Assembly (NCBI GenBank): GCA_008632985.1
Contig: QPGO01000005.1
Location: 372,001-436,000 of the forward strand
DNA length: 64,000 nucleotides
Source of the DNA: Psammoneis japonica
Lineage: Eukaryota
Direction of reading: 5' to 3'
The translations under genes and the position numbers were made by a program. How positions within the stretch are numbered: position 1 is the stretch's first letter; each line of letters opens with the position of its first letter. Below the pieces are notes generated by a model. That model saw only the letters and a program-made list of their open reading frames with translations, was not told the DNA's origin and searched no databases. Below are positions 1-64,000 of this stretch, one piece after another.

Positions 1-1724
1 CGTCTCGTTCCACATTTGTCTTTTCCCCCGACAGAATCCCCCACGAGGAAACAGTAGGGCACGTCCCCACCCGTCAATTCTGCAAAGGCAGATACAATGG
101 AGTTGCTTACGGCTTTGCATTCGATGCAGAGTTTACCAACCTTTGAATTTTCACGATAACGACGCAGAAACTGCCCCACTTCTAGTGCATCTGGGACGCC
201 TCGGAAGGAGACAAAAAAGTTGTCTTTCTCAAAAGAACTATCAACAACTTGTTGCAAGTTCTTGACTGCCATGTGATAATCACCGACGGTGTAGAGTTTG
301 GGCTGACGCAACGCAGCGTTGAACTGCGGCAAAAGCCCCCATAGTTTTATCAGGTACGACTCCATGTCGGTGGAGGCAAACACCCCACGAAAGCGATTGA
401 CAACGTCGGCAGCCCGTTGGACGGCCTTTTCTAGCTTGCATGTAGTCAAACACAGTGAGTAGAGACGATTCGCTTCTTCGAGTCGATCATACATGTCCTG
501 GAGTGTCAAGGGATTGCTTTTTGCTTGTGGCGACGAAAGGCTCTTTCTTTGTTCTGGATTGCCGCCACTACGAATAAGGCTGCGTCTCCTGGAGTCCTTT
601 CGTTGCTTCAGAAAGAGCTGTCTATCCACGCAATCGCAGGAAAGCCCAAGGCCGCAAGAAAATGGAACGGTTGCTTCAATACATACAACCACCTTGGCAA
701 GTTGTGCTTTGGTCAAGCTGTTCTTCAAAACCCTCACAGCCACAATTGATGCAAGAAGCTTGTCCTTGATGTATGATTGAAGCTCTTGTAGTTGTGGTTT
801 CTCCGGTTTGACACCAAACATTGTCATAACCATATCAACGAGTAGGTCCTCCCCGTGTTTGTAAGCGTTGCCATCAGCATTTTGAGGAGCAAAGTAATTG
901 ATACCGTTGTCCCCCATCAATACCAAAATGTCCTCCACCAATTCGTGCAAGTTCGCACACAAATGTCCACTATCCATTTCGAAACTCACAACGTTGGAGA
1001 AGTAAATCGCCAGCATCTGAAAAGGGTCGGCACCATGGGATACTTCAAACATGGTATCGATTCCCATGAGCGGTGCCCGCTGGATGTTTGACATGCAATC
1101 ATGAATGCAAATGGCCCATGATTCCAGTTCCTCGTCGGACTCTTGTCCGTTCAAAAAGTCAATGCTACACTTTAGATCCAAAACGAGACGGGTCAAATAG
1201 GTAGGCTGTTCTTTCTCAAACAGTTCTTGTCTCGTTTTCCCAAAGGCTCGAGTACCCCCAGCGTTGACAAAGCGAAAACATCCACCCTGGCTGGCCTGCA
1301 GATTCAGCGACCTCCCGGCCAGAAAGTTGCAGAACTCTTCATACGAAACAAACCCCTTGCTTTTCACGTCCATGGCGTTGAATGTCTGCTGTGAATCGGT
1401 AATCGATAGGCTCGATGCTGTCTTCATGAAATCCTTTTTGTACAACCGTTCCTCTGTATCATTCGAAGTCGTCTGAAACCACAAGTTGTTGTACAGCGCT
1501 AGATAACGCAGAAAGAGCTCGAACTCATTTCTGTCAATGAATCCATCCTTATTCACGTCGGAAGCGCGGTATGCTCTCATAATAGCCGACTTGTGCCGAT
1601 ATCTCGGCCACACAGTGCGGACAGCCGCCTCCAATTCACAAATGTTGAGTTTGCCGGTGCCGTTGAAGTCCAGCCCATCAAAGGTGCGCAAGCACGTTTC
1701 GGTGTCAGGAACGGAGACAATCAT
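1..1724 (-). CDS. EF-hand (calflagin-like) protein fused to a degenerate HD-like helical domain; runs off the window edge
   Basis: Hand translation from ATG 1724: MIVSVPDTETCLRTFDGLDFNGTGKLN...AIMRAYRASDVNKDGFIDRNEFELFLRYL...FNAMDVKSKGFVSYEEF (EF loops), then VVVCIEATVPF and LWGLLPQFNAALR. No stop seen before position 1, so it is absent from the ORF track. Confidence 0.7.
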   Translation of the reverse strand, partial: MIVSVPDTETCLRTFDGLDFNGTGKLNICELEAAVRTVWPRYRHKSAIMRAYRASDVNKDGFIDRNEFELFLRYLALYNNLWFQTTSNDTEERLYKKDFMKTASSLSITDSQQTFNAMDVKSKGFVSYEEFCNFLAGRSLNLQASQGGCFRFVNAGGTRAFGKTRQELFEKEQPTYLTRLVLDLKCSIDFLNGQESDEELESWAICIHDCMSNIQRAPLMGIDTMFEVSHGADPFQMLAIYFSNVVSFEMDSGHLCANLHELVEDILVLMGDNGINYFAPQNADGNAYKHGEDLLVDMVMTMFGVKPEKPQLQELQSYIKDKLLASIVAVRVLKNSLTKAQLAKVVVCIEATVPFSCGLGLSCDCVDRQLFLKQRKDSRRRSLIRSGGNPEQRKSLSSPQAKSNPLTLQDMYDRLEEANRLYSLCLTTCKLEKAVQRAADVVNRFRGVFASTDMESYLIKLWGLLPQFNAALRQPKLYTVGDYHMAVKNLQQVVDSSFEKDNFFVSFRGVPDALEVGQFLRRYRENSKVGKLCIECKAVSNSIVSAFAELTGGDVPYCFLVGDSVGGKDKCGTR

Positions 1725-2629
1725 AATTTATTGTTTCCTGGCTTTCGAGTTTTAAAAACAGTCAAGATTTTTCTTCGCAGGTTTAATCTACGGTAATCAA
1801 TCTATCTCGCAATACAAGGAACAGGCTCTAGCTACTAGAGAGCAAAATGAGGACTTGTACGAGTTGGCAGCATGCGGCAGCAGCGCGGCGCAGATGGCGG
1901 CCATCGAAAAAAAATGTCGGAGTTCTGTGCGTGCGCGAAAAGGAGCGAGCGCTCGAGCGAGCGGGAAAATACCGTACCACGTGTTGTGCACCCGCCTAAT
2001 CCAAATCCAATCCACAAGATCCTGGATCCTGCGGATCACAGCTCATCACGATGGTGCAATGAGGTGCGATGTGCCTCTGCTTGCGCTGTTTGGTATTAAT
2101 AGTTTGCTTAGAGCTCACAGTATTCATCTGCCTCGGATGAACTGGCAAGGTTTAGAAAAGTAGGCGATTAAGTAACACGGCGAACTCACAATTTTGAGTG
2201 ATACCCAAGAGAAGATTCTTCTGGAGAGGATCAAAACAGGCAATGACGTTGTCGAGGCCTTTGACGATCGAATCCGTGACTAGAGAAAACTTTCAACAAC
2301 GCGAACAGCAGGAATGCGTCATTCTCGCTATTTGCTCTGTAAGGCCCAATGCATCGTTGACAATTTGCAGCTTCGTCGCCCGGTGATGGATATCATCCAT
2401 GAGGTGAGATCGAGCGTTGCAGTAGAGTACAATTGGATAATTCTTAAAATGTTTATTATATTTTCTACTGGAGTTCTATGTCTATCTTGAGTTGTCTAGT
2501 TTTCTATTCCTTTGTACAGCTATCGCGTTGCGATAACAATGGTCTTCTGGTTGTGGCGTCCCGGCGCTACTTATTGTACAGTCGTCTATTCTCGCATTTC
2601 TCACAACCACGAAACCTTTTACCCCCTTT

Positions 2630-3388
2630 CTATTTCTCGATTCGGTGTGGTAAAGATGAGAGTTGGCTGAACCACTCTGCTGTATCGTTGTCCGCCGTGG
2701 ATGTTGTGGTGGCGTCTTGTGCTTTACACGACATCGTCGTTGAAAGAATTGTCATCCAAAGAAACGAAAACGCCGCCATGAACGGTATGCGAAGATGGTC
2801 TGGCACAACGCTGAAAGACAACGCCTGAATCGGCGTCCAAAAGCCCCAATACTTAAAAAGCAAATCCTGGTGAACAACGTCATCGACGTATTTCCGTAGC
2901 CCTTCGCCAACGCTGTTACCAGAGATGACTGACTTTGTTGAGTAGGACAAGGGAAGGGGTAGATTGGGTGCCACAATCGCCATGTCGAACAACACCTTGG
3001 TGGCAACAATGAGCGGGTCTCTTCCATCACCAAACATTTCTGTGAAGAGATGGTTGTATATGAAATGTTGTGCGAGACCTTGATAAAACGCCCCATAAAT
3101 GAGAAAGCCAAGCATCCGATCCATTTCGAAAGCCTTTCCTCGTTGTCTGAATTGCGCAACGAGATCTGCGCCCGATGCCTTTGCTGCGCACGTAATCATT
3201 GCGGCCTCAGTTGGAGACTTGTTGTAAAATTCTCCAATCGCGTGAATACTGTCGACGGATTGAAGGACCGTTTGTGACATCTTCTGATCATTTTTTGCTA
3301 GCTTTGTAGAGAAAGCCGTGCATAATTCTCCGAGGCAGCCGCAGGCTAAAACCACCAGAGGGATAGTTCTCATTGTCTTTCTCGACAT
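2630..3388 (-). CDS. Mpv17/PMP22 family membrane protein, possibly with a bipartite plastid presequence
   Basis: Motifs TKVLFD and YWGFWTPIQALSFSVVPDHLRIPFMAAFSFLWMTILS. N-terminus MRTIPLVVLACGCLGELCTA-F resembles signal peptide + Phe. Confidence 0.85.
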   Translation of the reverse strand: MSRKTMRTIPLVVLACGCLGELCTAFSTKLAKNDQKMSQTVLQSVDSIHAIGEFYNKSPTEAAMITCAAKASGADLVAQFRQRGKAFEMDRMLGFLIYGAFYQGLAQHFIYNHLFTEMFGDGRDPLIVATKVLFDMAIVAPNLPLPLSYSTKSVISGNSVGEGLRKYVDDVVHQDLLFKYWGFWTPIQALSFSVVPDHLRIPFMAAFSFLWMTILSTTMSCKAQDATTTSTADNDTAEWFSQLSSLPHRIEK

Positions 3389-3964
3389 GGTTTTCTCTCG
3401 CTTTTTTCGCAAGGTGAAGTTGTCCGAATCGGTAAATGTGACTGATAATTTCGCACCTCGCTTTTGTTCGGCTCGGAGTTTCACAAAAAAGCGCTGTCAT
3501 CATCGGACATCGATCCCGAATTGCTTTCACGAATAAATATGTACTCCGCGATTTCATTCATGCGTCGGCACGCGTCCGCCACGTCATCGGGCTGTTTCGA
3601 ACATAACAACACGTGGGACCCAACTGCCGCAACCCAAATATTCATGCTCGTATAAAGTGAAAATTATAACATACCCAAATCATCAATCTCGAATATAAAG
3701 ATTCGTACAATAATGACCACGGGCGAAGGGCTGACCGGAACTTCCGTGCAAGTACGTACATACCATACCTTTTCTACGTGCGATTATCTTCTGGTACAAA
3801 AACTCCGTCTATTCTCACGTACGGAAAAGAATATACCAAGATCCACGTAGATGTCGCAAAACGTGGAGGTGACAGTACAAGACGCACAACACAAACAACA
3901 TCGCCGTCGCATCGCCCTTGGGATTATCGATTTCGCTGTTCTTCCTTCCCTCTTTAGCAGCGCC

Positions 3965-6900
3965 ATGAATGTTGTTCAACGAGCACGTGAGAGTGGTAAA
4001 TGCCCTCCGTCATTAATCAGCGATGACAGAGCGGCCGCAGATGGCGGCTTTGAAGCTGCTGTGCTTTCGGTGCTTGAAGGGCAGAGCGGTACGTTGCCTC
4101 CACGTCGTCTTTGTACTGATTCCTACGTAGCCATCTGCTACTTCTGAGATTCTTCGTCCTTGTGTCATCCGTATCTTTTTATTGTGTTCACCTTTGCCTT
4201 CGTTTGACTGGTCAACTGCCTGCTACTGGTGATGACTATCATTCTCGAACTGTGAGCTAACATCCATCTTGATTCTGCTGCTAAAATATATTGCAGGATT
4301 GATTCTTGGGACCGATTCGTCGGTTGCATCTAGGTTTACGACTGTGATTGAGGTAGGTGTCCGATGAAAGAATTTTGCAGTTGCTCGAAAGTGTTCCCGG
4401 TGCTCCAAAGAAGGAAGAGGGTTGGTGGCTTATCAAGAAGACGGGATTTAGGTTGGGGTTCCTCCAGGGTCTATTGTTGGTTCAAGACGACTCTAGAAGA
4501 TCTCTGTCCGCCGTACCGTTATCTTCTGCTCAGCGTGATTGTTCATGCGGTCAAGACGACTTAAAGACTGACCCGTCGTTAGTCAACCTCAAGGGGTATG
4601 GCTTGCCTTTAGACTGCCAATCAAGATCATGGAATTCCGTTAAGGCCATAATGGTTGTCACTCAGCAGAGACAGGCCTGAATTTTTCGGTGGCTGCGTCA
4701 CTCCTTAGACCTGGGCATAGTTCACTTAGACTACCCCACAATTCAATCAGCTACTTCTCTACCATACGATATTGGTTGCATTAGTACGGAACTTCTGCAT
4801 TAAACCATATATGACCATTGTCATGATAACTATTTTATGGAAGCAGCAACAAATCATCACAGTGCGAAATCGCTTTTGGGGTTATCAATAAACGTTAGTC
4901 GTAGTCGGGAGGACCCTGGCAGGAGCGGGGAGAAGATTTGTCGTGTGGTGCTGCCCGTCACATGGGAGACGACACTTTAATTCCCAAGGATCTTGAAGTC
5001 AAAGAGACCATCGCATCGCAGGCGGATTAGACTCCAGTTCCGAAAGAGACCCACCTTCAACCCGTGGAGCGAGCTTCTGAACTGATTTCACGTACGAAAA
5101 TGCTTTGCCAAAATCTAACTCTTTTGTCGTTTTATCTCTCTTCCTACTCGCTGTTGCAACTTACGGTGGTACCGCTACAACTCTAGATGGCTGATGGCGT
5201 AAATAGAATTCCTGACCAGGTAGAAGAAGGTCAAAAATCATCGGTGCTTGAATATCGGCGCTGCATAATTCTGACTATCGTTGGCACTGCACCAAGTAGT
5301 AATGCGTCGTTGAATCATATATTAGCAAATGGCTTCCTTCTCAATGTGAAGTCGTGGCTTGTGGATATTCTGTCCAGTTCGGTTGGTGAGTTCGAGCTAG
5401 ACCAACTTTGGAGTAGCTGCACTACATTCTTCCTTTCGCTAGACGGATGTTTACCCCAGCTCAATTTATATTGTGTGTAAATTGTTTCGTTGTACTCCCA
5501 CCAGGTGCAGTCGACCTGCTGCTTCACATGCTTTCGATGGTGAGTGAGCTTCCCGTTACGAAAGACATGGTGGTGTCATCGGGCCTGGGTAAAGCAATAG
5601 GCGCAGTAACAAAACATAAAATATGTATTGGATCGAAGAACGAAGCTGTTATCAAAGAAAAAGTTCAAAAGGTCAAAGATGACTGGAACGCTTCCGTAAA
5701 AGCTCGTAAAGGAAAGGTACGACGAAAGACCTGATGTGCGTCTCATTTGGTGGCCAACTGCCCCTGTCTAACTTCCACTTTCAAATGTCTGACTGTGCGT
5801 CTAAATTACAGAACAATGGCTCCGAAAAGGTGTCAAAGAAACGCCTATCGGACGAGCAGACGAATGAACGTTCCCCGGCCAAAAAGGCCAAAACTGCTTC
5901 GTCGTTTTCGAGCTTGCTCCAGAAAGTTTCGTCCACGGAGAGCCCTCCCATTGCTGAGAAGGCGCCAGAAGGTAACGGCGTCGCTCCTTCCATGGCTAAC
6001 GCAGTGCAGCAGGTAAAGCAGGATCTTGGGACGAGTTCTGTGACACATCCTACAGAGAAGAAATCGAACGAAGAAGCGAATGTGCAAGCGGCTGGTCAGT
6101 AGCTACATGTATACTCATCATCTGTCTTTTCCGTTTGCCGTGCTAAATGTTGTCTGTTGAAATGTGTATGTAGACGCCAATAAGAAGGCCGTAGCAAAGC
6201 GAGTCAAGTGGGCAGATCACTTTGGTGGGTCTCTTGAAGCATCTCGTGAGATTGAAAGTTCAGGTACTGATGCGCCCCATGGAGAAGACGGCGTTTCGTG
6301 GTCTGACCGTAGGAAGCGAGATAGACTACGCGAGAAGGAACTACTGGCGAAAGCAAAGTAAGTCATTCTTCTATGTTTTCCGGACGATCGCATGAAAATC
6401 TGTGGTCTAACACTGAACTTGCTTTTTGAATATTTTCCGAGCAGGAGATCCAAGATAATTGACGATGACGACGAAATGATTGAAGCTGCCACGATGAAGA
6501 TTACTGCTCCTTGGCGTCAGCCAAAGATGCTCACTGGTGTCGACGTCCCCGAATTAAAGTCAAGCGATGCGATTACTCAGGCCACGAGACTAGCTGCAAC
6601 GATGCCAGCACGTTACTTGTCAGAGGCGGACGTCCCTCGAAGTCCGGCTCCGTTGAGCGATGTCGACCAAGCTGCGGACTTGGCATCGCAATCGTCCACC
6701 GTCGCAGCTGTAATACCATTCTTTGCTCCCCCACCGGCGCCAGTACCGGCCCCTGCTCCAGTCGCAGAGATACCACCTCAGCAGCACATTCCTCCTGTGC
6801 TGCCTACTACATCGTTCTCCCCACTACCTGTTCCAAATGCCACAGTTGGCGGTGCTACCTCCGAAACTGTTGCAGCGATGGGGCTTCCTACATACCTTGC

Positions 6901-7911
6901 TGGGTCGAACCTTCAGGTGCTCCAGACGGTAGTTTCAACTCCGGGCCTGTTAAAAACCTTTGTGGACTCGAATGGCTTATATGACCAAACACGTCTGATG
7001 AGTCTAGTGCAAACGATGACACAGAGCATGGCCCCTGCTCAGCCAGCTAGTACTCTTGGCGGCTTCCAGCAGCCTGCAGGAGTTGGTAATACGGTGCAGA
7101 CGTCATATCAGCCGGCTCAGTCGTCTAGCCATTATGGACCATCATCTGGTAGAAGCGGATACCGTGGCGATCAAAATAATTCAGAGAATAATCTGCATGT
7201 GAGTGGATATGGACTCACAACCACACAGTCAGATATCGTAGCTCTCTTCACCCCTTACGTCAAAGTCGATGAAGTAGTGATGAAAAGCGGTTTCTCGTTT
7301 GTCAATACAAGCGATCCGGCCGGAGCCAAGCGTGCCAGAGAAGCCTTGAACGGTGCGTTGCTGGGTGGAAGCCCCATCCGAATCAATGTGGCTCAACGAA
7401 GGAATCGTGAATCCGCTCCCAGCTTCAGTGCTTCATCTTCAAGTCGCGTGATGCCCGCTCCCAGAAATTCATACGGCCAAATCGATTTAGACCAGGTACG
7501 CTCCACAAACCGGCTCCAACTGCTTTGTCTCCTTTCTTTGATGCAACATCTCATTCAGTTTTGTTCGATACTGTTCTAAACCAGGTGCGTGACGACAGAG
7601 GAAATCCGGCCACGAAGAACCTCTTTGTAGCGGGCTACGGTCCCGGAACATCAGAGCAAGAACTCCGAAACATCTTTTCTCAGCACGCGTCCATCACTGG
7701 GTGCGTAATGAAAGGAACTTTTAGCTTCGTCAACACCACAGACAAGCCGTCTGCTGTAAGTGCTCGTGAAGCTCTGTCTGGCTCAATGGTAAATGGAGGA
7801 GTACTGAGGATCAATTTTGCAAAGGAAACCGGACGATTGGGAACCAGTTTCGATACAACATACGGTACAAACACTCGGTCTCCCTATGCCAGACCTGTTA
7901 GCTACTCCTAG
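3965..7911 (+). CDS. PNUTS/PP1R10-like protein: TFIIS N-terminal-like domain, PP1-docking RVxW motif, two RRMs; about 8 exons
   Basis: Exons 3965-4088 and 4297-4352 join in frame to 5187; later introns at about 5386-5504, 5718-5811, 6095-6173, 6358-6445, 7496-7584. Motifs LPVTKDMVVSSGLGKAI...KDDW, KRVKWAD, NLHVSGY...FSFVN, NLFVAGY...FSFVN. Confidence 0.7.
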
Positions 7912-8644
7912 TTGAACAGTCATAGAGTGTGATAGATAGGCTCTTTTTCGAGTCCCCAGACGGAAGAAAATTGCAATATCCCCGTACCTTAGGTAGCTCA
8001 TTCATGTTGAGTACACCCCCTTCGAGCCGCGTCCCAGAACCAGATAACCCAAAATGCGGTGGTTGCGACTCGACTAAAATAAGAATGAATCTCCAACCAA
8101 AGTGCCAAAGAATTTCATGTTTCCAGATTTTCTTGATGTTCTTCGGACTTCCAATTCTTCACCTTTACAATTTCGAAGGATACTCGTAGGCATTGAGGAT
8201 GCTCCCTGCGGAACCGTAGACTCGCGAAGGGGAAGTTGCAACCCACAAAATAAAACGGTCATCCACAGGTCCACAGATTACGGGGTTTAGGCAATCTCTA
8301 TTGAGGCAACTATGGTATTGAAACATCCGAACGACTCTGCAGTATTCATAGCTACTCTAGCTTCGAGACCTCATGTCTCATGTCCATGTCTGCACTGATC
8401 CAAAATTGTGCCGAGCGAAGGGCGAACGTGAGTGGCGAGCGAGGGGCAGACTGGATTGACGTCAGCCTCACAGTTTGAAAGGAGAAAACGGTTGCCGCCG
8501 ACATTGCGACGCAATGCACAACGTTACCATGTGCATGTTGTATTGAAAACAGCAATCGTTGACCGCCGACTTGTAGTCTAATCTATTGGATACAACTTTC
8601 TGGGCTTTTGGTGGCTCCTTGTGAAATTGGTCTTTGACGAGTGA

Positions 8645-9841
<1,197 letters not shown>

Positions 9842-10238
9842 TTATGCTTACAAAAGAGCAAGGCTCTTGAGCTTTCCTACCTCGTACTGTACCACCACCT
9901 TGTGAACAACTTGTTTCCCCAGCTTTCCCGCCAATTTTCAACTGGTCATGAGACACAAACGTCATCACCTTGAGCATGATGTTTGATGGCGCGAAAGCAA
10001 ATCGTGCGGAGGGGTCTGCTGTCCATCAGAGCGGGCGAGCGATGGAGGATGGAGGGTTCAACTTTTGCTTCGCAGCTTCGAACTTCTGAACTTCGGTGGT
10101 CGGCAGTCGGTGAATGAATCGGTGAACAAGGTTGTATTCTTCTCTTCTCGCTTGTCTGTCCAGAAATTTGTGAGAAAAAGTTCGTTAAAGATTAGCAAGC
10201 TTGTTCCCCGGTTATTCCATTGGTGAAGGATTGGTAGA

Positions 10239-12463
10239 ATGATTTCTGCTTCTACTAGTCGTTCTTTGAGAAAGGTGTTTGCAAACAAGTTTCTAACGTC
10301 GCGGCCGAATCGACCGTCGTTTATCGCGTCAACACTGCCTTTAAATCAATCTCCTCGGCATAAATTCTCCTCGTCTGCCCAGGACTATGAAGAGTCAAGT
10401 GCATCTATTGGTAATTCTTACGTGCCACCATTTGACGAGAAGGGAAACGCTGCTACCAGTGAGTATGTGAACTTTCCGACTGTCGGAGAAGGGGGCGAAT
10501 CATCTTCAAAACCGGTGCTTTTGAACGCCAAGGAGCATGTGGTAGGGTATCTTAGCAGAATATTGAATGCCCGGGTTTACGAAGCTGCAATTGAGACGGA
10601 ACTACAACATGCAAAGAATTTGAGTGCAGTAAGTGCAAGTTCAACGACCAGAATGATTCAGGGCGACAAAGAATTTGATACTCACAAATTCTGCTTTTCA
10701 TTACGATGTAGCATCTAAACAACAATGTGTATCTAAAGCGGGAAGATAGCCAGCCGGTGTTCTCGTTCAAGATTCGCGGGGCTTTCAACAAGATGGCTCA
10801 TCTCTCAAAAGAGGAATTAAAGGTGGGCGTCGTGGCGTGTTCCGCTGGAAACCATGCTCAAGGTGTCGCTTTGTCGGCACGGATGCTTGGCTGTCGCGCT
10901 GTCATTGTGATGCCATTGGCGACGCCCTCCATCAAGGTGAATTCAGTGAGAGTACACGGTGGGTCAACTGTAGAAGTGCGACTCTTTGGCAACAACTACG
11001 ATGAAGCTGCTGCCGAGGCTAAGCGCCTCCAACAAGAGGAAGGGATGACAATGATTCATCCATTTGATGATCCCTATGTCATTGCTGGTCAGGGTACAAT
11101 AGGTAAGTTGTTTTGTATCCGATTAGTGATATACCTGTTAAAGCTTTCTCCTCACGAACTGTCAAAAAATGTCTTGTCCGTTGAAGGAATGGAGATTCTG
11201 AAGGAATGCGTCAGTAGCCCACTAGATGCGATTTTTGTGTGCTGTGGAGGTGGCGGCCTTCTTGCGGGTGTTGCTGCATATGTCAAGCGAGTCCGCCCGT
11301 CAGTAAAGGTTTATGGAGTGGAAGCCGCTGATGCTGCTGGCATGACAGCATCGCTTAGGGAGGGCAAGGTTGTGTCGTTAGATTCTGTTGGCTTGTTTGC
11401 CGACGGAGCGGCTGTGAAAACTATAGGAAGCGAAACTTTTCGTGTGTGCAACAAGCTTGTTGATGACATGATCACAGTCGACACAGATCAGATCTGCAAT
11501 GCCATCAAACTCAGTTACAACGACGCGTAAGTTATTTTGAATGTCTTGCACGAAATATTCATAAAAATGAAGCGAAACACACCGGATCTTACGAGGCTAA
11601 TTCTTTTCAATTTGTCTGGGTTAATTCGTTTCATTTTTTTCCTGTTCTTCTTTGCTTGGAATAGCCGGGTGGTGTTGGAACCTGCTGGTGCTTTGGCCGT
11701 TGCTGGGATGAAGAAATATATCGAAGAAACTGGCGTCTCTGGGAAGACTATGGTGGCTATTACATCCGGTGCGAATATGGACTTTGACAGATTGCGTTTC
11801 GTATCGGAACGAGCAGATGAATCTGAGCGAACTTTGGCTGTCACCATTCCTGAGACGCCTGGGTCCTTTCGATCTCTTTATTCTATGATTTGGCCTCGTA
11901 ACGTCACGGAATTTTCATACAGGTTCGAGTCCGAGGGCGAGGCACACGTTTTAATTTCCTTTCAGCCCGTGATGAACATTGAGAACGACTTTGAGGGTGT
12001 CGTCAGTAAACTACGTGAAAATGATTTTCAATGCGTTGATTTGAGCCACAATGAGCTTGCGTTGGCACACGTACGTCACCTAGCTGGTGGTCGTTCTGTC
12101 GTGCCGCATGAAAGACTGTATCGCTTTGATTTCCCAGAGGTAAGTCATGATGCATGCTCGGATTTGAATTGAACTTGTGAGAGCTCATTTAGTTCATCGC
12201 ACACGCTGATTTCCTTTTGTGATCAGTCTCCTGGAGCACTACAACGTTTTTTGCTCTCCCTTGACATTCACTGGAACGTAAGCCTATTTCATTATCGTAA
12301 CCATGGCGACGATTTTGGGCGAGTGCTGGTGGGAATCCAAGTTCCAGAAAAATGCGACAAATCCTTGACAAGCTTCCTTGGAACCCTCGGGTATCGCTAC
12401 GTTGAAGAGACTGATAATCCAGCATACCTAACATTCTTGCGAAGCTCTAACGGGAGAAGCTAG
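10239..12463 (+). CDS. ilvA: Biosynthetic threonine ammonia-lyase (threonine deaminase) with C-terminal ACT-like domains and organellar presequence; multi-exon
   Basis: YLKREDSQPVFSFKIRGA, SAGNHAQGVA, HPFDDPYVIAGQGT, GGGGL, FADGAAV, EPAGALAVAG, SGANMDFDRLR, WNVSLFHYRNHG. Confidence 0.97.
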
Positions 12464-12653
12464 GAGTAGGAAAGTACAATTCGCAACGAGCTAGGATAGT
12501 GCTAATGAAAGAGAGTTTTCGTCACTCTAGAGTTGAATGAAGATTTGCATCCGTTATGGTTCATGAAAAGTACGAATCTTTGCACCTTATTTTTACACGG
12601 CTAGGGAACACGCTGGCCGTGCCTGACATGTGCTACCATTGTGAAAGTTTGTC

Positions 12654-13071
12654 TTAGCCTCGGTGGGGAACCTCGACCACAATGTTATCAAGATTCACAT
12701 GGACTCGGACTCGGTCCATCCTATAGTCTGTTGTACTGATGTAACCGGGCATTAGGATCGAAACTTTTCCCTGCAAATCAGGCGAGGTTCTTAAAATGTA
12801 TCTAACACAAGCCTTGCCCTCCATTCCCATGCATCTTGGCCAAGACTTCCGACGTTTCAATCGACGATTGGAGTGCTCCTAAGAAGATAACGATGAGATG
12901 AGATTGTTAGAAGATGTGGTTTTCAGCGAGGTGATGTCTGACGAGAAATCATACCTGATCAGAAGCGAAAGCCTTTGTAGAAGTACCCTCGACAGCCCTT
13001 AGTACGCATATTATAAGGAGAAGTAGGACAGACAATCGGAGCGGTGGCGATAAAAGCAACGTCATGGTCAT
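12654..13071 (-). CDS. Secreted potato inhibitor I (I13) family serine protease inhibitor, 2 exons
   Basis: Hydrophobic signal (LSVLLLLIICVLRAVEG), intron about 12879-12954, then KSWPRCMGMEG...TTDYRMDRVRVHVNLDNIVVEVPHRG. Confidence 0.88.
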
Positions 13072-13338
13072 CAATCGCTTGCTAGCTTGTTGCACTCTGC
13101 GGTGCGGTGGTTGCTTTTTATTTTCGTCCGATAATGACCGATCTGTCAACACGGTCATTATGACTGGAGTGCAAAAAATGTCCAAAGGACTTTCCAGGCT
13201 GATCATTCTCACTTTTTCCACCACCATTCGTTTCTTTTATGTACGGTAATCTTTGTTACGGTGAACCTTAAAACCCTTTAACCACCTTCTGTAGAGAGTG
13301 TACTCATGATGAAGGGGTGAAGGCAACCCCTGGAGTTT

Positions 13339-16300
13339 TCAGAGATGAGGCTCCAATTGGTCAAGATCAGCCAGCCACAAGGCTTCAGGAGAGGTTCGCT
13401 GCACGGCGACGAGGTCGGTCTCCGTCTTCTCGGCTTCACGGTGCAACCCTTGAATCTTATCTTTGGTTAAAGAGGCCAAGGGCATATTGAGCAAATAATC
13501 ATATCCCTTTGTCGCGGCAATCTCTGGCGCCAGTACCGCGCCATCGTCAGAATCTCTACTCCGTCGGCGCCGCAAAACTGCATTGTCGTTTCTGACTTCT
13601 CTCAATTTATCCATGGTAGGAAAAGACAGATTCTGTAATGAAGCTATGGTTTCCTCTCTTGTCTTGTTGCCTCGCACCAGATCTATGCGCCCTTCTGTGA
13701 CCTCAGAAATAAATCGTGCCTTGCTCTTCAACATGGTGGCATTGTAGTTCATTTCACTTTCAAGAACGGACTTGCGATCGTGGTAGAGAGCCAGCCTTGT
13801 AGGAAAGTAAGCATCGGCAATATCACTGGCAGACTCGAATTTCTGGATTGAATTCTCAGAATTGAAGGCGTTCATATTAGAAATTGGCAAGCTTGAGTCT
13901 AGCTTGAACTTCCTGTAGAATCCCGATGATTTCACCATTCGAGCTAGCGCCGCAGAATTCATTGTGACAGTAAATGAGACTGAAGTTGTAGTATGATCTT
14001 CCACAAACGACTTGATCTCACCCTTGCCGCACATGCGCAAGAGATGTGCCTTGTAATCGTTGGTCCATTTTCCAACAGGGAGCTCGGTGATTCTAAGTTG
14101 CGTTTTTGAGATGGGCTCGGCTTTCCCTGTGCTAACGTAACCGCTTCCGTCGTCCTTGGCATCAATGGTGCCTTGAAAACCTCGTACCCAAGGAGATATG
14201 AGCGGCAAATCATGCTCCCGTCGTCCATCTAGCTTGGCACGGATGTATGACAAGACGTCGTGTGGATCATGCGGAGGAATGAATGTACTCCATCCCGTGC
14301 CGATACCTTGGCTGCCGTTTATAAGTAGAAGTGGGATTATCGGGCAATAGAACTCAGGTTCGATTACCTGGCCGTCGTCTTCCCTGAAAGTCAGAATGGA
14401 ATCGTCGGCTTCCGGAAAGAGGTAGCGGGCCACTGGAGATAGACACGTGAAAATATATCGTGGTGATGCGGCGTCCTTTCCACCTGTAAATCGCGTACCA
14501 AACTGACCCGACGGTTCCAAAAGGTTGATGTTGTTTGACCCTACAAAGTCCTGAGCCATGCCAATAACTATAGCAAAATGCGAGCGGCGTTAGAGGGCTA
14601 CAAGGCACAAAACTACGCGATGTTGGTTCTACAACTTACTGGTCGTTTGAAGGGAAGCTTCCCCGTGGTGGTACGCTGTATGTTCTGCACAGTAACCAGT
14701 CAGTTGCGCGACTTTTATTTCGGATTTGAGATTTCGCTTGAAGCAAGCATAAAGAACCTTGCGCTGTGAAGGCTTGAGGCCATCGATGACACTAGGTAGA
14801 CTGCGAATGTTGTCTGCATTGGAAAAGTGAATCATTTCATGGTTGACAAAGTCTTCGAAAGTTGTGGCGTTGTTTGAGTCAGTCGAGACGGTTGCCTCCT
14901 TGTCATATTCATTCAAAATCCAATCACGACGGTCAGCCGCGCGCTTCTTGTCAAACGCCATGTCCAATAGCTCTCCATCAGTCTCAGAATTCCAACGAAA
15001 AGGCCTGTGGTGATGTTCAAAGGCTTTGAAGTACTCTTTCGCCTCTGCCGGTGTGCTCGTACCGAGACCCTTGTAGTACTTTATGCTCCATTTCTTGGTT
15101 TCCCCTTCTTCGAGCGAGGAACGCCATTCGTCATATTCCGCCATCGAATAGAAGGAAACTGTTTTCTTGGTGCCCTTTTTGGTTGCCTTGAGGAGAGGCG
15201 TAACAAAAGACGAAAGAAAAGGCTTCTCTTGAAGGTTGTCTACAGGTGGTTTCAGCAGTTTCGGCCAGAAGTGGCGAAAGAAATTCATTACAAGACCCTT
15301 TATGTGCGATCCATCCGTGTCTTGATCTGTCATGAGCATCACTCGTCCGTATCGTAGCCGGGATCGTTCAGTTTGTGTCTCGTACTCCACATCAAAGTCT
15401 AATCCGAGAATTGAGCACAAAGCCTTGACTTCAGCATTGCCCGTCAGCTGCGCGACGGATGCATCGCGTACATTAAGAAATTTACCTCGCAACGGAAAGA
15501 CTCCGTAATGGTTCCGCCCGATCACCTCCAATCCAGCCACTGCCAATGCCTTGGCTGAATCTCCCTCTGTGAGAATCAACGTACAGTCACATCCAGTCGC
15601 TGTTCCCGCTTCATGTGCATCTTCAAGCTTGGGAATTGACAAAAGCTGACGTCTCGTCTTTTTACCCCCGCCCACTTCTTTCAGAAGGTTTGCTTGCTGG
15701 CGACCTTGTGCTACTCGTACAACCTCCTCGACTATTCCAGGTCCGCCATCTTCTTGGTCAACGACAAGCTCCTTCAGGAACTTTTCAGGAAATGTGTAAT
15801 TTGTTCCATAACTCGTTGGGTTCGAAGTCAAAGACTCCTTCATTTGTGAATCAAAGGTTGGATTTTCAATGAGCGTGTTGCACGCCACAAACAAGTTCCG
15901 TCGAATCAATCCCATGCTCACGGTGTCTGCCAAATCCGGGTACAACTTGGCCACCCGTTGCGCTATTCTTTTTGTGACTTGCTGCACAATAACATTGACA
16001 TGAGTCCCTCCCCTGGGAGTGGCCATGCCGTTTACAAACGACACAGATTCAAAGGATCCATCGCGTGACAATCCTACACCAACATGCCAACGAGAATTTA
16101 ATCTGTTAAAACACATTGGTGGAGTGTTTTCGTCATCCGATTTGCGATACATGTTTGCATAGTCTTCAAACCCAGTCATTGAGACGTCCTGGCCATTAAG
16201 AGTGACTATAAGCTTCCCGTCGGCACAGCCTGCAATATCCAAGACGCGGCGACGCATGATAGCATAATCCTGCGGGGATATGCACGCGGCGTTCGGATCA

Positions 16301-17151
16301 CTTGTGAGTTTCGGCAAATCTGGACAAAAAGTAACACATGTATAATCTGATTCTCCCTCCTTGAGCGGTGTGATTTCGGGTTCCGAGCAAAACGACATGT
16401 TGTCACTCCATGTTTGGCGGTATCTCAACCCCTTACGTGAGTCTGCAGTCTCAACTGAGAACGATTTCGAGAAAATGTTGCTAAGCTTGGCTCCATAGCC
16501 ATGTCGTCCACCCGTGACACGCTTGGCTTCATCATCAAAGTTCGAACCAGTCAGTAAGTGTCCAAAGAGCATTTCTGGAACATAGAGGTTTTCTTTCCGA
16601 TGCACTTGTACTGGGATACCCTTGCCATCGTTGAAAATACTAATTGATGGCTCTCGCACCCCGTCTTCTCCAGGATCAATAATGACATCTATTCGGCTGG
16701 CAGACTTTGGATGTCGCAGTCTGTTATCTGAAGCATTTACTAGAATTTCGTCAAAGATTTTGATCAAGGCAGGGACAAGACCGTATTCTTTCTGAACCAT
16801 GTGCCAGCGACCGCCTGGCGAGGGGTCTTGATCTAACACCCAGCACGATGTCGGCGGTAAGCGTTCAACCGGGCCCACGTACATACCGGGTCTTAGCAAT
16901 ACATGTTCTAGCGGAGTCTTTCGACTGTACTGCTGTTCCACTGTCGGTTCGTCAGCTATGGCCGAGATTGCGTCATCTGTAGGGTGAGTTGCGGCCGAGG
17001 TGCTGAACCACGTTGTAGGACAATACTTGTTGATTTTGAGTGAGTGAAGACGCGTTTGATCTCTTGGTCCTCTCCATCTTGAATGGATTATGCGAATGTG
17101 GCACGGAGACGGTCTTAAGCGCGGCGCTGATGTCGACAAGCGACGCAACAT
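13339..17151 (-). CDS. TOP2: Type IIA DNA topoisomerase (eukaryotic TOP2 type), probably organelle-targeted; intron 14568-14639
   Basis: EHVLLRPGMYVG, FDEILVNASDN, GGRHGYGAKL, LILTEGDSA, FPLRGK, MTDQDTDGSHIKGL, KYYKGLGTS, DGLKPSQRK, YHHGE, SPRYIF. Confidence 0.97.
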
Positions 17152-17814
17152 CGTCGGCTGTCTCTGGATTTGAGATTGAGCTCAAAATAAAAGGAAGGAG
17201 AAAAGGAGCGCGCCGCGTGTGCGACGTGAGCTCCTATCCTTAGGCCCTACTTTTGCCAGTGAGGGAGCGCGCGAGAAATTTCAAATTTCAGTAGGATGTA
17301 CGTCAATTGTCATACTAAAAATATATCCGATGATGGCAAATTTTTCTATACATATTCTTACATATCCATATATGACTTTTTCAAATAGAAAAATGTCCGA
17401 TTCGGTCATGCCAATTTCTTGTACGACGTACGTATGAAGATACTACTAGAACTCGAAAGTCATTCCACGTCGTAGTCATGATGACCCATGGCTAATCTAC
17501 TTTTTATCATGCAGCGGTACTGGCATTCACAACGAGGCATTAGTACATAAAAGTCTGTGTTAATGACTCTTTGGGACTGCGTACAATTTCACCAGAAACG
17601 TCTCCTCCGCACATTCTTTTCGATGACCACTTTATTTGCAAAACTCCAGTGGCAACAAACGAGGACACAAATCGGACGCAAGAGGGATTAATTCACCACG
17701 TTTCACGATCACGCACTCAGACTTTGCTGTTGCCGCAGAGTCAATCCCACAAATTTCTTTCCACATAAGGCATTTGGAAGCATCAAATAATACGGGAAAC
17801 GAAAACACTCGATC

Positions 17815-20500
17815 ATGGGAAAGGTGAAGCTTATGAGATTTCGTTCGGACAAAACCCATGTCCATGATGGAGAACAGGCTACCGATCAAGCCTCTACCAG
17901 TAACGATGATACACGTCAGAGCATTTCCACGAACGACTCGAAACGTTCGTTCAAAAGCCTTGCGATGGAGAAGAATGCTTCAGAAAGCAGCCTCTCCCCC
18001 GACTCTGTCAAGACATCCAACACCGCATCCACAAGCTTGTCAAGCCGCTCCCTAAATTCTCCGGAGCTTGAATCACCTCGCACGTTACCTGTGCCAACGA
18101 TTCTAGAAGCATCAGAGTCATCTTTATCTTGGGACCCGCCGTTTCCCTTTCCCTCGGAGAAAGCGACCTCTGAGCTCAACAGGCCCAAGTCGCATTCTCG
18201 CGGTAGGTCTTCAAAGAAATCAAAGATGAAAAGATCGGCTTCAGCCAAAAGAAGCCGTGAGAGCTCGACGAGCCTTCGTCGGTATGGATCAGACGGAGAA
18301 GACTCACTCAAGAGGTCAACGCGACCAACGAGGTTTCATGACTGTCTCGTCACCCTTGACTATGCACCGACAAATCCATTGAAGATGGTGATTGTCAATG
18401 GGAATACGGACAAGATCAAGAACGCTGGTGGGACAAAATCGGCGGTCCCTATATACGTATCCGCTGATTGTAGTGGCAAGTCTTACCGATGTATTTGCGG
18501 ACGTGGAGACGAATGCACCGGAATAGCTGCTGCCTTTCACATTCTGGATGACCCGCGTGGGGCTTATACGAAACTTCCAAAGTTACAGAGGGAAAAAAAG
18601 AATCACTTTAAAACATCCATGAATCGCCTTCGATCCCTCTTACTTCAGAGTCTTGTCCCTTCTGACCAAATCGAAGACTTCGATGAAGAGTCTCGCGGAA
18701 AGAGGAGGTACATTGCCAACCACCACTTCCATCCAGAACTTGTCGCTTGGGCTGCCGACAAGACGCATTGTGACATACCCATGTTTATTTCAGAGGAGGA
18801 AATGACGAAGTTGCAGGTGTCAATGACGGATGAGTGCATCGTCACAGACAAAGAAGGCAAAGTCACAAATCAGTACTACGTGTTGGCCAACTATGACCGA
18901 GAGCAAACCAAGAAGGATTTGAAACGAACCCTCGCAGCATCAGTCACGAGACTCCGTCCAAATGACAAGAAACTCATCAAACGAATGAGTAGCAGGAAAG
19001 TGGTAAAGCTGTCTAGAGACGACAAGCGATTGATCAAAAAGATGAGCAGCAGGAAACTGATGAGCGTCATCAGCGACGACCAACATGAACTCGACATCAT
19101 GACGAATCAATCCTGCGACTCAACCACGATGGGGAATTCACTAGACAAGTTGATCGAGGCAAGAACAGAAGTCTCTCGACAAAAACTAGCAACGGAGGCT
19201 ACCGGGGAAGAATCTGCCGAGGGCCCGTCAAGTCGACCCTCTTCTCGAGAACGCGGGTCCGAGCAGGAGAGCAAGAATCTTGGTAAAGGCACTGAAAACC
19301 AACATGAGCGTCGAAAGGATAAGCGTGATTCTACGAAAAAGTCGGAGCGGCCCTCGTTCAATCTAAATGATGCCAGAGAAAGAAAGGATAACCAAGATAC
19401 TTCTCCTACCTCTACCCCGCGACCGTCGCTCGTTTTGGAGAACTCCTTCAAAAAGACACTGGGCTGCTCCATGCAAGACCTTCTGAAAGATAACAGCAGC
19501 AGAAGTCAGGGGTCATCGGCATCAAATTTTGTTCCTAGCTTTCCTTCCGGCGAAAGCACTCAAGAAAACGTGGTAGTTACGAATGAGACGAGGCTATCCG
19601 GTGATATAGGAGTGGCAATGCCACCCAGACCGGCGTTCCTCGATTTAGATCAGAACGAAAAAGATGTTCTACATTCCAAAGTGTCAGCGTTTGAGTCTCG
19701 ACGCCGGTCGGTTTTTAGCGTGAAGATGATGTCAACTAGCCTTCGATGGCGCTCCGCCTTGATAGAACTTGAAAATGGTTTGGACCAAACGACATCTGCT
19801 GAACACTGGGTGCACGAGGCTTCCCAAGCCACTCACAATGTGGTTCATGATGCAATTCTGGAAAGCGAAGGTACTGGGCAAACGAGGCTTGACGCCTCAG
19901 TTGGAGATGCCTCTCAAGCTTCAGTACCAGTTTTTTCCGGTTACGTTTCTTCTTGCATTGCAGATGAGCTTACTCGTACCAGACCGCAGCTGGAAGCCGG
20001 AGTGAATAATTTGGAAAGAACAGGACAAGCAATCATTGAAGAATTGGAGGCAGCTGAAGTTCGAGTGATTCAGGCGTGGGGTAAGTATTGAAGCTGTCTG
20101 AGGAGATGGTGATAGACATTGTGCCGCGGTCGGTCTCACAGATGTTGTCTATCCCTTTCATTACAATTCAGATGCATATGATATCTCTGCCCGCTCTTTC
20201 CCGAAAAAGCACAATGCGATATCTGAAAAGTCCGAAGCGCCTTCTACGGATCTTTGGGCTGTGCAAATGCGGTACCGCGCAGCGGTCGCCAACCAGCCAT
20301 TGGCATGGAAAATGGCTTCCGGGAAACTCACAAGCCTCTTCGATTCCGCGAAGAAAGCAGAGAAGGAACGACGCGATTGGTTGCGAGGCCTTCTAGTGGA
20401 AGTCTTGTCACGGACTCCGGAGAATTCTGCAAGTCAAGAGTCAATCAACAAGATTCAAGGTATCATTCAGGAGATTGACAACGACAGTACCCAAGAATAG
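17815..20500 (+). CDS. Uncharacterised protein with Cys/His motif (CICGRGDEC...HHFHPE) and C-terminal BAR-like coiled coil; paralog of 43763-46780 lacking the PH domain
   Basis: 758-aa ORF, intron 20081-20171, final exon DLWAVQMRYRAAVANQ...; shares motifs and intron position with the 43.7 kb gene. Confidence 0.75.
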
Positions 20501-20919
20501 GGAACGATGCGGCGACGCAAGCAACTACATTATCCATGGCCGTTTCTTTTGATAGGTAAGGTGTCGTATCACGGTCACGAACGGTTGGTATTATGATTAT
20601 GATATTGTTACCATGCAAATCAATCCATTTTAAATATGAACTGCTTAGTAAAACATGTATGCATACGAAAATACAGCCTTAATGGAACTGTTGTAGAGGT
20701 AGGAGAGACATAGTCGGCATGATTTCGGAACTGTGCTCAAATGACTGAGTCTGAGCCACGCTAGTCGGTGAAGAATGGTGTGTGTACCCTTGGTCAGGAG
20801 TTCTGCCTCCATCGCAATGATGGTTGAGCCAAACTCCGTCATTCGCAAGACATTTTTGCCGGGGACGAACAACACCTTCAAACAGTTTCCGCGTTTAACC
20901 GACTAGTCCCTCCTTAGCC

Positions 20920-21682
20920 TCACGTATTCAGCTGGGGCAAGTCAGACAAAGTCTTGGCTTGACCCGGCCTCATTGATCTCTTACCCCTGCGTCCGCCGCT
21001 TGGGCCTGATTTCTTTGCCTTTTCTTCCAAGGCCGAACGCAACTCCTGTGATTCATCCTTATTCTGTATAGCAGCAAAAGTAAGTTCAAGAAACGTTCAG
21101 ATATCATATAAGCAGTGCAATTTCGGTTTTTATTCATATGTGGAAAGCGGCATCAGCAACGAAACACCGCGTGCGGAGCTTGGGTACGATTATACTGAAA
21201 CATACCTCTTTCAAGTAATCCAAATTGAAGAGAGATCCAAAGTACCCCTTTGTCATTGCAATCAGTGTGAAGGGATTCAAAGATGCGCGAATGATGTAAG
21301 GAACACGAAGCAGTTTTAGAATGCTCGTGTTGCTCTTCTTTTCGTTTTTGATAATTTCACATTGACGGCTTCTTTCGCTTTGGAAGTCTTTTTCGCTCTC
21401 GCTTTCTGGCTCGCCTTTATCGCAGACGCCGCCAATTTTTCTTCTTCTCGTCCTCCTCTTCTTCATAATCATATTCATCATCGTATTCTTCCTCTTCGCC
21501 AAGAACATCCGCAGAGCCACCACGAAGAAAAACCCAAGAAGGAGAGTTCCGTACAAACGCGACATTACGAAATTGGGCAGAAGATGATTTATTACGACTC
21601 CTCCAAAGTCCGCCTCTGCGATGATAAGAATGATCGCCGCCACCAATGCAGCGAAGCCCGGTATACATCGTTGACCCGTCAT
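20920..21682 (-). CDS. Conserved-looking signal-peptide protein (LRGG motif, acidic tract, C-terminal KTLSDLPQLN); three 1-bp frameshifts in exon 1 as assembled
   Basis: MTGQRCIPGFAALVAAIILIIAEA..., FLRGGSADVLGEEEEYDDEYDY, KLAASAIKASQKARAKK and RVPYIIRASLNPF lie in successive frames. Intron 21064-21205; stop at 20920. Confidence 0.65.
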
Positions 21683-21997
21683 GGTCAATCGAGAATTCAC
21701 TGTTCACTGTGGTCAAGGGTCAGAGGTCAGAAGTTGGAAGTCGCATCGCACGTTGCGCGCCTCGTGGAACTTTTGCATGCGAGTGCGCGACATTTTTTTG
21801 CGTTTTCTACGGTTACGGTAAAATGTACGTAGGAATTAGTAATAATTTGGAAAGTACCGAGTTCCCACGAATCTTTCACATACGAAATCATGGTAGTAAT
21901 TCTACGAATATACACAAAAAAAATGACAGTGATTGAGAAATTTAGCAACGGTCACGACACAAACAAAATCCGAAAATTCGCGCTCGTTTTTCGCTCA

Positions 21998-22292
21998 CAA
22001 CTGTCGTCTCGCACCATGTGTTTGTTGTTTGCCAAGCCAGAAGCCGTAATCTCCGAGGATGGCTCGCCCTTCCTCTGGATTGAGAGCTCGCTCTTGTTTG
22101 GCATTCCACAACTCATTTTGCTTGATGGTGCGTTGTCTCTCTTTTTCAACTCGTCGTCTCGCACGATGTGTTTGTTGTTCGCCAAGCCGGGGTGCCGCAA
22201 TGCCCAAGGATGGCTCGCCCTTCCTCTGGCTCTAATTGCCTGCTCTTGTTTGGTGTTCCACAACTCATTTTGCTTGATGGTGTGTTGTCTCA
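21998..22292. repeat. Tandem duplication, two copies of about 150 bp
   Basis: gtcgtctcgcac(c/g)atgtgtttgttgtt(t/c)gccaagcc...ggatggctcgcccttcctctgg...ttccacaactcattttgcttgatggtg at about 21998 and 22147. Confidence 0.9.
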
Positions 22293-22829
22293 AATGGCAG
22301 CGCAGGTGTTGCCAGCCAAGTCCGGAGGTCGGGGCAAATCGAATGCGTGTCTCCGGCCTTGAGTCCATGTCACTCTCGTGTCTTTGACCGCAGGAAGTTG
22401 CCTGTTCACTTGACCCGTCAGGTCACGGTTGTTGAAACAGACAGCAGCGTTCATCTGCGAAGCAGCAAGAGCTCGCCAAGCAGATCATGCCATTGACGGA
22501 ACGCGGGTTTGGGGTTCCGTCGCATCAGCATGACATGATGCGGCAAGTCTTCACTCGCAGGGAGTGTTGATTTAGAACGCGGTTGACTCGCAAGTTTTCT
22601 TGTTGTCTCCGTAGCACGTCCCCCCTTTTACATTCTTGTGTGTGACATTTTTCACTCTGAAGATGCGCAAAAGCTTGAGCTCCATCTTTTGATGGCGCTC
22701 TTGAGGCAACGTTGTCCTGCGCGACCGATTTCTGTCAACTTTTGACATTGACGTGTTTCAAACATTTGAAACACACTTTGAACCTTTGACACAGAAGCAG
22801 AAAGACTAAAAGCACCAGACAGCGTTCCT

Positions 22830-23110
22830 CATTTGCGTGCAAGTTGTTCCGCATGCAAGTCAATTGACTGTGATGACGGTCGCAGCGCTTGCATTGTTGT
22901 TGCGCAATTTGATGTCATCATTTCTGCATTTGCACCACACCGCTCTCTTTTTTCAGATGGGGTCCACGATGGGGTGTTTGTTGCAGTGTGCCCCAAGATG
23001 ACATTCAATGTGTGCTGGACCATTTCGTCACTGATCGCCTGCATGTTTTTAATGGATTCGTCGTGTTCTGCCAAACGGGCGGAGCAACAGAAGAATGTCA
23101 ATTCTAAAGT
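22830..23110 (-). mobile_element. Possible Mutator/MULE transposase remnant
   Basis: W...RERCG...MMTSNCATTMQALR resembles the MULE W...RYG...TSNxAExxN segment once Y->C is allowed. Short and degraded. Confidence 0.3.
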
Positions 23111-23429
23111 GGCTAGCTGGAACACTCTCCGAAAGGTTCTAAATTCGTGAGCTCATTTGTCTGACATTTGTCCTCTTTCTGAGGTGAAGAATCACCTGGC
23201 TGTGTGATGTTGTGTGCCTCCTTCAGCTGCACAACAAGTCTCCAATCAGATCCTCGAGCTTGTCTTCCAAGTTGGCCTTGAGCACGTCGACATGCACACG
23301 TCAGGGTCCACTGGAGGCTGTGAGATGAATGAAATTGATGACCGCATTGAATGTCGGGTTTTTCTTCATTCACAATCTTGAGGCCACAGACGATTCCTCG
23401 AGAGCGGTCTCTTGCTCCTTGCCATTGAC

Positions 23430-23900
23430 CTCCGTCAACGTGCAGTCCTCCCAAGGCAGGGATGCACAATTCCCAAGATGTTGGCCAAGAACAGCACAAA
23501 TTCAGATTTGGCAGCCATGCCCCCATCTGCACAAAGTTCTGAAACAGGAACTCCCGAGTCAGCGGCCGTGGTGCCACACACCTTGGAGCAATAAAATGCT
23601 GCCGCCTCTTTTGCTGCGCTTGCAACATTCGCCTTGGCATGACACCCGTGAGTCCAACAATCATTCCACGCGCACTCTCCTCCCATTGTGGAGCCAGCGA
23701 GCCAGCAAAGGCGGGGACAAACCACACCCCTCCATCGTCATTGGCTTAAGAAGCCAAATCTGCAATGTCTTTGGCGCTGTCACCGACCTGCAAGTTGTCG
23801 CGGAGCCATCCTACAATGGCCACAGAGCACCTCGAAGAGCAAAAATTGTTGGATCTGCCTTGATTTGGCAAAAAGGAGATGACAGGAGTCCACATTGTGA
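23430..23900 (-). pseudogene. Glycerol kinase (FGGY family) C-terminal fragment, frameshifted
   Basis: SVAIVGWLRDNLQV...DIADLA; WFVPAFAGSLAPQWEESARGMIVGLT; DSGVPVSELCADGGMAAKS...LANILG, spread over three frames. Confidence 0.85.
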
Positions 23901-26149
23901 AACATGAGGATTGTTCTGAGCACCCACATTCATCAAGAGAAAGGCCCCAGTTTGCATGCAATTCCAGAGACAGGACCAATCCTTCACTCAAATCATGCAT
24001 CCTTCAGCTCGCATGTGGTTGTCCAAACACACCCGAATCGGACGGTCGTTTGCGAATGTGCCCAATTGCAGAGCTTGCATCATTGCATGCATGGGAATGA
24101 GAACAGCAAAATTGAGCGTTTCGATGGCTTCGCCGACACAACAACAAGCCACGATTGTGCCGAGCACTGGATCTTCGCAAAAGAAATCGGCTTTGCCCAA
24201 CAAAGCCGCACCTGTGGATGAATCTTTCAGCAGGTCCAGCACATCCGAAGAAATTCAACTTCCTTGCTGCTTCAGAGGCAAATGACTCCAAGAATGGTGG
24301 TGCATGATTGTTTGCCGTCGGAATGATGTGACTCTGGAGAAAGCGATTGTCTTGGGACTCCATTCCCCACTCCCATTGTAAAGAGGTTTTGTTCTTTAAA
24401 TTCCCTTTCTTTCGATTGGGCATCTCTGTTATCGTCAATTCGTCAAAAATCAAGTCGAGCAGCAAAAAATCTAGAACCATGCGCTCAAGGATTGACGGGT
24501 TGCGTGTGTCGGCTAGAAAGGCTTGCCTGGCAAATCAACACGCGGCAGCTCTTCAATGTAGGCTAAAAGATTCACATGTCCCACTGCCGACGGGCACTCT
24601 GCTCTAACTCCCATAATCCATAAGAGCCGTAGACTGGATTGTCAATCAAGCTGTTGATGAACTGAAATGGAGTCTTCCAGACGTAGGCGAGACCAACAAG
24701 TGCATGGCAGGCTTTGATTTTCTCGGCGTTTCACCATACGATTCAGCCAAAATGTCAATTGATTTCTCTCTTCTACAGCTCGAAACGGCTCTTGCAGGCT
24801 GTGGCCATGGCATGTCACTGCAATGTCGATTTTAGTGAAGGAAGCACCTCGTGCCGTGGCCACGTTGAATGACATTCACGTTGGAACCAGGAAGAGCGAT
24901 GCCCGCTGAAAATTCATGAAACAAACGAGAAGCTGGTCGAATGTTTCGCTCCTCTCATGCATGCGCCAACAGTGGCAGCTTCCTCCTTGGGACGCAACAC
25001 GCAATTAGAAGGACATTCTTCTCCTGACGATGCAAGCAAGTTCAAGAATGTCTGCAGTGTCGCAATGAACAGGCTTGGGAAACAGCAGAGGCACTTGGTC
25101 TATCTGCATGGTGTTGTTGGCGATCATTTCAATCAACTCGGCAGCATTCAGCTGTCTTGGTGACTGCATTTACAACGGTGTCGTCTTTGTCATGTCTGAC
25201 ACCTCTCGATCAAAACACGCCCACGTCAGACAATTCAACAATGACAACGACAGGCACAGTCCATCCTGCTCCCGCCCACAAGAGCCGCGTTGACGATTTC
25301 GACACTTTGCCTCCCAGAGTTGGTCCTCTCCATGTTGCAAAATCTCTTCCTGCCAATCAACAGCGCTTTGTGCTTTGTGATTTACACCGGTGGGGCCCTC
25401 TGCTCTAGAGCTGGCTTGTAGAGAGCAGCAATTAGAGAGTCCATCTTGGGTCTCTGGTGTTGGACGGAAGAGGTGGGTCTGGGGAAAGGTGTGGCGGAAG
25501 AGTCGCGCGAAGTGTGCTGGGGGATGGAGAGAAAAAGGGTGGGCCGAGGGTGTGGACAGACGGTCGAGAGGAAGAGTTGGTGGGTGACAGTGGGATGGTG
25601 GAGGAGAAGGGCTTGATGCGCAGAAAGATGGGTGGAGAGGGCAAAGCGAAGTTGAGACTGAGGATTTGAGAGGCCCAGAGTGGAGGGGGGTTGAAGTTTG
25701 GCACGAGAAGCCGAAGCGGTCTTGAGAGAGCTGTTTCCACGCCACCACATTGGAGCTGGCAAGGAGGTCGGAGGGTGCAAGGAGTGAGTTGGTGAAGGCG
25801 GAGAAGGATCATGTTTGAGAGTTGGAAAAGGAAGAAGGACTTGTCCAGGGTGGTTCAGGAGGAAGGGGTGGGATGGAGGAGGGTGTTGTGGTGGAGGTGC
25901 CGAAAAAGAATGCGCGGAAATGGCAGCCGATCATGCCGCCACGGTGGTCGAAGACAAAAGGAAGAAGGAAGAGCCCGGCTTTGCTTCGGTCCCATTCATG
26001 AATCAATGCATCCAATCTTCCAATCTGATTTCCAAAAGCTCAAGCTGTGGTTGCACAGCACTGCGACAGTCGCCGTGGGTTTCTGCACACAAAACAGATG
26101 AAACCGTGAGCTGGGATTGCTCGCAAGACTCAGAGCATGAAGTTGTCCC

Positions 26150-29100
26150 AACACTTTTGAAAAAGGACCACAAATTCCCTCCAACCATGAGCATCACAAT
26201 TTGAGAATGACACCAAATTTGTGCGACAGCCTGCATGCATGCATCTGATGAAAAACATGCGGTGTCGCCATTGCAAAAAAAAGGGAGTCGTTGTTCGCTT
26301 CCTTCTCATGGCAAGTGGCACCTACGGCATCACTGCCAACTGCATTTGCTCCCTCTAGTTTGTCCCATCCACATTGCAAAGACACTGAGGATCTCACAAT
26401 GGTTGGCAAAGAATGCGTTGTTCAAGGTGACGAGGCACTGTCCAAAGATCTCAGGCGTGTGACGTTGACTGTTGATGAGTGCAACAAGAAAGCAGAAACT
26501 CGCGGCAGCTCCAGCAAGAGAACAGTGGGGTGTGACACAAATGAGCATGCACAGATGTGTTGCAGGAGAACGAGTGCAAGAAAAAGAAAAGGAAAAAACT
26601 GCTAGAGTCCTCAGCACAGCAGAGGAGAAATCATCCAATGATGGCAGTGCTGATGATGATGACACTCCTGACAATGATGCTGTGCCTTCCAATGATTTGA
26701 CCGCTGTTGTTGTCGCCTTCTGGGATGACACGTCCACATGGAACCTGTTCAATGCAGATGATGGAGAGGATGCAAAAAAGGCAATCAAGAAACAGACAGA
26801 TGAGTTGGCAGCTGGATTTTCTTTTCATGATGGATGGAAAGAAGTGATTGAAGGAGGTGATCCTGACAACCTGTGCACACCCAACAATGCTCATGTGATT
26901 CGATTGCAATGCCAGCATCTTGCAATCATGCTCAACTGTGCATTGAAGAAGCCACCAAAAAGGAACACTGCATGGCTTGACTGCTGTCAGCATGCAATTG
27001 ATGACCTCAATGGCACAGGTGTTAACTTTGTAAAAAGTCACCAAACCGCAGCTGCGTGGTGTTGCATCTTTAGAAATCTTAGTTCCTTTCCTCATCCCCA
27101 ACCAAAAGGAAAAGGTGACCCACCGACATTTGAAGCATGTCCAAAGATGAAGCGGAAATTCATTGAGTTTGTGACAGCAAACCTTTCTCGACTTTCTGCT
27201 GAGGTGGCCACAGATCACTTCCATGAAGTGCTTGTCCTGGAATTCTTAAAGAGAGAGAACAACAACCATCACAAGAATGGGGAAGACATCATGGAGTCAG
27301 AATGGCGGGAGTTCCTGTGAATCAGTGCAGATTGCTCACTGGGGAAAACCAACTGTGCACTTCTTCAGATGCAGTTTCCAACTGGATGAATCTGTTTGGT
27401 TTCCAGTGTGGGCCAAACAAAAAGATGCATGTGTTGATGATCATGAACATCCTGACAACATGAGGTGTGGAATGTGATGATCCATCAACATTTGATGAAA
27501 GAAGAACAAACCCTGTGTTGGATGTAACTTCCAAAAGCAACTGTCATGGTCCTTGTTGAAGCTGAAGCTCTCCCAGCAAAAATGGGGCATGAACACCAAG
27601 TCAATGGAGAAGATTTTATCGAGTGTCATGTCAATGCCATCGTTGACCTGGAAAGCATCATGCCCAAGCTGTCTGTGCAATTTCGTGGAAGTGAAAGTGT
27701 GAGAAAGGAGCCCAGTGTAAAGCCTCTCATGACATTTGGACAGGATGAGGCCATTTTTAAGCAATGCTTGCCAAGCACAAGCAGCTGGTTGGGTCCCAAA
27801 GGTGAGTGGCCACTGCTGCCCAAAGATGATGGAGAAGGCATGATGCAATCTCTGCTCCAATGTCACAAGGTTGGCCTCATTTGCAATGAAGACATTTTGG
27901 AAGAGCAGCTCAGAGAGACAAATGAAGCTGGAGCAGGCAAATGCCACACTGATGAAGATGCTGCAGAAGCAGTGTTCAACAAGAAGCAGCATGAGCCAAA
28001 GTTGAAGAAAAGTCCATTCCTCCACAAGTTTGAGCATGGAGCAAATGACGACAGATGCTGGAATTGCGATCACATGCTGGTGCGATTGGAGGATTGCAAT
28101 CTCATGCTGGTGCAATTGGAGGACTGCATGGATTGCTTGAAAGTGCTGTGTCACAATTTGTTGCCACTTCCTTTTTGATCATTCTTGCAGGCACAATGAG
28201 CAGAGAGTGGACAGACTGATCTGTGACAAGCACATGATGAATGCAGGAGTTGGCGGCAGTCAGAACAAGATGCACCCTTCTGGGATTCTTCAGGCAGAGG
28301 GTTTTCCAGGTTCTCATGCCAAAGCTGTTGGCATGTCATCTGCAGGACAAGTGCAAACAATGGCATTCAGTGAGGAAGACCAGGAGCCATGCTGGATGAT
28401 GCCAGAAGAATGAGAAGCAGAGAAATGTGACGCACCTGCAGAGAGACAAACTGAAACTTGGAAGTTCCTGTGTGATGAAATTTTTGACAAGCTTCTACAA
28501 AAGAACATCAAGAACGTCAGGGGTGAGAAAAAGGATGAGTTGATTGACACAGCAAAGAGCAGCAACACACCTGTCAAAGAAACCATTCAAAAGGCAAAGC
28601 ATGGATGGGCCGACAATCCAAAAGGATCAAAGCAAATTTTGCGTGAGCGAGGATGGATTGATCCCAACAACCCTGGAAAATGCACTGTGGATGGCACAAA
28701 GGGCAACAATGGAGAGATCGACAAGCCAACATCTCTCCTTCACTTGATGGCTGCTTGCAATGATTTTGTCAACAAAGAGACGTTGTTGCAAACGATGGGT
28801 CACAAAATGGGTGTGGCCATTGACAGAATGCCAAAGTGTCACCCAGAAATGGCTGGGGGGGCATTGAATGTTCTTGGGGACTTGCAAAGCAGTGTTGTCA
28901 TTTGAAACCTTTGTCAAGAAAGAGGGGAAAGCAAAATTTTAGAGAGTTGGCACAAGAGTCAATGTCATCAACTGCGCTCATGACTGACAGGGTGCGAAAG
29001 TTTTTGCAATGAGCACAATGACACATTTGTGCTTGCATGGTTCTTTCACACAACCTGATGTGTCTGAAGAGGTCAAGCATGGAGCCTTGTCTCCAGAGAC

Positions 29101-29200
29101 TGTTGAAAAGCTTGTCAAAGACTTCAAAATGCACCGCATTGTGATTGATTTTGACAAGGCTTTCATTGTGAGGAAACTTTTTGCAGGGTGAAAAGATGCT
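26150..29200 (+). mobile_element. Decayed DDE DNA transposon, IS630/Tc1-mariner-like transposase
   Basis: FGQDEAIFKQ (D1), FLFDHSCRH (D2, about 28167), KGSKQILRERGWID, and PKCHPEMAG preceding the catalytic E region. Many frameshifts and stops. TIRs not identified. Confidence 0.75.
28073..28127 (+). repeat. Short in-frame tandem duplication (about 30 bp) in the transposase
   Basis: catgctggtgcgattggaggattgc / catgctggtgcaattggaggactgc giving MLVRLEDC, MLVQLEDC. Confidence 0.85.
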
Positions 29201-29829
29201 TTTTTCTGGGAAATAAAACAATTTAGAAACTGGGTGCACCATGTTTACAATGTTGCTGGCAAATTTGCCATGGCTTTTTGCATGCAAAATAAATTTTCCT
29301 GCCAGCCATGCAGGACTGAGGCAATTGCACAATGAGCTGATGGATGGCAAGATGATTTGACTTTCTGATTTTTTTGTGCTGGAAATTTTGTGCGCGCTAC
29401 ATGCATCATCACTAAAAATCGGTGACATGATGGTGGCATGTTGTTGCAATGTTGGTCATGTCAGCCACATGTTCAAGAGTTTTTTGTCTTTATGGACATT
29501 CAGTTTGTCATGTTTGTGGATGTGTTCAGCCATGAAAGTCCCCGCCATGAACATCTGTTTGATGGAAAAACGTCGCACCAATGCCGAGCTCTGTTTTCGA
29601 CCTGTCACTGTCATGCACTCATCATTGAATGATTGAGACTTCATCTGGGGGACTTTCTTTACACATTTGTGCTTTAAACAGTGTTGTTGGTCATTGTGAC
29701 AAGTGCCCATTGCAAAGCTGTCCTGCAAGAGCTTCAGAAAAATGCCATCGTCATCATCGGCATCGACGGCAATTTGTCACGCAAATTGCAAAAAATGCAT
29801 GACTGTCATCTGTCCAACATTGCGCTGCT

Positions 29830-30070
29830 GTGTGCACATTGTGCGCACACCTTGGTGCAACATTTGGGTTGGTTGCAGGAAACGTAGTGTCGCCACTGCA
29901 AGAAAAAAAAGGCAGTCATTCCTTGCTTCCTTCTCATGGCAAGTGGCACCAAAGGTGTCACTGCCAACTGCATTCATTCCCTCCAGTTTGTCCCATTTGC
30001 ATTGCAAGACACTGAGGATGTCACAATGGTTGACAAAGAGCGCATTGTGCAAGGTGAAAAGGCACTGACC
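29830..30070 (+). repeat. Second partial copy of the 5' part of the DDE element (matches about 26200-26445)
   Basis: Shared gcttccttctcatggcaagtggcacc...tcactgccaactgcatt...agtttgtcccat...gacactgaggat(c/g)tcacaatggttg. Confidence 0.85.
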
Positions 30071-30469
30071 CAAGCAGATCAGAAAGATGATGCGGGTGAT
30101 TCTGGAGTTTCTGACATGAAGAAAAAGATGCAATGGCTCTCTGGTGCATTTGACAAGAAGAAAGAAGATGCTGCAGATCGTGCCCCTCAGCCTGCAAAGA
30201 AAGGGGAAGGCTCACTTGTCAGCTCATGCATGAAATGGCTTGACAAGACCAACAAAAAAAGGAGAAAGAAATGGCAACAAGTCCACAAGGAAAACCAACA
30301 GGGTTGCAACTTGTCAAGGATCAAATGAAGTGGCTCAATGAGACAAACAAGAAGGAGGAATCTCCCAGGAAAGGTGACTCTGTGAGGTTCAAATGAGTTC
30401 AATGCTTGCAAAAGATTGTGTGAAATGGCTGGATGAAGCAATCAAAACAAAACAAAACAAAACCTCTGT

Positions 30470-32900
30470 GTTTAAAGTGCTGCTGTGCTTCCACCCTGCA
30501 ACTCTGGCAACAAGCCAACCCACACCCCCAACACACTGATGTGTGGCAGGAGCATGTGGCAATCAGCCAGATTCAGCATCCCCCATGGGAGATGCCATGC
30601 CAAAGTGGCTGACGATGGTTCTTGTGCCTCTCTGGCAGCCAAACATTTGGCTTCTTTTGTGCTGGACTCAAACATGGGTTTGACCATGGCCAGCCAATTG
30701 CAAAGGCAGTGAGTGGAGTGCAGAAGATGTTCATCAACCAAGTCGAACAACTGCAATTGATCCTTTGCCAGGTGGCCACCCTTGCGCAAATGTGTTGCTT
30801 TCACCTCTGCTTCTGCATTGTGATGTTGCAACAATTTTTCTGGTCTCTGAATCACAGCCATGTGCGGCATCATCATTGTGGTCATCCCACAGCTCCCGCC
30901 ATTGCTCCCATGTGTGATTGCCTGCTGTGGCAGCCCAATCCAGGCGTTGCTCTCATTCAGACAAACTCTGACATGTGCCGCTGGCCAGCAGACACAAAAA
31001 TTGAGTTTTGTTCCACAAAGTGGAGAGTCTGCCACTGAAAATTTGATGCCAACCAATGTCCTCTTGAGATCAGAAGACTGCTGCCATGCTGTGATGGAGG
31101 CCCTCTGCATGCAACATCTCATTTTGGAACCACGACTCAAGAGCGGTCAAGCGCAAGTCATGCAAGGATGGAGAAGCATTTGTGTCATCACATTTCTTGC
31201 AGAGTCTGAGTGAGAATGTCCTGCACCAAGCTTTGTTGTGAGGGCAATGGAGAATGTGATCTCCATCCTCCACAGGATGTTGACAATGCATGCAGCAGTC
31301 CAGACAGGTTGGGTTGTGTTGGTGAACTGTCTTGTTTGTTGGCAAGAGATCCTGAATCAACTTGACAGTGCTCACTTTCTGGTGGATTTTCCTTGACAAT
31401 GGCTTTGCGTGCACTTTCCAATTGATGGAGTTGTGTGCTGCATCCGTCCAACCATTCTTGTCCTTCATGTGGCTGACAAGAGCCAGGGCGGCTGGAAGCT
31501 TCAAATCAAAGAGTGGACTTAAAGTTTGATGATGCAGCGGAATCCTGAACAACCAAGTTTGCAAGACAATGAGGCATGCAAGGAGCCAGCAGAGTGTCAC
31601 CAGAACAGTGACCTTGGCATCAACCAGCCAGTTTGTCAGCCCACACTTTCAACTTGGCTGGCAATGACAGAGCATCATACAGAGTGTTGTCGTCCTGATG
31701 GCCTTTAACCCAGAAGACCTTTGCTTCAGTGCCAGAGCAATCATTGGCTGAGACACCCGAGATCTGCTCTAACAACAGGTGCATTTTGTGAAGAACATCC
31801 CATTCAGCGGCAAGAGAGTTTGCAGTGTGATGGCAGATGAAGCAATCTTGATTAGAGTCTGTCTCTTCCTCATTGGGAGGCAGCGGAGGTGTGGCTTGGA
31901 AATTGGACATGTTGCAGACCAAGGAGGAGTTGTTGCAGCACAGGTGCACTCCAAGACCAAAACCTCTGTGACAGCATTGCATCAGTCTGAAAAGAAAGCA
32001 AAGAACAGATGAGAGCCCATGTGCTTTGGCCCCATGTGATGAGGGACAAAAACTGAATGCTGGTCCAGCACAATCAACTGACAGTGTGCCATCCATGGAC
32101 AAGGTCCAGCCGAATGTGCCTTGAAATTCAACCACGGAACCGTCGCTTCCAACAGAGGCTCGGGAAGAGGCTGGTGGCTCAGCAATCTTGAAGACAGGTC
32201 AATGCACAGCAATGTCTTCAAACAACAGTGACTCCCAAGGTGGAAGGGCCTGTGGCATCGATGCAAACAACGTCGTGCATGCCTCATGGAACTTTGCCGC
32301 ATCTTGAGTCTGCCACTGTTGGGGAGCAGGGGGTGTGGTGAGGAGCAAACTGACTCTGCAGGGAGATGATCATGTGCTTGAGAATGGCAAAGACAAGACT
32401 TTCAGCTTTTCCAAGGGGACTCTGTTGGCAATTCATGGTCTAAACTGATGGGAGCAATTTGCAATGGAATGAAAACAAACAGCGCCACCAAATCATTGGT
32501 GCTGGGTCATGCCAGCTGCCAGCAGTGCTGCTGCTGTGCAGCAATTGGCACAAAGAAGAAGCTTGCGCAGCAGCCAACCCATGCTGGTTGCTTGCAACAA
32601 ACCTTGGACATCATTCAGTCATGCCTTGTGGCATGCTGGGAGCTGCTCTGCAGCAAAACACAGCATCTTTGGTTGACAGGGCCGCGCCAGTGCTTTCACC
32701 CAGAGCCCAGAGCAATGATGCTGCACACTTCTGGTTGCTGCCATTCTCCACATTCCACTGCACAGCAGGCAAAAAGTTGCTGCAGGTCAATCTCAATGAG
32801 GGACTCACTTGGCTGGAGGTGGTGGACTTGCAAAAACCAGTCAGTCTCTCGCTCTGACACACCACCTCCTGCTTTTTTGGCCCGTTGAGCCCATGGACCA
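30470..32900 (-). mobile_element. 5'-truncated non-LTR retrotransposon (diatom Ambal-like) remnant: RNase H and C-terminal Cys/His knuckle; RT domain not recognised
   Basis: SDGSVVEFQGTFGWTLS...CAGPA...SSHGAKAHGLSSVLCFL, LCCNNSSLV, FWVKGHQDD...ADKLA, KNGWT...INWKVH, CMHCQHPVEDGDHILHCP. (AAAAC)4 at about 30444-30463 marks the 3' junction. Confidence 0.8.
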
Positions 32901-34161
32901 CTTTGGCCTCTCAGGGGAAAGGAGGGCCATGTGAGAGTGTTGCAAACAAGCAGCACATGAGGTGGAGCTGAGACTCCAGAGACAACCATGAGATCCTGGC
33001 TGGCATCTCCCACTTGGCCAGCAACCATGCTGGCTGCCATGATCCTGAAATGTGACAGAGTTGTGGGCCCAGCATGGCCCTGCTTGCATCACAGCCAACA
33101 ACCTCCCAAGGTGCAGCACATCCTGCTGCCACACCATTTTTCCATGCAAATGTGGTGACACAGCCACACCCCAGTGGCGTGAGAGTGTTGAAACACAAGC
33201 AAGCACCAGTCAAATGGAGTGGCAGCAGTGTGACAAGTGTGCCATCAGCAGGTGGAAGAAAAGCCCAAAGTTGTCTGCAAAAAGAAGGAAACAAAACAAC
33301 ACACAAAGCAACAATGAGGAACCATGCCCACATTTTTTGCCCACTGCTTGCAAATGACTTGTGCAACATTGACCTTCGTCCTCTTAGATTGCTTTGGATT
33401 TCTCAGAAAGACTTGGATGGCAAGATGAGGTTGTTTTTGCTCTTCCCTTGAACCTTCACCAGATGGCTTGGTCCTTTTCTTTGGAAGGCTCTTGGCATCA
33501 AACTGTCCAGGAAAGCAAAGAGAAGAGATCGTTGTAGACACACAAGTGGCTGTCACCTGAAGGAGGCATGCTGAAAGAAAAAAAGCAGCACTCAGGGTTT
33601 TTGTCTGGAAAAGCACAGCTGCTCTTTTGTTCACAATTAAAATTTGATCAATGAGAAGCCTGTGTTCTTGTCAAGTGGGAGTGCTCATTCATTGTGAACA
33701 AATTGACTGTGACAATCAACCAAATTGGCAAAGTGGGAAACAAGACTTGAGGAAATTTGGCCTCACAGCACATGGCTCTTGACAAGATCTGTTTTGAACT
33801 CAACCACAGCGCAACAATTGTGGACAATTGAGCATCAATTGTCAACTGAGTTGGTGAAGCAGGAAACCACAATGAGTTAAAAATGGTTAATTTCTGTGCA
33901 CAAACACCCAGGTTGATCCAATTGGTTGTTGTTGTTTGCTGGCTCTAGCTTGCCAACATTTTGAGTTGTTTGTTTGTTGACCAGAGTGCATTTTGCAACT
34001 TTGGTTTCTGACAATGTTTGCTTTCTGCCCTTGTGCAATGTTTGACATTTGGCACATGCTCTCATTCTTCTGTGCTGTTGCCTTTGCTCCTCCCTCTGTT
34101 TTCCAAGCTGCTGCCCCATTGTCTGTCCCATCATTGTCTCTTGCAGTCTGTCTTGCATCTT

Positions 34162-34376
34162 GGGCCTGTTCCAGCTCCAGGTGCTCCGCGCGGGTTCGAT
34201 TCCCATCATTTGGAAATTTGTGCATTCAGCGCAACACTTTGCGTGTGTTTTCGGGTGTACACTCACCTTTCGATTTTCGAAACGATCAAAATTGAAGGAG
34301 TTAATTGCGCTAAACTGCACAGAAAATTGGCCTCTCGCGTGATGAAAAGCAGAGCACCTGGAGCTGGAACAGGCCC
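34162..34376. mobile_element. 215-bp MITE with perfect 25-bp terminal inverted repeats (PIF/Harbinger-Tourist-like ends)
   Basis: 34162-34186 gggcctgttccagctccaggtgctc is the exact reverse complement of 34352-34376 gagcacctggagctggaacaggccc. TSD not cleanly resolved. Confidence 0.8.
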
Positions 34377-35199
34377 TTGGTGTCCTTGGTTGTGTCGGCA
34401 TCACATCATGCTCCAATCTTTTGTGTGTTTCAAAGAGAGTCATTTTTGTGACAGCTTTTCATTGTGAGGTGTGAAAGCAAAATCCCTGGCAAAAAACAGC
34501 AGTGAAGTTGTCAGTTTGGCACAATTTCTTTGGCAATTGTGGCACAATCTGCTGATTCTGTTCATCTGTGTGCAATGTTGTGGCACATTGTTTCACATCC
34601 TTGGCAGTTTTTGTCAACTTGTCTGAGTTTCGAGAAATGACAAAAAGCACCAAATGAAAGCATCAGCTTGCTGTTGTTTGCTGCAAGCTGTCTGCTTCCA
34701 TGTCACACTTCTGACCTTTTGCCTTTCCCATGGCATTTTTTGTTGGCATGTGCAAAGCCCTGGGTGTTGTTGGTGCCTTCTTGCAATGTCATCATTGCTT
34801 GTGTGCTGCTTGTGTGCACCCTGTGTTTTTGTGTTTTTTTGTGGTGGTGATCATGTGCCTTTTTGCCATGGAGCCAAGCCAGTCAGCCTGACAATCATTG
34901 TCTGTGTCATCATTTTGCAAGTTGTCATTCACAAAAAAAAGCCTTTTGTTGCAGCCAATTTTGAAGTTCACAGGTTGTTTGAATCAACTTAGATGAACCA
35001 CTTTGTTGGTTTTCATTGCTTTGCTGTTTTGGTTGTGGCTGTGAGTTCTCATTTGTTTGGCAGCTCGTGGATGTTGAACATTGCACCTCAATCAAATGAA
35101 GTGCATCTGTTTTCAAAGAAGATTTGTGTCTCAGTTTTCACAACCTCAACCAGCTCTTGTTGAGAATGAAATTTTCGCATTCATGCCAGTCTGCACAGC

Positions 35200-36630
35200 T
35201 TGTTTGTTCATTTGTTTGGGGGTGCTGTTGCAGCTGATCTTTGCAACTGGCCAATCCACACATGTGCAACAAAACAATCCCACAGGGCTGCAGAGAGGAA
35301 CAAGAGCAACAGCCCCCAGAGACATGGTGCACTGCAGCTGCAGCGCCTCCTGTCAATGCCAGCCCTCCCTGACAACTTGTGGCCCATGCCAGTGTGATCT
35401 CCAGCAGGTCAGTTCAGACTTGAGCTTCCCAGCTTCAGAGCAAAGTGGTGGCCCCATGATGGCACCAACCAACCCAACAAGCAACAGCAGACTGAGGGTG
35501 CTGGTGGTCTCCAGTGGACCCCCTGCAATGCTCCAAGAATTGTGGTTGAGTGTTGAGGACAAGCAGCGCAAGAAGGCTGGTGTTGTGCACTTGTGGCACC
35601 CTTCACATCCCCTCCCACCAGTGAGAAATGCACACTTCACAAGTCCCAACTCCAGCACAACAAGATCCCATGATGGCATCAGCCAACCTGACAAGAACTG
35701 CAAGCCGAGGGCACTGGCAGTGTCTGGTGTGGACCACAGGCAACACTTTGAGAACTGTGGCTGAACATTGCAAGGTTGATCTTCTTGTGGCATTGTGGCA
35801 CCATGCTGTCATCTTGTCCCCAACAGCAGAGTGCATGACTTTCCAAACTCTGCAGTGCAGGGATCCCATGACGGTGCCAGCCAACCTGACAACTGCAAAC
35901 TGAGGGCATTGGCATCTCTGGCAGATCCCAGGTGACACTTCAAGAGCTGTGGCTGGACATTGCAAGGTTGATGTTGTGGTGTTGAGTTCCATGTCCCATT
36001 GTCCCCACCCAACAGGGGCAGATTTGTGCCTCCAAACTCCAGAGTGAAAAGACCCCGTGACAGCACCAGCTGACCTGACAACAGCAAGCCAAGTGCATTT
36101 GTGATCTCTGGTGGACCCTGGGTGACCCTTTGAGCACTGCAGTTGGACATGCTTGAAAGGTTGATGTTGTGGTGTTCCATGTCACCTTGTCCCCCCCCCG
36201 ACATGAGCAGACCACTTGAACCCCCAAACTCCAGGATGAAGTGACCCCATGACAGTGCCAACCAACCTGACAACAGCAAGCTGAGGACACACTGGCAGTC
36301 TTTGGGGGGCTCAGGTGCAACTTTAAGAACTGTGGCTGAGCATTGCAAGGTCAATCTTGTGGCGCTGTGCTCCCATGTCATGTTGTGCTCAACAGCAGCA
36401 GACTGACTTTCCCAAATCCAGAGTCATGTGCAGCAATCCCATGATGGTGCTGCCAACCAACTCATCAACTTCTGGCAGAGGATGCTGGTGGTCTCTGGCA
36501 GGCCACAGGCAACACTTTGAAAATTGCGGCCAGGTGCTGACTGCAAGGGAGGTCAATCTTGTGGTGTTGTGGCCCCATGTCACCTTGTGTTCCCAACAGG
36601 AGCAGAGCTGAACTTCCAAACTCCAGAGTT
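35200..36630 (+). pseudogene. Decayed gene for a secreted-type protein with six tandem repeats of about 190-215 bp (about 64 aa)
   Basis: Units begin ccc(a/g)tga(t/c)(g/a)g..cc at about 35452, 35667, 35865, 36055, 36246, 36438 and read roughly PHDGxxQPDNSK.R.L.VSG...F(E/K)NCG..CKV. Upstream hydrophobic LFICLGVLLQLIFATG. Confidence 0.6.
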
Positions 36631-37939
36631 GCTTGTTCACAAAGGTTTTGATTGCTGAATGGCAGCGGGTGAGCAAAACTTCAAAAAACAAGGTGCTGGA
36701 AATGCCAGAAACATGGAGTTGTTTTGAAGTGGAAAATGGCTTGAGGGGAGAGTGGAGAAATCTGCATCAGCATTTTTGAAACAAGCTTGTCTTTGTTCAA
36801 AGCTGGCATGTTTCTTGCAGAGCAACAAAGAAGAGCTGCGCACACTGCACACAATTTGGTGTCTTCACTGGCAGAAATCCACTGCCACAGCTGAGACAAA
36901 GTGCAATGTGCAAGCAGCATGGACCAAAACAAAAACACAAGATCAAAATCACAAACATGTTGGCCCCAATGACTTGGCACCCCAAAAAGTGTTTGCATTG
37001 GCTTGTTGTCTGTTTGAAGGTTCAAAGTGGTGCTGAACAAAGCACAGATTGACCCACACTGTGAACTTTGTTGTGATGTTGGAATGCACCAAATTGTGGT
37101 GTGATGATGATGAGGCTGAGTTGGTTGATGAGCACTGGCAGCAAAACAGGAAGTGTGAAGGATGACAGGGATTGAATGATGACATGGACATTGTGGGGAA
37201 TGCTTGACATTGCTCATTGGGTCTGTGGGCAGAAGGAAAGGACTCAACTTTGCAGCTGTGTTGTCTGTCAAAAGGGGGCAGTTCAAGAACAAGAAGTTCA
37301 TTTTGAAAGGAAAGCCTTTTCATTGCTGTCAGATGTGATGAGGGCACAGTGAATTGTGACAGAGGTGTGCTGCCATTGTGCAAATGACAGATTGGCAGCT
37401 GAGTTGTGTGGTGCTTGATGCAACAAACAGACAAATGCACCAGCAGAAACACTGAAAAAATGCAATGGACAATCAAGCTGAAGCCCTGAAAAATGCATCA
37501 GCTCTGAACAAGATGCCAGGCTACAAAACAAAACATTGCAAATCTGTGACTGTTGGAAAAGTCAGCTGTCAACCTCAAATGACAACTTTGGCAATGCCAG
37601 ATTTGTGGCTAAAAATGAGCAAGTGTGAGAACATCATCCAGCAGCACAGCTGCAGTGACCACATTGGTTGACCTTGAAAAAATCATGACACCTGTGACCC
37701 TGTGGAGAGTGTGATCACAGGTTAAATTTTTTTGACTCTTGTTGATGGATCTTCTTGTTCAGAGCAAAAAGATGTCACAGATGTTTCCAAAGGGAAGGAC
37801 ATGCAACAACACGCACCAAGACTCAAACTGGCTTCAACTCCAGAATCTTGCTGCCAGCTGTGCCACAGTTCTCTCCCCCCCAGTCTTTTCCTGTCTTCCC
37901 AGCACAGTTTGATGATGCACATGCCACCCTGAGTTGCTC

Positions 37940-38630
37940 ACACCCTTGATTGTCTCAGAGTGGTCTCATGGTTGGCTCTCAGCACAGTGCAGTGCACTTG
38001 GTCAATGCCTTCATCTCATTTTGCTTTCCTTCAGCATTTGACAATGTGGTCTCTGTTTCTTCATCTGGCGGGCACAGCCAAGCCCAAGTTGTTGAATCAT
38101 CAACAGCAGAAACATCTCAGAGCACCCCAGGTAAATGTTGAGATGTGCTTTGCAAAAATGCACTTTTTGTCAAACTCATTTGTTTGGGTTATTTCCTGCA
38201 GCAGCAAAGTGGCTTCTTGCTCTGTTGCAACAAGTGTGGCACCATCAAATCATGGGAGCTGTGGCAGCACACACAATCTGGTGACCCCGCATCCTCATTT
38301 GGCATGTCTCTGCCAATCAGCTGGGTTGGGTTCACTGTTTCTTGTTCCAAGTCATCAGATGTGGTGGGTGGAGGAGCTGTGATCAAATGTGCTCTGCTCA
38401 GAGAAAAGTGCGCAGAGTTGACATGCCTGTCTGCTGCACCAAGCCAAGCACCACAAGAAACTTTGGGGTTGGAGTTGATCATGTCTGAGCCCAGCTACAA
38501 AGATTTTTCTTCATGATCTTCTGGCAACAGCAGTGTGATTGTTGGGACATTGTGCAGGTGCAACCCAATGTGGGACAGTGTCCCTGAGAGAAAAACAATG
38601 CTGTTGGCACAATTGCAGCTGAGCAAATGA
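37940..38630. repeat. Partial copy of an unidentified repeat family, matching about 42640-43380
   Basis: Shared ttcatctggc...cacagccaagcccaagttg, ctgg(g/a)ttgggtt...ttcttgttccaag, ttggagttga...ctgagc, gcacaattgcagctgagcaa (also at about 41445). Confidence 0.75.
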
Positions 38631-39374
38631 TCTCACACACTTTCTGTGTAAAAAGATTTTGAGAGCCCAAGGAGAGGAGGTGTGGGAGACATGAGGGGCA
38701 GAGCAGATAAAGGCATTGAAGTGGCAACCAAAATGGAGGGGGGGTCAGGTGGAGCAGAGAGAGAAGGCAGCAGAGTTGTGCAGGAGAGAGAGGCAACAAA
38801 GGGCAGGTTTTGGCCACAGCAACCTTGGGGGCACCAAAAGAGTTCTCAAGGCAGTTGTCAACACACAGGAGAAAGTTGTCAAAGGCAAAAAGGGAGCTGG
38901 GAACTTGAAAGACAAAAGGGAGGGGAGGTTTGCCAGCAGCTGCATGGTCACAGAGGTGTGCATGAATGCAAAAGACAAGAGCTGGGGATGGCATGTGAAT
39001 TTGGGGATTCACGGTGCAGGCAAGTGCAGGAAAGGAAAGAACAACAGGTTGGAAGCAGCGCCAAGCTCATGGAGGAAGCCTCAGTCCTGTGAGGAGGGCA
39101 AACAAAGAATGGGAGCCTGGGGGGAGAGGGGCCAAAGGATTGAAGAGAAATTGGGCAAAACAGGGTGGCAGCAGAAGGGTTGCAAATGGAGGAAGAAGGG
39201 GAGCAGGAAGAAGGCTCAGGTGGAGACAGCAATTGGAGGAAGGGCAGTGTGATGCCAAGCAATGTCTCACAAGTCCATGCCAGAGAGAGACCAGCACAGC
39301 CAAGGCAGAGGCAGATGTGGTGACAAGTTTTGAGGACACCAGGTTTGAGCAGAGTCAAAGAGTGGGGTGCAGGA

Positions 39375-39860
39375 ATGTGCACGAATGATGCAAGGAGCAT
39401 GAAGCACTTTCAGAGTGCTCTTGCTGCTCTTCATTTTCTTCAACAATTTCACATTGATGGCTGCTTGTTTTGCTTTTGCAGTTTTTTTGCTCTTGCTTTC
39501 TGGGTGACCTTTGTTGCAGATGCTTCCAATTTTTCTTGTTCTTTGTCCTCCCCTTCTTTGCAGTCTTGTTCATCATCACATTCTTCCTCTTTGCCAAGCA
39601 CATCTGCAGAGCTGCCATGAAGAACAACCTGAGAAGGACAGTTCTGCATGAATGCAGAGCTGCAAAATTGGGGGCAGAAGGATGATTCACTGCATCATCC
39701 AACATCTGCCTCTGCCATCACAAGAATGATCGCACTGCCATGGTGGTGGTGAAGCCCAGCAAAATTCGTTGACCTGTCATGGTCAATTGACTGGTGGTGG
39801 TGTCACACAAAAGTCACAACACATTGCGCACCTTGTGGAACTTTGCCATGTGTTGTGTGT
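39375..39860 (-). pseudogene. Mutated copy of exon 1 plus upstream sequence of the 20920-21682 gene
   Basis: Colinear with about 21284-21790; LHGSSADVLGKEEECDDEQDC versus LRGGSADVLGEEEEYDDEYDY. Confidence 0.92.
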
Positions 39861-40399
39861 TGACTCTGTTTGCTGTTGAGGAGCTGGGGGGTGAGGACAA
39901 GAGCAAGCTGCAAAAAAGATGATGGGTTTGAGAAATGCAAGAACAACACTTTCAGCCATTCCAAGGAGAGGGTCATTTTTCAGAGTCTAACCCGGTGAGT
40001 GCAATTTTCAGTGGAATGAAAACCAAAAGCACCACATTGAACATCATCAGCCACTCAGCCCTTCCCTTGACAAACCTTGAAACATCATTCAGTCATGCGC
40101 CATGTTGCTGTGCTGAGAGAGTTGCTCCAAAGTGACAAAACATGACATCTTCAGTTGCTGGGGCCATGGCGTGCCTGTGGGCTTGTCCCAAAGCTGTTTT
40201 GTGGTTGTTGCACACATCATTGTCATCATCATCTGTGTGCCTTTTACACCTGCTGCAATGAGCACAGAGTTGCTGCAACCCAATCTTGAAGTTTTGGTTG
40301 ACTCGTCAAAGCGCATTTTTGAGAGACAAACAATGCATGTGGCCATGCAGAGTCTGCAAGCCACCTGCTTTTTGCTCATCATTTTCTTGAACTTTTGCT

Positions 40400-42480
40400 C
40401 ATGTGTGTGCACTTGCTCTTTTCTTGATGACAATCAACTGGCAAGAAAAAGACATGCCAAGACCACTTTGATCACAGGACATGAGGGTTGCATGGGTGCT
40501 GCAAACAAAACACACACATGCACACACAAAAGATCTCAGCCAGCATCCTCTGCTTTTGGTCAACAACCATGTGCTGGCCACCTTGACCCCAAAACATGAG
40601 ACAAACAAGTGAGTCCTCTTTGCCCTCACATCACCTTTCAAGGCATGCATCACCTGTCACTGCACCATTTTTCCACACAAGTGTGGCAACACACCACACC
40701 TCAGTGGCACAAGAAAGTTGCAATGCAAGCAAGAATCAAATGAGCAAAGTGGCAACAGCAGCATGCCAGGTGTGCACCATCAAGAACTCTGAAGAACAGA
40801 GTCCACAAAAAGTTGTGTTTGTGCAAAGAAGGAACAATGACACACAGAACAACAACGCAGCAAGGAGCCATGCACTGGCTGAAATGCATTGCATGTGGAT
40901 GACTTGTCACTTGCTTTTCATCCATGGGGCAAAGTCAAACTGAGCCACTGCCACTGCTGGCCTTTTCAGAAGAGAAGAAAACCCTGCCAAATTTTGAGGG
41001 TTTGCAGATTTGTGCCAGCACACCTGGAGAAAGCTGTTGTCATTTTCAAACCAGCCCCCAATCATTTTCTCTTTTGCTCTTCCCTCCTCAAACCTTTGCC
41101 AGATGACTTGGCCCTTTTCAGCAATCTCTCTCTTGGTGCCAAACAATTTTGGAGAGTGAGTGAGAGGTGCAGACAAGTCACCCAAAGAAAGTGTGCAGAA
41201 GGAAAGGTCCTCTTGGAGTTTTCACACATTTGCAGCTTTGCAATTTTGCCATGGAGCTTGTGTGCAGAATTCCATGTGCTGGCACCACATGCAGCCCCAC
41301 CCAGGGCACTGCACTCCATCTCAAGTGCCACAAGGAACTTAGGATTGGAGTTGACCTGAGCTCAGCTGCACAGACTTTTGTTCTTGTCTCCAGAAACTGG
41401 TGTGGCAGCATGGCTGGGATGTTGTGCTGTAAAAAAAAATGTTTGCACAATTGCAGCTGAGCAATGAACTCACCCGCTCATGCACAACGGAGCCAATTCA
41501 GAGTCTTCAAGCCACCCGCTTTTCACCCCCATCATGTTCTCAAACTTTTGTCTTGCACGTGTACTTGCTTTTCTTGGTGACAATCAGCTGGCAAAAAAAG
41601 ACATGCCAAAACCACTTTGGTCACAGGATGGGAGGGCCATGTGGGTGCTGCAAACAAAATGCACACACAAAAGATTGCAGCAAGCATCCTCTTCTTCTGG
41701 TCAATGACCATGCACTGGCTGCCTTGATCCCAAAGCATGAGAGACAAACCTGCAGATCCTTTTTGCCATCACATCACCACCTTTCAAGGTGTGCATGATC
41801 ACCTGCCACCACACCATTTTTCCATGCAAGTGTGTCAACACACCACACCTCAATGACACAAGAAAGTTGCGATGCAAGCAAGAATCAAACAAGTGGAGTG
41901 GCAGCACAAGCAGCACACCAGGTGTGTCACACCATCAACTCTGAAGAACAGCCCACAAAAGAAGTTGCTTGTGCAAAGAAGTGAGCAATGACACACAACA
42001 ACAACAACAACAACAGTGAGGAGCCATGTGCTCTGGCTGACATGTGTTTTGGCACATGGATGACTTGCCACAGTGCTCCACAAGTGGAGGGCTTGAGTTT
42101 CATCCATGGGGCCAAGTCAAACTGAGCCACTGCTGCTGGCTCAAAAGAGAAGAAGCCCTGCCAAATTTTGAGGGTTTGCAGATTTGTGCCAGCACACCTG
42201 AAGGAAGCTTTTCTCATTTTCAAGCCCCCCCCCCTCCCNNNNNNNNNNNNNNNNNNNNNNNNNNNNNNNNNNNNNNTGTTCTAAATTTCTCAGGCTTGGG
42301 TGGCAATGTGGGCTCTTTTGCTCTTCTGTCAAATGACCTTTGCCAGATGACTTGGTCCTTTTTTCACAGCAATGATCTCTCTGCTCTTGGTGTCAAACCA
42401 ACTTGGAGAGTGAAGAAGAGAAGCGCACAAGTTGCCCAAAGGAAGTGCACAGAAGGAAGGGTCCTCTTGGAGTTTTTCTG
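40400..42480. repeat. Diverged tandem copies (offset about 1.15-1.25 kb) of the unidentified repeat family; third fragment at about 33100-33350
   Basis: 45-bp identity 40982-41026 = 42156-42200; gacaatca(a/g)ctggcaa...aaagacatgccaa at about 40430 and 41580; caccatttttcca at about 33133, 40663, 41813. Confidence 0.85.
42239..42275. other. Assembly gap (N run)
   Basis: Run of n after a poly-C tract. Confidence 1.
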
Positions 42481-43762
42481 AAGTGAAGGACATGATGAGA
42501 GAATCAAACTGGGGACTCAGCCCCAGAATCTTCTTGCGCTGCTGCTGACACTGCACCCCTGAGTTCTCTCCTCCAAGAAAAACCATCTTCCCAGTGCTGC
42601 TTTGGCAGCGCATGTGCCATCTTGAGCTCATTCTTGATTCTTGCCTTGTTGTTGGTCTCATGGCTGGCTCAACGCAGTGTGCATTTTGGTTGATGCCATC
42701 TCATTGCACCCGCGCAATGCTTCCAGCAGTGCTTGACAACAGCTTCTTTTTTCATCTGGCAGACACAGCCAAGCCCAAGTTGCCAAATCTTTGGCTGCAG
42801 AGACAACTTCACAGAGGCCTCAAGCAAAAAATTTGAATGTGCGGCAGAAATGCACTCTGTGACAAACTTTTGTGTTTGAGCTTGTGCCACAAAGAGCAGC
42901 ACCAGGGAGCTTCTTCCTGATGCTGCGACAAATGTCTCTGAAAATGTGCTTGGGCAGGAGCTGTGTGCTGCGGTCATGGCACCCATGAACTGGCAACCCC
43001 ATCACTGTTTGTCTCTCCTGTCCATCACCTGGATTGGGTTTACTTCTTGTTCCAAGCCAACCAAATGTGTGGTGATTGAACATTTGCTTGTTGACGAAAA
43101 CAACAAGAGTGCAGCAGCAGACTCCCAGTGCTGTGCATTCTTGACATGTGGTGTGCCTCTCTGATTTGACATGCCTGTTGCTGCTGCACTGCATCTCAAG
43201 TGCCAAAAGGAACTTGGGTTTGGAGTTGAGCTGAGCTCAGCCACACAGATTTTTTTCTGATTGCCAAAAACTGGGCAGCAGTGTGGCTGGGATGTTTTGC
43301 GTGAGGTTGCACCAAGAACCACACCTCCAGCTGGTGCTGAGCAAAAAATGTTTGTGCACAATTGCAGCTGAGCAATGGGGACTCACCCGCTGATGGACAA
43401 CGGGGCCAATGATGAGAATGGCATGCCACAGCTGTGCGCAAGATGGACAACTTTTCTCAAGAGGACCAATGCCCAGTCCCCTTGGCGATTTCAAATCAGA
43501 AAAAAAAATGTTGAACGCATTGTGTCTGTTTTCTATGTTCATTCTTAAAAGCACTGATAAAATATGATTAGCATTGCATCTTTCCGTACAGTATTATCAT
43601 GATTGTGACAAATAACATTATTAGTTTTTTGATAGAATCATTAGTATTATTTTATTCGTAGGCGAGGCATAGGTGAATTGTGTCAAGCGCGACAGCGGCA
43701 TCTGGTCCGCGGCGGCTGGCCATCATGTTTTTGACCATGAAGGTGCGTGTCCCGCAACAACG

Positions 43763-46700
43763 ATGCGAGAAAGAGGCGAAGCGACAAGTGAACAAGCTCC
43801 TGTAGCCCTACACACCGCAGTGTGGAACGAGCAACGTTTTCCTACCAAAAAGGTGCAATCACTGGTTAACGTCGAGAACCACAGTGTTGAAGACTCAGAG
43901 AGTGGTACAGACGTAAACTTGAGACTTGGAATGCCTGGTGTCAATCAAAGTCGTGGGGCAAAGTCAAACCAAGAAAAATCTCAGGAGATAAGTAGTAGTC
44001 GTATTTCAGTCATAGGATTAACTGAACCTGAGAAGGAGGTGCCCGAGTCATCGTCTACAGTTGAGGACTGTCATCAAGAAGCCAGAAAGAATTTTTCTGC
44101 AGAACTTACGATGATTAAGCCGAAAGAAAAGCAAGAAACAAACCAGAGGGCGACGAATCTCGAAGACTCATCATTTGACGATAAGGGCGTTCCTGACACA
44201 GTTCATAACGAAAAAGAACAACAAGATTCACTAAAGTATGAAGACGAGAACGACTCTCTGAGTAGTAGTTGCTCCCCGACACCACTTCATGCGGAGGAAA
44301 AGGACTTGACCACGAGCAAAGTTTCTCTTAACGATGTGGACTCCTTGAATGTGCTTCCCGACGAAGATGAAGCAACACCGCCACTGAACAATTCCGTCTC
44401 GAAACTATTACCTGAAAAACAAAAAGAAACTGATATGCTGGATGTGCTCTTGAGTCCTTCCTTTGGTTCAGAAGAAGTTGCTCCGTTTGTGGACTCCCCC
44501 ACCAGCGAGGACGAATACAATTCTCCCAAGAAAATAGAGACAACGCCCAAACCTCTCGAGAGCAAACTGATCATTCCGACTAGCATTACCATATCCAGGC
44601 GGAAACAGGCGACTGATACCGCACAAGTCGACGAGCATCCTCTGGTACTTCCATCCTTGGATAGTCCACCCTTTGAAAAGAAGGCTTTAAGTTCATCTGG
44701 TCCAACATTGACACTCTCGTCAGGGGTTAATACTCGAGGAATGAACCGATCTCGCTTAGTTGAGCTCATAAATCGGAAAAATGGCGGCCCTTGGTACCGG
44801 ACAACAACAGCACACCAGGCGCACCATGATTCCTTCGAAGACGATCTTACGGCCAGTACACTAGGGTTTTGTCCATTCCAATGCGTTTGTGGTAGAGGAG
44901 AAGCGTGTTCCGGTATCTCGGCCGCCTTTTACATGCTGAATGATCCAAGAGCAGGATACTCGGAAGTGCCGTCTTTCTGGAACAAGGCTTTATCCAGCAA
45001 GATTGGTTGTGATGTACAACAGCTCCGCGAAGCTCTAGTCAAGTACGTGATGGACACTGGGGACGACGATCCGGAAGTTTCTGATGAACCGAAATACATT
45101 GCGCATCACCATTTCCATCCTGAGGTTGTGCTGCAGTCTACCTCGCGGAGAAACCGTTCGCTTCCCATGTTTATCTTACGAGAACACGCCGAGAGTAGCA
45201 ATTTGGAGTTACATGACGCCGACAAGATACACGACGAGCAAGGAATATTTACTGGGGACTATTTTGTGGTTCCTAGCTACGGATTTGAGAAGAGCTCAGA
45301 AGACATGAAGAATGTGGTATGGGTTCGACAAACGGAGGAAGGGGCCGAGCTACCATCTCTTGAAATTCCAGAATCGAGAAGCCCGCTCCACGGATTGAAG
45401 AAAGGCGTTCCGGAAACGATTGGTTTCAACGGGTCTCAGAACAAGGTTTCCTTCGAAACCGAGGATGAGGACTGTATATTCGACCAAGACGCACTCACTC
45501 GATCCGAGGTTTACGCGGCACTTCGTGGTTTCGAGTCGGATCGGAAAGAATTTTATACCGCCAAGCTTGAATCAACTTGTCATGAATGGAGTTCTGCCGT
45601 GAAAACGCTATTGAATACGTCTGAGGAGGTGGTTCAAGCCACGCAGCTTATCAAGAAATCAGCGTTCCGGAAAGCCCTACCGGTGTTTGGAGACCGTCCT
45701 CTTGCAGCCTACGTGACAACGTGTATGACACAACGAGTGACACAGTTCCGCGAGGAGGTCACCGAACAGGTAACCAAGATTGAGCAATTTGGGAACTTTC
45801 TTGTTTCTGAGCTGGCTCTTGCCGAAGCAAGGCTAGGCAACGCATGGGGTAAGTTGGAACTGCTGCCAAATCTGTTGGATACGAATAGATGTCCATTTTT
45901 CGTCTAACGACCGTTCTTCCCTTTTGGTCCTCTACTAGGAGCGTGTAAAGTCATCAAGTCGGAGAGAAAGAGTGACTTTTGGATCGTAGAAATGTGCTAC
46001 CGTGTTTCAGTCGCCTATCAAGCCTCACTATGGAAGAAAGCTTCAAAAGAGCTGTCAAGTCTTTTCGCCTCTGTTGTGGAATCTAGATACGAACGTTGCA
46101 ACCGAATGAACGCCTTGCTAACAGAATTTGTCTCGCAACAAAAGCGACTCCTGACAAGCGAATTCCAAGACGAAGAAGATGCTCCTCCTGTGGACGAAGA
46201 ATCGAGACGGATCGATCAACAAGTTACCGAGCTAATTGATGCCGTTGCAGCAGAAGGAAGACAAACTTCTGAGCTGGATTATGTTATGAAAAACTCTCGT
46301 GCAACGGATACAGATGATGAGTTTCTCTCAATCAAACCCCCAATGTCAAGCAGCCTTTTGTGGGCATCAGGCATAATGGAACGGAAGAGTTCAACGGGAT
46401 GGCAGCCTGTGTTGGTGGTGGTAACGTCGGACAGTTTTTTGCATGTGTTTGATTTACCTTACACCACAGACTTGGAAACACTGAATCCTGACAATGCGTT
46501 TAAGCAGTTGCTTCCCCGTCTTCACTTGCCGACAGCAGGAAACGGCAGCATGCGAGGTATGCCCTCTACCGACAGGCATCTGCTAAAATACCTGACTCCG
46601 AAGCGAACTCTTTTTCTGCCCCATTGTAGCACTCACCAGAAACCTCCCCCAGAGGAGCGAATTATCAAACTGACTGAGCAACGTAAGGGAAAGAATCGAG

Positions 46701-46780
46701 GCGACCCCTCCAAGAAGATATATCTTCAAGCCAAATCAACCGAGGAGGCTGTCGTCTGGCTGGACAATTTGACAGAGTAA
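43763..46780 (+). CDS. Cys/His-motif + BAR-like + PH domain protein (Slm1-like C-terminal architecture); intron 45849-45938; true start uncertain
   Basis: CVCGRGEACSGISAAF...YIAHHHFHPE; DFWIVEMCYRVSVAYQ; PH strands GIMERKSSTGWQPVLVVVTSDSFLHVFD and helix YLQAKSTEEAVVWLDNL. Confidence 0.75.
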
Positions 46781-46949
46781 TGCCAGGACATGAAAGCGCT
46801 AATAATTTATAAAAGACACTCTGTCGGATAGACTTGCGAAGCTCTTCACAAGCACTTGATATGCAGTGAATAACTAATCTTCGCGCTTTTCCCGTCTTGA
46901 ATTAAGAATGAGGGAGTTGCAACAAACATGCCTTTTTTACTTTAGAAAT

Positions 46950-47680
46950 CTAACGCTGAGTACCACCGCGCTTTCCCTTTCCTCCCATGTGTTTTGGAAC
47001 CTTGGTAAAGCTTTGTCCGCCCTTGGGAGCTGCGCCCCGCCCACTCTTGGACTTGTTGGCAGCCTTACGGGCCTTGACTTCCTTGAGGGCGGCATCTCTT
47101 TGCGAAGCTCGGAATGCGGGCTTCTGGCTTGCCTTTTTACGAATATCATCAAGAGAAGCACCTACGACAGCACGGGCAACCTTATTGGTACGACGGGTGC
47201 GCTTTTTGCTGGATGTTTCAGTGATTCCCTTCTTGTGCAGACGACGCCAAGCCTGAGTCCATACCAATTTCGCAGGCTTTTTGCGCTGAAGAGTGAGACT
47301 GTAAGCCTTGGAAGTACCCAAGAAAATGGGCTTTCCATCACGGCGAATCATAAGTTTTCCATTTCCAGGATAAATCCTGTACTCGGAGAGAGCACAAAGT
47401 TCGGCTATAAAGCAGAGAGAACGACATTGTCAGTCAACAAAAACGCCGTGATAACTACACGAGAGCGAGAGAGAAAGAAAAGCCGCGCACAAAACAGAAC
47501 CCGGAAAAGCTCGTGTTGTTGGTTGTTGGTGCACAACCATGGCGGTGACAAACGGCACCGTCCGCAGATCCGAGTTTTGACGAAACCATTAAACAAGGTA
47601 CAAATAAACGTATCAAGCCATACAGTGGGGACCTCATATACTGGGACAACAATCAAAAGAAACTCACTGGCAATCACCAT
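46950..47680 (-). CDS. RPL24: 60S ribosomal protein L24 (eL24); exon 1 47668-47680, intron 47405-47667
   Basis: Spliced MVIATELCALSEYRIYPGNG...QRKKPAKLVWTQAWRRLHKK...RAVVGASL. Confidence 0.96.
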
Positions 47681-47889
47681 CTTGACAGTGTGTTTGTCGC
47701 GAAACGAGCAAGCACAAAATGCCTTTGCTAGAACGAATACGTAGAATTCTACGTAACTTCGTACGATGAGAAATGAAGTAATCGGGTAAACAGTATCGTC
47801 TGTCCTTCAATGCCGAGTCACGATCTCATCATTCACGGATTGGACCCGCACGATCAACTTACTTCGTGTGAACTCTTTTCATAGCTTTG

Positions 47890-48022
47890 TAGCCTCTCTC
47901 TAGAGTAGAGCTAGAGAGTAGAGCTAGCTAGAGTAGAGTAGAGCTAGCTACTAGAGGCCCTACTACTCTCTATTTGTACTCTAGACTCGTCGTCGCTCCA
48001 TAGGTAGACCTTCTAGCTAGCT
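47890..48022. repeat. Low-complexity TAG/AGCT-rich tract
   Basis: ctagagtagagctagagagtagagctagctagagtagagtagagctagctactagagg. Confidence 0.7.
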
Positions 48023-48296
48023 CTTCTGGAGAGAGTCCAAGATGCTTGAGAGCCACCACGCTTCTTTGTTGGAGCCATCGTAACTTTCTTGACATGCTGA
48101 TTTTCACTTCGACGAACTCTCCTGTCGAGGATCACGCAAGCTCTGGTGGGGGGAAAACAAAATCAGATGGGATTTCACTGTCTTTGGCGCGATCTATGGA
48201 CTGCTACGGTAAATGCTACTTGAATGTTCTACTCCCAAGGACCTTTACTGGCTCGCAAAAATACGAATACTAATCTATTGAATACCTAATTTGCGT

Positions 48297-50980
48297 TCAG
48301 TCGTTGTTTGCGCGACTTTCCCGAATGGATCTCATGATCGTTTTATACTTGGAGCTGCATAGCATCAGCTTGTCGTTTCCGACTTGCTTTGCAGCCGTAG
48401 CGTCATCCATTTTGGAACGCCATTCTGCAGCCTCGTCGTCTTCTCCCTCACAAATAGCCAACTCGAGTTTCTCTTTGTATTTTCCTTCCAGATTCATGGC
48501 TTCGGATATTTCAGTAAGGATTGGATTCGACTCGTTCAACTGATCCGTAAAGCAATCCACCATTTGTTGCGCATATGTGTACTGAACATGATCTCCAACA
48601 GACTTGGCTTTGGACGCCTCCATCATGGCTTTGCTTACTTCAATCGACAGAAATAGAGTCAAGAAATTACGAATCCTAGCGTGAAAAACAGAAACGCCAA
48701 GACGCACATGTAAGAAACTTCTTTGAGAGTACCCAAAGCAACGACAAAGTACCCTATTTTCATGATACTTACCCAAATCCTCCGCAGCCTGGTCTGATCT
48801 TGGCTGGGCATCCGTCTTTGTCTTTGCACTCCGAACACACTCGCTGAATGAACTCGAAAAACGGAGCTTCTTCTCCAACGTTGCGCTGTAAGATGTTGCA
48901 TGTAAAGATCTGAAACAAGACAAGAAATGCAGAAAGTTAAATTGCGTGTTGGATTGAAATCATGAATGAAGCTATCATGCTTCCAACATGTCAAGATCGC
49001 ACCTGGTATAGCAAGTCTTCACCCTGCACGTCAACAAGAATTTGATTTCGCACAATGCCCAGGTAGGATTCCTCCGAAATGTGATGGCCCAACAAACTGT
49101 ACATGTTGATGTAACGAGAACGCATGATGATATCAAGCACAAGGTCCTTCCTGGCATTGTACTCTGTTTTGCAACGTTCTTGAATATTCACATCTAAACG
49201 GTCTGCGACTTGCTCCCTTGTCAAGTCGAGGTCAACAGCGTGCTCTTCCGATACAATACCAGCGCTTTCGCATGCCTCCATGACAGCTTCAGCGCATTTG
49301 TCAGACAGTCCGGAGTCACTTTCTGCTTGAGACTCTTCACGATGAATCCCCTGCAAGAGCTGCTTCTTGGACAGGATACCATAGTAGCTACGAGGAATTC
49401 GGAGAAATGTAAAGCCCTGCAGAGAAAAGTCAGAAACGTCTTGAGGAACATAAAATCTATCATCTAAACAAGCACTCAACCCGTGCGCCACACTCACCTC
49501 TCCCGTAACTTTTCTATTATCATTTCCTCGTTGTACGAAACTGATAATGGACTCGACCCTCGATGCAACGTGCTGAATACCCTGTCCAATTTCGTTGAGA
49601 AACCCATGAACGTGGCTAAGATTATGTACGGCAGAACAGCGTCTCGTTAGATGATGTTTTCACCCCAAGTAAAAAACATTCATTTTCACAACCAAAAGCT
49701 TACCCTACGTCGGAAAGTGCGTTGTTGATTGGGAGATATACTTGACTTTGGTCCTTTAGCGCGCTTTGCGTGTCACCAGACACAGCTGACGATTCATTTC
49801 CGGTGACGGTGCTTTCTATCTGTGCCTCTCCTGCAGCAACTACACCCGCATTGAAATCCACCTGTAGAAATCACAGCTGTAAGAGTCGGTGACATACCAA
49901 ACTTGTAGATGAAATACAAATGGCGACGTACCTTGGGTGTAAAATCAAGCGTGTCCTCCAGTGTCTGGAGGAATCCTGTCCTGCTGTTGACGTTTGAGAC
50001 CCAGTGATCGCAGTACGCCGCTTGAGACGAATCGTCAAATATCGCAGGCACAGGTGAAATACCCGGAAGAATGCAGGAAGGGTGACTTGTTTCGTCGCTG
50101 ATCGTTTCCACAAAGCGAAGGACAGTGCCTATGTCCGCTTCAGATTCGCTCGTATCCCCTTGATAGTACGCATACACCTCTAAAATCCTGGCATGCTCAT
50201 GTTCACTCATGTTCAATATCAATTTAGGGTGTTTGATCAAGTATCGTTGGTATATGGACTCAACAGAAGCAACCTGAAACGCAAGAACAGCAATCCCTTG
50301 TCGACCGGAATGAGCTTGAAAGAATCGACGTAAGTTCGCTAAAATAATACCACAAGAGACGCAGTCAATATATTATGAGGGTGAGCACATTGAAAGTATT
50401 TTGATGAAGTTAAATAATACAGGTAGTGGAACTTCTCACCTAAAGCGAAATGATGGTATGTTTCTTCTTCTCGATCGTTACCAGCGTTGGTGTCGTGATT
50501 CTCAGCCGTGACAATGATCTGCACGCCACACTCATCGCGAGACGTGACTAGCACTGACTTGGTGCCGATGTCACGAGTTGAAGACGGCATATATGCTCCA
50601 GTGACACGAAAACCAAAGCCTGCCAACAGTTGCTTCACGACATCGCGGTTCTGCGACTCAAAAGTGTCGCTGCGTTCCTCACGTGACTCTGCGGACCGGT
50701 AGAAATTGCGACAGGCGGCAATGTCGCTTGGGTCAGGCCCATTTGTTGCCAAATCATTCAACCGATCCTCCAGGTCCTTGTACACTGATAAGTTCTCTAC
50801 GCGATCCACGTAGAGATGGACGTGAGAAAAGCAAATGTCACCACTCGATTCCTCTTTCACAACCGAGTCCGAGGATTGAGAAGCAGGCTGACTTTTGGCT
50901 TCAGTTCGGTAATTGCTATCGCCGTTTGGGCGTGCGCTCTCTGGGTAAAGGTCTTGGTCTTCGCGAAGCGGTGGCGCCAT
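48297..50980 (-). CDS. 4-hydroxyphenylpyruvate dioxygenase-like (VOC superfamily) protein, multi-exon
   Basis: FSHVHLYVD, GRQGIAVLAFQV, YCDHWVSNV, YLPINNALS, GQGIQHVASRV, ILVDVQGEDLLYQIFT, PFFEFIQR, GGFG-IRNFLTLF; the His/His/Glu iron triad is present. Confidence 0.85.
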
Positions 50981-51803
50981 TTTGAATATGAGCAGCAACA
51001 AGAAGAAGTGTCAAACAGAAAAGCAGATGTCACGAAAACAGGACGAAGTCGCATCACGAATCACGACTGCCGCCATCGGAATTTTCAATCACGACTGACA
51101 TGATGATTCCGGATCGCTGACTTCATTCATTACACGCGCCCTAATTTAGCACACGTCCTTTTTTGAATTTTGGCTCGCTCTCCGGTAGGGCCCTACCGGT
51201 AGAGGTACGTTTCGACGTTAAGGGACAATGATGGTTGTCTGAACGGCGATGAGAGCTCCGTCCCCATTCAAGAAGTACTAATGTATAGGAGAGGGATTCT
51301 AGCCTTTTTTGCCCCTTGATTAAACGATCGCCATCTTTGCAACGGCGGAGACAAACGTCAGAAGTGGACGAGAAGTTTGTGTTCGACATCAAATACTTTC
51401 AAATTCCGATGAAGATAACATAGCAGAAGGAACTCGAAACAGCGCCTCGATAACAATCCAAGTGAAGCAGGCCTAGAACTTTGGGGAAGTCAGCGGGTTA
51501 GCAAGGCAACGGGCTGTCGTAAACATCGACGGATCACAAAATGTTGCGGGACTAAAACAACTTGCAGCACCCCTTTGTTGTTGATGGTCTTGACGAGGAA
51601 AGGGGATTTCAAGGATAGCAGAAGCTGCCGATTCTGTTCCCAACTAACGTCAACAAAACGTTCAGACAAGAACGACAACTTTTGACTGAGAGCGATCGCT
51701 CGGAAGACGTAGATCAGAATAAGTGTGCTGAATTTTTCTCTTATGCCATTCGTCGACCTTGTTAGGGTCTATTTCGCTCTCAACAGAAATCAAAAGAAGG
51801 CTA

Positions 51804-54738
51804 TTACTCTTCCTCGTAGTACTCCTCGTCCTCATCTTCCTCGTCATCTTCCTCCAACCAATTAAACCAATCCATGGTTTGAACAATAGCTGTCATTTTG
51901 CCAACTTCATGCTCATCTGATTCATCCTCCTTCCATTCTTCAAACGCATCGTCCTCAACAAGGTCGTACTTGTACATTCCGCGAAACATGGCTTGAACGA
52001 GATATTCATCGTTGATCTTGGGGAAGCCTTGCGTGTCACAATACTATATTTCATAAAATCACATAGAGATTAGAGATTGAACAACAGGCGCCGAGCGGAT
52101 AAATGGAAGAAAACGCACCTTTTGGATACCCCAAAGAACTTGCATTTGTCCAACAACATCACCCTCGACCAGCGACAGAAACGCAGCACCAAAATTGGAT
52201 GGTTCAGCCCATTTACATTCCGGATCAGGATTCTTGAGTTCTTTCTCGGACAGCAAATGAAAAACGAGCTTCTCGACCGTGGGAAGGACGTCCCTTTGAT
52301 CTGCACACCACTGCTTCAAGTCGTCGCCCAACTTCTCACCGCTGACAAATTCCGCAAGCAAATCGGACTCCACCTGTGCAGCCTTGGCAGCCTTTTCAGC
52401 CTCGGCTTTTTCTTCTGCTTCCTTTGCAGCTGCGGCCTCCTCCGCAGCTTTTCTCTCAGCTTCAGCCTTTTCCTCAGCTTCGCGCTTTTTCCTTTCGATA
52501 CGAGCCTTGGCAGCCTCCTCGTCTTCGCCAGGCAGTGTCATAGGCACATCTACCGGCGGTAGCACGGTTTCCTGCTCCCTGGCTACAGGTTTGAGAATAT
52601 TGTCCACACGCCTACTTCCTTCGGCACCTGCTCCTCTCGGTGGCACTCCTCCGTCAAAGCGCTCATCGCCACGTCTGCCATCGCCAAAGTCACGTCGATC
52701 ACGGTCATCGTAACCGCGAGAACGGCCATATCCACCGCCGCCACGGCTATCATCGTAGCGCTCCCTATAACCACCTCCGCGACTATTGTCAAATCGGCCT
52801 CCATCGGCACCACGATCATCAAAGCGACCACGACCATCACCGCGATCGTCGAAGCGACGACCTCGACCATCACCGCGATCGTCGAAGTGCCCACGACCGT
52901 CACCACGATCGTCAAAACGTCCAGGACCACGGTCATCCGATCTTCCACCTCCAGGAATGTAGTCCTCGTCAGCTGCAATCGCAGCCGCAAAGCGGGAGTT
53001 CTCTTGAAGTGGAGGTGGAGGTCCTCGTTCTCCACGATATCCGTCTCCCCGTTCCATACTTTCGCGTTCGGCTTCTGCGGCAGCCGCTGCGAAACGAGAG
53101 TTGGCCACTTGAGGAGGAGGTCCTCTGGGTAGGGATGGGACAGACCGATCTGCCTCGGCAGCTGCAGCAAAGCGTGAATTCTGTTCCATTGGTGGACCAC
53201 CCATCTCGCGGAGGCGTTCAGATTCTGCTGCGGCTGCAGCAAAACGAGAATTCTTCACCTCGGGAGGAGGACCCATGTTGTCACGGCCTCTTAAACTTTC
53301 CCTCTCTCGCATGCGTTCCTTTTCTTCTTCTGCCAATATTTCGAAACGTTTGTTGACAACTGGGGGAGGTCCAGCTCGATCGAAGTCACCGCGGTCACCT
53401 CGCTCTCTCCGATTATTAGACTACGAACATCACAAGAAGTGCAAGATGAAGTTAGTTTCTGAAAAAAGGTAAAGAATTCACAGATACAGTGCATAAAGAA
53501 GATGTACCTCGCGTTTTGCGGTTGGCGCCGCCTCAAGCAAGGCAGCTCGAGAATTAACAACTTTTGGTTCCATTCGTTTGCGCTCCCTTCTTTCTGACTT
53601 GTTCTTTTCGTTTCCGTCTGATTTTTCATCCGTTGTTTTTTCTTCATCTCCAGTTGCGGCTGTCTCCTTGTTGACCTCAACACTTTCTGTCGTGGGTGCT
53701 TCAGGTTCGTCTGTTCCTTCTTTTGCTTCTTCTGTGGTTTCTTCCTCTGCGGCAGCCTCATTCTTCTCTGGGCTTTCTGGCTTTGCATTCTCTTTCTGGT
53801 CCTTATCCTTAAGCTCCAAAGCTTCCAGTTTAGCAGCTGTATCGACAGCTGTAGCGCCACCAAAGGGGTCCGATTTAGGCTTTGGGGCCGGTTTGGGTGC
53901 AGGCTCTTCTTTTTTCTCTTGTTTGGGTTGTTCCGGCAAGGGTGCGGTGCGTTTTGACAAGTTCAAGCGCGGACGATCACCAGAAGGTGGCGGTGGTCCT
54001 CCTCCGCCCCGTGAAAAGTTATCACGTCCACCACCACGTTCAAAACGGTCGAATCCGCCGCCTTGATCGCCGCCATAACCACCACGATCACCATAGCCTC
54101 CTCCGCCTCCTCGACTTCCATAACCTCGGTCGCGGTCTCCGTAGCCACCTCGGTCACCGTAACCACCTCGGTCACCGTATCCTCCGCCACGTTCGCGGTC
54201 TCCATAACCACCGCGATCTCCGTAACCTCTGTTGCGATCACCATAACCACCTCCACGGTCTCCATAACTGCCTCCACGGTCTCCATAACTGCCTCCACGG
54301 TCTCCGTAACCGCCTCCGCGGTCTCCGTAACCGCCTCCACGATCTCCGTAACCTCCACCACCGCGGTCTCCATATCCGCCACGATCTCCATAACCTCCTC
54401 GGTCACCGCTTCCGAATCCACCGCCGCCACCTGAAGCTCCTCCTCCACCGCCTCTTCTCCAAGTCGAGTCTTCGTCGGCACGGGATGTAGGATAATCGTT
54501 TTCTTCGCGACGAGGCTTGCGACGAAACGATCCATCATCGTCGGGACTGTCAGTACGACAACAAAAGAAGTTTTCATCGTGTGAGATCAAAAATTGATTA
54601 TATTTAATTCCATTTTTAGCCACCTTGTTGTACTTACCCTCGTTGCTTTGGAGCAGACGGTAAGAAATCAGTTTCACTGGTCGGAGCTCCTCCCATAAAC
54701 TCCGACATGGACATCTTTGTGCCCTTGTTCTTTCCCAT
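51804..54738 (-). CDS. eIF4B-like protein (LPSAP, DRYG-type repeats, RPRLNL, SDPFGGA) fused to a C-terminal W2 (eIF5C) domain
   Basis: [14 protein letters not shown]...[19 protein letters not shown]; (GGYGDR)n; [26 protein letters not shown]-terminal [17 protein letters not shown]...[13 protein letters not shown]. Joined by three GT-AG introns. Confidence 0.75.
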
Positions 54739-55336
54739 TTTTTTGGAACAGTACTTTTTCGTTTCTTCTTGTAATTTATAAACTCTCGAGGCTGCTATTT
54801 TCGGCTCTAGAAAAGACACTTCTGCACTAGCACGTTTCAACAGACTCAACAAGTGCGTGCTGTCTTGATCAAGCCAATCAGTCCGAGGAGTCTACAAGTG
54901 TCGGAGTCCCACAGCTTGAATTTGATTTGAGTGGTGTGTGTGGTGTGAACACACTTCAACTTCTGGTTTCTGGTTGGTGGGTGGTGGGTGGTACCGGGGT
55001 ATGCTATGGTCGGTGGCTGCTGGTGTGTTGGTGCGTGAGACGTGCGCCAGCGGAGTGATAGAAAGTGGGCGCCAAAACTATTTTCTTACGTAGAAAGCTA
55101 CTCACAAGTACTGGGAAGTTTGTTCGCAGCCACGCATTTTTCAATCCCGCAAGTACAGCGTCGTGCGTAGTATCGATTACACGTACGTCAATAACGTACG
55201 TACTTCCCTGTAGAACCTCTGACGTCACCGTATCCCTCGTCTGTCTGCTGCTTCACGAGTTTGAACTTGTGCTTGACACCAGATCGCCACATTTTGGTGA
55301 CATTTTTTCTTTTTGCGATTCACGCGACAGTTAACC

Positions 55337-55913
55337 ATGAAGATTTCCCAGATTTCTCTCTTTGCAGTAGCCATTGCTCTGCTGAGCATGTAGCCATGAT
55401 GTAGCCTCGTTTTCGTTCAACAAGCCAAACTTGGACTCGAAGTCCTCGTCTCATGCTGAAACTGGTCGTCGTGCCTTGTTGCTCGGCGGAGCAGCATTGT
55501 TGGCAGGGTCCGCTCCTGCCGTTGCCAAACCCATGAATTTAGGTGATCCCAATTCGGTTGTTGGACGCGAGATTCAATCTTTTCAGGGTCTCATTTACAA
55601 CTTTAAAAACACCGCCTTGAGCGGAGGGCTGGATGCGTCCAAGCTCAACGAGCCAAGTATTCCTTTCATTGAGTTTGGAGAAAAGATGAAGAACGGAGAA
55701 GTTACTTTTGTCGAGTTTATGGCGCCCAATGGCGAAGTTGCCTACGCCACCATCAACAAGGAGAACGGAGGCAAGCCAATTCGAATCGGAGAAGGATATC
55801 CGACTGGCGGCAAGAATTCGTGGAGCAGCCCTGACTACGTCATTCGATCCGTTAGTAACTTTGGCGTGCCGTACGTGTTTACGGTTCCAGCCCTCAAGAA
55901 ATACAGGTCATAG
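55337..55913 (+). CDS. Probable thylakoid-lumen protein with tripartite presequence; 1-bp frameshift in the signal peptide as assembled
   Basis: MKISQISLFAVAIALL / (frame change) ACSHDVAS-FSF; then twin-arginine RRALLLGGAALLAGSAPAVA; mature part contains IPFIEFGEKMKNGEVTFVEF. Confidence 0.7.
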
Positions 55914-56328
55914 ATTTTTAGAGACGAGGACAGAAACATTCGTCAAGCATTTCTAATTCAATCGGAGTTGAACTTTTGTTGGTGGTCATGCGAGATAAAA
56001 GTATAAGTATGACGAGACGTCACGTGACACCTGTGTATGTGATTCGTCCTTTCCTTTACCTAGAGAGAGTGATTGCTACAATATTTAAAGTGCATTTTTG
56101 TTGACTCCTGCTTTAGGAACTGTGAGAAGCTCTGAGTTTGTGCATGGCATGTGTGTGTTGACTGATCAAAGTCGTCTGTCTTTCTAGCTACTTTATCATT
56201 ATGGCATGCGTGACGATCCTGTCGTCCCTCCTCCACCCGTCGATCCCGCCCAGCTCCCGGTTCTGGGTTCTTTTCTTTTCTCCTCGCACATGCGCCACCA
56301 CTTTTTTCACCGTAAGAGCTTGTGCACC

Positions 56329-58032
56329 ATGGCGTCTCTTTCTCTGCCGGCCCCGACTCGGTCGCTTGCCCCACCACCTTCTCTGAAAACCCAGAAGCGT
56401 CCTCAGACGACAGTAGAACCAAAGAAGAAACAACTCCGTGCTCCCTCGTATGAAGAGCGATGTAACTCCGCGACTGCAGTCTCCAAAATGACACCCGAGG
56501 AACGTCGAAAGAAAAAGACTTCTCTCTTTGTGCCTCGCTCTTTGGAAGACTTTGATGACGGCGGGGCCTTTCCTGAAATCCATGTAGCGCAGTATCCTCG
56601 CCATATGGGTAATCCGCACCTAAAGAAATCAGGAGCGGGTCAGTCCTCGAGGGCGATTGTGAATGTCGAAGTCGATGCTGACGGAGAAGTCAGTTACGAT
56701 GCAATTGTCAAGAGCGGAACAAACGCAGATAAAGAGGTGTTTTCCCGCCACGAGGACTTGCGTGGAGGAGAAGCAGATCCAGAAGCTGTGGCTCTGCCAA
56801 CGCAAAAGGAAGAGGAGGATGCAACTCGAAAGACACAGGCAGCCCTACAGTCTCTTTTATCCACAAAGATAGCCCTTGACCGACCTACAGGTTCAGCCAT
56901 GGTGCAAGCGGAAACGTCGAAAAACCATGAAGCCAAAACACAGTTCATAAAGTACACTCCGCGTGAAGACGCTCCCGGATACAACCCCACTGCGAAGCAA
57001 CGTGTCATTCAAATGGTACCGGCTCAAGTGGATCCCATGATGCCTCCCAAGCACAAGCACATCAAGGCACCCCGCGGTCCAGCTGAAGACCCTGTCCCAG
57101 TCTTGCACGCTCCTCCAGAGAAACTCACCAAGGAAGAACGCGACGCATGGAATGTCCCTGCGTGTATTTCCAATTGGAAGAATAGCCGTGGTTACACCAT
57201 TCCCCTCGATAAGCGTTTGGCAGCCGATGGACGGGGATTGCGAGAACACACGATTAATCCCAACTTTGCGACTCTCTCGGAATCACTCTATGTGGCGGAG
57301 CGGCAATCACGACAGGAAGTTCGAGCTCGTGCTCAAGTGCAGAAACGCCTTGTGTTGCAAGAAAAACAAGAGCGTGAAGCGGAACTCCGCGATTTGGCCA
57401 ACCAAGCTCGTATGGAGAGAGGAGGACATGGAGCAGCTTCTACTGCCGCCGCTGGAGAGGAAGAAGAGCGCTTCAACAATCGCAGTGGTACAGTCTCGGA
57501 CCATGAAGAAGACGGAGGTGACTTTTCTGATAAAGAGGAAACAGAGGATGAGGTTGCTGCAAGACAGCGTGAGCAGTTAAGAATGGAACGAAAGAGAGAG
57601 CGAGAGCGCGAAATGCGAATGGAAAACAACATGGAACTTAAAAAGCAACGCTTGGAGGCCGAGCGTGATGTTTCAGAAAAAGTGGCCTTGGGCGTTCAAA
57701 CTGGCACTGGTGGTGGCTTGGGCGGAGAAGTCGATTCAAGGCTCTACAACCAGTCGGCCGGATTGGACTCTGGATTTGGTGCCGAGGACGAATACAACAC
57801 ATACAGTAAACCATTGTTTGGAGCAGCAGCAGGGTCCGCCTCCATTTACCGTCCTACGAGAGGCGAAACCGAGCATAATGCTGACGAGCAGTACGACAAG
57901 CTGCTCAAGGGGGGAACCGCCAAGTTCCAGCCAGATAAAGGATTTGCTGGCGCTGATGGAGGTGGCAGTGCAGCCGCCAGCGGTGCGGCGCGGACGGCAC
58001 CAGTTCAGTTTGAAAAGGAACGTGGTAAATGA
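56329..58032 (+). CDS. SNW1: SNW domain splicing factor SKIP/Prp45, intronless
   Basis: EDFDDGGAFPEIHVAQYP, DPMMPPKHK, VPACISNWKNSRGYTIPLDKRLAADGRGL, ERDVSEKVALG, PVQFEK. Confidence 0.97.
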   Translation: MASLSLPAPTRSLAPPPSLKTQKRPQTTVEPKKKQLRAPSYEERCNSATAVSKMTPEERRKKKTSLFVPRSLEDFDDGGAFPEIHVAQYPRHMGNPHLKKSGAGQSSRAIVNVEVDADGEVSYDAIVKSGTNADKEVFSRHEDLRGGEADPEAVALPTQKEEEDATRKTQAALQSLLSTKIALDRPTGSAMVQAETSKNHEAKTQFIKYTPREDAPGYNPTAKQRVIQMVPAQVDPMMPPKHKHIKAPRGPAEDPVPVLHAPPEKLTKEERDAWNVPACISNWKNSRGYTIPLDKRLAADGRGLREHTINPNFATLSESLYVAERQSRQEVRARAQVQKRLVLQEKQEREAELRDLANQARMERGGHGAASTAAAGEEEERFNNRSGTVSDHEEDGGDFSDKEETEDEVAARQREQLRMERKREREREMRMENNMELKKQRLEAERDVSEKVALGVQTGTGGGLGGEVDSRLYNQSAGLDSGFGAEDEYNTYSKPLFGAAAGSASIYRPTRGETEHNADEQYDKLLKGGTAKFQPDKGFAGADGGGSAAASGAARTAPVQFEKERGK

Positions 58033-58451
58033 ATTGGGCGTTTAGATCAAGTTTTATTTACTTTTGTTTCACAGGGATAAACTCGTCGGACTTTCTCCTT
58101 GGTGAAGGGGTGGAATCTTGACGTTGCTTCATAGGTACTCCGACGTTGCTTCATGTAAGGTTATTTAAAAAAGAAAGTATGAATTTCACTGAACCACTTT
58201 AGAGAGATATAACGAGGAGGGTCCTATTCATAGTGCACTTCAATCAGTTATCTATCGATCCGATTCATTTTGTTATTTTGTTTTACTTTTTTTGTTTAAT
58301 CGCATCCATAACCTCTAGAGTTAGAGTAATGGCCAAGTGGATCAAAACATCGGCATTCCAGAAACGGTCTGGCCGTCATTCAAAAAGATTATTTGATTTA
58401 TTAACTCCTGAAAATAATTTATTTTCCGACACATCGCATCGCACTTTTTCA

Positions 58452-60367
58452 ATGAGCGTCATAACATCGTCGGCGGATAACGAGAAGCCAATGATGTCAA
58501 GGTCCGCAGTCAATCAATCAACGTGGGTTACAGCAGCATGCATTGTTGCAACATCTTCTGTTGTACTTATGCTTAGACGGAGGAGAGTCAAGGCTGGGTC
58601 CTCTTCAGATGATTGCAGCGAACTGATCGTTCGGGATGACACGCCCGGTCGGGTCGGAAGCCGCGGTGTGATGGGTTTGCAGCCACCCATTCCGTACTTG
58701 AACACCTTCTTCAGATGTCTTCAGGTGAGATCCGATGTTATTGATACGCTGTGGATTGTCATTACCGTAATTTCTCTTACAGGTACATCTGGTCCTTTTT
58801 TTCTCCTGCCTCCTCCATCGGTTCTTTTCCAGGATCCTTGCGACCCAGTTGAAAATCCTCACGGGTACATTGGACTGTGTATTGCGGAGAACAGAATTGT
58901 CACGGATCTGCTATCAAATCGACTGACTCAGCCACAGATAGCGAAGACGGCTTTCTATGATCACATGGTGTATAGTTACAACTCTTTTCTCGGACTCATG
59001 ATTACGCGAGAAGCTGCTGCGTACTTTTTAGCAAAGCGATTCTTGTATCCTGAACAGAAACAAATGACAGCGGAGCAAGCGCTGAAGCATATTGACCCTG
59101 ACCTAATTTCTATTGGATCCGGAGCTGCTGGTATTCTCAATTCACTATTTTACACCCTGGGAGAAGCAGGAGACGCCGTTCTGATCCCCGCGCCCTACTA
59201 CGCTGCTTTTGAAGCCGATATGAAGGTACGTTCGTTGTAGAATACCTTAACGGCTCGGCCAATCATGCCTTCAACTGATATCTGGCTCTGTTTTGATGCA
59301 TCGTCCGATTCTTTTGCAGGTCATGGCGCGTTGTGTACCTGTTCCCCTCGAAATGGCGCATCCAGCTCATGGACCAACAGACAGGGATTTGGATATTGCG
59401 TACCTAAAGGCAAAATCGGTGGGTAGTCGTGTCGATGGCGACTTCTGCCTTTCCTTTTCTTACTCTCACTTGTACCGTGTACACTATCGTTTCTTACCCT
59501 CGTAGAAAGGATTGCGCGTGCGGTTTCTTTTAATGACCAACCCAAACAATCCACTCGGAGTTATTTACCGTCCAGAGACTGTCAAGACTGCCATTACTTG
59601 GGCCAGGAAACGAGGCATCGATACAATTATGGATGAAATTTACGCTCTCTCAACTCACAAGGTAGGAAAACGAAGGAAGTAATGCCACATATCGTTTTCG
59701 TTGATTCTCATTCGTTCTTGTGACCGTCTTTCTCGCTGAGAAGAAGGAGGGACATGGCTTTCAGTCTGTTATTCGCATATTGAACAACGATCTAGGGGAC
59801 AACGTCCACATGATTTGGGCACTCAGCAAAGACTTTGGAGCCAGTGGCTTTCGTGTCGGTATTCTTTACACTCAAAACCGGCTGTTGCTCAAGGCCTTGT
59901 CAACGCTGCACGTTTTTTCCGGCGTCTCGCACCCAATGCAAATGGTCACGGCCGAAATCTTGACAGACGACACCTTTCTCGATTCTTTTCTCGATGAATC
60001 CAGGAACCGCATACTGTACAGCTACACAATTTGTGCGACGAAACTAGAGGAAATGGTGATCCCGTACATTCCAGCTGAGGCGGGCTTATTTATATACGCA
60101 GACTTCTCCTCTCTCCTCAAATCCAAGACGTTTGAAGGCGAAGAACTGTTGAGAGAGCTAATTGTGAACCATGCTCGGGTAGTCTTAACACCCGGCGAGA
60201 GCCAGCGAGATCCACATCCGGGAATGTTTCGAATTTGCTACACGTGGGTTAGTCCTGATGTTCTGTTGATTGCAATGGAGCGAATCAGTCGATTGGTGGC
60301 AAAGATAAGAAAGATGGACTGGGAGGATCTCAACGAATCATCACTCAATAATATATTAGAATATTAA
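58452..60367 (+). CDS. ACC-synthase-like PLP-dependent class I/II aminotransferase-fold enzyme with N-terminal membrane anchor; about 5 exons
   Basis: NPHGYIGLCIAEN, LIPAPYYAAF, TNPNNPLG, DEIYALS, WALSKDFGASGFRVG, PGMFRICY. Confidence 0.88.
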
Positions 60368-60493
60368 CAAAAGGGTGGACAACGGAAACACCGCGAAAGA
60401 ATTGCCACCTTGGACTGAACGTCAGTTTCCACTTGCAAGAATTTATACTCTATGTCATAGCTTCAACCTTCTTGGAGTTGCGACGCTTTATTC

Positions 60494-63400
60494 TTAAGAC
60501 AAGTCTGGTTGGTAGCAATAGTCCTTGCCTGTCGGCAGCATGAAAAGAATCATCAAAGTCTGACTTAGCCCTATTCAATTGAAAATCTGGAACCTTTCGC
60601 ATTCATTGTGAGATTTTGACAGCTTACCTTTTCTTCCAATTCCAAAGCAGCCTGAAACGATTATTAGAAAAGGTGATTGATTAGAATACAAATACCCATG
60701 ACCGCAGGCCGCCCATACTCATTCCTACTTACCAGGCACCTGCTCGTATTTTCGCCTTTTAAAGCATCGCAATTTGCCGACACAATCTGAATGAAAATCA
60801 CAGCTTTTTGGACAAAAGATAAAAGATGTGGGTGAGCTTGTATCGAAGAATAAAGGAACAGCTAGAGGATATGGCGGACTTACTCGCCCTCACCTATAAA
60901 CACCAAGCAAAGAAAGCTTGTGAGGCTTTTTTTTTAGCAACAACACCGGGGACCTAAACAAGTCAGCCATTACTCACACTCTCCAAGAGGGAATGCCTCT
61001 TCTGGCACACCATCTTTGCCAATGAACTTAAGCGACATAAGTGGAGGAACGAAGCAATAGTCTTTGCCTTCTACGTCGCCTGGGCCACCACTGGCACAGC
61101 CAGGTACTCCTTCAAAGGCGTCTCTCTTGAAACAGAGCAATCCTTCTTCGCATTCCCCGCTGTTGTCGCAGCTAGAGTGCATGAACGACAAGGCAATGTT
61201 AGTGCAATGATTATCATGGGAGGTCCAGCGAAATCAACAACCACATCATGACTTTGAATCGCGCGGCATTTGACTTACTCGCCCTCGCCTATATGAAGAA
61301 ACGAGTAAGCTTTTGAGCGACTCAAGAAAAATGCGGTGCAAGATAGCACAATTCCTACTTACACTCGCCGAGTGGAAACTTATCAGGGAGAGCCTTTGGA
61401 TTATTGCCAATAAAGTTTAAGGCTTTTGTCGTCGTGTCTGCTGTCTGTGATGTTGCGGGAGGAGACGTCGGAGATAACGTCGGTTCTCTTGTCGGCGCAG
61501 GCGTGGTCTGTGGACTTGTAGGAGATGAGGTTGGTTCCCCTGTGATTTGTAACGTGGGTTGCAACGTGGACATCGACGCCGACGGTAAGGGAGTAGTACG
61601 CAGAACAGCTCCCCAGTTAGGATCAAAACAATAGTCTTTCCCCCTCTTATCGCCAGGGCCACCGGATGTACATCCTGGAACCGGCTCGGTGTCTCGTCGT
61701 TTTTGGCATCGAAGACCTAGAAGGAAAGTGGTTAGAAAGAGAGAAGGAAAAGAAGATTCGCCGAATGGAAGGGGTTTTGAGCTACATACCGTTTGCACAC
61801 TGCTTGTCTCCGTCGCAGTCACCCTAATTTAACAATAATTGCGAATAAGAATGAGAACGTCAATGGATAAAAACACAGCAAAAATTAAACACTAGGAGCT
61901 TCAAGGAATTCTTGGACTTACTTGACAATGTTGCAACGGAAACTTGGACGGGTTGTCGTCCGGATTCCCCCAAAATTCAAGGTTTGGTAGAGCCGGATCT
62001 GTAGCCGTCGTACTTGCTGCTGACGGAGACGGCGTTGGACCACCTGTTGGAGGAGAGGACGGAGATAGCGTTGGGTCTCCTGTTGGCACAAGTGTGTTCT
62101 TTGCACTTGTAGGAGATGAGGTAGGTTGACTTGTGATTTGCAACGTGGGTTGCAACGTGTAGAGCGACGCCGACGGTGAGGGAGTAGTAAGCCGAACAGC
62201 ACCCCAGAAAGGATCAAAACAATAGTCTTTCCCTTCCTTATCGCCAGGGCCACCGGATGTACATCCTGGAACGGACTCGGTGCCTTGACGTCTCAGACAT
62301 TCCAAACCTGATGATACAAAGAATGAAATGTTCAGAAAGATTTGGGGAAGAAGAAAACGAAGAAGATGCGCAGTACAACCGCTGAAGCGATCCTACAACG
62401 TACCCGGTTGACAATCCTTGTTTCTATCACAATCGCCCTTATATTTCAATGACGATAGAAAGGGGTTAGGTCGGTTACATACTACAACACCAAATGCAAG
62501 TACAATACATTGAAGGAAGCAATAAACGTACTTGGCAATGTTGCAGCGGAAACTTGGACGGATTGTCTTCTTGATTCCCCCAGAATTCAAGGTTTGGTAG
62601 AGCTGGACCTGGAGCTGGACTTACAACGGTTTGAGTCGTTGGCAAAGGCGTGATCAGCCTTTCAACAAATCTCGAGTCATGGCAATAGTCTTTTCCTTTG
62701 AGGCCAATTCCAGAGCAGCCTGGAATGTCTTCGTACCCATCACGTTGAAAACAAGACAATCCCCTCCCACAATCTCTATTGCTGTCGCAGCTTTTTTCCA
62801 GCAGGCACACGCAGACGAAGTTTAGTATGACAAAGTGAAAGCAGACAAGAAACGCTGCGGTTGAACAAACTCACTCTCCCTCGCCTAAACGAAGTTACAA
62901 ACACCAGACGTGGCAAGCGTGAGTATTATCACCGCAGATAAAATGCAGTTCAATCGATATCTACTTACATTTCCCGAGAGGAAATCTGTCTGGCGCATCA
63001 TCTGAATCGCCATAATGAATCAGTGTCGTGACATTTGGATCGGACACGGGGGTAGACCAAGTGTGTTCCTCGATATATGGACATTCTCCAGCGTTTGACC
63101 TAGAGTATAGACCACCTCTGCGATCAATTTCAAATGTATAATCATCATTGCCAGGATCACGCACAACGGTAACGAGAATCGGTGGTGCATCACCACCTCT
63201 GTCAACCACTTTGACGAAAAGGAGAGAAAAGAATCAAGCAAAGCATGTGATGGAATGAGCAAAATAGTACAATATCAGAAAAAATAGAAAAACTGCAAAC
63301 ATAGATGACTCACTAACATCGATAAAATTCGAGTTTTGGGGATCAGGATAGCTCACGCAGTAGTTGTGCCCGTCGCCCCTAAGATACATGACCGGGAGAC

Positions 63401-64000
63401 TTTTATAGTCATCACGCAGCAACGCAAAGAAATCTTTTCCAAAGTAGGTTTCTCTTACGTCCTTCAAAGGAGCGTGTGCAAAGACGACAAGCGCCTTTAC
63501 TCCATACATTTTTGAATAGTACTCTAGTTTGCTCTTCGTCCAATTGAAATTCTGAAAATGGAAGACCAAAACTTTGATCAGAAGAAGCACAAGCAAACAC
63601 GTGTAAAAATCAATGCCTGCCAACGTACCTGTACTAGTCGAATTGGCTCGTCACCCCTAGTAGTGACAGGTTCACGCAGAGCCAGTAAGAACGTTTCATA
63701 ACCCCACAAAGCAATGCTTTAAACAACAAAACTTACAATGCATTGCCTCCAACCATGTTTAGTCCGACAAAAAGAGTCCGGTTGAGATAAAACGCAAAGT
63801 TCTCGCCTCGCTTTATTCCCGGCAATCTCTCCACATCAGTTTGCCGTTCAACTATCATGTTGGAAGAAGAAGTTCCAAAGCCATAAGAATTGTCGTGACC
63901 AAAATGTTCTTCCCAAAGCTGGTAGGCATAGTCTGGATCATCACAATCCGTCCACTCGTTGTCACCCACGACAAAAAATAGATCTCTTTGGTCGTAATTA
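60494..64000 (-). CDS. Metallophosphoesterase-like domain followed by five frustulin-type acidic cysteine-rich (C(E/Q)GDCD) repeats with Pro/Thr linkers; 5' end outside the window
   Basis: VGDNEWTDC, FVGLNMVG, YLRGDGH; repeats FPL..C(E/Q)GDCD...C..GL.C..R....VPGC...GKDYC; stop at 60494 after GKDYCYQPDLS. Confidence 0.75.

Follow-up and report, generated by a model that had tools for sequence, protein, structure and literature searches.

A repeat island with defunct gene copies in the diatom Psammoneis japonica whose signature suggests a locally targeted mutation process erasing TpA

Among the closest described systems is the RID/DIM-2-dependent RIP of ascomycetes, in which dense context-specific transitions fill blocks of repeats or duplicates up to sharp edges and destroy their coding capacity, duplicated cellular genes are hit as well, and silencing follows or accompanies the mutation. 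RIP needs duplication and mutates both copies, has a size threshold that lets short repeats escape, and produces only C:G>T:A changes, mainly at CpA, which creates TpA and lowers the GC content. In Pucciniomycotina, a RIP-like hypermutation of C to T at CpG in repeats, for which the 5′ base matters, is described as strictly TpCpG-targeted (Horns et al. 2012, PMC3318451), and no TpA arm is known from these fungi. Diatom TEs are CG-methylated, with DNMT5a maintaining the methylation in Phaeodactylum (Hoguin et al. 2023, PMC9998398). Decay of 5mC at CpG yields symmetric CG>TG/CA changes confined to silent repeats but cannot remove TpA.

Changes of A to G with a T or U directly 5′ of the A are typical of ADAR, which in addition prefers a 3′ G, of fungal ADAT-based mRNA editing, and of the TadA/ADAT family, whose natural substrates have a U immediately 5′ of the target A. 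In nature these A-to-I enzymes have RNA as their substrate and change a single strand; TadA-derived adenine base editors demonstrate that deamination of A in DNA is within reach of the TadA fold. Pol-eta, active in phase II of somatic hypermutation, likewise gives A>G at A after T, within a WA preference that includes AA.

The window analysed here, a 64,000-nucleotide stretch of the P. japonica genome, contains a domain with the following setting.

21944..43533, unstranded: hypermutated domain (TA o/e 0.06, CG 0.29, CA/TG about 1.75)
42239..42276, unstranded: assembly gap of 38 N within the domain
21134..21703, minus strand: left flank gene for a small membrane-type protein, with normal TA and CG; unmutated paralog of 39378-39790
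43673..45907, plus strand: right flank ORF of 744 aa, no Pfam match

The domain is made up of repeats and defunct gene copies, and nearly all of its TA and most of its CG have become TG or CA. Its 21,581 bp (21950-43530) hold 92 TA (o/e 0.06), where about 870 would be expected at the level of the flanks, which carry 893 and 816 (o/e 0.59 and 0.58), and 359 CG (o/e 0.29 versus 1.01 and 1.00). CA and TG rise to 1.72 and 1.76 from 1.07-1.14 in the flanks, while the GC content is unchanged (0.482 versus 0.473 and 0.478) and AA is not depleted (1.24 versus 1.16-1.19). The edges are abrupt, as dense TA ends at 21943 and restarts at 43534, and the domain occupies the entire interval between two divergently oriented genes, the promoter-proximal DNA being TA-rich at both edges; the TA-rich DNA upstream of the right flank ORF starts exactly at 43534. 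The surrounding genes are those of an ordinary diatom (Topo II, panC, threonine dehydratase, SKIP/SNW), and the left flank protein has 208 homologs at E≤0.001 and was assigned to no family by a Pfam scan. The scarcity of TA and CG, the excess of TG and CA over about 21.6 kb and the normality of the flanking genes, as given in a preliminary description of this DNA, are thus borne out. The pattern resembles that of RIP, but the chemistry is the opposite, since TpA is destroyed by T:A>C:G, CpA and TpG are gained and GC stays constant. The signature at this one locus suggests that a mutation process not described so far removes TpA in a locally targeted way.

The domain sequence does not depend on one assembly, as k-mer contigs from the DNA run X1 reproduce it at about 60x. 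These Logan contigs span each of the 30 bins of 21501-41500 at a single-copy word depth of about 58-74, and long stretches among them match almost perfectly (6 differences in 1862 bp, 5 in 1831 bp and 1 in 1600 bp), X1 possibly being the very sample behind the assembly. The preliminary description had envisaged that raw reads might not support the assembled sequence, which this separate k-mer assembly contradicts.

A number of distinct elements are recognizable inside the domain.

21919..22834, unstranded: high-copy repeat family; word depths sum to 2,500-5,700, compared with about 60 for single-copy sequence
23438..23737, minus strand: glycerol-kinase (FGGY) gene remnant, Pfam match
24379..24833, unstranded: patch of near-normal TA density (15 in 455 bp), CG likewise normal
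31073..31648, minus strand: weak zf-RVT match, E 0.004, under Pfam's cutoff; the only hint of a TE protein in the domain
34162..34378, unstranded: young MITE, its terminal inverted repeats perfect over about 25 bp, depth about 9,920 (very high copy number)
35645..36629, unstranded: tandem array of 5 units of about 192 bp, from self-comparison of the copies
39378..39790, unstranded: mutated pseudogene copy of flank 21284-21692, from the flank paralog alignment
40345..42233, unstranded: direct duplicate 40345-41059 / 41496-42233, 78% identity

The high-copy repeat, which includes a 152-bp tandem duplication (21998-22291), has its left end, marked by loose contig ends at 21919, no more than 25 bp from the domain edge. 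In the glycerol-kinase remnant the conserved RVDGGM reads CADGGM, consistent with CGN>TGN and GTA>GCA, and the adjoining frame 23116-23745 matches the preceding part of FGGY_C. The patch at 24379-24833, at which terminal repeats were looked for and none were found, may be a younger or a spared segment. The MITE is unmutated, with 10 CG and 3 TA in the 200-bp bin from 34,200, and one X1 contig skips 34163-34444. No homologs were found in a search with the frame of the zf-RVT match; the bin just 3′ of the match (30172-30838) is multi-copy, with a depth of about 2,025. The stretch 31506-32839 is single-copy today at ≥90% identity (depth about 58) and equally TA-free. A Pfam scan that covered 150 of the domain's 157 ORFs of 70 aa or longer gave no solid TE domain. 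The earlier label of transposon debris is therefore only partly apt: k-mer depth and the MITE confirm multi-copy repeats, but a solid TE domain is lacking, and mutated fragments of a glycerol kinase and of the left flank gene are present as well.

Comparison with other copies shows that the state of the domain is derived: at positions that read TG or CA in the domain, TA and CG are found in the flank paralog and elsewhere in the genome. Against the normal flank copy, none of 13 TA is kept in 39378-39790 (9 became CA, 3 TG and 1 AA) and only 3 of 30 CG remain (17 became TG and 5 CA), whereas outside YR steps the two differ by 43 mismatches (15 Ts, 28 Tv; divergence 10.6%), with no enrichment of AA>AG. 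In the high-copy family, the sites 22202, 22523, 22540, 22544 and 22558 are TA in other genomic copies and TG or CA in the domain copy, and some 40-90% of the depth at these sites comes from family copies that still have TA. Among the 40 listed of 323 differences that set other X1 contigs apart from the window, the other copies restore 8 TA and 12 CG, with 1 TA and 6 CG in the opposite sense. The local duplicates add a second kind of evidence: the pair 40345/41496 has 18 adjacent CA<->TG double swaps among 92 mismatches, versus none among 113 in a 21%-diverged control duplicate outside the domain, which also has no surplus decay of TA or CG. In the tandem array, where columns were counted if all copies had a YR step, either uniform or with TG mixed with CA, 17 of 27 were mixed and 10 uniform, compared with 2 mixed and 7 uniform among control RY steps; single copies retain relics of CG in three columns and of TA in one, in the slow TTAA context. 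Mutation thus went on in place after local duplication, the duplicates resolving the same sites independently, and divergence outside TA and CG, which includes indels and ordinary transversions between copies, is ordinary. Both observations uphold the earlier proposal of a second context-specific transition, T:A>C:G at TpA on either strand, besides CpG>TpG/CpA, and the persistence of TA in other family copies contradicts the alternative that these would be equally TA-free.

The fate of a site depends on its flanks. Survival of TA lies between 0 for ATAT, where 62.6 sites were expected, and 0.41 for TTAA, and in an additive per-strand model the loss rates by the base 5′ of the T are 2.51 for A, 1.64 for G, 0.78 for C and 0.38 for T (LRT 86.3, 3 df); the corresponding rates for CG, grouped by the base before the C, are 0.83 for A, 0.75 for T, 0.69 for C and 0.22 for G (LRT 42.6). 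Sites of known ancestry agree: a 5′ purine precedes the mutated T in 16 of 20 TA events and decides 9 of the 11 that are informative for purine versus pyrimidine, while a 5′ G precedes the mutated C in 4 of 34 CG sites and the spared C in 17 of 34. Where G-T-A and A-T-A compete head-to-head, the G-T-A half mutated in all five cases, whereas the survival-based rates place A above G. The TA rule is thus T>C at R-T-A, equivalent to A>G at T-A-Y, and is strand-symmetric; the CG rule is C>T at H-C-G, in which the base before the changed C is best T or A, next C, and G is strongly disfavoured. These two rules alone suffice to turn flank-like sequence into the composition of the domain, as their application to the flanks reproduces the o/e of all 16 dinucleotides (GC, for one, goes from 1.00 to 1.17, compared with 1.23 in the domain itself), and the correlation of trinucleotides with those of the domain climbs from 0.674 to 0.975. 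The best fit lets the pyrimidine's own 5′ neighbour decide its fate (SSE 11.9 versus 34.3 when reversed). The CG rule shares with the Pucciniomycotina pattern the influence of the 5′ base and the preference for T before the C, but departs from that pattern, strictly TpCpG as far as described, in that A-C-G and C-C-G are nearly equal to T-C-G (0.83 and 0.69 versus 0.75).

A Pol-eta-like WA>WG bias, put forward in the preliminary description, was considered and rejected, because AA is untouched in the domain and the preference 3′ of the A is for a pyrimidine; the near-complete conversion of one dinucleotide is likewise unlike the error spectrum of this polymerase.

The losses of TA and of CG are separable, with unequal extents and, as described above, different flank rules.

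21944..26500, unstranded: block A, TA mostly gone (survival 0.20), CG mostly retained (survival 0.80)
26501..43533, unstranded: block B, TA survival 0.08, CG survival 0.16

On the presumption of an ancestor with flank-like composition, block A has 37 of 183 expected TA and 208 of 258 expected CG, and block B 55 of 685 and 151 of 965. Since block A lacks most of its TA yet keeps 80% of its CG, TA loss is not simply tied to CG loss or methylation age, and the link drawn earlier between the TA arm and methylated chromatin does not hold as such a simple coupling. The CG remaining in block B clusters in the GCGC context (survival 0.72), a strong sparing of G-C-G that, to our knowledge, is not a feature of passive CpG decay. 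Some of the TA and GCGC sites that count as surviving may be newly created, as position 22131 illustrates, which is CG in the window and TG in all 10 other contigs.

We propose that in this silent island between two divergent genes, two strand-symmetric, context-specific transition processes have run nearly to completion in place. The first arm, C>T at H-C-G, would be deamination of 5-methylcytosine in CG-methylated silent chromatin; the data fit such decay, and no new mechanism would be needed. The second arm, T:A>C:G at TpA with a purine before the changed T (R-T-A; T-A-Y on the other strand), would be faster and able to act where CG is still mostly intact, and is probably the work of an enzyme drawn to silent or repeated chromatin; no known counterpart was found in the literature searched. 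The outcome would be a permanent loss of coding capacity at unchanged GC, with Tyr codons and TAA/TAG removed and Arg CGN converted to Cys or His. We assign this two-arm explanation as a whole, the choice of enzyme excepted, a probability of roughly 0.6 from one locus, and consider the phenomenon itself very probably real. Our best guess for the second arm, offered tentatively, is that a TadA/ADAT-type deaminase converts adenine in DNA to inosine; the strong need of this family for a T or U before the A matches the T-A rule. Unlike the natural editing enzymes named above, it would act on both strands of genomic DNA after in-place duplication, and it would prefer a 3′ pyrimidine where ADAR prefers a 3′ G; sequence alone would fit either A or T as the chemically altered base. 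The many family copies with TA, the unmutated high-copy MITE and the TA-keeping 455-bp patch imply that the process is slow, episodic, length-dependent or no longer active.

A possible though clearly less probable account is a RIP-like trigger, by which mutation would come in bursts upon recognition of duplications, for instance in the sexual phase, and not gradually in silent chromatin, with later methylation-dependent decay of CG. Such an early burst predicts the near absence of TA where CG is 80% intact, and the proximity of the domain edge to the end of the high-copy repeat, the mutation of duplicated cellular-gene fragments along with repeats and the sparing of the 217-bp MITE, as short repeats escape RIP, would all suit it. 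The paralog at 21284-21692 just outside the domain is, however, unmutated, though RIP hits both copies, a discrepancy for which selection on a functional gene could account. In addition, TA persists in many members of the high-copy family, and the now single-copy stretch 31506-32839 is just as TA-free. We know of no RID-type enzyme capable of T>C. The CG arm could be served by the diatom DNMT4, which is reported to be related to RID and of unknown function (PMC9998398).

An alteration of thymine instead of adenine is rather unlikely, yet the flank rule is equally simple on the pyrimidine strand, as a 5′ purine before T, and both arms would then target 5-methyl-pyrimidines at YpR palindromes. 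A TET/JBP-type dioxygenase or another T-modifying enzyme at silent chromatin would convert the T of R-T-A to 5-hydroxymethyl- or 5-formyl-uracil, and such oxidised thymines mispair with G, giving T>C. The sequence data fit adenine deamination equally, however, and the papers listed by the literature search, mostly on dinoflagellates and other non-diatoms, held no evidence of hmU or J in diatoms; PMC6313786, in the portion considered, gives no TpA context for modified T.

It is improbable that no targeting is involved and that an ordinary neutral spectrum favouring TA>TG/CA has brought old unconstrained DNA to equilibrium while selection held the flanks. The flanks are moderately TA-poor, which leaves room for a weak bias in this direction across the genome, but where the flanks lie outside long ORFs (16 kb) the TA o/e is 0.65 and the CG o/e 0.99, and TA at codon boundaries in the flanks, a synonymous-type position, stands at 0.58; judged from the flank DNA of the window, the bias is local and not genome-wide. 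The undecayed control duplicate, the loss of all 13 TA from the pseudogene copy against 10.6% other divergence with Ts below Tv, and the TA-rich young MITE and promoter-proximal DNA at both edges speak against it as well.

Hyperediting of retroelement transcripts, A>I at UpA by an ADAR- or ADAT-like enzyme before reverse transcription and insertion, is very unlikely: it would account for the strict 5′ T and has one weak zf-RVT remnant in its favour, but TG and CA products adjoin on one strand under a strand-symmetric rule, tandem and local duplicates mutated independently in place, the loss runs continuously to sharp edges over numerous unrelated pieces, among them fragments of cellular genes in either orientation, and the 3′ preference is not the G of ADAR. 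Equally improbable is a sequencing or assembly artefact in which real TA and CG, modified at palindromes (5mCpG, modified TpA), are misread per strand into random TG or CA, because, notwithstanding the N gap, the unrecorded library type of X1 and its possible identity with the source sample, error-prone reads would hardly give k-mer contigs of such depth and contiguity (up to 1.8 kb with 0-6 differences), the copies differ by indels and ordinary transversions, the coding remnants have decayed beyond TA and CG sites, and the MITE and the 455-bp patch within the same domain read normally.

The repeat island at 21,944–43,533, hereafter the domain, differs from its surroundings in dinucleotide usage at a flat G+C content (0.482, compared with 0.473 and 0.478 in the flanks). 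Dinucleotide counts over the 21,581 bp of 21950–43530 give 92 TA (observed/expected ratio, o/e, 0.06), where ~870 would be expected from the 893 and 816 TA present in the 21.9 and 20.5 kb of flanking DNA, and 359 CG (o/e 0.29, with ~1.0 in the flanks). CA and TG reach o/e 1.72 and 1.76, respectively, as against 1.07–1.14 in the flanks, and AA, CA and GA are not depleted, AA standing at 1.24 in the domain and at 1.16–1.19 in the flanks. The composition claimed in the preliminary description, with TA and CG scarce, TG/CA abundant and the flanks normal, thus holds (o/e 0.06, 0.29 and ~1.75). The edges are abrupt: in 500-bp and 200-bp bins the final dense TA lies at 21943 and dense TA is back from 43534, and the domain bounds were set from these limits. 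Relative to flank-based expectation, and presupposing ancestors of flank-like composition, TA and CG survive at 0.20 and 0.80 in block A (21,944–26,500) and at 0.08 and 0.16 in block B (26,501–43,533). Since block A is largely devoid of TA yet retains most of its CG, and block B is low in both, the two losses are separable. The flanks themselves (1–21943 and 43534–64000) are moderately TA-poor, with o/e 0.58–0.59 overall and 0.65 when long ORFs are excluded, which may reflect a weak bias in this direction across the genome.

On the left the domain is bordered by a minus-strand gene that ends at 21703 and on the right by a plus-strand ORF from 43673; it occupies all of the interval between the two and directly adjoins the TA-rich DNA upstream of each. 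The flanks carry ordinary intron-poor eukaryotic genes, including those for Topo II, pantoate-beta-alanine ligase, threonine dehydratase and SKIP/SNW. A total of 208 homologs at E ≤ 0.001 mark the left flank ORF as a genuine cellular gene. For the Topo II protein, the nearest sequences are those of raphid pennate diatoms, namely Nitzschia, Mayamaea, Seminavis and Pseudo-nitzschia (64–69% identity; best matches 73%), and the break between the two Topo II ORFs is presumably a short intron. The main features referred to are as follows.

13339–17181, minus strand, Topo II in two ORFs (14629–17181 and 13339–14589) with ~40 bp between them
23438–23737, minus strand, glycerol-kinase remnant (PDB 2d4w, E 6.6e-6)
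~34162–34378, MITE with perfect inverted termini of ~25 bp and a summed k-mer depth of ~9,920, compared with ~60 for single copy

Many medium-sized ORFs are found on both strands of the domain because TAA and TAG are gone and TGA is the sole remaining stop. Under the standard code the domain has 157 stop-to-stop ORFs of 70 aa or longer; a Pfam scan of 150 of them, which left out two at the left edge and five at the right end, returned zero solid transposable-element domains, the only hint being a zf-RVT match (E 0.004) on the minus strand at 31073–31648. Homology searches gave no homologs for the 283-aa ORF at 26469–27317 or, against longer proteins, for the zf-RVT ORF; 30475–31146 had no usable match in the protein atlas, and a deacetylase-like ORF at 22832–23152 (Pfam E 0.0016, unconfirmed) had none in the PDB. 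The repetitive nature of the DNA is evident from summed k-mer depth, which is ~2,500–5,700 over 21501–22834, ~2,000 over 30172–30838 and ~9,900 over 34174–34840, where the peak is the MITE, compared with ~60 for single copy; a 27-nt word free of TA and CG from a high-copy repeat had 0 matches in a metagenome scan. The glycerol-kinase remnant has its conserved RVDGGM changed to CADGGM, exactly as from CGN>TGN and GTA>GCA, and together with a fragment of the flank gene it shows that the domain includes dead copies of cellular genes. The earlier term "transposon debris" is therefore apt in part: the k-mer depth and the MITE agree with it, but the 150 scanned ORFs gave no solid transposable-element domain and fragments of cellular genes are present.

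Two short stretches within the domain are close to unmutated. The element at 34162–34378 is short, non-coding and of high copy number and has terminal inverted repeats, as defines a MITE, and it has escaped mutation, with 10 CG and 3 TA in the 200-bp bin from 34,200. One contig of a public DNA run (X1) is without 34163–34444, which may mean that the insertion is polymorphic or that it is missing from other copies. The MITE interior contains a tRNA-like B-box motif (GGTTCGATTCC), although ARAGORN predicts no tRNA there and no Rfam family reaches threshold anywhere in the window. The second stretch, a 455-bp patch at 24379–24833, has near-normal TA (15) and CG in mixed contexts, including the fast ATAA and ATAC; it is low-copy (bin depth ~167), and a search around it found no terminal repeats.

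Run X1, possibly from the assembly's source sample and with no library type on record, contains 90% of the 31-mers sampled from 30001–40000, and its Logan contigs span all 30 bins of 21501–41500. The assembled sequence is reproduced there by the k-mer contigs, which answers the question of raw-read support raised in the preliminary description. Single-copy pieces have a word depth of ~58–74 and are near-identical to the window (6 differences in 1862 bp, 1 in 1600 bp, 5 in 1831 bp and 3 in 895 bp), and pieces this long and this deep from a k=31 assembly point to accurate reads, in which modified bases would not have been misread. That the pattern is a sequencing or assembly artefact is highly improbable, as the copies differ by indels and transversions as well, and the MITE and the 455-bp patch read normally. 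A further run (X2; 30 Mb of contigs, same sample) matches 21501–24168 only, covering the left flank gene and, within the domain, the initial 2.2 kb formed by the high-copy repeat, and a third (X3) gave no match to the stretch compared with the runs.

The most direct view of the change comes from a 410-bp part of the left flank gene (21284–21692, normal composition; the flank paralog), which is 75% identical to a counterpart inside the domain (39378–39790; the domain copy). None of its 13 TA is kept in the domain copy, where 9 are CA, 3 TG and 1 AA; T:A>C:G thus accounts for 12 of the 13 changes, bearing out the second, context-specific transition at TpA that had been proposed from composition. 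Among its 30 CG, 3 are kept, 17 read TG and 5 CA. The remaining 43 mismatches comprise 15 transitions and 28 transversions, so no transition excess exists outside the YR steps, and AA is kept at 19 of 30 sites, with AA>AG in only 3. X1 contigs of at least 90% identity, representing other genomic copies of the domain's repeat families with paralogs and alleles taken together, differ from the window by A>G at 74 places, T>C at 61, C>T at 58 and G>A at 57, with 4–12 per transversion. Among 40 listed of the 323 differences, the other copies have TA at 8 and CG at 12 where the window has TG/CA, the reverse being seen at 1 (TA) and 6 (CG), and 13 are of other kinds; hence copies of the same families are not equally TA-free, a point on which the preliminary description had made its reading depend.

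Local duplicates carry the same imprint. Between 40345–41059 and 41496–42233 there are 18 adjacent CA-versus-TG double swaps among 92 mismatches, such a double change being the footprint of a single ancestral TA or CG resolved independently on each strand, whereas a control duplicate outside the domain (61458/62049, 21% diverged) has 0 among 113 mismatches. A five-unit 192-bp tandem array has 17 columns with mixed TG/CA and 10 uniform, compared with 2 mixed and 7 uniform at RY control steps, and retains ancestral CG in single units at 3 columns and TA at 1 (TTAA). Flank DNA lying between long ORFs (16 kb) has an o/e of 0.65 for TA and 0.99 for CG, with codon-boundary TA at 0.58, and judged from these sequences the TA/CG bias is not the general spectrum of the genome. 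The paralog pair, the other copies, the local duplicates and the flank spectrum provide four independent arguments that mutation acted on DNA, in place, after local duplication and in the domain only. In 23166–26187, at sites covered by a single X1 contig (depth ~39–64) that departs from the window, 13 differences are listed; 11 of them are transitions located at CG, TA, TG or CA steps, among them TA>CA at 24559 and, at 25336/25337, a change of two neighbouring bases from TG to CA. These may represent allelic or strain variation, in which case the processes were recently active.

Both losses depend on the neighbouring bases. TA survival is lowest at ATAT (0, with 62.6 expected), ATAG/CTAT (0.011), ATAC/GTAT (0.018) and GTAC (0.025), intermediate at ATAA/TTAT (0.078), CTAC/GTAG (0.11), GTAA/TTAC (0.12) and CTAG (0.17), and highest at CTAA/TTAG (0.35) and TTAA (0.41). 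A model in which each strand mutates on its own, with the base 5′ of the mutating T or C determining the rate, fits TA well, the rates being 2.51 for A, 1.64 for G, 0.78 for C and 0.38 for T (likelihood-ratio test against a single rate 86.3, 3 df), and for CG it gives 0.83 for A, 0.75 for T, 0.69 for C and 0.22 for G (42.6). Sites with a known ancestor agree with the model: 16 of 20 events have a purine before the mutated T, as do 9 of 11 sites at which a purine- and a pyrimidine-flanked T compete, while G precedes the mutated C in 4 of 34 cases and the spared C of the other strand in 17 of 34 (5′ bases of mutated C: T 15, A 9, C 6, G 4; n = 34). The rank of the two purines is in conflict, as G-T-A won all 5 direct contests against A-T-A but survival-based rates put A first. 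The model fits and the known-ancestor sites thus define a TA arm, T>C at R-T-A (= A>G at T-A-Y), and a CG arm, C>T at H-C-G (= G>A at C-G-D).

When simulated on the flank sequence, these two processes alone reproduce all 16 dinucleotide o/e values of the domain at constant G+C, with unfitted predictions for GC (1.00 to 1.17, observed 1.23) and AA (1.17 to 1.23, observed 1.24), and raise the trinucleotide correlation with the domain from 0.674 to 0.975. At the tetranucleotide level the own-5′-neighbour rule has the lowest sum of squared errors (11.9), compared with 19.0 for a 50/50 choice and 34.3 for the reversed rule. Local TG:CA skews (78:47 at 37001–37500, 46:80 at 40501–41000) would follow from the same rules applied to strand-asymmetric ancestors, and a TCGC-rich example agrees. 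Within block B, GCGC survives at 0.72, compared with ~0.1 in most contexts and 0.03 at CCGG, and the surviving CG are mostly GCGC, often TGCGC(A), for instance at 29823, 29844, 30785, 36839, 38411, 39827, 42537 and 43437. The sparing of G-C-G may reflect a methyltransferase or repair preference, or new CG formed by rare T>C at G-T-G (compare 22131, CG in the window and TG in 10/10 other contigs).

The CG arm likely involves familiar chemistry. Diatom transposons are reported to be CG-methylated and silent (PMC9998398), and the domain has the symmetric CG>TG/CA loss of methylated-CpG decay (CG 0.29 versus 1.0, 22 of 30 CG to TG/CA); were it methylated likewise, 5mC deamination in silent DNA would suffice and nothing new would be required. 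The RIP-like process of Pucciniomycotina, reported as strictly TpCpG and not VpCpG (PMC3318451), does not match the CG arm, where A (0.83), T (0.75) and C (0.69) are similar.

The TA arm is of a different kind. At R-T-A it is 2–3 times faster per strand than the CG arm, and in the dated paralog pair it exceeds the overall background at least ~12-fold (13/13 TA lost versus 10.6% non-YR divergence). A fast, strand-symmetric process confined to one dinucleotide and one domain suggests a recruited enzyme and not polymerase error or spontaneous damage, and such an enzyme would be brought to silent or repeated chromatin. In the natural substrates of the TadA/ADAT fold the target A directly follows a U, and the fold can be made to work on DNA. 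On these grounds adenine-to-inosine deamination by a TadA/ADAT-type deaminase is tentatively favoured, if at somewhat less than even odds; the loss specific to A after T resembles the preference of ADAR/ADAT-type editing for T/U just 5′ of the edited A. Sequence does not separate A from T as the attacked base, and modification of thymine, such as oxidation to hmU or fU mispairing with G, is given a small share as an unlikely alternative, the remainder falling to some other chemistry.

Two modes of targeting fit the data. Residence in silent chromatin agrees with the sharp promoter-adjacent edges and with stretches that are now single-copy and equally TA-free. A RIP-like burst triggered by duplication agrees with the domain edge lying ≤25 bp from a repeat end, with the mutated state of duplicated gene fragments, with TA loss having been completed early in block A and with the sparing of so short an element as the MITE, but the flank paralog is intact and many family copies keep TA. 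That the MITE is unmutated, that the 455-bp patch is normal in TA and that many copies of the high-copy family bear TA shows a process that is slow, acts in episodes or has ceased.

The resemblance to ascomycete RIP is one of outline, in that densely placed transitions in specific contexts inactivate repeats and duplicated genes, and the process belongs among the targeted hypermutations of repeats. RIP produces only C:G>T:A, whereas 12 of the 13 TA changes here are T:A>C:G, and by targeting CpA it raises TpA and lowers CpA/TpG and GC, the reverse of the domain (TA 0.06, CA 1.72, TG 1.76, GC flat). RIP is further restricted to duplicated sequence, of which it mutates both copies, takes place before meiosis and depends on RID/DIM-2. 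Diatom DNMT4 is reported as RID-related and of unknown function (PMC9998398). Error-prone synthesis of the Pol-eta type, a candidate in the preliminary description, would make both TA and AA hot (WA>WG) and is excluded by the untouched AA (o/e 1.24 versus 1.16–1.19 in the flanks; 19/30 kept, 3 AA>AG). RNA hyperediting by ADAR/ADAT fixed through retrotransposition predicts A>G on the sense strand only and before insertion, but both products occur on one strand, the rule is strand-symmetric and in-place duplicates mutated independently. Biased T:G mismatch repair or gBGC alone would not give >30-fold background rates and would restore CG. A foreign or viral origin is rejected, as the domain contains copies of its own genome's sequences.

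The reading proposed here, with a probability of roughly 0.4, is a diatom genome-defence mutator: an enzyme, brought to DNA that is silent or repeated, which makes T:A>C:G changes at TpA, the likeliest candidate being a natural DNA adenine deaminase and the alternative a thymine modifier. Acting alongside 5mC decay as a mirror image of fungal RIP, it would deprive transposons and duplicated genes of Tyr codons, of TAA/TAG stops and of TATA-like elements at constant GC. A literature search, with most subscription journals outside its scope, found no TpA-removing hypermutation in diatoms or elsewhere, which does not prove absence. To our knowledge, all described targeted hypermutation of eukaryotic genomes (RIP, its TpCpG-directed relative, APOBEC acting on retroelements) deaminates cytosine and drives DNA towards A+T, and TpA erasure by T:A>C:G would imply another chemistry, on adenine or thymine. 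The TA arm would be categorically new if that chemistry is confirmed and, if enzymatic, would add a further class to the known genome defences; the enzyme might then be a naturally occurring editor of adenine in DNA with a T-A-Y context. Such a mutator would explain how diatom repeat islands are inactivated without AT enrichment and hence missed by GC- or RIP-index scans; they could be searched for by depleted TA and CG, TG/CA of ~1.75 and unchanged GC. Orphan diatom enzymes, DNMT4 among them, might also find a function in it, and the two flank rules are concrete predictions for biochemistry and genetics, drawn from the sequence of one locus in the 64-kb window.

Two further observations concern the right flank. 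The segment 52059–54794 is GC-rich, reaching 0.60, and carries on its minus strand two long ORFs of 453 and 438 aa, neither with a Pfam match, as well as internal repeats at 54050–54408; CG is locally very high (55 per 500 bp) and TG very low. At 61458–62615 a tandem duplicate of ~74% identity spans the minus-strand ORFs 61355–61828 and 61901–62392; it served as the outside-domain control, with transitions about as frequent as transversions and zero CA/TG swaps.

What the first reader, a model, noticed from the sequence alone, without database searches (positions are those of the whole stretch)
21950..26500. TpA loss is uncoupled from CpG loss at the left edge
In 22381-22800 (420 bp) I count about 25 CG but only 3 TA. 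CG then fades inward and is nearly absent by about 35-43 kb. Inference: TpA erosion is faster than, or reaches further than, CpG decay, so it is not a by-product of completed CpG deamination.
Basis: partly seen in the sequence, partly recalled or inferred. Interest (0 to 1): 0.75.

Follow-up and report, generated by a model that had tools for sequence, protein, structure and literature searches.

The report
Fast TpA mutator outpaces CpG decay
At the edge of a block of dead repeats in a probable diatom, TA steps in the DNA were rewritten to TG or CA roughly ten times faster than CG steps decayed, the mark of a targeted adenine-to-guanine mutator so far reported in one unrelated alga and whose enzyme is unknown.

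Summary
Observation confirmed: 22381-22800 holds 25 CG and 3 TA (flank expectation 24 and 17). The stretch is the left edge of a 21.6-kb repeat domain (21944-43534) in a probable diatom. The edge element has at least 40 copies, and many are TA-rich, so it was not born TA-poor. The window copy lost 20 of 23 TA (all to TG or CA) but only 4 of 37 CG. Conserved Tyr codons became Cys/His, which fixes the direction. The A>G change is confined to TpA (TAC>TAT>TAA/TAG), hits both strands, and runs about 9-12 times faster than CpG decay. 'Faster, not a by-product' is supported. 'Uncoupled' is too strong: CG loss rises with TA loss across 42 copies (rho 0.70), and in 464 kb CG loss never occurs without TA loss. 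The CpG fade is partly positional (one element: 24% lost on its left part, 73% on its right) and partly age. Best reading: one exposure gradient read by two clocks. The same TpA spectrum is published for Bigelowiella (bioRxiv 2026); I found no diatom report. This scan noted the TpA loss many times elsewhere in this genome. A TadA/ADAT2-type DNA deaminase is my guess (about 40%).

The parts
21944..43534 (.). Whole TA-poor repeat domain (21.6 kb; TA o/e 0.06, CG o/e 0.29, TG/CA o/e about 1.75)
   Evidence: Two-state segmentation gives C1:393944-415534; dinucleotide table
21790..21960 (.). AT-rich left terminus of the edge element; keeps its 16 TA and lies outside the eroded zone, next to a flanking gene
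   Evidence: Homology to other copies starts at 21787-21845; TA-rich copies mostly carry 12-19 TA here; copies buried in TA-poor DNA often carry 1-7
21960..22291 (.). Natively TA-poor stretch with a 145-bp direct duplication (21998-22139 / 22147-22291, 85%)
   Evidence: 0-3 TA in 21960-22140 in all copies scored; duplication
22150..22900 (.).
   Evidence: 44 matches in G000; 42-copy alignment; Fisher P=3e-9
23471..23952 (-). Fragment of a glycerol kinase gene carried by this element family; intact copies exist elsewhere
   Evidence: 83% to intact copy L041/L067; Pfam FGGY_N/C; PDB glycerol kinases E 1e-153; 8 of 9 TA and 10 of 21 CG of L067 changed
22153..25377 (.). Left part shared with paralog C1:233340-236542; both copies TA-eroded; 32 of 135 paralog CG lost in the window copy
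25466..25981 (.). About 520-bp repeat of another family (TA o/e 0, CG o/e 0.79), absent from the paralog alignment
26026..26447 (.). Continuation of the paralogous element; the paralog is unmutated here; the window lost 22 of 23 TA and 15 of 24 CG
26443..29305 (+). Transposase-like element (DDE-type by recalled motif; no Pfam hit); 93 of 110 CG kept by its four relatives are lost
   Evidence: Four copies at 85-86%; relatives named from Fragilaria and Thalassiosira
29317..29860 (.). About 540-bp repeat inserted into the end of the transposase-like element; keeps more CG (o/e 0.57) than its neighbours
29880..30445 (.). Right part of the paralogous element: 13 of 13 TA and 21 of 25 CG lost at only 1.1-1.4% transversion distance
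34370..43500 (.). Old core: both TA and CG near zero; neutral distance to nearest held relatives 0.12-0.21 (measured over 34.4-39.4 kb)

Best explanation
Repeat DNA that falls inside a silenced domain is exposed to two mutation processes with shared targeting but different rates. (1) A fast, context-specific A:T>G:C mutator turns TpA into TpG, or CpA when the other strand is hit; it prefers TAC > TAT > TAA/TAG and acts in many independent events on both strands. (2) A slower CpG > TpG/CpA decay, most likely at 5-methylcytosine. TG/CA is the end state of both. Because TpA loss is about ten times faster, DNA with low cumulative exposure (recently engulfed, or near a boundary held by a neighbouring gene) is already TA-free but still CG-rich, and CG loss serves as the clock of exposure. 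At this left edge exposure rises inward over about 4-5 kb; the core is also older. SHOWN: direction, context, strand symmetry, rate ratio, nesting of the two losses, and a position effect within one element. INFERRED: a silenced/methylated state, spreading of the domain, and a defence role (loss of Tyr codons cripples transposon proteins). Chemistry, my guess at about 40%: deamination of DNA adenine to hypoxanthine by a TadA/ADAT2-family enzyme, since TAC is that family's preferred motif.
For: Direction: at 15 columns where >=70% of aligned homologs (120 proteins) have Tyr, the eroded transposase has Cys 7, His 4, Tyr 3, Phe 1. Ten of 12 aligned glycerol kinase Tyr codons became TGC/TGT/CAT/CAC, and its TAG stop reads TGG in the eroded copy. 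Context per A site: TAC 212/373, TAT 69/201, TAA 30/136, TAG 16/200, other contexts <=0.10. Independent glycerol kinase set (partly overlapping loci): TAC 0.54, TAT 0.53, TAA 0.32, TAG 0.29, others <=0.08. Strands: 19 vs 18 in L069; no strand runs (145 observed vs 148+-6 shuffled, 18 copies). Rate: heavy copies TA 287/333, CG 124/543; partial 55/115, 17/185; light 39/497, 39/797, a net ratio of about 9-12. Twelve heavily hit copies have the same transversion (0.011 vs 0.011) and non-CpG C>T rates (0.013 vs 0.010) as 22 light copies, so they are not older. Nesting: of 928 bins over 464 kb, TA-low/CG-normal 95, both low 177, TA-normal/CG-low 0. Position: same element, 32/135 vs 36/49 CG lost (P=1e-9); edge 4/37 vs transposase 93/110 at equal neutral distance 0.042-0.046. 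A weak A>G tail at CAY (0.087 vs 0.022) and AAY (0.044 vs 0.011) and the TAC preference of TadA (PMC8065034, passages) fit a TadA-type enzyme. The same spectrum was measured de novo in Bigelowiella.
Against: No methylation, chromatin or de novo mutation data were available. TAC>TGC equals GTA>GCA on the other strand, so sequence cannot tell adenine damage from thymine damage. The deaminase genes found (9 PF00383 matches, 2 PF02137 loci) look like housekeeping enzymes with no chromatin-binding domain in the ORFs scanned. The ADAT2-like gene has the Asn noted by Mettrop et al., but from memory so do ordinary ADAT2s. TA sites 22-44 bp from any CpG are lost as fully as those beside one, so no local CpG is needed. 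A 28.6-kb block is TA-poor with CG o/e 0.74 throughout, which separate targeting explains equally well. The paralog test assumes the window element inserted as one piece, but the family is modular, and the paralog's left part is itself eroded. Distance to the nearest held copy is only an upper bound on age. Three older heavy copies were left out of the 12-copy comparison; with them transversions are 0.015. The reference state was taken from the TA-rich copies, which biases their own counts low.
Confidence: 0.65

Rival explanations
1. True uncoupling: the TpA mutator is guided by its own signal (small RNA, a histone mark or transcriptional silence) and covers more DNA than CpG methylation does; CpG decay marks only the methylated subset.
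For: TA o/e is flat (0.06-0.09) at all distances from domain edges while CG o/e goes from 0.69 to 0.43. Whole blocks of 4.9 and 28.6 kb keep CG at 0.74-0.81. TA loss needs no adjacent CpG. In the Bigelowiella hypermutable regions 230 of 231 mutations were A/T>G/C.
Against: CG loss is raised 4-5-fold in TA-hit copies and scales with TA loss. Resistant YTAR sites also thin inward (4.5, 2.8, 2.9, 0.7 per kb; flank 7.0), as one exposure gradient predicts.
Confidence: 0.25
2. Age mosaic only: younger insertions pile up at the left edge, and position plays no part.
For: The core is older (neutral distance 0.12-0.21 vs about 0.04; identity to the best copy 69-75% vs 85-89%). A later insertion at 29317-29860 keeps more CG than its neighbours. 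The right edge shows no gradient.
Against: Collinear parts of one element differ threefold in CG loss (24% vs 73%), and the more eroded right part is the less diverged from the paralog (0.037 vs 0.048).
Confidence: 0.12
3. Same targeting and rates, different chemistry: a thymine modification (5-hydroxymethyl- or 5-formyluracil) at RTA, or an error-prone polymerase during repair near methylated DNA, gives T>C/A>G.
For: Sequence cannot separate the two strands' chemistry. Five Y-family polymerase loci are present (6 matches).
Against: AA>AG is 0.006-0.085 against 0.57 at TAC, unlike the WA motif of Pol eta (recalled). Transversions are not raised. PF12851 (TET/JBP) gave no match, but its control rang nowhere, so that search is inconclusive.
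Confidence: 0.25
4. RNA editing (ADAR-like) of element transcripts, fixed by reverse transcription.
For: A second PF02137 deaminase-domain gene exists besides a likely ADAT1. ADAR favours a 5' U (stated by Mettrop et al.).
Against: Both strands are hit equally and are interleaved. Non-retro DNA is hit (a transposase-like element, a gene copy). Erosion covers different parts of paralogous copies. TAG is the least-hit context.
Confidence: 0.02
5. The edge elements are inherently TA-poor, or the pattern is a composition or assembly artefact.
For: True for 21960-22140 only.
Against: 19 of 42 copies are TA-rich; protein polarity; contigs of run X1 match several domain stretches with few differences (probably the source sample, so not independent).
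Confidence: 0.01

Closest known systems
TpA-restricted hypermutation of integrated NCLDV and virophage DNA in Bigelowiella natans (Mettrop et al., bioRxiv 10.64898/2026.01.13.699255; abstract, introduction, results and discussion read; figures and supplements not seen)
   Same: A>G and T>C only at TpA, giving TpG/CpA on both strands; local domains; long-term TpA-poor, TpG/CpA-rich clusters enriched for DDE and reverse transcriptase domains; enzyme unknown, ADAT2 proposed.
   Different: Here a stramenopile (probable diatom), not a rhizarian; targets are multi-copy transposons and duplicated host genes; erosion is near saturation (o/e 0.03-0.1 vs 0.45 in their NCLDV region); it is paired with CpG decay, which that paper's main text never mentions (0 hits for 'CpG'); a 3' preference TAC>TAT>TAR is resolved here; evidence here is comparative, not de novo.
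Repeat-induced point mutation (RIP) of ascomycete fungi, RID/DNMT4-dependent
   Same: Context-specific transitions that saturate repeats and duplicated genes. Diatoms carry DNMT4 enzymes possibly related to RID, of unknown function (PMC9998398, passages).
   Different: RIP is C>T and raises TpA (recalled); this process is A>G and erases it. No same-strand runs. 22 of 42 similar copies are almost untouched, and erosion follows position, not homology alone.
CpG decay by 5-methylcytosine deamination in DNMT5-methylated diatom transposons (PMC9998398, abstract and passages)
   Same: Explains the slower CG>TG/CA component; 27 C5-methyltransferase matches in the genome.
   Different: It cannot remove TpA. 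Methylation was not measured here.
TadA / ABE7.10 adenine deamination (PMC8065034, passages)
   Same: A>G with a preferred TAC motif.
   Different: ABE is laboratory-evolved and native TadA acts on tRNA; DNA activity of any enzyme of this genome is untested.

Membership tests
Bigelowiella-type TpA hypermutation | A>G / T>C transitions confined to TpA | tested here: met
Bigelowiella-type TpA hypermutation | Both TpG and CpA products (both strands) | tested here: met
Bigelowiella-type TpA hypermutation | Rate about 1000-fold above background | tested here: inconclusive
   0.43 per A site (near the 0.5 ceiling) vs 0.013 non-CpG C>T: a lower bound of tens-fold or more; no per-generation rate
Bigelowiella-type TpA hypermutation | Target is foreign or mobile DNA in local domains | tested here: met
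   Transposon and repeat domains; the paper's measured targets were integrated viral DNA, which was not seen here
Bigelowiella-type TpA hypermutation | Active in only a subset of cell lines | not testable with these tools
   Needs mutation-accumulation lines; copies are bimodal (15 heavy, 5 partial, 22 light)
Bigelowiella-type TpA hypermutation | ADAT2 with HxE-PCxxC and the Asn at TadA 108 (candidate enzyme) | tested here: inconclusive
   Present in L106, but probably universal in ADAT2 (recalled), so not diagnostic
RIP (fungal) | C>T transitions that enrich TpA | tested here: not met
   TA o/e 0.06; non-CpG C>T 0.013-0.020
RIP (fungal) | Strand-coordinated clusters (recalled) | tested here: not met
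RIP (fungal) | Homology-triggered, premeiotic | not testable with these tools
   22 of 42 copies barely hit; no crosses
RIP (fungal) | RID/DNMT4 enzyme | not tested
   C5-methyltransferases found but not classified by a tree
5mCpG decay | CG>TG and CG>CA in equal measure | tested here: met
   e.g. 43/33, 41/45, 48/42, 45/43 in the transposase-like element
5mCpG decay | Methylated CpG in the affected DNA | not testable with these tools
   No methylome
Pol eta WA>WG mutagenesis | AA>AG raised alongside TA>TG (recalled) | tested here: not met
ADAR editing of retroelement RNA | One-strand A>G, UAG preferred (recalled) | tested here: not met

The most novel reading that the evidence does not exclude
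Diatoms and chlorarachniophytes share an unrecognised genome-defence system: a natural DNA adenine deaminase of TadA/ADAT2 type, aimed at silenced repeats, acts first and before or independently of CpG methylation. It strips Tyr codons and TA sites from young transposons and gene duplicates within about 1% neutral divergence, and TA-poor/CG-rich zones mark where it is acting now.
Probability: 0.3. Interest if true: 0.88.

Novelty: new variant of a known kind. Interest (0 to 1): 0.6.

Why it matters
An endogenous A:T>G:C mutator on chromosomal repeats has been measured in one alga only, and its enzyme is unknown. This locus adds a second major lineage, a 3' motif (TAC) that points to an enzyme family, and an order of events: TpA goes first and CpG later, so the CG left in TA-free DNA dates its exposure. 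TA-poor/CG-rich zones and partly hit copies tell experimenters where to look for inosine, methylation and de novo mutations. A practical consequence: the process creates no stop codons and removes some, leaving long Tyr-free ORFs that gene callers can take for real genes.

Tried and rejected
By-product of CpG deamination: rejected, since TA sites change directly. TA-poor ancestor: rejected except for 21960-22140. General edge rule: rejected; island length does not predict CG o/e (rho -0.21, P 0.34, 22 segments) and large CG-rich blocks exist (an N-rich stretch near C1:516-519 kb gives a few meaningless bins and one false segment). Need for an adjacent CpG: rejected. Dedicated enzyme search: PF00383, PF02137 and PF00817 gave no chromatin-fused candidate; PF12851 gave no match with a silent control. 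TA-poor DNMT-like copies (L091-L093, L097, L100) matched none of the 7 intact loci tried, so they could not be polarised. Sequencing runs: no RNA holder listed. Thirteen listed low-depth differences in 23.1-26.2 kb mostly fall on CG/TG/CA/TA steps, but 241 rows were hidden and some could come from a paralog: inconclusive; parts without cover in run X2 were not used. None of 120 transposase homologs is Tyr-poor (2.5% or more vs 0.4%), but these are best hits, so this says nothing on the spread among species. Literature: searches for diatom plus TpA, RIP, hypermutation or A-to-G terms (listings only) showed no diatom report; subscription papers are not covered, and the supplements of the Bigelowiella preprint (per-mutation contexts) were not seen. 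Look-ups of relatives and by words in earlier findings returned nothing. Most core repeats were compared from nine short stretches only.
Full report
Observation. The count is exact: 22381-22800 has 25 CG and 3 TA. The gene-rich flanks predict 24 CG and 17 TA; none of 100 flank windows of that size has 3 TA or fewer. The stretch is the left edge of a TA-poor domain at 21944-43534 with TA o/e 0.06, CG 0.28 and TG/CA about 1.75, at unchanged base composition. CG o/e steps down from 0.97 to 0.70, 0.58, 0.25, 0.20 and 0.10 inward, while TA o/e stays between 0.16 and 0.03. The fade is one-sided; the right edge is CG-poor up to the boundary.

Setting. The flanks hold ordinary eukaryotic genes (topoisomerase II, SKIP/SNW, PALP). 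The genome is 91 Mb, and the two named relatives among 120 homologs of the domain's transposase-like protein are from diatoms, so the host is probably a diatom. The left edge is a modular repeat with 44 matches in the genome. Some copies carry an intact glycerol kinase gene, of which the window keeps a fragment at 23471-23952. A paralog 160 kb away is collinear with 21845-25377, 26026-26447 and 29880-30445. Between these lie a 520-bp repeat, a transposase-like element (26443-29305) and a 540-bp repeat.

Was the element born TA-poor? No, except 21960-22140. Among 42 aligned copies (of the 44 listed matches, plus loci), TA ranges from 0 to 59 per kb while CG stays at 42-80. Against the state shared by the 19 TA-rich copies, the window copy changed 20 of 23 TA (16 to CA, 4 to TG), 4 of 37 CG and 2.8% of other sites (Fisher P 3e-9). 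Proteins fix the direction without that reference: 11 of 15 conserved Tyr positions of the transposase read Cys or His, 10 of 12 aligned glycerol kinase Tyr codons became Cys or His codons, and the kinase stop TAG became TGG.

Signature. A>G per A site in the 23 copies below 40 TA/kb: TAC 0.57, TAT 0.34, TAA 0.22, TAG 0.08, all other contexts at most 0.10. The kinase copies give TAC 0.54, TAT 0.53, TAA 0.32, TAG 0.29. Surviving TA in the domain is mostly YTAR or mixed context; RTAY falls from 11.7 per kb to 0.3 already at the edge. Both strands are hit, with no same-strand runs. Sites 22-44 bp from the nearest CpG are lost as fully as adjacent ones. Twelve heavily hit copies (three older ones left out) are no more diverged by transversions than 22 light ones (0.011 each; 0.015 with all 15), so the erosion took place within about 1% neutral divergence.

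Relation to CpG. In 15 heavy copies TA loss is 287/333 and CG loss 124/543; in 5 partial copies 55/115 and 17/185; in 22 light copies 39/497 and 39/797. Net of the light group, TpA erodes about 9-12 times faster; the figure from heavy copies is a lower bound because resistant sites remain. CG loss correlates with TA loss (rho 0.70). In 464 kb of the same contig (928 bins), 95 bins are TA-low with normal CG, 75 intermediate and 177 low in both, and none of 533 TA-normal bins is CG-low (a few bins fall in an N-rich stretch). The losses are therefore ordered and share targets; they are not independent. CG-rich TA-poor DNA is not confined to edges: one block runs 28.6 kb at CG o/e 0.74.

Why does CG fade inward here? 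Age explains the core, whose neutral distance to held relatives is 0.12-0.21 against about 0.04 for 22-30 kb; it also explains the CG-richer late insertion at 29317-29860. Age does not explain 22-30 kb. Parts of one element lost 32 of 135 paralog CG on the left and 36 of 49 on the right (P 1e-9), although the right part is the less diverged. The transposase-like element lost 93 of 110 CG at the same neutral distance as the edge core, which lost 4 of 37. The paralog shows the reverse layout, eroded on the left and intact on the right, so position sets exposure. Caveats: the family is modular, the paralog's left part is itself eroded, and nearest-copy distance is only an upper bound on age. The first 170 bp of the element keeps its TA here and in most copies that abut TA-normal DNA, and often loses it when buried, which suggests a boundary held by the neighbouring gene.

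Mechanism. The simplest model is one exposure gradient read by two clocks: a fast TpA mutator that saturates early and a slow CpG decay, probably at methylcytosine (27 C5-methyltransferase matches; DNMT5a methylates transposons in Phaeodactylum, PMC9998398, abstract and passages). Separate targeting remains possible (0.25). For the chemistry I favour adenine deamination by a TadA/ADAT2-type enzyme (about 0.4): TAC is TadA's preferred motif (PMC8065034, passages), and a weak A>G tail appears at CAY and AAY in hit copies. Against this, the deaminases found look like housekeeping enzymes, and thymine damage at GTA would look identical. Pol eta (no AA>AG excess) and RNA editing (both strands) fit poorly; those motifs are recalled.

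Known relatives and novelty. The spectrum matches the TpA-only hypermutation measured in Bigelowiella natans (bioRxiv 10.64898/2026.01.13.699255). I was led to that paper by earlier notes of this scan and read its abstract, introduction, results and discussion. It does not mention CpG or diatoms. This is not RIP, whose C>T signature is absent. Six literature searches showed no diatom report. The scan has noted the TpA loss many times in this genome, including in this window; those notes are not independent support. What this locus adds is the rate ratio, the ordering, the position effect and the 3' motif. Verdict: real; a new variant of a recently reported kind; interest 0.6.

Noticed in passing
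L041/L067 (C214:54.0-55.8 kb), L043/L068, L045/L069; window 23471-23952: The edge repeat family carries a glycerol kinase gene: two intact copies, one open but Tyr-free copy with stop read-through, and several fragments. Other copies carry different downstream DNA, as in gene-capturing transposons.
   Followed up: partly
L054:1315-3753 (-): An 813-aa open transposase-like frame with only 3 Tyr; TpA erosion leaves frames open, so such relics may be annotated as genes.
   Followed up: partly
L091, L092, L093, L097 (C301, C297), L100 (C28): Extra C5-methyltransferase-like copies lie in TA-poor DNA (2-7 TA/kb); four keep CG at 39-47/kb. Duplicated host-type genes appear to be hit too.
   Followed up: partly
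L177 (C40:112.7 kb) and L178 (C79:344.6 kb): Two genes with the ADAR/ADAT1 deaminase domain (PF02137); no dsRNA-binding domain seen in the ORFs scanned.
   Followed up: partly
L105:313-1785 (-): A zinc deaminase domain fused to a 2OG-Fe(II) oxygenase; perhaps purine catabolism.
   Followed up: no
G000 C1:526753-555327: A 28.6-kb TA-poor block that keeps CG o/e 0.6-1.0 throughout; the best place to test methylation against TpA erosion.
   Followed up: no
window 21063-21206 and 21134-21703 (-): A contig of run X2 skips 142 bases with CT..AC ends, like an intron on the minus strand, which suggests a real gene whose upstream region abuts the TA-retaining terminus.
   Followed up: no
window 39378-39790: 75% similar to window 21284-21692: a decayed copy of the flanking gene inside the domain.
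   Followed up: no
window 35440-36600: Degenerate tandem array with a period of about 190-195 bp; high depth in run X1, so a common repeat.
   Followed up: no
window 43530-43670 and 42239-42276: The right boundary is an AT-rich, TA-retaining stretch like the left terminus; a 38-base N run lies at 42239-42276.
   Followed up: no

Follow-up and report, generated by a model that had tools for sequence, protein, structure and literature searches.

In a 64,000-nucleotide stretch of the Psammoneis japonica genome (hereafter the window), a block of 21.6 kb is almost devoid of TpA, depleted in CpG and rich in CpA and TpG, and it holds a decayed copy of part of a gene that lies just outside it. The copy and the gene are homologous, the change between them ran from the state of the gene to that of the copy, it is specific to dinucleotide context, and it is sharply confined to the domain. 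Most probably, the inside copy is an old duplicate within a repeat-rich block, on which two context-specific transition processes acted in place. The features concerned are collected in Table 1.

Table 1. Positions in the window of the depleted domain, the gene pair and associated features
Feature	Position	Strand	Evidence or composition
Outside gene	20920..21700	-	ORF, homologues, tblastn, spliced read contig
Outside gene, exon 2	20920-21063	-	intact; homology to 20923, then stop
Outside gene, intron	21064-21205	-	GT..AG, minus strand
Outside gene, exon 1	21206-21682/21700	-	homologues, tblastn, contig joint
Outside homologous stretch	21261..21804	-	14 TA, 41 CG, rho TpA 0.37, rho CpG 1.40
TpA/CpG-depleted, CpA/TpG-rich domain, 21.6 kb	21919..43533		dinucleotide counts, read contigs
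Left part of domain	21944..26300		TA 8.0/kb (rho 0.13), CG 46.6/kb (rho 0.73)
Glycerol-kinase-like pseudogene fragment (FGGY_C)	23438..23737	-	Pfam E 5.8e-5; PDB glycerol kinase 2d4w_A E 6.6e-6
Patch of near-normal TA density in domain	24379..24833		15 TA/455 bp
Inside copy, decayed single-copy paralogue fragment	39348..39877	-	local alignment, BLAST, MAFFT, translation
Tandem repeat pair in domain (40345..42233)	40345-41059 + 41496-42233	+	BLAST, pairwise differences

The domain was delimited by its dinucleotide composition. Outside it, in its left part and in its right part, TA occurs 40.3, 8.0 and 3.3 times per kb, CG 56.7, 46.6 and 9.1 times (the fall in CG begins only at ~26300) and CA plus TG 137.5, 180.0 and 225.8 times; the sum of the pyrimidine-purine (YpR) steps is conserved throughout, at 234.5, 234.6 and 238.2 per kb, and the G+C content is 0.475 outside and 0.482 inside the domain. 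The conserved YpR sum and the near-equal G+C content fit changes made up purely of transitions, at TA and CG only. Expressed as rho, TpA, CpG and CpA+TpG stand at 0.064, 0.287 and 1.74 in the domain as against 0.586, 1.005 and 1.10 outside it, while the left part has a rho TpA of 0.13 and a rho CpA+TpG of 1.44. As TpA is gone from these left 4.4 kb while CpG is mostly kept, the two losses are separable and are read here as two processes. The longest TA-free run measures 285 bp outside the domain and reaches 1334 bp inside. The edges are sharp to ~100 bp, with TA density back at 43534, and both adjoin TA-rich, promoter-like DNA. Fifteen contigs break off at 21919, and these loose ends indicate that the left edge of the domain is a repeat terminus.

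The domain is a repeat mosaic with internal repeat families, and its single-copy-depth stretches, the gene copy among them, are as free of TA as the repeats are. The view of the domain as low-complexity DNA was rejected, as it contains only five short tandem arrays. Word depth runs into thousands (up to ~9,700, against ~60 for single-copy DNA) at 21564-22891, 30196-30859 and 34180-34843, and related copies of the first of these high-copy repeats, found in a transcript-like sequencing run (X2), still carry TA; the same run yielded no contig over 24220-40800, and no RNA data set is listed for the domain. Several local peculiarities were also recorded: the patch of near-normal TA density listed in Table 1, which may have been inserted later or have been protected; a strongly G-rich plus strand at 25501-26000 (216 G and 69 C in ~500 bases, with 49 TG and 21 CA); a run of 38 N at 42239-42276, inside the domain and between two repeat copies; and a three-copy repeat family (33111-33478, 40642-41118 and 41791-42362) whose members differ largely by CA/TG flips.

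When the whole domain was compared by BLAST with the 42.4 kb of its flanks, a single match was obtained, between 39378-39790 and 21284-21692 (74.3% over 416 columns, E 1.2e-74). An earlier examination of the sequence by itself, which we call the sequence-only reading, had proposed ~410 bp of homology between an inside and an outside copy; the homology is thus real, although its true extent is ~540 bp, as local alignment extends the match to 21261-21804 versus 39348-39877. The inside copy spans ~120 bp of 5' flank and the first ~140 codons of exon 1. Its 530 bp contain 0 TA and 4 CG, its reading frame is interrupted by frameshifts and one TGA, and it is enclosed by a TA-free run of 1280 bp (38708-39988). 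A read contig over 39182-40800 contains the whole of it at a depth of 63.5, equal to that of the flanks, with 4 differences. The outside copy lies ~220 bp from the domain edge and is of normal composition, the stretch 21261-21804 being composed as the flanks are.

Over the core of the alignment, TA falls from 14 in the outside gene to 0 in the inside copy and CG from 32 to 3, exactly the counts that the sequence-only reading had given, while CA rises from 26 to 43 and TG from 18 to 48, or from 44 to 91 for the two together. In the MAFFT alignment of this one gene pair, the 14 outside TA became 9 CA, 3 TG, 1 AT and 1 AA. The conversion therefore amounts to 12 of the 14 sites rather than 13, the thirteenth hinging on how the gapped stretch 21590-21596 is aligned. 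The fate of CG is similar in kind: among the 31 scorable core sites 3 were kept, 18 read TG and 5 CA, and among the 41 of the extended alignment 4 were kept, 23 read TG and 7 CA. All four CG that remain in the inside copy align with an outside CG, and in the alignment with the outside gene neither TA nor CG was newly created in the copy. The peptide replacements reported earlier (YDDEYDY to CDDEQDC, VPYII to APCII and LRGG to LHGS) are correct as well, except that they do not all belong to one outside frame; in the window's outside copy YDDEYDY and LRGG share a reading frame and VPYII lies in another. Transversions and indels also separate the two sequences. The remaining sites of the pair are ~13-16% diverged, which makes the copy old and is compatible with either a slow bias or a burst.

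The dependence on context was examined by counting changes in the gene pair. TA was retained at 0/14 sites, whereas the remaining 14 dinucleotides, with TA and CG set aside, were retained at 228/354 (Fisher p 8.7e-7). The T of TpA was changed by transition at 9/14 positions and other T at 5/107 (Fisher p 2.9e-7), and the same comparison for the C or G of CpG gave 25/62 against 9/124 (p 1.2e-7). On the plus strand, the A of TpA showed no such rise (3/14 versus 14/85, p 0.70). The Fisher test of TpA against other T/A contexts that had been proposed at the outset is thus positive for T and negative for A, and the TpA effect is strand-skewed. In the gene pair, the one 540-bp stretch from which all strand polarity figures derive, the pyrimidine side on the plus strand was altered in 9/12 converted TA and in 23/30 converted CG, equal ratios (Fisher p 1.0). 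If A and C were deaminated on one exposed strand, similar frequencies of change would be expected for the purine side of TA and the pyrimidine side of CG; the former was altered in only 3/12 (binomial p 2e-4 against this same-strand expectation). Judged from these counts, the polarity would fit lesions that strike the pyrimidine of one strand at TA and CG alike, or a pair of processes whose strand preferences are opposite. The equal ratio of ~3:1 (9:3 and 23:7), on the pyrimidine side of the same strand, suggests that one type of lesion or enzyme may act on both YpR steps.

Three lines of evidence (protein outgroups, discordances within a tandem repeat and paralogous contigs) agree that the inside copy is the derived one, as the sequence-only reading had maintained. 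The outgroup comparison was run at the protein level, where many TA sites fall at synonymous positions or in low-complexity stretches that do not align, and where the nearest homologues overlap the inside copy in only ~14 conserved codons; at all 8 informative codons the homologues carry the outside residue, and at none of the 8 the inside residue. The informative codon changes include TAC to TGC, CGT to CAT (twice) and TAT to CAA. The outside peptide SILKLLRVPYIIRA and its inside counterpart STLKVLHAPCIIRA differ at 5 positions, among them a Tyr (outside TAC, inside TGC) and an Arg (CGT versus CAT); the outside residue at these positions is found in 3, 2, 5, 4 and 8 of 8 homologues, respectively, and the inside residue in 0/8. 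In the LRGGS/acidic segment, the outside Arg and second Gly occur in 7/7 homologues and one Tyr in 2/7, whereas the inside His, Ser and Gln occur in 0/7. Similarly, homologue P0005 was aligned by tblastn with FVR and LRGG of the outside copy, whose counterparts in the inside copy are FMQ and LHGS.

The tandem repeat pair inside the domain was then compared copy against copy. The two copies differ by 80 transitions and 28 transversions, and 42 of the transitions pair up in 21 dinucleotides at which one copy has CA and the other TG. Any other kind of double transition occurs 1-3 times, and ~9 of all kinds would be expected under independence. Such CA/TG discordances are what is predicted if an ancestral TA or CG was resolved independently in each copy. 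The mutation came after the tandem duplication inside the domain, and since tandem copies arise in place, it happened in place. The paralogous read contigs point in the same direction. Among the 40 of 292 read-contig differences that were listed, 38 fall inside the domain; in 19 of these 38 the paralogous contig has TA (8) or CG (11) where the domain has CA or TG, 7 run in the opposite direction and 12 are of other kinds.

No intact gene was recognisable in the domain by Pfam searches of 81 frames of >=100 aa and 150 frames of 55-99 aa; the latter are 150 of 162 such frames, the 12 left-most being excluded, and 15 of the 81 long frames were re-searched at E<=5. Host-like gene fragments are present. 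Besides the glycerol-kinase-like fragment of Table 1, the long frames gave a weak polysaccharide-deacetylase match, for which no solved structure was matched, and a weak zf-RVT match at 31073-31648 on the minus strand; the 150 shorter ones yielded nothing. Apart from the zf-RVT match, no viral or transposon family was found at E<=0.005-0.01 among the 81 and 150 frames. The window itself is gene-dense eukaryotic DNA: two long open frames make up a topoisomerase II gene, and a SKIP/SNW gene and an EF-hand protein are also encoded. Among named taxa, raphid pennate diatoms (Cylindrotheca, Nitzschia, Bacillariaceae, Pseudo-nitzschia and Epithemia) supply the best relatives of the SKIP/SNW protein, at 65-75% identity, which points to a diatom as the source.

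The outside gene is expressed, and its transcript is spliced. In run X2, a contig of depth 90 connects 21063 with 21206 and leaves out 142 nt bounded by GT..AG on the minus strand, at exactly the position predicted from the homologues; this joint indicates that run X2 is transcriptome-like. The encoded protein is small, carries a signal peptide, acidic and Lys-rich tracts and a conserved C-terminal domain, and matched no Pfam family. Eight homologues from other organisms (P0002-P0009, one of them from a marine transcriptome collection) have in common with it the signal peptide, an R-G-G motif, the acidic and Lys-rich tracts and the C-terminal domain, which continues in exon 2. In this family the C-terminal domain closes with the conserved motif P-G-Q-A-K-T-L-S-D-L-P.

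The outside copy is not a faithful image of the ancestor in every respect. In the window, its homologue-like peptides from the N-terminal half are spread over three frames, with a frame of 188 codons still open, while in the inside copy the end of the signal peptide, LHGS and the acidic and Lys-rich tracts all lie in one frame; at least two indels leave the inside copy closer than the window's outside copy to a homologue-like reading frame. Over 21206-21707, contigs from runs X1 and X2 show 1-2 gaps each relative to the window and, in addition, two substitutions (21327 and 21346), and 21354-21495 is covered by a pair of transcript-like contigs, at comparable depths of 41 and 36.5, which may be two alleles. 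The frame changes over 21206-21707 may accordingly be assembly errors or indels, or allelic variants. In addition, 5-6 sites of the gene pair read CA outside and TG inside. These fit an ancestral CpG lost in both lineages, so that the outside copy is no pristine ancestor.

One alternative to mutation in place is that the pieces were mutated before their arrival, in a mobile or RNA-copy phase with A-to-I editing at UpA and deamination of the cDNA, so that the block would be an accumulation of edited elements, one of them carrying the gene fragment. The changes are indeed polar on the sense (minus) strand of the gene, with A to G at 9/12 converted TA and G to A at 23/30 CG; moreover, the domain is repeat-rich, its left edge is a repeat terminus, and it contains the weak zf-RVT match described above. 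However, the gene fragment, which takes in ~120 bp upstream of the start codon, is at single-copy depth, the tandem repeats, whose copies arise in place, went on to diverge through CA/TG changes once duplicated, and other copies of the left-edge repeat that are represented in transcripts retain TA. The loss of TA is also uniform across sequences of unrelated origin and in both orientations. We therefore consider mutation before arrival unlikely.

Selection, rather than mutation, might have purged TA and CG, through a nuclease, TA-targeting transposons or a structural role. TA and CG are the two self-complementary YpR steps, and palindromic words are typical nuclease targets, but ~800 TA and ~800 CG sites would each have had to be selected in non-coding, decaying DNA, in a block broken by frameshifts and without an intact gene. 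Furthermore, the replacements are almost exclusively single transitions that conserve the purine/pyrimidine pattern, and in Bigelowiella, as far as the preprint discussed below reports, direct mutation data show the TpA change to be a mutation bias; a selective origin is quite improbable. An artefact of sequencing or assembly, such as miscalls at modified bases, is less probable still. The assembly is imperfect, as the few indels between window and read contigs around ~21206-21707 indicate. On the other hand, contigs built from raw-read words of run X1 (91% of sampled words), which come from one study and possibly from the assembly's own data, match the domain at single-copy depth, and contigs at depths of 58-74 reproduce it with 0-6 differences per piece of 0.6-1.9 kb. 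Transversions and indels distinguish copy from gene as well, and genes in the block would have stayed recognisable if only ~10% of its bases had been miscalled. The least probable of these readings is the reverse direction, with CA/TG ancestral and TA and CG gained by the outside gene. At one codon homologue P0005 shares a Ser with the inside copy, against Asn in the outside copy; yet the homologues agree with the outside residue at all of the informative codons, and in composition the outside copy resembles the remainder of the flanks, which makes this direction very unlikely.

The explanation that we favour, two processes acting in place on an old duplicate, would run as follows. The promoter-proximal part of the gene at 20920-21700 (minus strand) would have been duplicated into the block at 21919-43533. 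There, a first process would have converted TpA into CpA or TpG, an A:T to G:C transition, and run to completion; its signature is that of the TpA-restricted hypermutation of Bigelowiella natans. A second process, from CpG to TpG or CpA, would be the usual decay that methylated CpG undergoes in silenced repeats, slower or later than the first. Both would turn self-complementary YpR steps into CA/TG, leaving the purine/pyrimidine pattern and the G+C content unchanged. The block is presumably silenced chromatin, and the loss of its CpG would be driven by methylation. The first process is probably enzymatic, and DNA adenine deamination by an ADAT2-like deaminase is a published proposal that may apply to it.

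For the chlorarachniophyte B. natans, the 2026 preprint by Mettrop et al. (bioRxiv 10.64898/2026.01.13.699255) reports that 231 of 302 nuclear point mutations in mutation-accumulation lines fell in two integrated viral regions, that 230 of these 231 de novo mutations were A to G or T to C, with all AT to GC changes at TpA, and that the rate there is ~6e-7 per site per generation. The DNA targeted there comes from integrated giant viruses and virophages; an ADAT2-like enzyme that deaminates adenine in DNA is proposed, and DNA deamination by ADAT2/ADAT3 in amphioxus and Trypanosoma is cited. The footprint cut-offs given in the same source (a rho of 0.43 for TpA and of 1.52 for CpA+TpG; bioRxiv 10.64898/2026.01.13.699255) are passed widely by the present domain (0.064 and 1.74). 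On that account of the system, the two cases are alike in that transitions at TpA (A to G or T to C) give TpG or CpA (here at 12/14 TA), in their regional confinement next to normal DNA (here 3-8 TA per kb inside and 40 outside), and in a long-term footprint of TpA loss, linear gain of CpA+TpG and kilobase clusters poor in annotatable genes. They differ in several ways. The host here is most likely a pennate diatom and not a rhizarian, and TpA depletion is far deeper, with a rho TpA of 0.06 as against 0.45 in the B. natans NCLDV region. As described in the preprint, the B. natans process has no CpG component and G:C to A:T changes are rare, whereas here CpG was lost (3/31 kept in the pair, domain rho 0.29). 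The B. natans targets are recognisably viral, while no viral gene is recognisable here and a host-derived gene fragment was hit. Finally, the B. natans signature comes from de novo mutations, and ours is read from a footprint in the sequence.

Other known systems share parts of this picture. Fungal RIP changes C to T, mostly at CpA, thereby creating TpA, and mutates both copies of a duplication. Like the process seen here, it is a local transition hypermutation of repeats that spills onto single-copy DNA (here within the block) and leaves a dinucleotide footprint; its product, however, is the exact opposite, as here TpA is lost and CpA/TpG are raised, and the outside copy was spared (14 TA, 41 CG, spliced). 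RIP was accordingly rejected, since TpA was lost rather than gained and only one copy of the pair was mutated. Diatoms methylate transposons. The decay of methylated CpG in silenced transposons (of vertebrates, plants and diatoms) resembles the present case in turning CpG into TpG or CpA in repeat-rich DNA and would account for the CpG half of the footprint, but it spares TpA, which here is gone in the left 4.4 kb, where most CpG has survived; diatom transposon methylation is treated in general terms in PMC9998398. The ADAR/APOBEC hypermutation of viruses and retroelements and DNA deamination by ADAT2/ADAT3 are likewise comparable in their deaminase-type transitions and in the preference for a 5' U or T before the edited A. 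ADAR and APOBEC, however, have as substrates the RNA or single-stranded cDNA of single elements, and here a contiguous chromosomal block was affected on both strands. In the literature surveyed, no report of TpA loss in diatoms was found, and TpA hypermutation appeared only in the Bigelowiella preprint.

To judge from its footprint, the domain would thus represent a second lineage, and probably the first diatom case, of a regional hypermutation that has been described once, with a more complete end state. If this second, unrelated lineage is real, TpA hypermutation is no Bigelowiella curiosity; in the end state seen here, TpA is essentially extinct over 21.6 kb. The gene pair serves as a natural experiment, in which the same sequence was destroyed in the block and spared just outside, an argument for targeting by location or chromatin state and not by the origin of a sequence. 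A wider scenario, which we put forward only tentatively and hold to be doubtful as a whole, is that of a TpA-directed DNA editing aimed by chromosomal position (a silenced block) and not by foreign origin, common to diatoms and chlorarachniophytes and so old within SAR, able to reach TpA extinction, and perhaps employing one type of lesion or enzyme on the pyrimidine of both YpR steps, rather than adenine deamination and a separate cytosine deamination. Targeting by position is suggested by the erasure of a host gene fragment inside the block while its expressed parent, 220 bp outside, was spared. Two tests that emerge from the analysis, a conserved YpR total and CA/TG discordance between repeats, are usable on any genome; they would find such regions and show whether a composition was inherited or produced by mutation in place. 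An enzyme behind the process, should there be one, would represent a natural editor of chromosomal A:T pairs.
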